Shown: positions 1-64,000 of the stretch, in pieces
How positions within the stretch are numbered: position 1 is the stretch's first letter
Layout of the letters: each line of letters begins with the position of its first letter
Assembly (NCBI GenBank): GCA_001244265.2
Contig: CDLV01000011.1
Location: 1,612,001-1,676,000 of the forward strand
DNA: 64,000 bases
Direction of reading: 5' to 3'
Source of the DNA: Microbotryum violaceum
Taxonomy: Eukaryota
The notes under the pieces: generated by a model
Told to the model about the DNA's origin: nothing
Databases searched by the model: none
What the model saw: only the letters and a program-made list of their open reading frames with translations
Position numbers and translations under genes: made by a program

Positions 1-3000
1 GCAGCAAAGCAAGGAGAGGCGAGCCACGCAGGCAGTTTGTGCCGGCCTTGAACAGGAGATCACGGGGTCGCTCGACCGAAAGAGAAGACAGACCCGGCCC
101 TTGAGAGGAGTGGAAAACTCACGGTATAGTCCAGGAGAGGGCCAAGGGGATACGTTTTCGCTGTGTGTCATCGTGATGTGGCAGAAGCTCGAACCAAGGG
201 CGACAATGCCCGCCGGCGCAAAGAACCCGAGGCTCCTGGGGAGTACGGAAGCCTATGAGGAGGAATGGCAAAAAGAGCGAGAGAAAACAGGTTCAGTATT
301 CTGGCGTGTTTGGGAGACATTTTGGAGATTGAGAAGGAGGGAAAAGGGACTTGTGATTTTTTGGGGGTTTGGTTTTTGCTTGGATAGGGAGGGAGGGACA
401 TCTACTTCATCGCGCCAATCTGAGCTCCAACCTCTCCTTCAGTCCCGCCATCTCCTTGTCCATGCTCGACATCGCTCTGGCGTGGCGATGGAGATCCCAG
501 CGTCGGTTGCTGAGAGTGTCGAGCGCCAGCGCAATGAAGGCGCGGATTGGACGCTTTTTCGACGTCGGAAGGCGAGCGCGCAGTCGAGGGAGGCCGTGCT
601 CGATCTGAAGTGCCGTGTAGTCGAGGTCGAGGATCGACACGACCCCAGCGCGTCGCAGATAATGGACCTAGCTGCTTGCCAAAATTGAGAAGAGTCAGGG
701 CAATCATGCCAAAAGTGAGTAAAGTCATCCTCCACCCCTGCCAGGCTGCATGCCTGCACAAGGCAGCAGGCCGAGTCGCCATGCCGCTGCACAAACTGGC
801 GCTTCCGCGTTGGCGTGAAGTGGTACGCCAGCTTGAAGTGCACCTCGCGCTCGCGGGCCGTGGCGGGCCCGGTGTGGAACCACCCCAGAAGAGTCGCCTT
901 TCTTTGGGTGTGGCGAGTGATCCAGGGCGTTGTGTGTCGTCGAAACGTCGATGGTTGATGACGCGTCGAAGTCGCGCAATGGTGTAGGGTCTGTCCAAGC
1001 TCAACATTCTCCACTGATTAGCAAGCAAGGGGGCGGAGGGGAGGGGAAGTCTTTGATCAGGCATGCCGACCGGAGTCGCTCTGGGCAAGATGTGCTCGAG
1101 GGGACCGCCGGGCCGGGCTCCAGGTGCTCCAACGACACGAATGACGGGTGGTCGACGTGCGAGGCCGGGAACAGGAGGCGGAAGCGGCGGGATGAAGCGA
1201 TCGCCTGCGACCTGGATCCACGCCTGGACTTGATCGCGCTTCCATTGCCAAAGGTTGGACAGCTCCGAGCCGTCGCCTTGGGGATGCTTCTCAGGGGTCC
1301 AGGGCACCGTTGGAGCTGCGGGGTATTGAGCTCGAGCATAGATGTCAGCGATGGTGCGTTCGAAACTGAAATGCTTCGCCAAACGCTTATCCTGCTCCGA
1401 GAACGCCCGCGAGTCATGCAGACCCGGTTGGAGGGGGGAAAGAGAAAGAAGATTGGAGACCGAAAGTTTGGCAGGATCGACGACGGCAGGGTAGCGTTCA
1501 GCGACCGAGAGCACCGCTCGCCAGCGGGGATGTAGCTCCCGGGGTGCGTCGGCGTTCCTCCACGTCCACAGATCCGCAGCAAAGTCAAAGGTCGGAAGCG
1601 CTCGCCGGATGGAACTCCGAGCCAGATCGCCCCAAATCGCAGTTGACCCGCCGGCCAGCACATCCCAGATCCGTACCGAGACTGAATCCACCACATCCTG
1701 GATGCTCACGACGCTGAGACCGCCTCGCGCCCGTGCCGTGAAGACGACCGATTGCTTGTAGTCGCTGCGCCGCGGGCCTCCCTTCACAAAGTCAGCAAGC
1801 TTGCGCTCGATCGACTTGATCACGTCGGATGGCGGGATGTCGGCGGAGAGAGAGTGCAGCACCTTGGAGATGCCGTAGCGGTTCAGATAGAAAGCCCGGG
1901 TATGGTGCGTCATCCATCGGTCGCGCACCGATAGAATCACTCGATCAACCCTTCGCTCAAGATCATGGAATCCCAGCCTGTTGTTGCCGTCAGGCGCAAA
2001 CTGGAGACCGATCCAGGGAAGAGACTCGTCCGGTGCCACGAACGACAGTTTGGACAAGTCCGCGCGATCCCACAACGTCGCGCCCAATGGCATCACCACG
2101 GTTTTGTCGGTGTTTAGGCGTCCGTTCGTCGCGAGTCGCTAATCCCGAGCTAACGCCTCGAGCGAAGCAATAGCGTCCGGTCCAGCGACAGCGACGACGG
2201 CGTCATCCGCGAACGCCAAATTGGTGATGCATCGAGTCTGCGGACGAGGAGCCAGCTCCGGAAGGGTGATAGTCAGCGCAATGTTGCGTCGACTGAGAGA
2301 ATCAAGGAAGGGTTGGAATACCACATCCCAGATAGAAGAAGAGAGAGGATCGCCCTGGCCAAGACCGCACAGGAGTCGCACCGTCTCGGTAAGGAAACCG
2401 TTGACAATGTACCGCGCTGTGGACGTCTCGCCGTTGTAGAGCATCCGCAAGACGCGCTGGAAAGATTCCGGCGCGCCGAGAGCCTCAAACACCGCAAAGA
2501 CCCAGTCGTGCTCGACCATGTCGTAAGCCGAGCTCTGATCCAGGGAGAGGAGCGCTGCTGTCGGGAACTCTGCCCCACGACCCCTAATCTCATCGATCAG
2601 GAGCCTCAGATGCAAAGCCGCGTCCGCTGGTCTTCGCCCCTTGACGAACCCATGCTGTCCGGCCGGAAGAACATCGGGGAGGATCCGGTTCAGACGAGCC
2701 ACGTAGACCTTGGTGAAGATCTTGTAGTCGCATTCCCGCAAGGTGATCGGACGATACGATTTGAGGTCGCACCGCGCTGCACCAGGTTTGTTGTGTTTGA
2801 ACAAGAGGCGCACATTGGCCTGGCTCTGTTGTGGAGTAAGGGAGCCTCGAGTAATCAGCTCGTTGTAGGCTCGAGTCAAGAGAGGGGCCCAAAGCAGGGG
2901 GCAGGCTCGATACATCTCATAGGGGACCCCTGAAGGACCCGGAGATCGACCTTCGTGCGTGGTTCGAATCGCTGCGAGCACCTCGGCCTCGCTGATGGGC

Positions 3001-3565
3001 TCGGCCAGAATGTCGACGTGCGAATTCGAGAAGCGCCGAAGGAAGCGAGCGTCGGAAAGCGGGTCGTCACAAGGTCTTGCTGATCTGATGGGTCCCAAGA
3101 GCTCATCCCTCATCGTCACGACCTGTTCCGGATCCTTCGCTTCGACAAGGTAGTGCTGCTGGAAATGAGAATGGGTGTGCTCGAGCGTGCGCTCCATGTC
3201 AGTGGTGAGCTCGCCATCAGCGAGCCGGATACTCTGAAACTTCACATCGCGGGACCGAGCAGCCAATTTGGCATGTACCGGACGACTGAGACGTTCCTCG
3301 GATGCAATCTCGGGAACGTGCGCCCTGATCCGGGACTGCCTTGCTCGCTCGTTCACAAGCTTGGAGAGAGCGTCGTGGGTGTTCGTCCAGTCGATAATAT
3401 CGAAGGGGCTCAGCACCCGACGAGACTCAATGTCCTGCAGTCGAGATACCAGCATCATCTCGAGGGCGTTGCGCTCCCGAAACAGACGCCGAGACAGCTC
3501 GAGAGCTTGGACCCGAGACTCCGAGAGTACGCGCTGAAGGTCCGCGACCACTTTTTGACCACTCC
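1..3565 (-). mobile_element. Non-LTR retrotransposon (L1/Tx1-like LINE), family A, copy 1; 5'-truncated, 3' UTR runs off the window
   Basis: Minus-strand RT motifs [43 protein letters not shown]-terminal CCHC (C..C...H....C). Bases 1-1404 are the near-identical reverse complement of 29496-30900. 5' junction placed approximately where AT-rich flank begins (3560-3570). Confidence 0.93.
407..3565 (-). pseudogene. LINE ORF2 remnant (reverse transcriptase + zinc finger); endonuclease region lost by truncation
   Basis: ORFs 2139-3650 and 402-2099 are in the same frame, separated by TAG at 2139 where family B has Trp (LALDW). One-base G-run deletions near 885 and 645 relative to copy 2. Confidence 0.88.
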
Positions 3566-3624
3566 GGGCTACAAAAATAATAGAAATATATACGCAATAT
3601 GCCCTTCTGCACACAACCAAAGTT

Positions 3625-3713
3625 GGTTCTGTGGTGTAGTTGGTTATCACGTATCCTTAACAGGTGTCTGTCTGATTCGGATAAGGTCCCCGGTTCGATC
3701 CCGTGCAGAATCA
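3625..3713 (+). tRNA. tRNA-Val(AAC) with 15-nt intron (3663-3677)
   Basis: Cloverleaf: acceptor GGTTCTG/CAGAATC-A, anticodon stem TATCC/GGATA with loop TT-AAC-A[intron]C, T-loop TTCGATC; followed by T6. Confidence 0.93.
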
Positions 3714-3719
3714 TTTTTT
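3714..3719 (+). terminator. RNA polymerase III oligo-T terminator
   Basis: TTTTTT immediately after the tRNA discriminator base. Confidence 0.85.
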
Positions 3720-4053
3720 GCTTCTCGTGTCTTTCTTGTCTTCGTGGACTTTTTGCATGATGTTCAGTCCCATTTCTTTTGCATTGCTCTTTTTCCATTC
3801 GTCAGTAGTAAGATCCGTGCTTATAACTCGCTCTCGATCTCTAGATGGTCTCCGGCGCAAGTGAGGAGAGGTAGTATATCGTGAGTAATGCAAAGATGGG
3901 TATATGATTATAAGGGGACACCGCTGTTTCTGAGGAAGCACAACAAAGTAATATATTCTGAACGTAATGAGGAACGCAGACACTGTACAATAATGTACGC
4001 CACTTCTTTGACCGGCCCACCCCCTGCCCCCGCCCCTTGTGGCCGAATTTGTT

Positions 4054-7000
4054 TCAAACCGCTTCTTGATCGGACACGGGCCGGATCCACAACTTGCCCG
4101 GTCTCGACTTTTCTCTCAAGATCCTCCAAGCCGCCGGCTGCGGACTCGCGATCTTCTCCATCGCGACGCGACGGTGTTCGGTCGTTCCTTCGATCTCGAT
4201 CATGATCGTTCCGGCCCAGTCGGGGTGCACGACTTGAGGCTTCGGGGCCGAGATGTCGAGGATCGGGTCGTTTGCTCGGACTTGGATCGATGCACTAAAA
4301 GGTAATAGGAGGTCAGCAGTGTGTTCGAGGTTTCAAGGCCGAGAGGAAGAGGTGAACATACTGGTACATGAATCGCTTGACCATGTATCCACCCTGCGGT
4401 GATGTGACGTGGACTTTGTCCTCGCGCAGCATCAGACTCTCATGCGCCTGGGCGGTGAACTTTTGTAGCCACAAATCTGCGAACGGACAAGCGACGAGAT
4501 TTAGCGCTTGGCCGTAATCTACCAGGCGTCTACCGAGAAACTTACAGAACACGGGACTGGCTGTTGAAGCTGCGACGATGTTGTGGTAGTATTGAGGTGA
4601 GAACGACAGCATACCGAGCCAATTCTGTAATGGCAGTCGCTCAAAGTTCAGTCAGATGCAAGACATGCGGACGAGGGAGAGCGACTCACGGGCAGATGAC
4701 CAACTACGTCGTAACGATACTCAAAGTCGCGCAGGAACTTGCCATCAAAGATGAGCTTGCCGAGGTTGCCGAATGGTGCGATCGCGGTATTGACGACGAC
4801 GTCACCACGACGCATTTCACCCCACACACCCGAGCGCCAAATTTCGCGTTCGCATTCAACGACTTCGCTATCGGCCATCCAACTCGTTGTACCACTGAGG
4901 GGCACCCAAGTTCGCAGTGTCGGCGCTCGACCAGATCGGAAGACGACCGCCAGATTCTGCGCTACGATTTGGCCTTCGAATGCGTACGGCGCCCAGCACC
5001 CTCTGCCACCGTAGCCTTCGAGTTGCCAACGCAGCCGCAGCACAACACGATTCCATGCCCTGGTCGATGCCCTGATGCTCCTGAGCGTTGTGGCATGAAG
5101 GCGATCAAAGTTATAATCTTTGGCGAAACGCGCGTATTGCTCAATCTGGAGCTCGGTCGCGATGAGAAATGCATCGAGATCTCGCAGCGTCAAGACGATC
5201 GGTTCGGTCTTGGCGGATGGAGAAGGCGACGTCGGTGCCTTGTCGCTTCCAAGCGCATACGATCGGTATCCCCATGGCCCCAGGTACCGCTGCAATACGA
5301 TCTCCTTGGCGAGCGGTTCGTCCATACTGCGTCGAAGAGCACGAGACGTCGCTCGCAGCGCACAAAAGTCGGCATACTTTGTAACAGCCAGGATCCCACG
5401 CAGCACCTGCTCCGGGAATGCCGCAATCACCTTTTCCAACGTCGAATCACCCGGAGTGCAGATTTTCAGTCGTGGAGAGAGGGTAGGCGACGGCGAGCCA
5501 GCATCCGAATGCCCCGAGGACGAGGCATTGCGTTCTCTCGCGGCCGCCAACGCCTGGGCCCTCGTATTGTTCTGAGGTACGGATCGCACCGGTCCATCCG
5601 CAACGAACGGATCTTCGAGAACGGCTCTAGTCGATCTCCGCGTTCGTAAAGGAGGTAGAATCGTCGGCGTTGAAGGGGAACTCAGGGCGGGCCGTCGGCT
5701 CGGTGAGCCCTCTTCATAGCCAGGCTGTTTGAGCGGTCCATTAACGTGTTTGAGCGGTCCGTCCTGCTGAGCTCGAGCGCGACCTAGCGGTGAACTGTCC
5801 CTCGACCCAGTCGGACGTCGACCAGCTGCTTCGGGCGAGTTAATCGACAACTCTTGCAAGCGAGTCACATGCGAGTCCGCTCGGGGCCGGGCCATACCGC
5901 TCGTACTGATCGCGGAAAGGGGCTGTCCGTGGTGCGACTGGTCGTGCGACGAGATGGACGAAGTCCCAGCTTTGGTCGAGCTCGCGGTCGTATCTGGACT
6001 TCCGTGATCATTGCCCGATACTGTTGCAAACAGAGAGGGCGAAAGGCCGGGCGACGAAGGGCCTGTCCCACCGAGTAGAGAGTTCGACGAGTTTCGTGAC
6101 GGCGACGGAGACGCGCCATGAAAGTTGCCGGGAGAAGAGTTGTACGCCATCGACGCCGTCTGCGGCGGCGGCGGCGACGCAAGTGATGCAGGCGAAGCAG
6201 GAAGGTTCGCGTCAAAGTAGCTCGAAGGAGAGTCCGGGATGACGAGACCACTTGATACCGCATTGACGCTGAGCCGCTTCGGACTCGGCAGGGGAAGGAC
6301 GACTGGAGGACGAACTTTTGCCGAGTCAGCTCGGCATGCTCGCTTCGGCGCCTAACGTCCAGCGGGCTGGTACTCACAATTTCGTGTATCGATCATCAAG
6401 CTCTCCCGCCTTGGCGGCCGCGCTACAAAACCTGTGACACCTTCGCCATCGAAACGACCTCGTGCTTCAGAGTTCGCAGATAGAGGCGACGCCATGGGCG
6501 AGGCATACACCGAACTCCGCGGCGACGACACGATCGACATGCGAGCTTGAAACCCCCCCACATGCATAAACGCTCTAATCCAGTCAGCTTACCAGCCTCT
6601 CAATAGACAAATAATAGACCCTCCCACACCACAATCCTTCCTGATTGGACGAACAAGACTGACCTCGAGCCGAGTCCCTTTCATTGAACCTCGACTGGAT
6701 CGGCGGGCCCCGTGCGCCGATAGGACTAGTGCTGCTGCCCACCGCGCCAGCTGCAGCTTCCGTCGCCGCCGACAACGACGAGGGCGAAGCGGGAGCGACC
6801 GTCTCCTGCCGAGCTCCTTCCAAGGTCCTCTTCCACTTATGTGCATCCTCTCTACCGAAGTCGTCGACGCCCCAACTGGTTCGGATCGTAACTGTCGTTA
6901 GGGTTGGTCGGGAAGAAGGCGGCGGCCCGCTCGGGGTCCGTGTTGAGCCACTTGACGACGATGACGCTGAGCGTGGATCGTCCCCGGAGCGCGCCAGTCG

Positions 7001-7156
7001 AAGTGAGGTTGCCTTGAAAGGCATCGACGACGAGGAAGGGGGCATCGTCGCGTTCCGACAGCCAGTGTCGGTCGGAGACGACGACGACGAAGACGACAAC
7101 TTGGAGGATTTGGTGCCCCCTTTCCGACGTGTACTACCCATACCAAATAGACCCAT
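4054..7156 (-). CDS. Conserved basidiomycete protein: long Ser/Pro-rich N-terminus, F-box-like segment, conserved C-terminal domain (multi-exon)
   Basis: ATG at 7156 (MGLFGMG...). Exons link through GT-AG introns into ORF 4648-6150 (FPEQVLRGIL.., VECEREIWRSG..RRGDVV..GNLGKLIFDG). Last exon ends WRILREKSRPGKLWIRPVSDQEAV-TGA at 4054. Confidence 0.7.
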
Positions 7157-8069
7157 TGTAGACGTTGGGATTGGTGCCGAGCCACCCGCACGGCCGAGAG
7201 GGAAATCAAGGCCACCACTGCAGGGCAAACAATTCTAAGGTCGTGAGACGTGGGTCGGGAGGAAAGAAGTAGGGGTGCGGCAGCGGCGAAAAGAAACCCG
7301 ACAGCTCGGGCCCACTTTCAATCGAATGCTCCCAAGTCGAAAGACTCTACCTGAGTAGACCTTAAGCAGGAAGCCCAAGTTTGCCCAAGCGAGCGCCCAC
7401 TGCAAACGCGCGCGCGCTGTTTTGTTGATCGTCACGCCAGCCAGTTCCGGCCGCTTCGATCAAATTGCTTCTCCCAAGCGATCGATGCCAACGCAAATTA
7501 AATTGCAAGCGATCGCACTGTCGCCACGAGATCCAGACCCCTGTCTTGATTCGTTGCTCCTCGGAAAACCCATGCTATGAACCTGACTTGGTTAACAATC
7601 CCTCGTGCGGCTCAGTTGCCCAGGTGTCATGACACTTTGAGAGACGTCCGGACACAGGACGAGACCGTGCAAAATTTCGTACATTCGTCGCTTCGTTCAG
7701 CAGTTTTTCTTTTTCTGAACCGGTGAAAGAACAGGGCAGGATAAACAAAAGAAGAAGAAACGGCACAGCGCCCCCAATTAATATACGGAGATGAAAAGTG
7801 AAGTATGAGGTCATTCGAATTCGAACAAATGGAAGAAGGAACAGTGGGGGAAAAAGAGCAGGAAAGGAACCAGAGGCACAAAAAAGGACAACAGGGTCGT
7901 TAATCGTTGGTAGAGGTGTGACGAAGGAAGATCGCACGCCAAAGGAGCAGTCGTTTTGAGCGCGCAAAGGTCAAAGGAAAACAGAGGGGTCTGGATCGCC
8001 GTGAATGATGAAATTCGAAGTGAACAAAATGAGAACAGGACGAAGGATGATGGGCGAAAACAGGCGAGC

Positions 8070-10145
8070 TCAACCAAAGAGATACGGCGCGGCAGCGGTC
8101 TGTGTCAGGAGTGTGGGTTCGAACGTCAGCCAACGGGTCACTCAAACCAAAGGGAATGGCATGCGAAGAGCAAGAACTAACAGCACTGACGGCGAGAGCC
8201 AAGCCAAAGCCAGCGACCCATCGTCGACCCTCGGCCTCTTCCCTCTGCACCAAAGCGAGCTGCGCAGGCGCAGGTCGAATCTCCCTTCCAGCATTGACAG
8301 GCACGCGACGCCCACCGTTCGGTCTCCTCCTGAAGAGCTTGCCAAAGAAGCCTCGGTCGTCTCGCAGAGCATCGGCGAGGGTGCCCGTTTGCGGCAACTC
8401 GTCCTCGTCCTCCTCGTGTGTGCGCTTGGCGACGGATGAGGAAGGGATCGTGGTGTCTTGTGTCAACTTGGCCAGTGTACCCGAAGCCTTGAGGTCTTCG
8501 ACGAGCTGTTTGGCTTGGGCGATTTGCGCGGCGACGGCCTCGTCCGAAGCGACCAGGCCGTTCGACGAAGCCTCGGCCGCGTCCGAGACGGGCACATCGA
8601 CCTTGACTTCGGTCGTTTCCGTCGTCACGCCGGTCTTGGCATCGGTTGAAAGCGTTTGCAGGATTGAGACACCGTTCGCCGACGAGCCGGAGAGCGCCGA
8701 CTTGGGGGTAGGAGAGGCGGCGGTAGCACGGGGTGACTGCACACGTGCGCGTTTGGAGCGAGGGGAGCGAAGAGCGGGCGACTGCGGTATGAACAGGAGC
8801 AATATCTCTGGTCAGGACAACATGTTCTCCGCCCATGTCCTCGCCGAAGTTCGAGGACTCACGTCAGCTTCCGATTGATCGGCGGCTGCGTCGGATGTGG
8901 CGTTTTGCTCAGAACTGACGAAATTGACGAGGTCGGTCGCGAATTTAGTAAGTCCATACTCCTCAGCGAGCGCGAGGGCCTTGTCACACGGAATCCTGTT
9001 CGTGACCACCATCGTCAGCTCTTATTGACCGATTCCCAGAGCGACTCGGATGGACTGACCAGGTGCCACTGAGACGATGGGCCTCGTCGTCCTCGCGACC
9101 AGCGACCTTGGTGTTGCCGAATTGCCTGGGGTGAGCGACGATGTACTTCATCTCTGCGCTCTCGGCTGTGACGGATGCGGTCGGGAACGCGGCGCGGAAG
9201 AAGGACGAGGCAGAGATGGCATTGGTGTCGAAGCGTTTGATCAAATGGCTGTGAAGAGACGACGCGCCGAGAAGAGATGGTTCGTCAACAGACTGCCATC
9301 AGATCGAGATGGAGTGAGGCCACGACTGGGAGTCTGGGCACGGAGGTCCGAGTCGGTGTCAAAGTGCACGTGCAAGGGTTCGCGCGCTTGTGCCGGAGTG
9401 ATAGCCGTGGCGCGCAGGTAGGTTTGTTTACCCCGGTCCCGCCTCTGGCCCCCCCTGTGTTTTTGCGAAGACGGACGACAGCCCAACCAGGATAGCGACA
9501 CAGGCGAGTTCGTGATCCACCCGGTGTAATAAGGAATGACAAGGCTCGATGGGCTTGACAGTTTGACGCGTGTCGGATCGCGATGTAGCACGTGACACGG
9601 GCGATCACACCCCGGTCCGACTGCCCCCCCCCCCCCCCCCTTTCCGCGCCTTCGCCTTGACCAAACAAAACGCCGGTCCGGCTGGAGACTCACCCTGGGA
9701 CGCCCTTGGGCACGGGGCACTTGACCCTGGCGATGACGATGCTGTCGTTGGTCGGAGGTCCGAGATGGAGGGTCTGGGTCTTGACCTTGTGCAGCTTGGC
9801 CTTTGACTCGAGCAGGAGGTCGTTCTTGTCGCTCAAGGGGAGCGGGGGACGCGTCTTTGCGCTGGTCGAAACTGGCGACTTGGCCGAAGCGGGCGACTTG
9901 GCCTGACCGCTGGGCGTACCGGAAGCCGCCTTGGAGCGAGGCTTGGGGGACAGACCACGAACACTCGCGGACGAGGACGAGGAGGGCTTGCGTCCCGAGG
10001 CCGAGGGGGGTGCGAGCGTCGACGCGATCGAGGGCACAGGGGGAGGCGTCGATCCGGGCGACAGGGCTCGAGCGGTGGGCGTGCTCGCTCGACTCGAACG
10101 ACGTGGGGCCGGCGTCGCGGCGGACGAAGACGACTTTTGCGCCAT
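8070..10145 (-). CDS. bqt4: APSES/KilA-N domain protein with C-terminal transmembrane helix, Bqt4-like (nuclear envelope/telomere anchor)
   Basis: Spliced IKRFDTNAISASSFFRAAFP...LSGTW/IPCDKALALAEEYGL is an APSES fold. C-terminal hydrophobic WVAGFGLALAVSA..AAAPYLFG-stop. Confidence 0.72.
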
Positions 10146-10507
10146 CTTGGGTAGGATTGGGTTGGGTCGGGTTGTTGGGTCGATTGTAGTTGAGCTGAAT
10201 CGGGTGCGGCGATGAGAGGGGTGCGTGGAGTAGGGTAGGCACGTGAGTGTATTCGCCTGCAGAGGGTGTGGTGGGGTGGTGATGGAAGGCAGGCAACGCA
10301 GCGCAGCGCAGGAGGGCTGGGTGCACACTTGCGCACGCGCGCGAACTCACGCGAGCCTTATGGAAAGTGTAATTACCTCGTCTGTAATGGGTTTCCATTA
10401 GAGAGGCTTCTGACCGACCACCCGCCGTCCGCGATCGGCCTTTACTCTACGCCACTCCACTGTGCTGCCTCAGCTCACATGCTCACAGGCCTGTGCGACC
10501 ATACCCC

Positions 10508-11338
10508 ATGAAACCCGCTATCCGCCCCATTCTGCTCCTGGCCCTGAGCTCGGTCGTCGCCTATTCTTGGGCGACCAGTATTCCACAGCAACAACACCCC
10601 TTCGCACCCCCAACTGCCGGTGACAGCCACAGCCACAGCCACAGCCAACTTGGACCCGCAATGTCGATTCCCAAGACGAACCCGTTCCTCTCCTCAAGCA
10701 CCAACGCCGTCAGCTCCACGACGATGGCCCTAGCCGATCTCTTGACCCAATCCCGTCGCACCTCCATCTTCTACGACTACTGTCGCGACGTACCTTCCGT
10801 CTCAGCATTGTTGAATGCGCCACCGTCATCTTCCAAGGAGACTTTGCCGACTTTACTCGTCCCTCTCAATAGCGCCATCATCGCCATGGCTCACAAGCCT
10901 CATCAAACCCAACCTACGACCGATTCGAGGTTCCACCAGCTCCGAACCGAGCGCCAACTCGAGGACGAATCGAACGCGTATCTCTCTCGCTGGGTACGGG
11001 CCCATGTCATCCCGGCAGAGGTGGAGATGGGTTCGGAGGGGTGGCAAGACAAGACATACGAGACGTTGGATCACTCGAGCGTACAGTTCGCACTTCGTAA
11101 AGATGAGACCACGAACGAGGAACGTGTCGTCATTATGCCGGGTCAGATTGAGGTCGTCGGAATGAGTCAGGTACGTTTCTTGCTTGGTCAGAGCCCGACC
11201 CGGCAAAAGGAGGCCAACGTACGAGCCGCTATCGTCATTCTGACATCCGAATATGCTCTCAAACACAGGCCAGCAATGGTATGATTTATTACATCGACGG
11301 AACGCTCAACCTTGGTTCCGTATAGGCACCAGACTTGA
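10508..11338 (+). CDS. Secreted FAS1 (fasciclin) domain protein
   Basis: Signal peptide MKPAIRPILLLALSSVVAYS. TLLVPLNSAI, AHVIP and, after one intron, ASNGMIYYIDGTL are the FAS1 H1/H2 motifs. Confidence 0.8.
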
Positions 11339-11740
11339 CCCCCCGCCCCTTTGTACTTGTGTGGTCCTATCATGTTGATACTTTCGTCCCTATCAGTGCT
11401 GTAATCGTTCCCTCGCGTGTGTTGTCATGTCTTACCCTCGAAGGCTGGAGATTGTTATCTCGAGTCCGCTGAACGAGTCAGAAAGGATTGAAAATGACGG
11501 GTTGTTACAATTAAAGCATTGCGACGGCTACACCCAGGGCGGGAAAGCCAGGAGGATTAGGACGCGGGGTTTCCGAGCTACTGATGAATATACTACAAGG
11601 TATAGAGGTATAGAAGACCAAGATTGTCTAGAGAAGATAAAAAGGACGTGGAAAGATAGATCAACACCGGAATCCATCGACCAGCGAGATGACCACGAAC
11701 GAGTCTTTTCCCCCCTTCAACTTAGGCCCAAGCGAAAACC

Positions 11741-14700
11741 CTATCCAAAGATTTGAGTCATACTGAAATCTCCAACCCAAGCCTCGGCGATCGAGATTCC
11801 CGGCACAAAAGCGCGGTACAGTCCGAACTTGACCGACGCCTGAGCGCCCATCTGTCCCGTCGCAGTATAGGTCAACAAGACCTCATCGGTCACACCGTCA
11901 CTCATGACGTAGAACAAGGAGCCCGAATTGCCGAAGGTGACTTGGAGGCTGTGTTGGATCGTACGACCCGTGTATTCGGACCAGGGAATCGAACCGCACG
12001 AGTCGCCGCAGCCTCGAATCGGGTCGAAGATCACTGCGGAGCCACTCTTGCCGTCTAAAGTGACGACGGCGCCACCGGTGGCATCACGTCGGAGCAATTG
12101 CCACAAGTGGAAGAAACTGCGCGTTGTCGTGGTACGCGTCGAGACAAACGAGCGCCACTTATATTGCCAAGTTGTGTCTGTTTGGAAAGGGTCATCGAGG
12201 CAAAGTCAGCGTAAAGAATCTAACGGAAGAGCTAGAAATTGAGGAAGACCTACCGGCAGCAGCGGCAATAGAGTACATCTCAACACGCTGACGAGGTGTT
12301 GGCGTCGGTTTCGGCGTCGTTGTAGTTGTGGATGACGTTGCTGCGGTAGTAAAATCGGGAAGATAATACGTCAGCATCGAAGCCGCAGGGGTTTGGCGCA
12401 GTCAGCCACCTGTGCATTGACTTACTGGTAGTGAAAGGTAGAGTCTGACTGGTGGTGATAGAAGGGGTGCGGGTACTAATAGTCGTATTGGTACTAGTGG
12501 TACTGATCGCGGTGGCGCTGGTCGTAGTGGTGCTGGTCGTAGGGGTGCTGGTCATGGGAAGCTCCGGCGAAGTCGTGAGGCTAGGTGTCGGGCTAGGCGT
12601 CGGCGACGTGTCGCCATCACCACCATCACCATCACCCTCCCCGGACCAAGAACCAAAGTCCTTGGGATTGGGGACCTGCCTCGGGTTTGCACGCCTAAAG
12701 AGGTTCTGAGCGTTAACGTCGACGGCTTCACCGGCCCACAAGGGCATGGCATCCTCTTCGTAGAAGGTGGGTTCGAACTTGTAGAATGGCTCGAACGCTC
12801 CGACTTCCTCGTATAGCTCTTCGATCTCGATACCTTCTTCTTGCGCTACGAGACCACGCTTCCTGGTGGTTGCAAGGTTGGCGGTGGTTTGCAAGACCAT
12901 GGACCAGCAATTCTTTTGACGAGTAAAAAGCACACGAGAGCATTTTGTCAGCATAAGCTATTCGGGGATGGTGAGGAGATGAATGAGCTCACGTTGATTG
13001 CGACGTTGACGGGGCAGCCATTTCGAGCAAGGAAACCCGATGCTTGCCAACTGAGACCGCCGCCAGCGTTGCCACTGACGATCTGGCTCGCTCCTGGGCC
13101 GACACCGGTGGCAACGACGGTCGCGACACCCGCGGCGGTGCGAGTGTAGTACGGAGGCGAGGTCGTACTCTTGGTGGTGGGTGTGGTGGAGATGGTGGGC
13201 GTGGTGGATGTGATGGAGATGGCGGACGTGGTGGAGAGGGTCGACGTGGTGGAGAGGGTCGACGTGGTGGAGAGGGTCGACGTGGTGGAGAGGGTCGACG
13301 TGGTGGACAGGGTGGACGTGGTGGATGTGGTGGTTGAAGTGGCAGTAGTCGTAAGCGAAGGCGAAGACGTCGTCGTCGTGGCTTGAGGATTAGCATTCAA
13401 ACCCGAAGACGTGCTCGTCGTCGTCGTTGTTCTGATTGGTGTTGTCGATTTGGAAGTCGACTTGGTGGTAGTCGACTTGGTAGTAGTCGGCTTGGTGGTG
13501 GTGGATCGAGTAGTAGTAGTCTTAATTGTTGTCGCCACCGGCGTCGTTCTTCGATCCACGGGAGTAGTCGACTTAGTCGTACTTCGAGTCGTCGAGGTCG
13601 TGGTGATCCTCTTGCTCGTCGTGAGCAATCTCGCCTCGACGCATCTGCCGTCTTGGACTCCATAGCCCGAAGCACAAGTCAACACAACCTTGGATGTACA
13701 TGTCAACGCACGGCTGTCGACAGTGGTACATTTGATGCATGAGCCATCTGATGGGATGCGACGGAGCAAGAACCGGGAAAGGCCATGAGCTTGGCTTTTA
13801 TCACAGAATGAAAGGGGAGGTCTCTGGCACGCAAGAAGTCTCATCCGCAACTCACCAGCAGCTTTGTACGTGTCCTTACGACAAGCGGCCCTCGAAGTCG
13901 GCTCGGCGCTCTCAGCCGTTGTAACTCTTTCGGTCGGTGCGACGCAGCGCTTTCCGCTCACGACGTATCCGTCAGAGCATGTCAATGGCGCTGCCGAGGT
14001 ACAGGTCAACGCGCGCGAGTCGATCGTGGTGCATTTGATGCATGTGCCACCTTTCAGTACGAAAGAACATAAGTTGATCAGCAATGCAGCTCCTTGGCTG
14101 AGCCAAGCTGAGTCGAATTTCGATCAGCGACAACGCTTTCGCGCGATCCGACCCGACTCACTCGAAGATGCGTACCGGTCCTTTCGGCAAGTGACGGTGG
14201 AACTATCCGTCATACCGTCGGTCGTCCTCTCGGCGGTGGTTTCGACGCACTTGTACTCCTCGGGAACGAGGCCGTCCGAGCAAGTCAACGGCGTCGTCGA
14301 GTTGCAGGTCAAAGCATGCGGGTCGACCGTGATACATTTGATGCAGGTTCCATCTGTATGTTACAAAGGTCGGTTCAGTTATGAGCAAGTCCTGCGAGTG
14401 CTTCCAATGTGACTCAAGCCCCGAGTTCACAGTCTCGATCCAAATTGGGACGGGCTGGTCGTCTCGGAGTCGGCGAGACTCCGAACAGGTATCCCCCCAC
14501 TTACTCAGAGCTTTGTAGTGGTCCTTGCGGCAACTAGAGGTTGTGGCAGCAGCCCTTGCAGCGACCTTGAGAGAACCAGAGTCCCTCTGTATGACATGAG
14601 CGCGCTCTTGCTGTTGGTGATGCTCGCGCGATGCCGCCGGCGCCGGTGCTGGGAGCGGAGCCCGAACGAGCAGTGGCGCGTTGCCGTGGACCGCTCTCGC

Positions 14701-14811
14701 CGGGCTGCCCGCGGCCGCACCCACGGAAGCGGTGGCCAAGTCCCCTGTCGGCGCACCCGTTGCCGAGCCGAGCGCCAAAACGAGAAGGGAGAGGGTCGAA
14801 ACAGCACGCAT
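11741..14811 (-). CDS. Large secreted protein: three Cys-rich repeats, Thr/Ser-rich stalk, C-terminal polysaccharide-lyase/ConA-like domain (multi-exon)
   Basis: Signal peptide MRAVSTLSLLVLALGSATG. Repeats CRKDxY..GxCIKCTT.D..A.TC....LTC..G....CV. C-terminus RQRVEM..YKWRSF..FFHLWQL..KFGLYR. Lyase call is by motif resemblance only. Confidence 0.65.
13225..13320. repeat. 18-bp coding tandem repeat (GACGTGGTGGAGAGGGTC) x~5, encoding STTSTL
   Basis: Directly visible in the sequence. Confidence 0.9.
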
Positions 14812-17042
14812 CGCCAGGACGTGTGATGGGGAGCTGTAACGGGAGAATGATTAGTTGAAGAAGAGTGAGGGAGAAAGGAAGAGCGAGAGGGGACAGGAAA
14901 TAATCGATGAGGGGGGGGGGGTGGGGGGGTTGTTCAGGATAATATCCGAACCTGGTTCGCGGAGGTATCTTCATTGAGCGACGAAGGCAGATTCATTCGG
15001 TCGAGCCGATCACCGTCGGCTTTCTCCCGTCGAGTGCCGCATGGACCACTTCCATCCAGGGCCCACCCACCCCAGCGCGATTCCTCCGGGGCCATCGAAT
15101 ATGTCGATGTCGGCTCGGCACTCTGCGCCCGCCCAGAACTTCGCGCAGGCCCGCCCCGTTTGAGGCCTAGTCGAGCCGGGGCGCCTCCGGATTTGGAAAC
15201 TGGTGATCGATCCCCCGCGCATGGCACTCGCTTGGACGAAGGCCGGGCAGCGTATTCTTCGCCATGTGTGGGCTAGTTACGTTTGACCAGGTAATTGCTT
15301 CCATGGGTCTTCGCTGGACCGAAATACATTGTTTCACCGCTGGCGCCCTGAATGACCACTTTTTTTTCCTTGTCGTTGCCGGCGCGGGACGCCAGCACAG
15401 CTCCAGCCGGTGATGGTAAAGCCTTGCGCTGTTCCTTTAGAACCTTTGGTGCCTAGATCAAGCTTCAAGGGCTCAGGGTAGCGATGCACGGGTAATTGAA
15501 GGCGTTAGGCCGTAGAGGCGTGCATGAAGGTGTGTGAGGCACCTGTGTCAATGTAGGCTTTGATGCCATCTTCCCCGTTCACGGACACTTCCACCATGAA
15601 AGCATCGGGGAACAGACCGACAACATCGGCCGTGTTGTCGATTTTTCCTGCGGTGGGCTTTTTGCCTCTGACTTTGCCTTTGCCTTTGCCTTTGCCTTTG
15701 CTCTTGCCTTGGCGCTGTCACTTTTCGGCAGGGAAAGACTCCTGAGCGAAACGCACGGGCTGGGCGCGTGTGCGTAAAGGGCGAGATTCGGCATCTGTGA
15801 TGTCCGTGCGTCGTATCTCGGGCCCTTGGAGGTAAGCGTAGAGATCGGAGGAGAACTCGATTCTGCGCAGCTCCGGAAGCTTCGAGGTAGGTAACTTCAC
15901 GATGGGGGTGTCTGTCATCAGACTCGTATTGGCGCGAAAGCCGGTCTGGGACGACGTTGTGTTCGCCTTTGACATAACCCCAAACCCCACCATCGTTGGT
16001 CATGGCGCAGCACTTCGCGTGATCCACTGGCTACGCGATCGCTTTTGGTGGCCTACACTCAGCAAGGATGTGGACAGCTACTACCGCACTTGCCCCTCTT
16101 GCCAAGCATGCAAACCGAGCACGCAAAGCCCGATGGGATACCTACACTCGATGGCCATACCGTCGAAACCTTACGAAGAGATTGCGATGGATTTCCAAGG
16201 TCCCTTTCTGACGGCTACAAGCCACCTGGGGCCCGTCGATGCACTGTTCAATGTGATCGACGTCCTCACCGGGGAAGTCATCATGCTCCCATGCGACTTC
16301 ACAGGTCTGACCGCCGAAAAATGCGCAGATCTTTATTTCACATTCGTGTTCCCCCACTGGGGAATACCGAACGTCATCACGTCTGATCGCGATGTCCGTT
16401 GGACGTCAGACTTTTGGCGAACCCTACACGCCGCCCTCGGCACGACGCTCGCAATGTCGTCCGCGTACCATCCGCAAACCAACGGAAAAATTGAGCGCAT
16501 CCATCGTGACATCAACGCGCTGATGCGCCAACTCGTCAGTGAAGAACAAACAGACTGGCCCAGCCACATCCCATTCGTACAGTTCACACTGAACAACGCA
16601 CTGAACAAATCGTCCGGGTTTTCCGCTTTCGAGATATCGAGGATCCGCACACCTGAAACGATCCCGAGCTGGGTGCGAGCAACGAGCGAGCACCCCGCGG
16701 ACGTTTTTATCGCAAATGCGCAACTCAAGCTTGAGAAAGCCCAGGACAGCCTCATCAAGGCGCAAACTCGGGCAGGCCCTCAGCGCCAACGAGCACCGCC
16801 GCGCAGCCATCGACCCGATGGTGCCATCTGGACCCCAAATCGGGGATGCGCCAGACCGGCCCGCGGCTCTGCGCCCGCAGCCATTGAAGTTTTGGGTGAC
16901 CACGCAGAATTGGCCCACGGTGCCCTTTCGCAGCCGCAAGTGGGCGCCCAAATTCGCGGGCCCGTTCGACGTGCTTGCCTTTGACCCTACGACTTCAACG
17001 TACACCCTCGACCTTCCAGCGAGGTACACAAAACGTAGGATT

Positions 17043-17384
17043 CGGAACATCTTCCACTCCTCCCAACTGGTGCCCTTCACACCGACAAACGAAGCCACCT
17101 TCCCAAATCGGGTCACCTCCGCGGTCCCTGTCTTCCCGCTGGACAGCCTCGAGATGGCAACCACCCACGTTTTCGAGCACAAATGCAAAGGCGTCGTACG
17201 TGCCCGTCGGCCGCTTGGCCGGCGAGCCTATGGGGCGGGCACATTTGTGCTCGAAAACGTGGGTGGTTGCCATCTCGAGGCTGTCCAGCGGGAAGACGGG
17301 GACCGTGGAGGTGACCCGATTTGGGAAGATGGCTTCGTTTGTCGGTGTGAAGGGCACCAAATGGGAGGAGTGGAAGATGTTCCG
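17043..17384. repeat. 143-bp inverted repeat (17043-17185 / 17242-17384), 56-nt spacer
   Basis: Arms are reverse complements with about 5 mismatches. Confidence 0.92.
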
Positions 17385-17490
17385 ATCAAAATCGCTGTGT
17401 CGGCTCCCGATGGAGTCGACCGAGTTTGAGCGGCGGTTGCTCGTGTCGCGCGCGGTGGTGCGCGAAAGACGCTGCGAAGCGTCTCCTTCC

Positions 17491-17696
17491 GCGGCGAGGT
17501 GTTCCTTCGAGGGCGGCACAGACATACTGGATGTGTGAGCGGTGAGAACAAAAATTTTCCGAGGTTGATCAGACCTGGGACGACGAGGGTTAAGCGGCGA
17601 GGTGTTCCTTCGAGGGCGGCACAGACATACTGGATGTGTGAGCGGCGAGAACAAAAATTTTCCGAGGTTGATCAGACCTGGGACGACGAGGGTTAA
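17491..17696. repeat. 103-bp tandem duplication
   Basis: 17491-17593 and 17594-17696 differ at one base. Confidence 0.92.
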
Positions 17697-19282
17697 GTAA
17701 TTCTGGTAACGAGGGTTATGACGAGGGGTTCGAGGGGGGTTCGAGGGGTTTTTTGGGCCTAAGAAGACGCAATCCGAAAGCCTGCGAAGGGGTAGCTAAT
17801 CCCTTGCAAGTACTTCCGGTACCTAAGTAGATATCCGAACGGGACACTGCGTACGATGCAGATGTCTAGGCCAGATAAGCACAAATGCAAATCGACGGTG
17901 GACCGTGCAACAACAAGAGTTGAAGCGTCAAAAAAAGATGTAAGGGCCAGACGCAATTCGAAATTGCGAAGCGGCGATCACAGGGCGAAGTCGACGAGCG
18001 ACGAAGAAAAGACGGTGAAACGCTTGAATTGTATTGCAGGGGATAATGCAACTACGGTCGATAGATAATGTGTGTACGAGATTGATCGGTAACTAGGCGA
18101 GGGGTTGAGTCCAGTTCACGATGAGTAAGAGACCAAGAAACAATTTGTAAGCTATCCGGGCGTAAGGCCATCTTGCGCGCGGATTCGAACTTGGAAGGCT
18201 TGACGTTGAGGTCGGAACGAGACGGCGACCTTACAGCCCGCGCCGAAGCCTTCCCGACTGGGGTCGGACATTCTCTTCGCTCGTCGACCAGAGGATTTTC
18301 GCGCTCTGCGTTCCCTCCGAGCGCTCCTCTGTACCTATCTCGTCCCTCGACTCGACTCGTTGGCACGATTGTGGCTTCTAAGACCTGTTCAGGATTCTTC
18401 TGCTGACTCGTCGGCAGAGGCGCAAACCACTTCGAAGTCGACTTCGGGTCGGGGCTGGCAGGGCCAGGCATGCGGACTTTTGAGCGCGGTAGCAAACAGG
18501 AATATGACCAGGCAGTCTCGGCCAAGGGTCTGCTATTTCTGGAGCCTCGAAGGGGTGCTCGATCACCCCAACCACCACACCGTCAAGACCATGTACCGCG
18601 AGCGGGATCGCCCGCGGCTATGAGGCTCGGTTCGCTGATCGAGATCGCCAGCGGGGCCGGTCCTTGTCTTTTCAGCCACCTCGGCCCACAACGTCCCCTA
18701 AAAGGCGCAGCTCTGATGCATCTGATGCGTCGCGGTTACTCGTGCGTCCCCGCAATTATCCCGAAACGCTCGAACTGAATGCGACGATGATGCAGGGTAC
18801 TTTGTCTGTATTTTTGCGGGAGATAACAGTAGTGGGTACATTTCGGAAGTTAATTTTTATCTGCCATCAGATTGTCTGCTTCACAGCAGTTCATGCACGT
18901 GCACTCGGGAGTCCGCCGAGTCGATCTTGTGTCGTCGACCACGGTCACGTGATCTCTCTGCCATGGTCGAAGGCTTGAGGCTTCGAGGGGAGGGGGGGTA
19001 CCAGAAGAAATATGTGCTCTCTTGCGAGCCGACACTCTAGTAAGGAGTCTGCAACCAGACGGTCCGCGAGTGCCCTGAAGATTTTTGAAAAGGGAAATCG
19101 GGCTAGCCTGGCAAGTACTCCGAGGGTTTGGAGCTGAAGCTGGCCGAGTGCTGGCTGGCGCCGCCGCCGCAGGTTGACGCCGCACGCCGTCCTCGACTGG
19201 AGTGATACGCCGTCTCCTGGCTTCCCATAGGCCCAATATCCTGCCAAACTCGAGGCCTAACTTTGGACACGGTGATTCTACT

Positions 19283-20531
19283 ATGAGCAGCGCAACGGGG
19301 ATCGAGTCCCTTCCTATCGAGCTCATCCACCGCTGCATCGACCTTACACGCCCTCACGATCCCGAACACCGACGAGCCCGTCATATCATCAAGCAACTCG
19401 TCCCGCTGACCCTCGTCGCGAAACGATGGACGGACTATGCGCAACAGTGCCTGTTCGAGAACGTCATGCTGATCGGTCCGCGGGATGTCGAAAAGTACGG
19501 CGACGCTTTAGAGATGCTCCAAGGACAGTTCGACACGTGCTGCCTCATCATCACCGCCGACGTCACGAGACCGGTGAATCGGGCTTTGACAGTTGCCGGT
19601 CTCGAAGCTGATGCAAAGTACGCCGAGCTCATAAGTCGAGTTTTGTCTTTGACGACGGACGTACAAGAGCTGAGGCTGGTCCCCAAGATAACCGTGGCAC
19701 CAGCCCTACTCTTGTTCGAGAACTTGTCAGGTCAGTTGGGACAAACCTTCGCCTACGATCGCAGAGATGGAAAAGACTGATCTATCTTTTCGCCTTCGCC
19801 TTCGTCTACATTTCGATTCGGTAGGCTTAGAAAAGCTCACTTTGGAATGCTGCTTCTCAAGGCTGGAACCCGACGAGCTCGAGAACTGGCCCTTTTTTCA
19901 GCTCGAGTCGTTCACCTTCATCCCCGCCGCGGGACTGGCGCAGTCCTCGCAGCTCAACATGACTACGATGGCGTTCGTCGAGTACGTCCTGAGTCGCTCG
20001 ATGTGGGGCACGCTCAAGCATCTCGACTGGCGCCCTGGTTACGTGGACCTGGTGCAGCCCGAATTAACGGAAAGAGCTCGGACCGCTTCCGAGTCCGAGT
20101 ACCTCGACAACTGGGCAACAGACACGACGGGCCTGGCAAGCGTCTGCCAATCGCTCCAGTCACTGTCCTTGACATTCTCCCTACCCGCCAGCGTCGATAC
20201 CAATGTCACGTTCTCGCTATTCCCTTCTCGCTGCTATTATTTACGCACGTTCTCGACCGATGTGGAATCTTTGCGGATGTTGCTTCAACTCAATTTGGAA
20301 CCAACCTGGATCCAGCACTTGATTCTGCGCCGGGTTTCGAATATCTTGAGTTTGCTACATCTGCTGGAGTATCACAAGCAAGCGTTCCCAGCGCTTCGCA
20401 CGCTTCGCGTCATTTCTCACGAGGTAAGCCTCGTGGGGAACAAAGAAGATTGGGCATGGCTGGAAGAAAACTGCGAATCGAGGGGTATTGAACTGGTGCG
20501 CGAGGCATCTCATCAGGAGGCTAATGCATAG
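19283..20531 (+). CDS. F-box-like/LRR-like protein (one intron, ~19731-19824)
   Basis: N-terminal SLPIELIHRCID..LTLVAKRWTDYAQQCLF. C-terminal LRR-like segments (FPALRTLRV, LEENCESRGIEL). Confidence 0.68.
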
Positions 20532-20629
20532 TGAAATATTCTCATCCATCTCCTTCTATTTGCAATACATCCTTTGTTGCTCCATTCTCCGCTCAGTTTA
20601 CCCCTCCCACGCTGTTCCCCCATACGCGT

Positions 20630-21934
20630 TTAACCACCCCTACGCTTCTCCGACCTCTTCGGTCGTTCCTTGACGACGAACTTGTTACCGTTCTTACTCG
20701 ACGGCGCACGCGTACGTTGTCCCTTGGCGCCCTTGGCATTGTACGTCATAGGGTGGTTATTACCCTTCGATTTACCACGTCCACCACCGTGAGGGTGATC
20801 GGTCGCGTTCATCGCCACACCACGCGATTGAGGGCGGAAACCCAACCAACGTTTACGACCGGCCTTGCCGAGATTGCTGTGTTGATGATCCGCGTTACTG
20901 ACCGTACCGATACTGGCAAAACATTCCAAACCGACGAGTCGTACCTCGCCGGAGGAGAGACGAATCTGCGCGTGCTTGCCGCTCGCCGATTGCGCGGAGA
21001 CGATGCGCGCCGAGGATCCTGCCGAGCGAGCGAGTACGGCCGCTCCTTTGGGCGCGAGCGTGATGGCGTGGATCACGGTACCGACTGGGATCATACGGAT
21101 GGGGAGACAGTTCCCTGGTCGGATAGCGACTGAGCGCAAAACACCGAGATCGATCTGGGCCATCGAGGTCGAAGCACGACTCGGCGCAGAGGGGGTCGGA
21201 GCTTCTCGGGCGGGTACAGGTGCGAGCCGGACGCCGGGCAAAGACAGAGCAGAAGAGGGGGGCAAGACAGTCTGGGGCGCTCCCGGATCAACGACGGGGG
21301 TCGAGGGTACTGAGGTCGTTGGCGCAGCAGTGGGCGCGATCATGAACGAGTCCGGAAACCCGGATCGGAAAGACTGGACGACATCACCGGCTCGCAGCGC
21401 CGCGGGGGCGAGGATGTAACTAAAGCACTTGGTCTGGCGATGCTGCAACAGAGCGATATGTGCCGATCTTCCCGGGTCGTACTCGATCCTGACGACGTTC
21501 TGCTCCCCCGTTTCGATGCGCCGAAAGTCGACGAGACGGATCCTTCGCTTGTGTCCACCGCCTCGAGCTCGAGTGGTGATCCTGCCCGAGTCATTGCGAC
21601 CACCCGTACCGCGCTTGGCGACGGTCAAGGGTCGATGTGGACCTCCTTTGTGCAAATGTTCGGAAATGGGCTGTCGCAAGTGACGCAAACCGGGACTGAT
21701 GGGCAGAAACGTCTTGAAGTTGGACTGGCCCGATTTTTTGGTAAAGGTCAACTGACGGCGCGGTCGAAGCATCTCGGACGAGGGAGGCGGTGCTGCAGAA
21801 GGAATACAAGTGGAGAACGAAGCCTTGGCGATCGCTGTTGCTGCTGGGACCGAAGAAGAGGACAATCCAGCGCTCGAGGTCGAAGCGAGTGCGATCCGCT
21901 GCGACAGAGCGCGGCGAGCCAGAGCGGTCGCCAT
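20630..21934 (-). CDS. RML2: Mitochondrial ribosomal protein uL2m
   Basis: GGRNDSGRITTRARGGGHKR, IEYDPGRSAHIAL, GKAGRKRWLGFRP, MNATDHPHGGGRG; mitochondrial presequence MATALARRALS; intronless. Confidence 0.95.
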   Translation of the reverse strand: MATALARRALSQRIALASTSSAGLSSSSVPAATAIAKASFSTCIPSAAPPPSSEMLRPRRQLTFTKKSGQSNFKTFLPISPGLRHLRQPISEHLHKGGPHRPLTVAKRGTGGRNDSGRITTRARGGGHKRRIRLVDFRRIETGEQNVVRIEYDPGRSAHIALLQHRQTKCFSYILAPAALRAGDVVQSFRSGFPDSFMIAPTAAPTTSVPSTPVVDPGAPQTVLPPSSALSLPGVRLAPVPAREAPTPSAPSRASTSMAQIDLGVLRSVAIRPGNCLPIRMIPVGTVIHAITLAPKGAAVLARSAGSSARIVSAQSASGKHAQIRLSSGEVRLVGLECFASIGTVSNADHQHSNLGKAGRKRWLGFRPQSRGVAMNATDHPHGGGRGKSKGNNHPMTYNAKGAKGQRTRAPSSKNGNKFVVKERPKRSEKRRGG

Positions 21935-22651
21935 TTTGGACCACTGTGCAGAGAGCAAGAGATATCCAAATAGTTCAGAAACAATTTTTCCATGACGGGG
22001 TGAGATTGAGCGCAAGATCGGCCGTGGAGTTCTGCTGATCGTGATCCGGCGTTGGCCGCGATCTTTGCGGGCGTACCGATGCGACGGCCATCGTGCGTGC
22101 CAGTGCAACGTCGAGAGACTACCACAAGCAGATCGAGGCATCCCTGACAAGGAACAGTAGAGTATCAGAAGTGTTTGACTCACGAGACTGGGTGGCCGGA
22201 TGTGGGGTGGGGGAAAGGGAGCAACGAGCGTTGCTTGCTTTCGCTTGCTCGCGGCCGTGCTCTCGAGATTGAGCTTGGACCTCCACTCGCCGGTGCTCGT
22301 TGAAACTCACGGCGATCGAGCAAGTTCGTGGGATATTTAATTGCCACCGGAAGCAAGATCGAAGCGCATTACGATCCTGTTCGTGGACAGCCAGGATCTT
22401 TTCTGAGCCTAATTCAGTCTGAAACTTTGCTATTCTTCCCTAGCTATAAACCTTCAGAGTGCGACAAGGTTTTCGCGCGCACCGCGGCGAGTTGGTCATT
22501 GCTAGTCAACATTGCAGAGGTTATAATATCGGTCCGATTCGCTACGCTCATAAATAATGATAACAATAAGATAAAAACAGGTCCATGGATTTGGAGCGGG
22601 GGTAGCCTAGGTCAAAACACCTCCTTCTTCGCTGGAAAAATTAATTTCGTC

Positions 22652-24315
22652 CTAAGCCTGCCTAACCAGCCCATGTTGCTTATCAAGCTCGTCAACAAAC
22701 GTGTACGTCTTCCTCTGCCTCGCGTTGCCTTCATCGGTGATGGTCTCGTGCGTCTTACCGACGGTGCTGACGATCCATCGATGCCATTCGGGTAAAGAGC
22801 GGAGAGAGGGCAAGAGGACCCGAGCGAATCCAGGGGTCACGAGGTGGTCCGATAAACCCGATTCGAGGATCGAGACCATTTTGTGCGCGAGCCACGTCGC
22901 GGACAATGTCGGGGTCATGCTATTGCAAGGTATTGTAATGTCAGGGCCTTTTGTTCAGACTTTGCGCCAAAAGCTCTTGTCCACTAAGGGGCTCACAACT
23001 GGTTGTCTTGCTCCTTCATCGCATCTCCCATCTGAGTCGAGACTTTGGTCGGGCAAACGACCGAGGTGCGCACTCGTGGGGCGTTGTATCGGTGCTTGAG
23101 CTCGCCAATCAATACCTCATGCAAAGCCAAAGCCGCGGCCTTGGAGCAAGCGTACTCGCTCAACTGCGGGATCGCAGCGTACGACGCCGACGAGGCGGTC
23201 GTCATGATGTGACCATGGTTGACCTTGATGATGTGGGGGAGGAATTCGCGCAGGATGTTGTGGCATCCGAGTACGTTGACCTTGTAGGTCAAGAGGAACT
23301 GCTCCGGGGTCGTATCAAGGATGGTGTTGCCTCGTGCGATTCCGGCATTGTTGATCTGAAGAGATTTCCATCTCGCAGCTCACTCGGGGTCAGTCTCCGA
23401 TATTGCGAATAACAGGCTAAGCCGGGTAAGGATCACTCACAATGTACGTAGGGTGCCCAACCTAGTGTACCGAGTTTACAATATAAAAGTGGTCAGGATC
23501 TGAAGCCCATGATCAATTGCGCACGTACAACTGACCTTGGCTCGCACATCCTCGGCGATCTTGTGAATCGCTGCTGGGTCGGTGACGTCGCACTTGTAAT
23601 AATGAACGCCAGCTATCTCGTGAAGGCAGAAGAATTACCACGGACCGAGTCAGCTGCTGAAGCAAAGGAGGCCTTTTAATGAAGAAGAATAAACACACAA
23701 GCCTTGTAGGTTGGTGCGGCCATGTCCAATACGACGATCTTGTTGGTCTTCTTGGCCAAGAGCTCCACGATCTCCTTCCCGATTCCGGTCGAGCCACCGG
23801 TGATGAGTACGACGTCGCCTTCGTCCTTGATACGACTCCAGCGCGGCGGGTCTGCCTTCCAACCGTTATTCCTCACCAATCGAACCAGCACCCGGTTCGT
23901 CGATTTCAAAGCGACGAACGAAAGGAGTACGGTCAACCAGCGGTGCGCTAGGATATGGTCGGTGAATCGGAGTTGGGGTCCGAAGATCTGTCGAGCGCGG
24001 TAGAATGAGACGACGGCGATGATGATTGACGCTGGGACCGAGCATGGGAAGATGTCCAGCACCGAAGCGATACTGCAGGACGTAGTTGGTGTCAGCTTCC
24101 TCTGTTTTGGAGGCAATTGCAAGACGTGGCCCCTCTCGCTAGCGCAGGTAGGCTGGTGCCCAGTGACCTGCCCCGGCGCCATCTGGGGGCGCGGGGTTAA
24201 ATCGCCGTGATGCGAACGCCGGCAACGAACCGAGCAGCGGCTGAAGACAGGACAAGACAGAACAGACTCACTCGTCGATGCTGATGGATCTGCCGTGCTT
24301 CATCAATCCAAACAT
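22652..24315 (-). CDS. Short-chain dehydrogenase/reductase (retinol dehydrogenase-like), multi-exon
   Basis: VLITGGSTGIG, INNAG, HIMTTASS, YACSK (YxxxK), VCP. Confidence 0.9.
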
Positions 24316-25456
24316 GATGGTGGATGTAGGCGTTGTCGAAAGAGTGAAGGGGTAATGTGCAAAGGAGCGGTGAATGGAAGAAGAGAAGAACTTGAAGGTC
24401 GTAAGCTGCTTGCTACCCCAGTTGAAGATGGGGAGTCAGGAGCGTCACCGAGCCGTGATGTGCGGGGTTTTGCCGCTGAAAAGAAAAGAGGCGACCGGAG
24501 CGCGCGAGGCAAGTGCAGGGAGCGGTTATGTCATAGGCTTGGGGAGGTGTTGAAAACTCAGGAAACGTCAGTCGGTTTTGGGGTATGGTGCGCCATGTTG
24601 ATCGGCGTACTACTCGCATAGCGCCCCGGCGCGAGTCCTACTGCCAAAACCATGCAAAGGTAGCCGGGCTAAGGTAGCCGGGCCGTCCAGCGACACCGTG
24701 CGCGCGCCGCCCTCCGAGGAGACGACGGTTGAGCCGGGGGATGATCCGATGGAGACTTGTACAGCCGTCGAGTCAATTGTTTGGGTAGAGTCTCGCGCTT
24801 GTTGTTCGGATACGCTAACCATTTGGTCAGTGAGAGCAGTCGACGCGTTCCGACGCGCGCACCACTACAATCTGTCTGGCTGGGTCACGTGAACCTCTGC
24901 TCTCAGGTCGCGCCCGCCTGAGGTCGGAGTGTGCAGGGTTGGTGGCAGGTGCCTCAAGTTCAGGTCCAAACGATCTCGAGAGATTTGCCCGAGAACTCGA
25001 TCCATGCTGGGTAAAACGTTCTCGGCGATTAGGCAGGATTTCACTTTTAGTGCGTTCGCTAACATCCTCAGGGGTTCGGGGGCCCGGCCGTGCTCGCTCC
25101 GAATGTCGGTCCCGACTCGGATCGGAGTTCGTCTCAGAGTAGGTGACAAATTCCCCAGGCGAGAATCCTCAGGCTTCTCGTCATATTTGACAGGTTTGAG
25201 ATCATTCCCAGTACAAGCGTAGCAGATTGAGTCGAACGTCGCTACTACTAAAGACTCTGCCGAGCATGACTGAGAACCTCTTCGACAAATCCGACGGTCT
25301 ACTATTAGTAACTGAGGACGCATGTCGTGCGCTCAGCTTCCCTCCGCCACCTTCGCACCCAGAAACGACCAGCCTATCCGTGGACGCATCTCAACCGCCT
25401 CCACAACATCGAAGACACCGTAGGATCAAAGCTCAAAGCAGTAGACACCACCAAGC

Positions 25457-26198
25457 ATGGCATCCCGAACTCCCGCACGCAACACGCTGGCAGCCTTGCC
25501 CCGCTCGCTTCGCATCGCGCCGTCGACGCCGATCACGCGAACGCATCTGCTCGCGCTGTACAAGGAACAACTGCGCGTCGCTTCCTCTTTTGGGTCGTAC
25601 AACTTCCGACAGTACTTCTTGCGTCGTACGCGTGACAAGTTCCGTTCCGAGTTGCCGAGTCTGCTCGATGCGGCGTACAATCCCTCGGCGATCGCTTCGG
25701 GTTCGAGCGCGGCTTCGTCCTCGTCTTCTACGTCGGCTGCTTCAACGAGTGCCTCGACAAACTCGTCCGCAAAAGCTACGAACCCCGTTGAAGCCACCAG
25801 TGAGGACAACTCGATCTACGCCCCGACAAGAACGGAAGCTTCGGCTGCGTCGTCGTCGTCTTCCACAACGACGACGCCCGAGACTCGCCTGAGGGAATGG
25901 TACGCCGAAACTTTGTCGGACCTGGCCGTCATGGCGCGAGCGGCGATCGTGAATGGCCTGTACGAGGCACCCAAGTTGGTCATTGAAGGGAGGGCCAAGA
26001 TGATGGTGACGGGTGGTGGTGGAGCAGGAGCCGACGCGAGGTGAGTCCCGACTCAAGCTGCGTCTCACTTCTGACGTTTTTCTGCTAGGAAGGGCACACT
26101 CCGTGCTGATACTTGTTTGATCTTGGGTTTCTAGCTACGGTGGAGGTGGACAACCTGCAAATGGTCAGGAAGGAGTTGCAGCTACGCCAGCGCAGTAG
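25457..26198 (+). CDS. ISD11: LYR-motif protein ISD11/LYRM4 (cysteine desulfurase partner)
   Basis: LYKEQLRVASSFGSYNFRQYFLRRTRDKFR ... LAVMARAAIVNGLYEAPKLVIE; one intron near the 3' end. Confidence 0.82.
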
Positions 26199-26542
26199 TA
26201 CGTCGTCACGTCACGCTTTTCGGACTCTTTGTGGCTCCCATCATAGAACGAGCTAGAGTTTGTCTGATAGTTGTTGCAACAATGGTATAAGCAAGTAACA
26301 ACCCGCCGCCTGTGGAGTCCCTGAGAGTCGGTTATGGCCTACGACAGAGTGCCCGAGGTTGGGAACGTTGCGTCGGGGTGTGGCCGCCGTTGGGTGCGGT
26401 GATGACAAATATCCGGCCTGCGATCGTGCGACTCCGGCGCGATGGCGAAGCGCCACATGAGGCAGCACGACGCTCCCTCGGCTTACCCCTGGCCCGCTTT
26501 ACCTTCCTACCTCCATCCCCCTCTCACCCCCGTAACTTTTTT

Positions 26543-27890
26543 AGTGAGCACAACACACCGCCTAAGACCTCAGGAACGCCAGGCTGACATGACGTTCTCT
26601 TGCAGTGCTCAAGCATTTCAAAGGCCTCTTCGCCGCTGCGACCGTCCACGCCTACACCGGACCGACTTTACCGACCGCGATCCAATCCCAACGCTCCCTA
26701 TCGACCATGTCTAGTTCCGAGACGGCCATCTTTGCCAATGGATGTGAGTTGATATCCCAACATTCTACGTGTGGGGCTGGAAGGGACAACTCCTTGCTTT
26801 AGCGGCTTCTACTACCCCACACGTTGGCCCCGATGACGTGAGCTTATGCGGATCGGCTCAAACACATCGGTCTTTTTTTGACTTGTCTGCAGGCTTCTGG
26901 GGAACAGAGGTGAGAAACAATACCAATCAGCGCGGAACTCGTCTATACGACGATGCTGTCACGCAGATTTGAATATTTGACTCCGGCTGCACCCGTTACT
27001 AACGCTTTTCGGACGTGGTTACGTTCCTACGCTCCCTGCAGCACATGTTCCGCAAGCACTTTATCGGTCAAGGCCTCAAGGATGCCAAAGTAGGATATAT
27101 TGGTGGCAAGACCTCGGTAGGTCGAGATGGACATCTGCAGAAACGCGTCTACCGTCCGCGCACTGAAACCGCCAAGCTAAAACTTTGCTTCTTTTCCTCG
27201 CCACACAAGAACCCGAGTTACCGCGAGGTGTGCTCGGGATCGACGCAACATGCTGAGGCGGTCAAGTTAGAGTACGTACCACCATCGAAGATCACAAGGG
27301 GATTTGATTGATCGCGATGCTGAACTTTTTTGAACCTCTCATCATCTCGTGCGTGTCGCATCGCAGATTCGACCCCTCGCAATTGTCGTACGCGACCCTC
27401 GTCGAGTTCCACTACCGCATGCATGATCCCAGTAAGTCGGAGGTAGTATAAGTGAAGTCGTTATTCACGGTGAAGTCAGGCTGAACCTTTCCCTTCTTTC
27501 ACCCTACAGCCCAGGTCGATCGCCAAGGTCCTGATCGTGGAACACAGTATCGATCGGCGATCTTCACCACTTCGGACGAACAAGCCGAGATCGCGAAAAA
27601 GGTGACCAAAGAGGTACAGGAAGCACATTTCCCGAATGACAAGGTCGCTACCAAGGTGAAGACGAATTCACTTCCTGCTGATTGCGTCCGGCGAAGGCTG
27701 ACAAAGTACTGCTGCTTTTAGATCGAGCCCGCCGGTCAATGGTGGGATGCCGAGACTTACCACCAAGAGTGTACGTCGACGCCTCTGAACGGATTGGCAA
27801 GCGACGAGAGCTCACTCCTCGTTTCTTTTCTTAGACCTTGACAACAACCCGGGAGGTTACGAGTGCCCGACGCACCGACTTCACTGGTAG
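26543..27890 (+). CDS. msrA: Peptide methionine sulfoxide reductase A (multi-exon)
   Basis: Spliced GCFWG, VGYIGG, NPSYREVCSGSTQHAE, RQGPDRGTQYRSAIF, AETYHQ.YL. Internal ATG at 26707; an upstream start would be formed by splicing. Confidence 0.92.
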
Positions 27891-28204
27891 AAACGATTAT
27901 AATATATTCTACTCTTTTGCTTTGATTTGACTCTCTCTGTCGTGTAGCCATTTGGAATGAAGATATGAAGCTTTCCATTATCGTTTCGCGAGACGAGTCT
28001 GAGGAAATTCGTTGTGAATATTTGGTTACTTCGGTAACTCTTCTTGTCCTCAGGTCCGCCCAACTGCTTCTCCAAATCCAAGACAAAAAAGTACGGATTG
28101 CAGTGTTGTAACAGTAATCACGTGCGAGATGAATGTGCGCTCGGACACCCTCCATTCGGAACAACAATCAAGATTCTTCAATTCTTCCTTCTCCAACTCA
28201 AAGC

Positions 28205-28999
28205 CTAAGCCGCGTTCGTCTCGGCCTGTACTTGTTGTTCGTATTGCTTTGGTGTAAGTGTTCGCTTTTGGAGGTAATGAAATCCATCACAGAGGTGATA
28301 TCAGCATTCGAGACCGTCTGAAACTCGAAACTTTAACCCGAAGCGACTGACCTGGGTGAAGGCGTGCAGTTCCGCGATAGCCGATTTGAGCTTCTCGTTG
28401 ACTGGGATTCGATCGGCGGGAAGGAGTTGACATTCCCCGGTATTGGTCAGTTCTCGTATGCTTGATAGCCCGTTCGTCTTGAGGGGTGCGATGTTGGGCG
28501 TGGAGATGACGTACCTTCGCGATGCCGTTTCAAGGTCGTCTTGCCTTCGAACGAAGCGCACACGATAAGGACTTCATATGACTGTAGACGGGGTTAAAAC
28601 CGAAGAGTGACCAGTGATTCAAACCGTTCTTGGGGAGAGCAGGGGAGAAGTTTCATGTCAGTACCTACAGCTCCGCAACCGCCTGCTCGTGCGATTCCCG
28701 GGGTTCACCATGGAACAGAGGATTGGAACGTCAGCTCTGATGGAAGCAGACCATTTGGTGAGTGAATTGGTTGAGCCAGCTACAACGCACCTGAGATATC
28801 CCAGACTTTCTATGACAGCTCAAGTCGCAGTTTCGGCGATCGTACAGCATAAGAGGACGGGTTAGCTCAAAGTCGAGACCCGGTACTTTACCCGAAGGAA
28901 ACTCGCTGGAGGTCCCCTTATGGAAGTACGTACAATGTGCGTTGCATCAGGGTACGACGCCTCGAGCGATGCCCGTAATGAAGTTTCGTCCACCGGCAT
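28205..28999 (-). CDS. BolA-family protein (Bol2/Fra2-like), multi-exon with microexons
   Basis: Spliced MPVDETSLRASLEASYPDATHI-KVWDISG-GCGA-SYEVLIVCASFEGKTTLKRHRE-VNEKLKSAIAELHAFTQ-RTLTPKQY. Confidence 0.85.
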
Positions 29000-29330
29000 A
29001 GTACCCACGAGGTTGAGAGAGGGGTAGAGAGTTTGAGAGCTAAGTAAGACGTCCGGAGGGGGAACTGGGAGCAACTACTAAGCTCGATTAGTAATCGCTT
29101 GTTCGCGCCCGAATTCACGTTTTGGCGCCTCGTCGTCATCCTTGTGCACAGGTCAGGAAACACTTTGAAGAAGCGCAGCGGCCTGCCCAGTCCCAGCCGG
29201 ATCGGGCTGATTGCCGATGTGATTTTGCGCCGCTTTCAACGGAGAAAAAGGAAAGCAATTCGAACGGCTAGAGTCCGAATGGCTGACCATGTAACGGTGT
29301 GCTTGCCATGATCTGAACGTCGCTGATGCC

Positions 29331-29337
29331 AAAAAAA
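29331..29337 (-). terminator. RNA polymerase III oligo-T terminator
   Basis: T7 on the minus strand directly after the tRNA. Confidence 0.85.
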
Positions 29338-29428
29338 TGATTCTGCACGGGATCGAACCGGGGACCTTATCCGAATCAGACGAGAAGATCTGTTAAGGAT
29401 ACGTGATAACCAACTACACCACAGAACC
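29338..29428 (-). tRNA. tRNA-Val(AAC) with 17-nt intron
   Basis: Mature sequence identical to 3625-3713; different intron (GATCTTCTCGTCTGATT) and different flanks. Confidence 0.93.
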
Positions 29429-29491
29429 GTGGTTCAATAACATCAAGGTCATGTTTGGCAACATTATAATCATTGTTTTTGTGGTTCAGCG

Positions 29492-31893
29492 GGGTGTTCT
29501 CGGAGCAGGATAAGCGTTTGGCGAAGCTTTTCAGTTTCGAACGCACCATCGCTGACATCTATGCGCGAGCCGAATACCCCGCAGCTCCAACGGTGCCCTG
29601 GACCCCTGAGAAGCATCCCCAAGGCGACGGCTCGGAGCTGTCCAACCTGTGGCAATGGAAGCGCGATCAAGTCCAGGCGTGGATCCAGGTCGCAGGCGAT
29701 CGCTTCATCCCGCCGCTTCCGCCTCCTGTTCCCGTCCTCGCACGTCGACCACCCGTCATTCGTGTCGTTGGAGCACCTGGAGCCCGGGCCGGCGGTCCCC
29801 TCGAGCACATCTTGCCCAGAGCGACTCCGGTCGGCATGCCTGATCAAAGACTTCCTCTCCCCTCCGCCCCCTTGCTTGCTAATCAGTGGAGAATGTTGAG
29901 CTTGGACAGACCTTACACCATTGCGCGACTTCGACGCGTCATCAACCATCGACGTTTCGACGACACACAACGCCCTGGATCACTCGCCACACCCAAAGAA
30001 AGGCGACTCTTCTGGGGGTGGTTCCACACCGGGCCCGCCACGGCCCGCGAGCGCGAGGTGCACTTCAAGCTGGCGTACCACTTCACGCCAACGCGGAAGC
30101 GCCAGTTTGTGCAGCGGCATGGCGACTCGGCCTGCTGCCTTGTGCAGGCATGCAGCCTGGCAGGGGTGGAGGATGACTTTACTCACTTTTGGCATGATTG
30201 CCCTGACTCTTCTCAATTTTGGCAAGCAGCTAGGTCCATTATCTGCGACGCGCTGGGGGTCGTGTCGATCCTCGACCTCGACTACACGGCACTTCAGATC
30301 GAGCACGGCCTCCCTCGACTGCGCGCTCGCCTTCCGACGTCGAAAAAGCGTCCAATCCGCGCCTTCATTGCGCTGGCGCTCGACACTCTCAGCAACCGAC
30401 GCTGGGATCTCCATCGCCACGCCAGAGCGATGTCGAGCATGGACAAGGAGATGGCGGGACTGAAGGAGAGGTTGGAGCTCAGATTGGCGCGATGAAGTAG
30501 ATGTCCCTCCCTCCCTATCCAAGCAAAAACCAAACCCCAAAAAATCACAAGTCCCTTTTCCCTCCTTCTCAATCTCCAAAATGTCTCCCAAACACGCCAG
30601 AATACTGAACCTGTTTTCTCTCGCTCTTTTTGCCATTCCTCCTCATAGGCTTCCGTACTCCCCAGGAGCCTCGGGTTCTTTGCGCCGGCGGGCATTGTCG
30701 CCCTTGGTTCGAGCTTCTGCCACATCACGATGACACACAGCGAAAACGGATCCCCTTGGCCCTCTCCTGGACTATATCGTGAGTTTTCCACTCCTCTCAA
30801 GGGCCGGGTCTGTCTTCTCTTTCGGTCGAGCGACCCCGTGATCTCCTGTTCAAGGCCGGCACAAACTGCCTGCGTGGCTCGCCTCTCCTTGCTTTGCTGC
30901 TCGCTCGGAGTCGCGGCCCCGCGGCGGGTGACTCGGGTACCGAACCGCCATACACATCCACACTCGAGCGAGGTCCCACCCAATGACATCACCGTCGTGG
31001 GCCTCATGCTCCTTCTTTCCCCAGTATCTGCGGTGATTGGGAACCACCTGCACGTACAAGGGGACTCGAGTGTGCGTTCCGAGATTGGGAGTACGCCGCA
31101 GGGAAGCGAGGCCCCTGCGGAAGGTATACCCCGCCCTTGTCTCCAGCCGCGCGCCGGTGTTGACGGCCACCCGCCCGCGCTGCACCCGACCGAGGCGTGT
31201 CCAATGGACTGTCACATGCTCCGTGACTTTCCCCGGAAATCTCTGGATTGTGTGTTTTTGTGCGAAGTAGGCCTGTTTCGCAGTTGCAGTCATTGGAATG
31301 GGGGTGATCTGGGGTCGTGCGGTCGCGAGGGGGGCCGACTTTGGTAACCGAAAAGGGGTTTGGAATCCGCGGTGGAGATCCAGCGCAGACGGGTACAAGG
31401 GGTATGTGATTGCTGCGGTCGCAGGGGGTTACATTCCCCTTTGGACCACGTGAATCATTTGGATTGAGCGGGATGTTTGTGCCATCGGAGGCCTTGTTCG
31501 ACGCGTCTCAAAGAATTAAGGGGCTTCAAGGAGTATGGCGGTCTCAGGGGGGGCTGAAGTCAAAAGATCGAAGAAGGTTCAACTGTACGACTATAATCGG
31601 ATTCGCCTGTACAACACATGTACCATCACCAACGACTCATCCATCTTTTCCCGATTCCTTGTGTATAATCTTCAACCTTCCTTTCATTCGTCTCTGGGAG
31701 GGAGCAACCGTGGGTGGGGGGACTTGAACTCGGATGTATCGGGTTGGTCTGTTCTGCTAGTTACAACGCATCAAGCGGCGGTTGTGGTCATCATCGTGCA
31801 TGCTGGGTAGCATCTCCTTTAGTTCCGTAGGGGGTTTTCTCGTCTTGCAAATTAGCGATGAGTTTCATACAAAAAAAAAAAAAAAAAAAAAAA
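29492..31893 (+). mobile_element. LINE family A, copy 2; heavily 5'-truncated; ORF2 C-terminus (to 30495), ~1.37-kb 3' UTR, poly(A) 31871-31893
   Basis: Near-identical to reverse complement of 1-1404; open frame through the CCHC motif; A23 tail. Confidence 0.92.
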
Positions 31894-32138
31894 CATCTCT
31901 CTTTCTCTCTCTCATTAGTCTCCTGGGGGGAGCAACCGCTTGGCTAGGGCATTTGAATCCGAATCTCGGATTGGTGGACTTGGCTCGTTTCTCGCACTTT
32001 TGCGGGCGGTTTGTGTTATCATCGTAGTCTTCCATCTAGTTTTTCCGTAGGCCAAAACAGGGGGAACAGGAACTGGGGGCAACATGATGAACGTTTTCTA
32101 CAAAAAAAAATCTACCAAAAAAAAAACAAAAAAAAAAA
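31894..32138 (+). mobile_element. 3'-terminal ~210 bp of a family-B-like LINE with stuttered A tail
   Basis: Aligns (roughly 85-90% by eye) to reverse complement of 60075-60290; ends TTCTAC-A9-TCTACC-A10-C-A11. Confidence 0.88.
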
Positions 32139-33456
32139 CGAAATTGTAATAAAGGCAAAGCTCGTACAATGCCATTGGTGCCAGCGGCATCCTCGTAGCA
32201 ATAAAATTGATCGCGGTAGAGCAGCTCAAAAATTGAAATGGAAAACGAGAACTCCTCCAGCTGTAGTCGTCATACGCACTTCTAGAAAAGGGGTTACTCA
32301 TCATTGGTTCTATATCGTTGCTTCTCCAGGTTTTTAGGTTGATGCATTGAGCGGTGCAATCGTCCTGCCGCCCTGGACGGTGTCGGCGCGTGATCGGCCT
32401 GCCCTCCGACAGGGGGTTTCTGGAAGAACCCCCCCTCCGATCCCCGAGCTTGACGTCAAAGCTCCTCCGCCTCCTCGATTTCTGGCTGACGCCCGGGTAA
32501 CTGGGTCGCTTACGTGTCTTTCCTGCGTTCTTGCTCTCCCAGAAATCTGATCTGGACGCCATACGTGAAGCGGACCCGAAGGCTGCCCGGCGTGCACCGG
32601 CAATTCTGCCCGCGAATCTGCCGGCTCGCGCGAGTGGAGGAAAGTGCCCGACACGACGTTCAACCCCCGGAACTCAAACTCCACGCGGCGCAAATATCCA
32701 CCGATCCCGTTTGGTTGTGGTGTCAAGAGCTCCAACGCAGTTAGCGGCTCTGCAGGTGACTGAAACGCACACGCCCCCCGGCGTTGCCCGGCGAGCAACT
32801 TGGGAGCTCGTCAGGGGGGTAGGGGGGGATGGGGGTTGGGAAATGCTGCGCATCACAGCTGTTTCCCAGCCCTTGCTGGCTGACCGTGTGAGTTGCCAAA
32901 TTAACAAATCTGAGAAAGGGATGTCAACCGTTCCTATGAACTTCAATTCGGAAATGGCAATCTGTCCAAGGAAATGTTGTGGGACAAATGTTGCAAGCTG
33001 AACAAAGGGGAGTATTCGACAAGTCCGCTCGCCCGTCACGAAGAGGAGCCGGCATGGGGTTATCACACCGATCCCTTTGCCATCTTAGCCGGTGCGCGAG
33101 GGGCCGTGTTGCACCGCTGAGACGAGTCAACGCTCCGATCAGTCAGCTACGTTCCGAACAAATCGGTCAGCTGATCGAACATTTAGCCGAGTAGTCCAAG
33201 TCTCAGCCTTTCTCGGAATGGCTTCCCCCACCCTTTTTTCCATGGAACGTCACAAAACGCCTCCTCGAACTCAATCAAATCCTTAATCCAGTGATCGTGT
33301 GACCGTTCGACCCCATAAGTAATCCACAGAGCCTCGCTAGGCTCTATAATGGCCCGTCCGGTCCCGCGAACACTTCTTTCCTTCATCTTCATCACCTCCA
33401 CTTTTCCTGGTCGTTCCCCCATCACATCCCTAACACGCCAAACAGGCAATACCAAG

Positions 33457-33881
33457 ATGCGATTCTCCCTAATTGTCCTTGCTACGCTCCTTGTCGGCTT
33501 CGCCGCGGCGGCGCCTGTCCTCCAAAGTGACATGTGAGCGCTTCCTTGGTAACTTCCTTCATCGACACACAAACGAGCTCAACGCGATTCCTATGGCCAT
33601 TCTACAGCTTCAAAGACACTCAGAAAGCCGATAGGGCACAAAATCTGGTCCATCGTCTCATGGTGCGAGTCAGTACTGTTTACAGCCAATGCACGCATAA
33701 CTGCGAGGACGAATACGCAAGATACAAAATGTAAGTCACCTCGCGTTTCTGATTATGTGCTGTGCCAAAACATTTCGCACTGCGTTATTTGACTCTGACT
33801 CGTCGCTTTCCTACTTCGCCTTGCAGTGGACCCTATGAGCTCATCGCCTGCAAAAAAGGCTGCCAGTCTGACGCGATTTGA
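33457..33881 (+). CDS. Small secreted Cys-containing protein (84 aa), effector candidate
   Basis: Exons 33457-33533, 33608-33730, 33827-33881 splice in frame: MRFSLIVLATLLVGFAAAAPVLQSDIFKDTQ...SQCTHNCEDEYARYKIGPYELIACKKGCQSDAI. Confidence 0.8.
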
Positions 33882-33910
33882 GATAGATACTGGAAAAGGC
33901 TACTTCATCT

Positions 33911-38585
<4,675 letters not shown>

Positions 38586-38967
38586 CATCTCGATTCTGAC
38601 CGGGTCATTCAGCGCTGGTCTGTCATCACTTGCCATCCTGTCACAGTCAGAGTTTTCGTTCGGGCACAACTCAAGGTCCAAACCTTTAGCCGCCGTTGAT
38701 CCGTTATCTCTTTTGTTTTGCCCCATCCGCGCCCAGAGTCTCTTTGCAATGAGTTTTACTTGCCCTTGAAGGAGTATATGAAGGAATGTTGGACTGGATC
38801 CGCGATTGACCTCTGCCTGAGTATCGGCCACTAAACATGGCTGCAGCCCACCCCTGCAGTTTATTCCAACATTGACCAAGTACATTACAACACTCTATTA
38901 CGCCCATACCAGTAACACATCTCGAAATACTACGGTGTCGTCTAAGGAGAAATAAATTTAGTTGGAC

Positions 38968-40881
38968 CTAGAAGACAGGCTGAGGACAAGCGACGACGAC
39001 CAAGGTTCTCGGGGCTGTGCGACCCGTCGCCTTGTAGAAGAACTGTGATAGCTGCAGTACTTTTTGTTGGTCGGATGCCGAGTTACCATTGGGGTAGTAG
39101 ATGCTGTAAGGCTCATTGTGGGTGACGTAGTTCCAGCATTGCGCATCGTGGGCGAATATATATATTCCATACGAGAGCCCCGAGCGTAGGCTGCTTCAGT
39201 GCTTGCGTCAAGAAGCTGCTCAAGCTGTCACCACCATTGCTGTTCGTCCAGTCGAATTCTGATGAGGCAGATGGGAAGAGAACTCCCAAGGTGAGGACGT
39301 GCGATTGAAAGTGAACCCTCACAGAGCTTCCAGGGACTCACCACCGAGGAGCAAGTTCTTGCCGAACCCTTGTGCGATTGAAATATTCTTTTTGATGATT
39401 CCCCAGTTGCGCGGATAGACGTGGTCGGTGACGATGTCGACGGTGCTGAGTTTTCCACCTTGGGGGATCGCACCGGTCGTGTAGTTCCAGAGACCATCGG
39501 TGCCGTCGATCACGAGGGTGTTTGGTGCGAGACCTTTAATGACTACGGGCAACAGGCAACAGAGAAACGGAAAGACATGTTCAGGACTGGCAAGGTAGAA
39601 CGCTTATGCCAGGGTACCGGAATACTCACGACCAGCAGCTTTGCCTGTCCAAGCTTGAGGAGGGTAACCCTCGCGACCGAAATACGCGCCCAGCTCATTC
39701 CCTGTTCCAAATAGAACCCTCCAGATTAGTTTCCGTAAATTGTATACAAGCCAACCTTGCACTTTGACAAGCACTCACCCGTCTCCCAAAACAAAATCGT
39801 CGGTTCGTTCTTGTACTGTACTCGGGAGTACTTGCTCCTTCGGTTCATCACCGTGCGGACATACCCCATGTACGCGCTCCACGCTTGCGAATTAGTGAGG
39901 AATTGAGCTCCGTATTGACCCGACGACAACTTCTTCCAGAGCAAAAAGGTGTACTTGCCACCGTGATAGTACTCGTAGCTGATCGTGTAGAAGCATGCCA
40001 TGCTACTAATAAATTCGTCCTTTGCTCTTGATAAAGGCCTAGGCCACTCTGGAAGAGGACTCACTTGTCGGTCAAGGGAAGGACGACGCGGAGTCCATAC
40101 TCGCGTGCGGCAAAGAGCACATAGTCGTGAATGTCCCAGTAGATCTCATCTGCGAAGTTGGTTGCATTAGGCTGCAACAGAGTTGGCGAGCCGAGACTGG
40201 TTGCGCACGTCGTCAAGCGAACGGTGTTGGCGCCGAAGGCAACCGCAGCAGCTCTATCAAGGGTACAAGTGTCGATCAGCTTTTCAGACGTCTCTTTCCG
40301 TTAGCACCCAACAATCGACACGCATCGACTCACAAAGCCTCGCGCACTCGACTCTTGTCGGTCGGCAAGCCCTTGGGCAATCCGACATTTTCGTCATTGC
40401 AGAGCCAGTAGATGTTGGTTCCAATAATGCGGAAATTACCGCCTGCCCCGAGCGCTGCACGAACGTCGTCAGCTTCGGCAACGTCCCCGTACCTTTGATC
40501 GTCGTTCGGGACCCACTGTAGATGGGAGCGCACCCTCGTTTAGCGGGTGCGGTGATGAGAGGGTTATGGGCTACAGCGTCCCTGTCGCCCCCCGAAGAGC
40601 TGCCGAAACGAATTGCGGTGCGCGAAGCTGGGATCTCGTTCGTCGCTTCCGACAGGGGCGCCGACGGCTCATCCAAGATATCGGCTACATTTGTCACGTC
40701 GTCGTCAGATCTCCGGAGGATGTCGACCTCTTGTTCTTTGAGAGCAGCCTTAGCGACTTGCAGTTGAGCTTCTATCGCGGGCGCCCGAAAACGTTTTGGG
40801 ACGGAGAGGTCCAGGCGGCAAGCCTTGCGCGGCGACGCTCGAGATCGCCAAGGCGAGGTTGAGGGCTATCGTCCAGCGCAT
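38968..40881 (-). pseudogene. Secreted GH5 glycoside hydrolase (beta-mannanase-like), frameshifted
   Basis: Signal peptide; GTNIYWL, GANTVR, DYVLFAAREYGLRVVLPLTD, YHGGKY, WETG/NEL, DHVYP, G/EFDW. Frameshifts near 40795, 40440 and 39160. Confidence 0.82.
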
Positions 40882-42039
40882 GGTCGTTTAAGCTTGGAAT
40901 CTACTTCGAAAAGGGGGGAGAGGGCAGGTCAGTAAAGCGCTTTTAGATTAGTTTGCTTTGTCATAGATATCGGTGTCTCGAAGACCAGCAGTCCGACCGC
41001 CTGTGGCCAACTGGGCTGATACCTGGAACAAAAACTCCGCAAGCCGGATTCCAGTGCGCCACATCGAAATGTCGGGCTCGGACGAGCCGCCCAAGTGGAA
41101 AGGCCAACACTTTGCACTCACTCACACGTTTCGGGCACTCCGAAGGGCTGCAGGCTCAGGACAACTACAGTCGCAACGTCTTGAAGAGTATGTGACACGA
41201 AGACAAGAGGAGATAAGACGAAGCGAGGGTTGCATGCATGCATGCATCTGGATCCTCGGCAAGCGAACGGCATCTTTTTCAATCCCCCGCATGTTTACTC
41301 TACAATTGGATTTCACACGAGTGAAACACTCGACGTCTCGAGCGATCGTGCCTTGCGCCTTTCAGGTCTTACATCCCCTGCTGAACCGGCCAACGTATTC
41401 TCGCGCGCCGAGCGCATTCGGGCGCTGGAAGCCTCGCCGGCCGCCTACAAGACTCGGAGTCCATCATTTTTTTAGAACGAAACTGCCCAGCAAGACACCG
41501 GTTCGGCTTCGTCGCCGATCTCGCCCATCGTGACTTTTAACAGCTGACTCTAGTCTCATGGCCGCGGTTCGCCTAGTAAGTAGTAAATAGGTCAGAGAGC
41601 TCGCGACCATCGGTATCTCCGCCGTTATGAGCAATCCTGACATTGAACTGGGTTGTCTGTCGAAGTTTCAAGAAAGACGAAAGACTCGTAAGGGTGTCAG
41701 CCAGAGGTAGTGTGCCCCGGGGGTTGAGCGATATTTGCCTCTCGTCCTCTCTCGTCCTCTTCGTCAACGTGCGGACGCCGGAGGTACGCGGGCGCTCAGC
41801 AGCTGATTATGGAAGAGTCCAATTTTACTACAAAGACTCGGGGTATTGAACGTATGAATCAACGAAATACTGCCGAAAACACAGAATATGACCATTGCAC
41901 ACTGGAAGAAAAAAAGGCGTCGTGACAAAAGTACAGAAAAATTGGTTGTTATAAGGAAAAAGAAGTGAGGAACTCAAAACGTGGCAGCAAAATAGGAGAT
42001 AGTGATCATTCGTCAAAGAGGCCACGACAAGGTGGGGTG

Positions 42040-45000
42040 TTATGAGAGGGTAGCTAAGGACGGATGTTGTTTCAAGGAAGGGGGTGGGGCATCGCTCGGG
42101 GTTGACGAGGTTTCGAGCCTCGATTCCGGGTTCGGGATCTTCAGGCGCAAGAAGAGGGCGTCGAGGCGCTGCAGAGTCGAATGAAGGGAAATAAGATCAG
42201 TCTCGGATTATCTTTTAAGTTGATTAGATCTCACGATCTTTGAACTCACCTTCTCCAACTCATCCAATCGTCTCGTCTGCGGCGCATACATCGCCATCGT
42301 CTCCTCACTCAAATCCAAATCCCTCAACGAAGGTCCGAACAACGCCTCATGCCCCTGAGGTCGTTTCAACGATGAAGTCCTAGGCTTCCTCTTCGTCATT
42401 GATCGAGCCTCCTCGTTGATGAGGGTGAACATCGTGTCGAGGCCGAAGTCGTCGTGGTAGTACAAAGCACCGTTTGGAGCGGTCGTCGTTGGGTTCGGCG
42501 TGGGGTTCGTCGGTGTGTTCGTCGATCGTGCACTTTGCGTTGTAAGAGTTGGTGTCGCGGAAGTGGAAGGGGCTTGACTGCTCGTCGCGGATCCAAGACT
42601 GAAGACTTGATCGATTGAAGGGGAGCCAACTTGACCACCGGGCGAGAGTCTCACGTTCGTCCCCCCGGTTGGCGAAACGGCCCTAACGGTCGGTGTCGAA
42701 CTGCCACTCAAGCCTCGTTGATGCTCCGTAGCCCACGAGGGCGGACGCAAGGCCGGTGAAACTCGACCTCTCAACTTGTCTTCCTTGACCTTGGCGAGTA
42801 CTCGATCCAGACGTTCTTGTAATGACTCGTTGAAAGCTGGACTCATCGCTCGTCGAGAACCGAACGCGCCTTGTAAAACATCATCGGTCTCTTGCGTTCC
42901 CAAAGGAGAAGCGACGCGAGGACTATGGCTCGCCGTCGCGGCTTGTCGAAGTGCCGAAGCCGCTCCAAGAGGTCGGGAATTAAACGTCGGGGATCTCAAA
43001 GCTGGTGAAGTGGAAACGGGTGAAGCGACGGAAGTGTCGATGCGGATGTCCGTACTCCTTAATGCGCGCAAGGCGTTACTTTCTTCATCACTTGCTTCCG
43101 TAGCCTGGACCGCGTTGAGTGTACTCGAGGAAGCGTTGCCAGTGCCAGTGGAATAGATCGAGTCCGAGTCCTTGGCCGTATGGAATGATTCCGAGTCCGT
43201 CATCGTATGGTTCGTCGCTTTAGAAGCCTGAGAAAACGAACGATCCCCCAAACCCGGATGCAGAGAGCCAGATTGCGTAGTCGCCGCCGGCGCAGCGGGT
43301 GCAAATTCCCGATCGACGAGATCGCTGATATCGGTCGATTGACCATTCGGACCAATGAAGGAATATCGCACTCGACCGCCGTTCGCACGAATGCTGCGGA
43401 TCGTACCTCGTTCAGGGATCGCGATATCGACACCTTGTTCGTCGTTCTGCCTTGCCGAAAGTAACGAGCGAGCTTGTTGCGTCGTTGACGAGGTTGAGGC
43501 CGAGGTTGGGGAATGACCACTCGAGGAGGGGGCACGAGGATCGGAAGCGGTTTGCTGCTCGGCGAAAGCGCGTTTCTGTTGTCGTTCCTCGAGCTCATCG
43601 ATCGTCACGGGAATTGGACCGACGCCGCGCGAGGCAGGGCCGCGGTAGGCAGCGCGTCGAAGGATGAATACTGGATCGATCGGTTGCAAGTCTTGTTCGC
43701 TGCCGAGGATGAGCGTCGCGTCGACCGATCGACGACGGAACTCCCTCGAGGTACGATCGTACGATTTAAGCAAAGGTGGGATGGGGTAGGCGTCGATGAG
43801 TTTGCTCGACGAGTGCAACAACGTTTCTGTAACAGTCGGCCCCAACGATGTTAGAAACCCTGCGTTCCAACTCTCCGAATCGTACGGTCATCCAAAAGTA
43901 CTGACCATGCCCATCCTTCTCCACCGCCAAAGCATACTTGACGCGCGACACGCTCCTCCTCTTGGACACCCGATCCTCAACTTCATCACCCCCATCCACG
44001 ACCCCATCGACAATTCCAAACCGATCCAAACCCGCCTCGATCACCTCAGAAACGTTCGCATTGCGAGGGAAGAAGACGATGCGTTCCCTTTCGTCGGGGG
44101 AGATGGGGTCGACACCTAGACCGATATTGCGACGATCGGTTAAGACGGAGCGGGGTATGATGGCGTTGCTTTGGGGATCGAAGACGACAGTTTCGGGTAG
44201 GTCTTGAGGGTGGATCGTGATGCGTGCGGCGAAGCGGAAACTCGGGCTGGCTGAAGCTGTCAGATCGACGGAAAGCAAATCCGCATTGGGTTTCAGACGA
44301 TCCGAGGAAGGCGAAAGTAAATCCGTCGTCGAGGGCCCAGCCTTTTCGATCGGGCTCGTCGTCGATGATGCTTCAAGTTTCGCCAAAGTCCCATTTAGCG
44401 TCGCATCCCTCGTCCTCGGTCGTCGTCGATTAAGGTAAAACTTGACCGCCGAATCGTCGCTCCAATCATTCATCCCCAACCTCGTAATCGCCGGATTCAA
44501 CGACAAGTTGCTCTGAATGGAGGTGATCGACCCAATTGACGATCTCTTGACGGAAGGGACGATAAAGCCCTGTTCGGCAGCTTCTGACATGGTTTCAAAC
44601 ACCGTCAAAGGTCGAACTTGTTCACCGATCACGCGTTCTTCACCACCTAATTCTCGGACGGTGAGGTAATATTCGTCAATCTCGGCGTCGCCTGTAAGAC
44701 GGAACCTTTGCATCGCTTGTTTGACGAGATCGTGCGTTGTCGTCGCTCGATTCAACAGGACGGTCTTGAACGTTGCTTCGGAATCGACGTGATCGCCGGC
44801 GAAAATGCGCAACACGCTCAACAACGGCACGTCCAACCCGGGGATACTCGGCGAGCCCAACAGACTTCCCGGCCGCATTCGAACAGCCGTCGCCGAAATG
44901 GACTGTTGACTCCCTTGAGGCGCAAGTGCGAGCAAACCGGGTCCAGCACGAGGCGTCATCGTATTTGACAGGTCCCCCGGCGCTCGTTGCACGCCGTACT

Positions 45001-47877
45001 GGTGAAACATCGCCTGCTTCGCCTCGACCTGTTGTTGTCGCAATGCCGCGTCGGTCGAGAACAACGTATCGACCGTTTGGGATTCGCGACGACTCGGATC
45101 CTTAGTCTTCGAAGCCGACGAAGCTCCGAATCCAGTTTGAACGGGCGAAGCGATACGATTCGATTCCTCCGAACTTCTCGCGCCTCCACCACCGCTAACG
45201 TTGACGATCCCATGACCTTCATCCGAAGCATTAAGACTGCCCAATGACGAATTCTTCTTCTTTTTATCCTTCTTCCTGAACAAACCCAAAATCCCACCCG
45301 ATTTTCTCTTCTTGCCTCCGTTCGCCTCCTCATTCCCACCACCACCATCAACCGAATCCCTCCCTGCACTACCCACATTACCACTCCCACTCCTCTTGAC
45401 CTTGCCCTTCCCACTCCCTGTCTCCGAAACGATCGAATTCGGCGTGTGCGAGCGACTATTATCTTCCGCCAGATGGCCCGCACTCGAAGTAGCATACGAA
45501 CTAATCGTATCCATCGAATTCAACGAAACGTCCCCTTGACCTAAACTACCCTTCTTTACGAACCCTTCATTAGGTGATTGAGGACGAGGAGAAGTGTTCA
45601 CCGAATTGGAACGAAGCGCGTTTTCTTGATGGAGGCGTTTGGCGGGTCCGATGAGACGATCGTAACGTGGGTCATTGACGTTGACGACTTCGACTCCACG
45701 AACTCGAATGGGCGAGATTTGTATCCCTCCGTTCAGTGAAGAGACACCAGTACCATTCTTGGATCCTTCCAACTCGACCGGATCACTTTGAGATCGTGTC
45801 GTACGTTGTTGTGAAACGAACGTATTCGAAATCCCCCTCGGTTTTTGCAAGTCACCGAACGGATCGTTGATATCGAAATTAGGATCCCTGACGATAGGTG
45901 GAGTAGCGGAAAGTTTTTTTGTCGGCGCATCCGGTTCGAAAACGTCTAAATTCACGGCGCGACCTTTAATGGAGCCGAATTCGTTACCTGAGGAGGAGGT
46001 CGAGGTGGCGGCGGAAGGTCTTCGGGAAGAAACCAAAGGTTCTATTTCGTTCGTCGTATCTTCTAGTGGAGCGAGGGATGAGTGGGGCGATGACTCGCGC
46101 GTCGAATCCCACGTCGTTGTCGGAGCGACAAGAGGGGAAAGATTACCCGCGTCCGTTGAAGCAAGTGCATCCTGATTGAGCGAACCATCCGGCGAACGAA
46201 GTTGGTACAAATTCACGCCTGGTTCAATGTTGCCCAAATCCGAAGCGCTGTACCTCTTCTTCACCTCCAGGGTCTTATCCTCCAAAAGGGAGGCATCCTC
46301 GATCGTGCCGACCTCTCCAACATGACCATGCGATTCCCGATGATGAACGGTTTGATGAACGTTGTGCGCTTCCCTCGCTACACCTCCCCCATTCGTAGCG
46401 ACCATCGGAGCCTGTACGGATTGCAACCTACTTTGCTCATGATGATCATCGGAGAATTCGGACGTTGTTTCTTCCTCATCTTCTTCCTCGTCATGGTCCT
46501 CAAAGACTTGATCGCCCATGAGTTCACCCTCGTCCTCATCCCGATTTCGTCTTCGCCTTCGATGATGATGGTGCTGTTGTTGTTGTTGACCGTGTTCGGC
46601 GTCTTGACTAATCTCGTCATCCTCTTCTTCATAATCCTGTTCCCCACTACCCGTTTCTTCCCCATCTTCTTCATCATAGATATCGCTATCCCCATTCGCC
46701 GAATGTTCATAATACGTCGGCGCGGTGAACCCGACCGTCTTGGCTTTGGAAGATTGACTTCTTTCGAGCCCCATTCTACCCGGATCGGAAGTCGAAGGAG
46801 GAGGGGAGATGTTGCAGGGATGATCCTTGTGCGAAGGGGAAGCGATGACGCCTTTGGCGGAAGGATGTTGGGACATGTGGGGGTGGGGTTGTTGGGAGGG
46901 AGGGATACGAGTTTGGAATCGCGTTTGGGCCATCGTCGATAGAGGTCCACTCAGTACGTCTTGTTGAGTCGCCGTGGTGAGCTAAGAAGGTACGATATCG
47001 GGGGACTGAATAAGCTTCTCTTCATCTGTTGAGGAGGAATCGATCGGCAACGATCTTGACTCACATCGACATTGAGATGCTTGTTCAACCTCGCTAACCT
47101 TTCCCAAGGCGTTTCGATATTCTCCGCTGGGATATAACCGACCGCCTGAGTTTTGAGTACCCTCACCAACCACCAATACGAATTCGAGTCGTCCAACAAC
47201 AACAATTTGTCCCCCTTGACGACGGAGGCTTGTCCATCTACGGTCGCGAGGAAGGTGTGAAGAGCGTAGACGAGCGTAAAGTCGATATCTTCGTCGGGAA
47301 TCGAAGGCGAGGACGAGAGCGAGTCGGAGAACGAACCCGAATCTTCGTCGAGATCTTCTTCGTCGTGGTCTTGGTGTGAGCCATCGTCGTCGTCGCCGTG
47401 GTGGTGGTGGTCTTGGCCGTCTTCGTTAACGTAGTGTAGTTGGATCTGCCCCTGCTGCCCTTGCTGTTGTCGTGGCCTCGAGTGATGTGCGCCATTGTCA
47501 TCGAGCATCAGATCCTCTTCCTGTTCATACGCACTCCCATACCCATTCACACGACCCTTGCCGGCCCGTCTCTGTTCGTATTCGTGCTCGTGCTCGTGCT
47601 CGTAATCGTGATCGTGAACGTGATCATCCATGATATGTCTCGCAATATTCTGCGCCCTATTATCGTCCTGTTGTTGTTGCAAAGCACGAGAAGCCATGAT
47701 GATATCCTTGGCTTTAGGTTTAACAGGTTTGTGTAAAGCTTGAACGGAAATGGTCAATGCGGGACCTCGTTTCGTAGAAGGGGTTGAGGAGACGTTGCTC
47801 GTCAAAGAGGTAGGTACACCAGCGTTATTATTATCGGTGGTGGTGGTGGTGGTGGAGGAGGAGGAGGATGAGCTCAT
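42040..47877 (-). CDS. tea4: SH3- and Ras-association-domain cell polarity protein, Tea4/Bud14-like
   Basis: IDFTLVYALHTFLATVDGQA..DDSNSYWWLVR..GYIPAENIETPWERLARLN; RVxF-like KTVGF; RA domain LRIFAG..ATFKTVLL; three introns. Confidence 0.88.
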
Positions 47878-48264
47878 GCGGGCTGGAATGGGGTAAGGAC
47901 GGATGAGCTCGCAGTAGCTGCTTGTCGTCGAGGGATTGGGTGGGGAATTGGGGAACTATTAGGCCGTACGCCGTAGGATAGGAAGGATACGGGGTGGCGC
48001 GCGCGGCGTACAAACCCAAACGCGTTCGTCTCCGTCTCTGAGTCAGTAGCGCGCAAAGAAGCAGCCGCCGTGTGTGTGTGCTGTTTGCTGTGAGAGGGGG
48101 TCACCTCATGCGATCAGTCCAACCTGAACAAGTTGAAGTTAGATAAAGTGACGTACAAGATTGTCCACGCTGATCGCACAATCTTGTGCTTGGTCGTCCA
48201 GCGTGAACGCGCGGGGCGAGTGTGAATGGGGGTGGTGTGTGACCGCAAGTGCAGTCAGACCAAG

Positions 48265-48295
48265 CGTAACGTAACGTAACGTAACGTAACGTAAC
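48265..48295. repeat. (CGTAA)6 microsatellite in the divergent intergenic region
   Basis: Directly visible in the sequence. Confidence 0.9.
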
Positions 48296-48742
48296 CGTGG
48301 TCGAACGAGAGTCGGCCAGGAAGATCCGTCCCCCAAGTCGAGTGGGTCGTGTGGTTGGAAAAAAGAGAACGCAAACAGATTTGAACTCTTTTCGTGCCTT
48401 TTCACACAGAGGCAGAGAAGGTAGGTGGAGTCGGAGTCGAGGGAAGAGAGAGATGAATCGGAACTCGCTTTCGACTGGACGAGGTCCGTCCTCAACGCTC
48501 ACATATCGGCACACACGCGACACACGCTCACGCACACGCTCCCGCACGCGCTCACACACGCTCCTGCACGCGCTCACACACGCGACTTTGAGCGCGAGAT
48601 TACGCCCTCGAGGCTAATCACCTTCCGCGTCCAAATTCTAATGCGCTTTTCGCCCTCTGCCAAACCCCCGTTCGCACGCCTCCTCCTCCCTGCGCTCCGT
48701 CTTGACCGCATCGGCCTCCCCCCCCCCCCTTTTCCAACCAGA

Positions 48743-49840
48743 ATGCCACCTTTCCCACTCTCCCACTTTCTTGGCCACTGTATACCTACGTCCCCAGCTG
48801 TGGTGCGACGTACGACCCGTCTTTTCTCCACCTCGTTCGCTCTCCACGACGACCCTTCCGCTTCCGCTTCCGCTTCCGCTTCCGCTTCCGCCACGACGGA
48901 GCAGCAGTCAACCACCACTTCACCTCCTCAGCACACAGACACACCCACAGCCGTCGACGAAGATTCTTCCCCATCTTCTTCCGGAATGGGAAGAGGAGGT
49001 GGAGGAGGTGGTTTTAGAGCATGGTTACAAGGTGATGGGGCGCAATACCGTCGTGGGATTAAAGGCGCTACGAATTGGATAGGCGAAACGGTACGTTCCC
49101 GCCCCCCCTCCCCCTCCTATCCTCGTAAGAATTTTCCTACCTCGATCACTCATAACTTTCCCACCAAACAGCCCTTCCCGCTTAATCCAACTTTTAAACC
49201 CTTACCTCCCGTCAGCGAACTGATCAAAACCAAAATCTACCACGCCTACTTGGGTAACCTACAAACCAACTCCCCGCCTTCGGACCTCGTCGTCGTTCGA
49301 GCTATCTCTTCCAAATTCGGACTTTCAATGGCTCGAGTGAGGGCGATCATTAGGTTGAAAGAATTGGAACAAGAATGGAAGAAACGTGGTTTACCACTTC
49401 AAATCAACTTGAGACAAGGGATGGAATCTCATCTCGGAGTTAAAACTCTGAATGAACAATCTGGTTCGAATTGGAGGGGGATCGAACGTTCCGAACAAGG
49501 TCAACGAGTTGAACAGATTCGAACGGAGGGGAAGGCGGGTTGGGAAATGTTGGACGAGGAGAATGGCGAACGACCCGTCTTTTTACCGCTTTTACAACAT
49601 CTTTCTACATCCACAACTAACGTCGAAGCAGGGCAGGAACCAACACCCCTTGCAGCAGCAGAAAACGTACCCAAGAAATCGCTTTCACAAATCAAGATCG
49701 TCGAACCGGTTCGACCTGGACGACCAAGGTTCTCGTTTGAAAACGTCGAGGGTACCGAGAGGGGGAACAAGTTGGCGAAAACTTATAATCCCAAAAAGAC
49801 CAAGAGGGGGAATAGAAAGAGGCCCGTTGGGACCGAATGA
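48743..49840 (+). CDS. Mitochondrial small-subunit ribosomal protein mS45 (Bot1/MRPS35-like)
   Basis: NWIG.. PFPLNPTFKP.PPVS..KIY..AISSKFGLSMARVRAIIRLKELE; presequence; probable in-frame intron 49091-49171. Confidence 0.8.
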   Translation: MPPFPLSHFLGHCIPTSPAVVRRTTRLFSTSFALHDDPSASASASASASATTEQQSTTTSPPQHTDTPTAVDEDSSPSSSGMGRGGGGGGFRAWLQGDGAQYRRGIKGATNWIGETVRSRPPSPSYPRKNFPTSITHNFPTKQPFPLNPTFKPLPPVSELIKTKIYHAYLGNLQTNSPPSDLVVVRAISSKFGLSMARVRAIIRLKELEQEWKKRGLPLQINLRQGMESHLGVKTLNEQSGSNWRGIERSEQGQRVEQIRTEGKAGWEMLDEENGERPVFLPLLQHLSTSTTNVEAGQEPTPLAAAENVPKKSLSQIKIVEPVRPGRPRFSFENVEGTERGNKLAKTYNPKKTKRGNRKRPVGTE

Positions 49841-50011
49841 TGTGTAATTTGAAAAAAAGGGACTTTGGGTCTCCACCCCACCCGGGAGAGAGATGCGATT
49901 CGTGCACCGCGATCGAGATCCTTTCTTCAACACTTTCAATTCCACTCACAAAATGCAAGCCTCCACATCTTCTAAACATAAAACAAACACCCCTCTCTAC
50001 CTTTCCCCCCT

Positions 50012-52340
50012 CTACAGCGCCTTCAAACCCTGCACCGTCGTCTCCGCCTCGACCACACTCAAAGCCTGTTGTACCTCCAAATGACCCCTCGCCGCATTCA
50101 ACCAATCCCTCGCCAAAGCTTTCGGCCAACCTTGTAAAGAGTTGACCTCCCTCGTCGCTTGATCCAAATCCTTGTTCAACAGATGAAACTTGGCTCGAGC
50201 GATCACGCTAACCACGTCCGAACCTTCCGCCCAACCTTTTCTTTCAAAGAGGAGGTAAGAAAGTAGGTAGGATTGAACGTAAGAGAGCACACCGGCATGT
50301 TCGGGAAGGAGAGAGACCTTCTTCAATTGGAAGGCAACAGAGTTGGTGAATCGTGATGCGAGGGAAGGGAACGAAGTCACGCCGGAAGAAGCGATCGATT
50401 CGTCAATGGTCGAAAGAGCCACGTCGAGAATTGGCGCTTGGTCAGCCGATTCTTTAGCGAGTTTTTTGAGCGCGTTGAGTTCGTTAATGAAAGGTCGACC
50501 GGATTCGATCGCGTGTTCGACGGCTTTGACGGCCGTTTGTAACTTGCGCGCTTTTTGAACCATCGTCATCGAATCCACGTTACCCTGCGTCACTTTTTCC
50601 AATTTGCGAATTCCACCCTCCAATTGATCCAATTTGGCCAATCGACCACCACGTTCCTGTTCGACCTTGAGTTTGATTTCGTCGACCCAACGACGTTGCA
50701 ATTCAACGCCTTGAGCAATAACCTCTTCCTTGAGTCGTTGATCGATCAACGCCTGTTGGGTTTCGAGTTCGTTCTGCAACTTGGTCTTATAAGCATCGAC
50801 CAATTTCTTCCTCTCTTCCTCGAAAGCCTTCTTCCAATCCTCTTCTTGATGATCCAAACGATCAATCAACTCCTTCTCCGCCTTGACTAAAAGAGTCGAA
50901 TATTCTTTCGCCTGACGATCCAAACTAGTCGATAAAGTTGATTCGCCTTCATTCTTGATCGCTTGCAACCTCGCCGCCAAAGTTTTAAGATCGTCTTGCG
51001 CACTCTTTAACACACCCGTTGCAGCGGAGGCTTTACTTTCGTCCGAGTTTTCGACAAATTTGGCCAACGAGTCGATCGTAGAAGCGAGTTGACCGAGCAT
51101 CGGTTCCGAAGCCGCCTTTTCGTCCGAGTTGATGACGGGAGCGACGAGAGGTAGAGGTTGAGGAGGGGTAGGAATCGGTTTGACTTGATCGTTTGGCGTC
51201 GCGGGTGCACGAGGTTTTTGGTAGCCGGGAGCGGGCTCAAACCCAATCGGTAAAGGCGGACCATCGTAAGGCGTTTCAGAGGGGGCTTTCTTGGGTGGGA
51301 TCGGCGTCGCGTCCAACTGTCTTGATCGTTGAGCAAACACGGGTAAAGTCGATTCAGGTTCCTCCACCTTGGGCACAATACTTTTAACCGCACTCGAAGC
51401 CTTATCAACCACTTGGCCAACCTTAACCTTGACCTGTTCGACCTTTCCCCCTACCTCATTCTCAACTTGTTGCGCCAACCCTTTAGCTTCTTTAGCCTTT
51501 CCCACGGCACGTTCTTTAGCTTTTTGAGTCGCCTCTGAAACGGATTGAGCGACTTGTTCGGCTTTCGCTTTGATTTCCTCTCGAGCTTTGATCGGATCGG
51601 CCTTGTCACCTTTCTTCAATTGCCATCCCTCTGCCTTGGCTTTTGATTCGGCGTAACGCGTCAATTCAGTTTCCTTCTTCGTCACAGAAGGTACATTAGC
51701 AGGTGTAGGCGCAGGCGCAGTAGGAGGAGTAGACTTTGTCGTCAAAGGAGTACCCGAAACGTTCGTTGATTTGGAAAGAGCTTGATCTACTTTATCGTTC
51801 AAGTCATTGAACGAAACGTGATGACGATCAAGTTCGTACTTGTCCAAAGCGTCACCTATTAATTCACCTCCCGGTACGGATTCGACGAGGAAATCACGAT
51901 ATCGGAGTGAGGTGTATCCTAGGGGGATTGAAACGCCGTAGAAAGTTAGGGCGAGTAGGGCGAGTGGGCTGAGTACCTTTCGGGTTAGGGAATGACGGCC
52001 GACGATGCGAGGTGGTACGGGGTTTGAGGTCGGAGGGATCGGTAGAACGTTCGATTTGGAGGGAGTAGTAGTGTAGGTCTGTTTTTTGAGTTCAAGGTCG
52101 TGTTGGGGTTGTAGGATATATCGCGCGGAGGTTGCAACGGGAAGGGGTCGAGGCGGGGTATATTGGGTGGAGCGTCAGTAGCGCACTATCAGCACATTGC
52201 ACCACTGGTGTATTCCAAGATTATTTTTGGGTAGTACTAACCCTCTTGATCAACGCCTGACGCATCGTCGTTGATGGCAATCGCGAGGCCGCGCTCGATA
52301 GGCAGGCGGTACGACCCGTCATCGCCGTGGTGCGCAACAT
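50012..52340 (-). CDS. MIC60: MICOS subunit Mic60 (mitofilin)
   Basis: Presequence exon at 52340, TM segment, coiled coil (VEQERGGRLAKL), mitofilin domain DVVSVIARA..DLDQATREVNSLQGWPKALARDWL..AR..LEVQQAL. Confidence 0.93.
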
Positions 52341-52805
52341 CGTACAGTGGGCAAAGAGAGGTGAAGAGCAGAAGGGGAGAGCACGGGAGTAGACGACTCT
52401 GGGGGGGAAAGGGCGAACGAATGACGTAGAGGTTGGGAGGATGAGCGCTGAGCGGAGGAACGAGGAGGCAACCTGGCCGCCGGCGGAGCAACTCCCCGCC
52501 GCGCATGGCACGTCTGCCCACAGTAAGCCCACGTATTACACCGTTCGAACCCGATTACCGATTCACCGAAACGGCTCGAGCCTCTATCCATTGCAGGCGT
52601 CCGATCTTGGCCAGTCACCTCGTATCTCTGTAACACTTTCCAATGGGTTCTTAGGGGGTTTGCTGCAGGGTCGACGAGTACTATACTAACGGCTTAGCCA
52701 GTGTGTTTGGAATGCAGCTCCTCCGAGTTTTCCAGATGATTTTAAACGCCTACTAATACAATTACGCCGCCATTCAAATCTACCAGAAAAGCCCCCACAA
52801 CCTCG

Positions 52806-52951
52806 CTGATGGCAGTGTTACTGGCAGCATACTATAGATCTGTGAGGTAAAAATCGGGCGACTTCCACTTCCGGGACCATATGATCGAAGACGCCTAATT
52901 TTCACCTCGTCAAACTAGTATAGCGGGCTTGCCAGGAATACTTGCCATCAG
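52806..52951. repeat. Imperfect foldback (~60-65-bp arms), possible degenerate MITE
   Basis: CTGATGGCA...GAGGTAAAAATCGGGCGACTTC pairs with GAAGACGCCTAATTTTCACCTC...TGCCATCAG. Confidence 0.6.
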
Positions 52952-53824
52952 TGACTTTACGGGAAGGCTGGGTGTCCAGCATGAGAATGGCTGTGTCGTC
53001 TTTGTAGAGGTGCCCCGGCGTCCGTTGAGCCGGGTAGGGACGCACTCGGATATGCATGCGAAAGAACTTTGAAGACGATCGTTTGGTAAGGCTGGTGGTA
53101 GAGTTGAAGTACTAGGAGCGATACGACGTCAAGTCAAAATGTTTTAGCGGGACTAGTCTACGTCTCGCTGGTCGATGCGCGGAAAAAGAAAGACGGGCCC
53201 TTAGTGATAGTAGTGCTTCGGCTGGCAATGTGTTGAAGTTTGAAACTATGAATAAACTCAGGGTTCAGAAAAAAATCGGCCCCTCCTTGCAGCGAACGAC
53301 GCGAGTTTTGAGCGTGTTTGGTTGGGAGAAAAAGAGATATCCTTCCTGGTTGGTAATCGAGCAATCGAAGTAGGAGTCATCTGACGTATCTGACAGATGA
53401 AGGTGGACCATTGAAGAGGGGCTCGTCAGTGATCATGATCTGGAAGGCGACTCACTAGGCGAACTAGTCTGTAATTGTTCTGCCATACCTTGGAGACCGG
53501 ACTCCGAGCTCGTCAATACATAACCTCAATCGAGCACATGCTGACCGATTCGACTTTCTGATGTTCTGATCCCTGGCCAATGACTCGCAAGGGTCCGCAT
53601 CAGATCTGATCTGATCTGACGGGGTTCAGATCAGGTTCAGATCAACCACTGCCTCGAGGAAAAAAATCCAAAAGTTGGCGGTACCTAGATGGTGCCATTG
53701 TGATTTCAACTGCGGCGCACTTGATTAAAAGAGAGAATGGATCGCGCCATCTCATTGCAAACACTTTCTCATAGGGATCATGTGACCCAATCCAGTCATA
53801 GAAGCGGGGAGCTCCTCCAAAACG

Positions 53825-54181
53825 ACACCGACCATTACTTCTTCGGCTGTTTCGACTCGCGGAACGTCTGGATCGCGACGAGGGGCGTGCTCTGCAACGC
53901 ACTGGGGTGTGACACGATCGATGACGCCGACTACACGACACTGCAACGACTCCTCTTTGGCCTCCCCAAGCTCAAGGCCAAACTCAGCGATCAGGAAGGG
54001 GTGGGCAGGACAATCAAGATTTTCACGGGGATGGGCTTGAAGATGATCAGCAGTGGGAGAGGGAGGATGCAGAAGCACGGGACGAGGATGGAAATCGTGG
54101 AGAGGAAAAGGGTGGTACTGGAGGAGGGGATGAGTTGAGGGCGGGAGGAGCAAGAGGCGGGCGAGGGCAGTAGAGGCTGGG
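53825..54181 (+). mobile_element. Internal fragment of LINE family B (ORF2 C-terminus)
   Basis: DTDHYFFGCFDSRNVWIATRGVLC..LFGLPKLKAKLS matches 60735-61080; no poly(A). Confidence 0.85.
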
Positions 54182-54994
54182 TATACTACGTTTGCTTCAA
54201 AACTGCGTTTCTAAAATCTTTGGCTCGGGTGGAACCCGAACCTGACTAGTCCATCGCTCCTTTATCAACAGCACCAAGCTACAAAAGCGGTGGAGAGACA
54301 GGGAAGGTCAAAGGCACACTCTTCTCGAGAAGCGCCGCAACGCCTCCAAAGTTGAACAAGAGGCATCCGCCGCCGAGCGATGTAAGCCTCGTCCTAACAG
54401 GTCCCGTGTTCGCCGGTGATTCCGTTTTCGACGGTGACTGACTGACTTCCCGTGTTGATGCGGACTTGTGTGCAACGGTATCTTAACCTCACAAACCAAA
54501 CAAACCTGAAGCGAGCGCGTTGGAAAAGACCCCAAGCGGGTTATGTACGGCCACTTCGGCGCGCCGAGGACGAGGAAAAGAAGAAGCAAGGCACGGTGGG
54601 TGGCGCCATCGCCAACGGGAATGCGAATGCGGATTGACATGGGTGAAGGCACTGGAGGACCGGGTAATCGGCCATCGTGTTCTGCGTTCTGATCAGCCTC
54701 CCATGTTGAGCTTGGTTGTGTCGTTTGGACGGGCATATAGACTTTGGAAAAATTGCCGAAACGACTGAGGAAGTGAAGGGAGATCGCCCGCGTCGTCCTT
54801 GTCGTCATTGCATGCATGACGGGAGAGATTATGTACCTTGAGATGAACAGCCAAAAAGGAAAACTGTGCATGGGTGTTGGTATGGCATGAACGGCTTGTT
54901 GTGATGTATAAAAGATGTCCACGTTGACAAAGGCTTACGGTATAGCAAGGATGTTTCCGGTGGTCTGGCCGGAGTATGGCGCGCTCCTCTAATT

Positions 54995-55820
54995 TCAATT
55001 GTTCTTGATGGTAAAGGAGTGAGTATGTTTCCCGAATACTCCCTGATCTTGGGTGTAGCTGGTTCGTGAGACGCCGAAGTAAATGAAGCTGTGGGGACAG
55101 ACAAGCTGTCGGTTGATCAAGCCTCGAGAGAAAAGGAAGGTGCAGTCACGGTGGAGGCACATACGCCGAGACATTTGCATTTGCTCCTTCTTCACCGTTA
55201 AGGACATTCCAGGCTATGTCATTTGGGATCGTGGTAGTGTTGCCTCCAGTGTTGAGCGGGATGTCGCGATCGATGAACCCTATAGAATTGAGTCAACCTC
55301 AAGATCAAGTTAGCATCAAGTTTAGACATTGGGGTCTTCCTGTGGTCAGGGTCGCAGTAGCCTTTCGATCTTTTCTGGGAGGCATCTGAAGGAGCTCACT
55401 ACTTTCCGAGTTCGCACTCCCACGGCATGTTAACCAAAGATCAACATTTTCAGGGGAGTGGGTCGGCTTCCACCTGTAAGTGACCTTGTCGCCGGGGCGG
55501 TATGTCTCGCCTCCCCGAGGATAGACGATGGCGGGAGGGGTGAGAAGGGGGAAACGCGGGCGCGGAAGCCAACGGGGCCTTAGAGCGAGAGGGGCGACAT
55601 GAGAGACGTCTCTGGTCAACGTCGATGGGTGACGAAAGTCGGGGGTGTGTGAACCGGAGATGTTCTGCTTCGTGAAATCGGCGACTGCTTCGCTGCCAGG
55701 GGGCGGGTCGAAACTACGGCCGTTGTCGAGCGCCTTCAGGGGCGAGGCCGTGAGGGGAGAACACGTTGCCAAACTCGCTACGAGAGTGAGTGCGGCCAAA
55801 TGCGACCACAAGAGCAGCAT
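54995..55820 (-). CDS. Secreted protein (209 aa), effector candidate with Ig-like/Ser-Thr-GPI-family-like motif
   Basis: Signal peptide MLLLWSHLAALTLVASLATC. Exons 55820-55400, 55279-55165, 55088-54995 splice in frame. IVYPRGGETYRPGDKVTYRW. Confidence 0.7.
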
Positions 55821-56569
55821 GGTACGAGGCGTAGGTTCTTCACGGATGAGGTCGGATAGCAACGACTAACAAAGGGCGACTTTGATGGATGATACAAGCA
55901 AAAGGACAAGAGGCGTAACGATCCTCCGAGTCGACTCCGGTGTCAGGAGATTTTCGTAACTGCCCGTTCTGAACTCCGCGTGCGCCTTTCTCGCACGACC
56001 CGCACCGCTCCTCGCGTTGCGGTGAGACCCTTTCCCATGACGTCTCCTACGCTATGCGCTCGTCCCTCGGACTCTCGACTCGCTCTCGTCTCTCGGACTT
56101 TCGTTTTAACACCTCTCCTGGTTTTTACCGCCTCCTCTGACCTAACTCCTCAGTTTCATAGCTGATAACTTCTCTCTCCTTTCTCTGCAACTCAACTTCC
56201 GTCCAAGGTCACATCCCAACTCTCCCCCTCGTCCTCGTCTCTCTTGAGAAGTACCTAGAACATGTCTCGACTCGTCTCGACCCTCTTCGTCGGGTCATCC
56301 CTCCTATCTTTGTCACACGCGGAAACACGCGCACCTGAGGGGTTCGATCGTTTCAGACGTTGAAAATTGTACCAACCAGTGGGAACCCGTTGAATTATTT
56401 GTACTAAGCCTGATCACATATTTTATTTTCTACGCAAAAAAAAAAAAACAGTTTCTTTTTGTATCAAACCAGTGGGAAACCGTTAAATTAACGGGAGGAT
56501 GAAAATTAAATAGCAGAATCGTGATCTCAGTTGAAGGTAAAACACACAATACAAAGGACAGCTTCAAAA

Positions 56570-59500
56570 CTATTTCCCATTCATTGCTCTGAGAACAGAG
56601 CGGAATACTGGGTTTGGGGTCGCGGTGGCTGCCGCTGCCGCTCGATCAACGGCTTGTAGGTCGTTGTCATCATCGGCGGGGTCGCAAGAGGGCAGTAGCA
56701 CCTTGATTCGATCAACACTCATGGCTCGAGACAATGCCACATACAGCTGCCCATGAGTGAAGACGGGATGTAGGGAGAGATCGACGCCAACACGATCGAG
56801 TGATTGACCTTGGGCTTTGTTGATCGTCATGGCCAAGGCAACGCGAAGCGGGAATTGGAGCCGGCGCATAGTGAAACCAAGTTGGCGACTGCCAGTCGCA
56901 TTTGTCTCAAGTCGCACGCGAGGGATGAAGACCGTGGTGCCCGCTCGATCTCCGGTCAAGATGATGGCTTGAATGACTCTCGATCTTGCGTGCGACACGA
57001 TCAGGCGGGTACCGTTGCAGAGGCCCGCGTCTGGGTCCAAATTGCGAAGAAGAACGACGGGGATCCCTTCCTTGAGACGCAAGTGATGCGCGGGGAAGTT
57101 GGATGGGTTGATTGAATGTAGATACTCTGGCGAAATCAGTTCCGGCGCCATTCCACCCCAGTTTCGCCTGCCTCAACGACCTCGTCTGCGCTGCGATACT
57201 CGATGTAGTCGCCATTGAACTCTTCCAGCAGCTTGGCATTGATGCGATCGACCGTTGCATTATGCGGAGCTAGGATTGCCTGACGTGAGAACAGCTGAAT
57301 CAGGTCTTCGAGGGACTCCTTGTTCACGGTCCTTAAACCGGGGTAGACAAAGTTGATCAACCGTTCGGCCGTTCTTTGACCGTCCGGAAGCAGCAGGTAA
57401 TCAGGCAGCTGCGAAACGGATAGAAGGGGTCTTAGTGTCGGTTGGTTGGGTAAAAGAGGGGAGCCAAACGTACTGCAATCTTGTCGTATGGGTGCATGTT
57501 GGCAGTTCCATCTCCCACGGTGAGTAGCCATTCCGCAAAGTCGCGCGTTCGAGCCAATTGAGCCTCGTCCATCGCATCAGCGTTCGAGCTGAGACGCATG
57601 TTCTCGGTAAGTCGCAAGACACGAACGTCGCGCCAGAAGTCTGCCTTGATGAGGGATGCATCGACGATTTGACCGGGAGTTCCTTTGGGAACGACAGGAA
57701 GGCACTGGCGAAAGTCCCCTACAAATTGGAAACCTCGTTAGCATGCCGCTGTTCAGAGCGGAGGCGGAAGAGCCCAACTGACCCGCAAAGATCATTGTCA
57801 CCCCGCCGAAGTGCTCCTCGGTCTCTCGGAGATCACGCAGTAAACGGTCGACAGCTTCCACCGCGAAGCGATGCGCCATTGGGGCTTCATCCCAAATGAT
57901 GAGCTTGGTGGTACGCAGCATCAGCGCGAGATTACTCTCCCTGTCGACTGGACACGTTGAGGTTGGCAAGGTGTCGAGTGGGATTCGAAAAGTTGAATGC
58001 GCCGTGTGTCCTCCCTTGAGAAGCAACGCCGCTACTCCGGACGACGCCACCGCAATCGCTTGGTCGCCTCGAGCTCGCACAGTATCGAGAAGGGCATTTT
58101 CCACAAAAGTCTTGCCAGTACCCCAGGCGCTAGCAGGAAAAACACATGCTGCGGCCCAAGGTTGTTGTCGCGCATCTGATCGACGACATCGAGCTCGACC
58201 GCGCAAAGACACTCGTCAAATGCAATTCGTTGGTCGTGGTTCAGACGGGCATGCGCCGCTTCGGCATCTTGCGCGCATTGCTGGCCATCAAAACGGGGAA
58301 GCCGTTCCTCGAGACGATCAAACAGCCGCACTTCGTCCTCGGTCAGCTCGGGAAGATCAAAGAAGGCCAAAGCTCGATCGTTTGCCGCAAGGAGGAGACC
58401 AATCTTGTTGAGGGTCCACAGGCGGATGGTTTGATTGTTGAGGCACGTCTTCATAGCGTTCGATGTGATAACGGGCATCGTCGCTAAGAGAAGCAAAGTG
58501 ACGATCCAGCAAAGCTCGTGTGTTGGCAACCGTCGCATGGATGAGTATGAACACGAATAATCGGCGTAGTTGGTCACCGGTTTCAATATGTGCAGCTTCC
58601 CTAAGACAGATGTGATGCTCGCCATCGTCGGCGAGAAGTCCGCGAGCGGCGCAAGCGGCGCGATAGGAAGGATACACGACGTCTTCGAACATGAGCAGGT
58701 CCGCAAACGATGTCGGGCCCATGACGACCTCGAGGAGCAGTCTGAGGTAAAAGCGCTCCCCACTACGCAGTGGGACGGTGTAGATTCGTCCAATGACATT
58801 GCGATCATGGACTCGGCGTTTCCAGCGCAACTTCTCCTTATTCCAGGAGTAGTAGCGCGGCACATTCGTGTAGAGCAACGTGGTAGTGAGCTCGCCGTCG
58901 GGAGCTGCAGCGCACAGGTCGAAGAAGCCGGTCAGTTTGGAGCGAGTGGGCGGAGTGTCGAGGGGCAGCGGTTCATTGGGATTGATCTGCACAGATTGTT
59001 GATTCTCCAGATGGACCGGTAGTCGATTGACGGGTGGTCACACTCTACCGACCGAGAATCCGAATAGGCGGTGGACCGCTTCTGGAGCACTGATGTAGCG
59101 ACCTTCGACGAACTCGTTGATCTCATCTCGAACCGGTTCGTCCTCGCGAGCCCCTTCACCGTTCGCTGCACGCTCAACACGCGCCACAGCTCGATCCGGA
59201 CCTTTGTACACATACTTGAAGAGGTACTTGATCGCGCCGATCGTTGTCACAGCCTCCACATTGATATGCGCATTGTACTTGGCGCAGAGATAAGGCGAGT
59301 ACGGCACGTAGTCACCATCGTTGTAGATAACACCCCCCTTGACAACGGCGTGGCGAAAGCGTCGGCGATACAACGGGTAGCCTTCAGGGTGCATGCGGGT
59401 ATGGGGGTTCTGTTCGCGAGGAAAATGGCGCTTGCACCTCGGATTACCGTACTTGTCCTTCTCCATGCAGGGCTGAGTCGAGTTTCCGCCACACTTGCCA

Positions 59501-60074
59501 TGCAGCATGTGCTTTGTGACGGTCTCGTGGAGATCAGGATGGCGCGAAGGATCGGGTATCTCGGCCGAGATCATCTTGTCGATCGCTTCCGTCGACAAAG
59601 GATGATAGTCCGGCGCGAGGGTGATGAGGATATGGGCATGTGGCAGGCCCCGCTTCTGATACTCAATCACATGTGTATGCGTCAGAACCACGCCAAAACA
59701 GCCTGCACGTTGCTTGTTGCCAAAAACGTCGTCGCAGAGTCGGTTCAGCTTGGCTTCAAACACTCGTGCAATGAGATCCGGACGGTTGCATGCTTTGTCG
59801 TTCGGCCCCAGTGCAGCCTTGGTTTGCGGTGATTCAGGAACGCACGTCATCGTGATGAGCAGCGGAGGCTTTCCATGTTTGACAACGCACGCCATCGCAT
59901 CCTGGTATCGCTGCATGATGTCGCGCGGTCTATTCTTGAACATCGAGCCCAAAGTCATCGAGCGTCCAATTTGGTCCGGGGTTAAGCCGTTGATGCCTTG
60001 GGTCGTGCTGAGGCGTAGGTTTTCTTAATGCAACTGGATGTAGTTTAGTCGATCGGCCTCAGCCTGGGAGTATC
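56570..60074 (-). mobile_element. Helitron Rep-helicase, disrupted
   Basis: Rep HUH EYQKRGLPHAHILI and KYLFKYVYKGPD. PIF1 motifs GTGKTF, LIIWDEAPM, GDFRQCLPV, GLCNGTRL, AMTINKAQGQS, HGQLYVALSR. Several frameshifts and a TAA at 60025. Termini not identified. Confidence 0.93.
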
Positions 60075-63000
60075 TTTTTTTTTTGTAGAACTTGTTCATC
60101 ATATTGCCCCCAATTCCTGTTCCCCCTGATTGGCCTACGGAAAAACTAGATGGAAGTCGACGATGATAACACAAACCGCCCGCAAGATGCGAGAAACGGG
60201 CCGGTGTCCACCAATCCGATACTTGGGATTCAAGTGCCCCAGCCAAGCGGTTGCTCCCCCCCAGGAGACGAATGAGAGAGAGAAGGAGAGAGAGAGAGAA
60301 AGAGAAAGGAGTAATAAAACAATTTACTAAGCGACAAGAGGCCCACCCCGCCGTCACTTCCCAACTCGGTCGAGACAAAGACAGGAGATCGACTGCGCAA
60401 CTACCCTGACCCGCGAAGTCCTAAGTCTATGCTCGGTCACAACAAGACGCGGTGGAGGCCCCTCAAAACCTCCACCTCAGCAGTCCCTGGCCCCTCAAAG
60501 CCGACTTTCTGCCTGTGTCTGCTGATCCCTCCCTTGACTCATAACCCCGAAGCCAAAGAGCGCGAGTCACCGTCGAGTCATTCTCAAATCGCGAGCCGGT
60601 CCATGAGCAACGAAGGCAGACCTGTAATAGATGAAAGATGAAAGCAAGATATTTAGTATACAGTGTTTTGTTGGAAGATGAAGCGTGATGGTGTGTGTGT
60701 GTGGGGTGTGGTGGGGGGAAATCGAACCCAGCCTCTACTGCCCTCGCCCGCCCCCTGCTCCTCCCGCCCTCAACTTCATCCTCTCCTCCAGTACCACTCT
60801 CCTCCTCTCCACGCTTTCCATCCTCGTCCCGTGCTTCTGCATCCTCCATCTCCCACTGCTGATCATTTCCAAAACCATCCCCGTGAACATCTCGATCGTC
60901 CTGCCCGCCCCTTCCTGTTCGCTGAGCTTGGCCTTGAGCCTGGGGAGGCCAAAGAGCCGTTGCAGTGTCGTGTACTGGGCGTCCTCAATCGTGTCGCACC
61001 CGAGTGCGTCGCAGAGCACGCCCCTTGCCGCGATCCAGACATTCCGCGAGTCAACGCAGCCGAAAAAGGAGTGGTCGGTGTCGTCCACCGGCGCTTCGCA
61101 GACGAGGCACGCGGGAGAAGTGTCGTGATTCTGTTGGTGTTGCAGCTTGCGCGTCGGGGTGAAGCGGAGAGTCAGCTTAAACCAAACTTCCCTCTCCCTC
61201 GCCGTCAGTGCCTTCGAGTTGACCGCCTTCCAAAAGCTCCTGAGGTCGTCCGGCTGCGGTGGTCCCTTGAGCCCGAGCGTGTTGGTAAAGGCCTTCGCGT
61301 TCAGGACCCGGCGGATGCGACGGATGGTGTACGGTCGAGCCATGTTCAGCAGCTTGTACTGGCTCGCCTGCTGTGGAAGCACCGGGTCCGGAAGGCGCTG
61401 CTCCATTGCGAAGCGGGCCACGGGCTTGGGGAGAATCGCCTCGAGCGGTGCGCTGGTGCCGATCCGGGGAGGCACGTTGAGCCGTCCTGCTGCCACTGCC
61501 ACCGCCAAGGGCGTGTTCTTGTGTCGATCGACAGTGAACCGGTACCAGGCCGCGATTGCCAGTCGCTGCGGGAGCCCGCGTCGATCGTACTCGCTGTTGT
61601 CGCCGAGCACATCCGCCGGCGGCGTCCAAAGGTGAAACCCCCACCCGCATACAACTCGCGCCGGTAGAGATCCGCCACCTTCGGGTAGCCCTGGAGACGA
61701 AGGTAGTCAGGTATATGAACCGCGTCGATGGTCTGTCTCCCTCTGATGGGGGTGTGGAGGCTGCCGAGCAAGGTGGGAAGCGCGAGCAGGTTCGCGGTGG
61801 TCAAGGTCCTCGGGTTGACCTGCGCGTCTTGCTGTTTCGGAACCCCCAATACTGCTTGCCATCGGGGATGGAGGTCGCTGGGGATGGGAGTGGATGGATG
61901 TGGCCAGAGATCGGTGGCCAGGTCGAGGTCGGAATGAGCTCGCTGGAGTGCCGCGCGCGCAAGTCCTTGCCAGATCGCGCCCGAACCGCCGAGAAGAACG
62001 TCCCAGATCCGTGCCGCAACCGCGTCCACGACGTCCTGCATCCTGATCACCCCGGTCCCCCCTTAAGCTTGGCTGTGAACACGATATCTCTGCCGTAGCT
62101 GGTCCTGCCCTTGCCCCACGGACGAAATCGACGAGCATGTCATCGAGCTTCTTGACGACTTCGGGCGGCGGGATGTCGGCTGCAAGGAAGTGTAGGATCT
62201 TGGGGATGGCGTACCGATTGACGTAAAAGGCACGGATGTGGTGTGTGAGCCAGCGATGCTGAACCCCTTCCAGCGTCGCCTCGAGGCGTTCGATGAGATT
62301 CGCGTAGGCGAGTTCGGTGTCGCCGCTCGGGTCGAAGGGGAGGCCGATCCACTCGAGCGACTCGCCTGCGGCCTTGACGACGAGCGGGCGTTGCCCCGGG
62401 TCCCAGCGGCGTCCGATCGGTAGGACGACCGTCTTGTCCGTGTTGAGCCGGCCATTCGTTGCATGCCTCCAGTCGAGCGCCAGGTCATCGAGCAAGTTGA
62501 GTGACCCCAAGCCCGCGACGGCGACGACAACGTCATCGGCAAAAGCAAGCGATGTAATGGCGCGGATCTGTGGGTACGGATGAAGTGCAGGTATGGAGAG
62601 ATTCAGCGCGATGTTTCGACGGTGTAGAGCATCCAGAAACGGCTGAAACACGATGTCCCAGACCGACGACGACGCCGGGTCCCCTTGGCCGAGCCCACAC
62701 GTCAGTCGTACCGGCGCCGTCAAGAACCCATTGATGATGTAGCGGGCCGAGGTCGAGTCACCCGAGTAGAGCATCCTCAGCACGCGAAGAAAGGTGGCAG
62801 GAGCGCCCAGAGCGTCAAAGATGGCAAAGATCCAGTCATGCTCGACGAGGTCGTAGGCGGACGATTGGTCAAGAGATAAGAGTGCGGCCGCGGGGAACTC
62901 GGTCCTGCGCGCGCCAACTTCCTCGATCAGGAGACGAAGGTGTAGTGCAGCGTCAGCCGATCGGCGGTCCTTGACGAATCCGTGCTGCTGCGGCGGGAGG

Positions 63001-63370
63001 AGATCGGTAGAATCTGGTTCAAACGGGCGACATAGACCTTGGTAAAGATCTTGTAATCGCACTCGCGCAGGGTGATCGGCCGGTACGACGAAAGTTCGGC
63101 GCGATCGGCATTCTTCTTGTGTCGCTTGAAGATGAGGCGCACGAGTCCTTGGCCCTGCTTGGGAGAGAGTGAGCCTCGCTCTATCATCGCGTTGTAGGCC
63201 TTGGTCAGCACCTTGGCCCACGCCTTGGGTGCGGTCTGGTAGAGTTCGTAGGGCACGCCCGACGGTCCCGGCGATCGCCCCGGGTGCGTCGTCCCGATCG
63301 CGGCCACGACCTCGTCCTCGGTGATTGGTCGCTGGAGTAAGTTGATCTGTGATTCCGAGAGTCGGCGCAG
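60075..63370 (-). mobile_element. LINE family B, 5'-truncated, nested in the Helitron
   Basis: RT motifs ([28 protein letters not shown]), CLVC..H....C, ~650-bp 3' UTR, A10 tail at 60075-60084; several frameshifts. Confidence 0.93.
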
Positions 63371-63699
63371 ATGTAAGGCAAGTTTGCCTTACGCACCTTA
63401 TGTGGCACCTGGTATTTGAACTACATCAATTCAAATTGCTTTACTTTTGGATCAGGCGTTAGGGTGCGCGCTTGCCTTTCATATCTTTCGATCACGAACG
63501 CCGGGAAGGGACGTCGAGTGCCATGCGGGCTTGTCGCGTTTGTGCAAGTAGAACGCAAAGGATTTGTGAACGCGAGACTCACCACCTTGACCCCCTTTAC
63601 TTGACCTTCGTCGTAGGTATTCAAACATTCAATATCAGTCTGTGCTCGCGCCTTAACAGAATGGGAACACCCGAGGAGGAGCCAAAGATGCTTATGTTC

Positions 63700-64000
63700 A
63701 CCATCACCGTTCTTTTTGTCCCCTTCCTCCTCGTCCTCACCTTCTTTGTTGCTGTCTTTTGGCGAAGAGTGGCCCAACTCGATCGAACCGCAAAGAGGAA
63801 TGTTGGGGTGGAAGCCATCTTCCCCTGCAGGAAAAAGTAGTGGGTAACGGAGAGGCATCGCGGACGGATGGAGCGAGCTAACGATTTGGTACTTGGGCCG
63901 ACCATCGGGACATCGATCACCGTGCACCTGGAGAATAAGGTCTTGCGGTCCACGATCTCCCGTGTTGGTGTCGGAATCGCAGATAAGCATCGCCATTTCC
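63700..64000 (-). mobile_element. Upstream portion of the Helitron Rep-helicase ORF
   Basis: DLILQV..YQIVSSLHPSAMPLRYPLLFPAGEDGFHPNIPL is the conserved Helitron pre-Rep motif. Confidence 0.82.

Follow-up and report, generated by a model that had tools for sequence, protein, structure and literature searches.

In the literature searched, targeting of tRNA genes by non-LTR elements was described only in dictyostelid amoebae, and in fungi it was described for LTR elements with an integrase. Whether a fungal LINE may also be directed to tRNA genes is the question raised by a 64-kb stretch of Microbotryum violaceum DNA (hereafter the window), in which two copies of one LINE family (family A) lie upstream of two tRNA-Val(AAC) genes.

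Two tRNA-Val(AAC) genes and their LINE neighbors

The features of the two loci, with strand in brackets, are:

1–3569 (−): LINE family A copy 1, 5'-truncated just after the apurinic/apyrimidinic-type endonuclease (APE) domain; 3' end outside the window
3570–3624 (+): spacer 1, 55 bp, 69% AT, with ACAAAAATAATAG at 3571–3583 (−54 to −42), then TATA-like AAATATATA
3625–3713 (+): tRNA-Val(AAC) gene 1, with exon 1 (3625–3662), a 15-nt intron (3663–3677) and exon 2 (3678–3713), then a T-run terminator
29338–29428 (−): tRNA-Val(AAC) gene 2, with a 17-nt intron (29374–29390), then a T-run terminator
29429–29491 (−): spacer 2, 63 bp, 63% AT, with ACAAAAACAATGA at 29470–29482 (−54 to −42 from the tRNA), then TATA-like TTATAAT
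29492–31893 (+): LINE family A copy 2, 5'-truncated; C-terminal part of ORF2 to ~30495, then a long 3' region
31894–32138 (+): 3' tail fragment of LINE family B, directly adjoining the poly(A) of copy 2 in the same orientation; ends in A9, then TCTACC-A10-C-A11

Exactly two tRNA genes were detected in the window by ARAGORN, at 3624–3714 (+) and 29338–29428 (−), and the intron mode gave the same result. The raw label of both was Leu(taa) because the intron was read as a long variable arm; once the introns (15 and 17 nt, each at the canonical position 37/38) were removed, both genes were called as tRNA-Val(aac). The exons of gene 2 are identical to those of gene 1. Using the Rfam tRNA model in evalue mode, 3625–3713 was matched at 43 bits, together with two sub-threshold chance matches in the window, and gene 2 was missed; at the gathering score nothing was found in the window, neither tRNA gene included.

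A family-A copy lies upstream of each of these genes, so that, as originally predicted, both tRNA genes detectable in the 64 kb are occupied. For copy 1, protein homology to the full-length model P0002 was secure from 3548, and the match probably reaches 3569 through an 'A-x-S-G' stretch with 7/8 determined bases, which makes the predicted end at ~3560–3570 acceptable. The gap to tRNA gene 1 is thus 55 bp with this extension and 76 bp on the strictest boundary. For copy 2, positions 1–1408 of the window aligned with 30900–29492 at 98.9% identity over 1410 bp, which places its start at 29492 (+), 63 bp from the 5' end of tRNA gene 2 (29428). In Logan contigs over 28000–34000, the collapsed LINE contig ran past 29492 into the sequence of the longer copy in all four runs, confirming 29492 as the truncation point. 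The predicted start of copy 2 and its 63-bp gap were therefore borne out, and so was the claim that both copies lie ~55–65 bp upstream of tRNA-Val(AAC) genes. In both copies (2/2), the element 5' end points towards the tRNA 5' end, in a head-to-head arrangement.

Two other arrangements of tRNA and LINE were considered and rejected. A tRNA retrocopy or template-switch chimera does not fit genes that have kept their introns and T-run terminators and that are antisense to the LINE and separated from it by a spacer, and a tRNA inserted inside a LINE does not fit the absence of ORF1 or APE sequence beyond either tRNA.

The LINE family

The family-A LINE of Microbotryum is young, occurs in multiple copies and carries an APE-type endonuclease. 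The window LINE proteins were 99% identical to M. silenes-dioicae models, and a fused sister-species gene model showed the family layout of ORF1 with a Cys/His motif, APE, reverse transcriptase, and a C-terminal zinc-binding region. Copy 1 contained RVT_1 at 7.6e-20, one in-frame TAG at 2139–2141, and frameshifts near the C-terminal end. The APE part is absent from both window copies because both are 5'-truncated; the combination of reverse transcriptase and AP-endonuclease domains that defines an APE-type LINE was found in related models, with Exo_endo_phos, RVT_1 and zf-RVT in P0018, P0012 and P0080 and a precomputed PF03372 in P0006, which is 84% identical to copy 1. Among PDB sequences, human L1 ORF2p was the best match (8.7e-10), followed by R2-type proteins (5e-8). 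L1-clade elements in M. violaceum were reported by Hood 2005, as cited in a review (PMC3956500).

Family A bears the hallmarks of target-primed reverse transcription (TPRT), namely a 3' poly(A) (A23 at 31871–31893, the 3' end of copy 2), two differing 5' truncation points, and no LTRs. A target-site duplication longer than 2 bp was not readable at copy 2. Word depth of the LINE contig was 18–40 times that of flanking contigs in three DNA runs, a depth that is not a copy number and suggests many copies. Protein searches at 260–830 aa returned few family-A proteins among the matches listed, and the window's own ORFs were not among them.

The LINE-B tail behind copy 2 was considered as a third independent hit at a tRNA gene and rejected, since insertion of B into the poly(A) of A explains the structure equally well. 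No tRNA was found by ARAGORN or Rfam near the two other LINE-B pieces of the window, a 3.3-kb copy at 60075–63390 and a short relic at 53815–54126. Besides the LINEs, the window is rich in transposable elements, including a copia element, a gypsy integrase fragment, and a Helitron fragment.

Sequence of the spacers

The two spacers have in common a 13-nt motif, ACAAAAAYAATRR, which lies at exactly −54 to −42 in both and is shared at 10/13 positions. Its presence in both spacers means that a DNA motif, rather than a Pol III complex, could be the target. TATA-like boxes are located between the LINE end and the tRNA in both spacers. Overall, the window is 45% AT (55% GC) and contains 29 AT-rich islands, two of which are the spacers; a third forms the 5' flank of the LINE-B copy that has no tRNA nearby. 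Read on the LINE sense strand, the 5' flanks of both family-A copies carry T5GT and have no run of A. [quoted passage not shown]

Family-A junctions and relatives elsewhere

Sister-species gene models provided three visible family-A 5' junctions, two of which adjoin A-rich tracts or other transposable elements. The 5' end in P0003 is preceded by a LINE-B tail and a short A-run, that in P0099 by an A-rich tract after copia pol, and in P0137 only a 19-residue AT-rich-coded lead is visible. An antisense tRNA-Val was not found in P0003, P0099 or P0137. When 142 proteins were compared with the tRNA and spacer regions by tblastn, the search for antisense-tRNA peptides yielded noise only; the matches above noise, 'MMNVFY' (P0003 and P0136) and one stretch of P0009, all correspond to the LINE-B tail.

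More distant relatives were recovered at nine loci (seven from metagenomes and two from MAGs), and ARAGORN detected a tRNA at none of them (0/9). Only two of these loci, L001 and L002, are informative, the other seven being distant (26–35%) or short. L001 and L002 share 66–71% identity with a model from Sporobolomyces phaffii. Both are truncated at the 5' end and retain flanking sequence upstream, and on neither was a tRNA matched by Rfam in evalue mode.

These observations bear on the original reading of a Pol III-targeted family. The part that stood is the pair of independent head-to-head insertions at two distinct tRNA-Val(AAC) genes, but the sister-species junctions and the tRNA-less LINE-B pieces do not all fit a strict rule.

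A possible model of Pol III-guided insertion

With both insertions at the same isoacceptor, the window hints at tRNA-directed insertion, which two cases cannot prove. We put a real, TRE5-A-like preference of family A for tRNA-upstream sites at about an even chance. According to this model, the two copies would represent independent TPRT events, both directed to the upstream boundary of a Pol III initiation complex assembled on a tRNA gene. Insertion would take place ~15–25 bp beyond the TATA-like box and 55–63 bp before the 5' end of the mature tRNA, towards which the element would turn its own 5' end. The Pol III machinery, in the form of TFIIIB/TFIIIC at the A and B boxes, may dictate position and orientation, probably via an element protein, and the tRNA-upstream preference would hold for the family genome-wide.

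The fuller proposal is that a Microbotryum LINE evolved Pol III-guided, TRE5-A-like integration ~55–63 bp upstream of tRNA genes, head-to-head and independently of the dictyostelid elements, and that it is the first tRNA-gene-targeted non-LTR element described in fungi. We advance this only tentatively, as a possibility somewhat short of even.

Independence of the insertions and alternative explanations

The two family-A insertions are independent events, as the original prediction had argued against a duplicated block of LINE and tRNA. Their truncation points are ~2.16 kb apart (copy-1 coordinates 1408 and 3569), copy 2 being shorter at the 5' side, and spacers, tRNA introns and the flanking DNA downstream are unrelated between the two loci (identities of 12/41 at −41 to −1 and 24/80 in the downstream flanks; introns of 15 vs 17 nt). 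Since the LINE copies are far more alike than the LINE-tRNA spacers, the LINEs arrived after the tRNA loci had diverged. We thus regard it as highly improbable that one tRNA-LINE block was duplicated and then diverged, or that the assembly is artefactual at repeats. The identical tRNA exons and near-identical LINEs would suit such an origin, and no contig among the longest pieces listed bridges tRNA gene 2, spacer and LINE; against it stand the unrelated spacers between near-identical repeats, the differing introns and truncations, and the continuous unique sequence of each junction in the window. A joint skipping the LINE, as an empty site or a polymorphism would give, was not found among the longest Logan contigs listed for the four runs over 28000–34000, which is uninformative either way. 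Coincidence followed by retention was also weighed, by which insertions would land widely and survive in the tolerant intergenic DNA before tRNA genes, in a window that drew attention among the very many scanned. The abundance of transposable elements in the window is in line with this, as are the non-tRNA contexts of LINE-B copies and of sister-species family-A copies, and a look-elsewhere effect of the scan may contribute. However, retention leaves unexplained the shared orientation and the agreement in distance to within 8 bp (21 bp on the strict boundary). If position is uniform and orientation random, the 5' end of a copy has a chance of ~5e-4 of falling, correctly oriented, within a 30-bp zone before one of the two tRNAs; this rises to 1.6e-3 when tolerance is confined to a third of the window. 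Two such insertions in one window are far beyond chance, in a window that was preselected as striking; its choice from a very large scan weakens statistics based on n = 2. Coincidence with retention is judged improbable.

A DNA-directed preference is another alternative, in which the endonuclease would favor an AT-rich tract or a motif upstream of tRNA-Val(AAC), and the link to tRNA genes would arise only incidentally, perhaps at this isoacceptor alone, with no role for Pol III. The 13-nt motif at the same offset, beside both junctions, is in its favor, and each spacer forms an AT-rich island within a window of 55% GC, with the tRNA-less LINE-B copy adjoining such an island too. In sister species, the 5' ends of family A and related elements adjoin A-rich tracts, and Zorro3, a fungal L1-type element, has been reported to target poly(A) tracts (PMC7175516). 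However, the two matches to the motif are circular because the pattern was derived from these two sites, and the window contains no further copies. Beside the 5' junction of both copies, the LINE sense strand reads T5, which is the wrong strand and the wrong end for TPRT priming. Furthermore, with 29 AT-rich islands available, the probability that the two tRNA spacers would both be occupied, and in one orientation, is ~1e-3. Taken with the evidence on both sides, a DNA-directed preference appears rather unlikely.

Comparison with known systems and implications

The closest likeness of the proposed Pol III-guided insertion is to TRE5-A of Dictyostelium discoideum, which, as family A, is an APE-type poly(A) LINE, often 5'-truncated and situated upstream of tRNA genes with its 5' end to the tRNA (PMC5391098, PMC5911963). 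TRE5-A is described as integrating some tens of bp before the tRNA gene, its 5' end invariably turned to that of the tRNA (PMC5391098). Unlike TRE5-A, family A has a basidiomycete host, a distance of 55–63 bp compared to the 40–54 bp tabulated for TRE5 (PMC5911963), and insertions seen so far only at tRNA-Val(AAC). We assume that the likeness is due to convergence. An element of the TRE5 kind would recognize Pol III factors instead of a single sequence, and hence occupy a wide variety of tRNA genes, with TFIIIB bound by its ORF1 protein and targeting dependent on the B box. Zorro3 of Candida albicans is, like family A, a fungal LINE with APE and RT domains whose ORF1 contains a zinc finger (PMC7175516), and A-rich tracts adjoin both the LINE ends seen in gene models of Microbotryum and the LINE-B tail behind copy 2 in a Zorro3-like way; in contrast to Zorro3, the 5' flanks at the tRNA-side junctions here carry no run of A along the LINE sense strand. 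The LTR elements of fungi, Ty1/Ty3 of yeast among them, are likewise retroelements that land upstream of tRNA genes (PMC5911963), but they possess LTRs and an integrase, whereas family A has no LTR and carries TPRT signatures. The tRNA-targeted non-LTR elements in the table of a 2018 review are from dictyostelids only (PMC5911963), and our literature searches found no fungal precedent for a tRNA-targeted LINE.

If true, Pol III-guided insertion of family A would mean that such guidance of TPRT arose a second time and independently, in a host that can be cultured and crossed, and would open the question of how a LINE ribonucleoprotein reads the Pol III complex. It would also bear on the annotation of transposable elements in Microbotryum, which is a model for mating-type chromosome degeneration, and would allow us to ask whether compact or selfing genomes repeatedly select safe-haven targeting.

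Two LINE copies upstream of tRNA-Val genes

Two copies of LINE family A were confirmed to lie head-to-head upstream of tRNA-Val genes. Across the 64 kb, ARAGORN identified two tRNA genes and no more, and intron mode returned the same two; each is faced by a family-A copy, so that every tRNA gene found is occupied, as the original prediction held. The relevant features are listed below.

Features of the window
3624–3714 (ARAGORN) or 3625–3713 (Rfam), plus strand: tRNA gene 1, Val(AAC), 15-nt intron
29338–29428, minus strand: tRNA gene 2, Val(AAC), 17-nt intron (ARAGORN)
1 (window edge) to ~3569, minus strand: LINE family A copy 1 (self-comparison, RVT_1, protein homology)
29492–31893, plus strand: LINE family A copy 2 (self-comparison), terminal A23 at 31871–31893
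31894–32110: LINE family-B 3' tail fragment, ~215 bp, directly after the copy 2 poly(A) (self-comparison)
53815–54126, plus strand: LINE family-B relic, short
~60075–63390, minus strand: LINE family-B copy, 3.3 kb, 5'-truncated
15842–16981: gypsy-type integrase fragment

ARAGORN labelled both unprocessed genes as Leu(taa), because it mistook the folded intron for a long variable arm. By-eye inspection gives an anticodon stem of TATCC/GGATA with the loop TTAACA, and the intron comes next, at the canonical 37/38 position. After the introns were stripped by script, ARAGORN gave tRNA-Val(aac) for both genes, which bears out their predicted identity. The Rfam tRNA model matched tRNA gene 1 in evalue mode (43 bits), while tRNA gene 2 was absent from both the evalue and default gathering results; the default gathering run found no match in the window, missing both genes. 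The two genes have identical exons and different introns, and a T-run follows each. A T stem mismatch (C50–U64, by-eye reading) is common to both.

In the window self-comparison, 1–1408 paired with 30900–29492 at 98.9% identity over 1410 bp. The reverse transcriptase of copy 1 was recognized by RVT_1 (7.6e-20), in a frame of ~1050 codons interrupted by a single TAG at 2139–2141. Homology to P0002, a sister-species gene model that is fused and full-length (1949 aa, 99% identical), opens at residue 903 for copy 1 and 1615 for copy 2, and the endonuclease part is missing from both copies. Related protein models contain Exo_endo_phos, RVT_1, and zf-RVT domains. Judged from these domains and the P0002 comparison, family A is assigned to the APE-type LINEs, and both window copies are 5'-truncated. 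The best protein hits carry Microbotryum source names, which puts the window in this genus. L1-clade elements have reportedly been found in M. violaceum by Hood 2005, as cited in a review.

Logan contigs of four runs were aligned to 28000–34000 for boundary and depth. In all four, high-depth matches began at 29492, and the loose end before this position carried the sequence of longer copies, which marks 29492 as a genuine truncation point and leaves the predicted gap of 63 bp to the tRNA gene 2 5' end at 29428. For copy 1, predicted to end at ~3560–3570, tblastn homology to P0002 is secure only from 3548; just upstream, beyond a small 9-for-6-nt replacement, A-x-S-G codons also fit (7/8 determined bases, by-eye comparison), and the end was therefore put at 3569. 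The gap to tRNA gene 1 is then 55 bp, or 76 bp as the conservative alternative. At both loci, the element 5' end points toward the tRNA 5' end.

Word depth of LINE contigs was 18–40 times that of the flanks in three DNA runs, which is not a copy number but suggests many copies. No joint across the LINE, as expected of an empty site, was found among the listed Logan contigs of the four runs over 28000–34000. One contig in run X1 followed LINE-A sequence to 30534 (copy 2 coordinates) and then A20, so some family-A copies stop ~40 bp after ORF2; such copies would be without the 1.4-kb 3' region. Run X21 showed three joints within 28264–28934 that skip 87–124 nt with CT..AC ends; these resemble introns removed from a minus-strand transcript, which makes X21 look like RNA. 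It also contains high-depth LINE-A contigs, which hints that family A is transcribed.

Independence of the insertions

The truncation points of the two copies are ~2.16 kb apart. Their spacers are alike at 10 of 13 positions from −54 to −42 (ACAAAAATAATAG vs ACAAAAACAATGA), at only 12 of 41 positions from −41 to −1, and the flanks downstream of the tRNA genes at 24 of 80. Because LINE copies of such high identity lie beside unrelated spacers, they cannot be a duplicated block, and the different introns agree with this. The insertions are independent, as originally proposed, and we regard a single duplicated block or an artefact as very improbable. Insertion of a tRNA into a LINE was ruled out since ORF1/APE sequence is missing beyond either tRNA, and a tRNA retrocopy or template-switch chimera by the introns, terminators, and antisense arrangement.

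Other elements and junctions elsewhere

The family-B tail behind copy 2 shares 89% identity with that of the 3.3-kb B copy; after it come A9, TCTACC, A10, C, and A11, to 32138. No tRNA or other Rfam match was found near the 3.3-kb copy or the relic. The B-copy RT is 63–66% identical to family A, and its 5' flank is an AT-rich island (63394–63461). Directly beside its 3' end lies a minus-strand fragment of a Helitron helicase-like N-terminal domain (59041–60024, 2.1e-30). A copia-type LTR retrotransposon (33911–38586, minus-strand frame), with 281-bp LTRs of 100% identity and an unbroken gag-pol frame of 1391 codons, looks like a very recent and possibly active insertion. In or beside the gypsy-type fragment, a 104-bp unit occurs as two direct copies (17491–17697, 99% identity). 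Ordinary genes of the window include those for mitochondrial L2 ribosomal protein, mitofilin, Bot1p, and an RA-domain protein.

A 12-sequence alignment was used to seek relatives in metagenome and GTDB contigs; it yielded nine loci, none of which (0/9) had a tRNA. At two of these, L001 and L002, which come from a Sporobolomyces-like organism, the relative is 5'-truncated and its upstream flank is present, and there is no sign of a tRNA-upstream habit at this evolutionary distance. A few sister-species gene models have their start ahead of a truncated family-A copy, and their N-termini therefore show the LINE 5' neighbour. In P0003, the LINE-B tail in translation and then a short A-run precede family A (from residue 714); in P0099, copia pol and an A-rich stretch ('NKKTKKTKN') precede it (from residue 1274); and in P0137, 19 residues from AT-rich codons do so (from residue 1283). 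An antisense tRNA-Val peptide was found in none of the 142 fetched proteins. Thus, at least two of these three visible junctions adjoin A-rich tracts or other TEs, which fits LINE stacking. Stacking could occur either at a targeted site or through insertion into poly(A) tails, the latter reported for Candida Zorro3 (PMC7175516). Because either explanation could apply, the B tail behind copy 2 was rejected as a third independent tRNA-site insertion. Seven annotated sister-species 'genes' (P0003, P0136, P0009, P0099, P0019, P0054, P0055) fuse TE pieces, either a LINE-B tail taken for the region of the start codon or copia pol joined to LINE ORF2; the protein annotation of these genomes therefore includes chimeric TE models.

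Possible targeting and alternative explanations

The spacers have AT contents of 69% and 63%, compared to 45% for the window, and each holds a TATA-like box ~30–40 bp before the mature tRNA 5' end. TFIIIB covers roughly this region of Pol III promoters. The LINEs end 15–25 bp beyond the box, and the insertion point would correspond to the upstream edge of the predicted TFIIIB complex. Dictyostelium TRE5-A is described as 'always' integrating with its 5' end toward the tRNA 5' end, 44–48 bp upstream in an assay (PMC5391098) and 40–54 bp upstream in a 2018 review table (PMC5911963). Both family-A copies match it in upstream position and in the predicted head-to-head orientation. We judge the case for a real tRNA-upstream preference of TRE5 type to be evenly balanced, with two events, both at one isoacceptor, tRNA-Val(AAC).

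The main rival, in which DNA itself directs insertion through the 13-nt motif common to the spacers or through AT-rich tracts, is less likely. It draws on the 10 of 13 common positions and on the window's 29 islands of at least 65% AT, which take in the two spacers as well as the sequence 5' of the tRNA-less B copy. However, the T5 run beside the junctions is on the LINE sense strand at the 5' end, a place from which TPRT would not prime, and the probability that both tRNA spacers are hit in one orientation, given 29 islands, is ~1e-3 by our arithmetic. The motif has two matches in the window vs 0.24 expected, a circular count because the pattern was derived from the same two sites. Coincidence plus retention seems less probable still. 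Chance is negligible when only the window is considered (about 5e-4 per copy, squared), although the window itself was singled out in a very large scan for looking striking.

The full-text literature searched, mostly outside subscription journals, yielded no fungal non-LTR element targeted to tRNA genes. The 2018 review names only TRE5, TRE3, NLTR-A, and NLTR-B, all dictyostelid (PMC5911963). The M. lychnidis-dioicae genome paper counts 134 tRNAs and 392 LINE copies, and its accessible text does not connect the two. For family A, targeting upstream of tRNA genes as a property of the whole family is an unproven and plausible interpretation.
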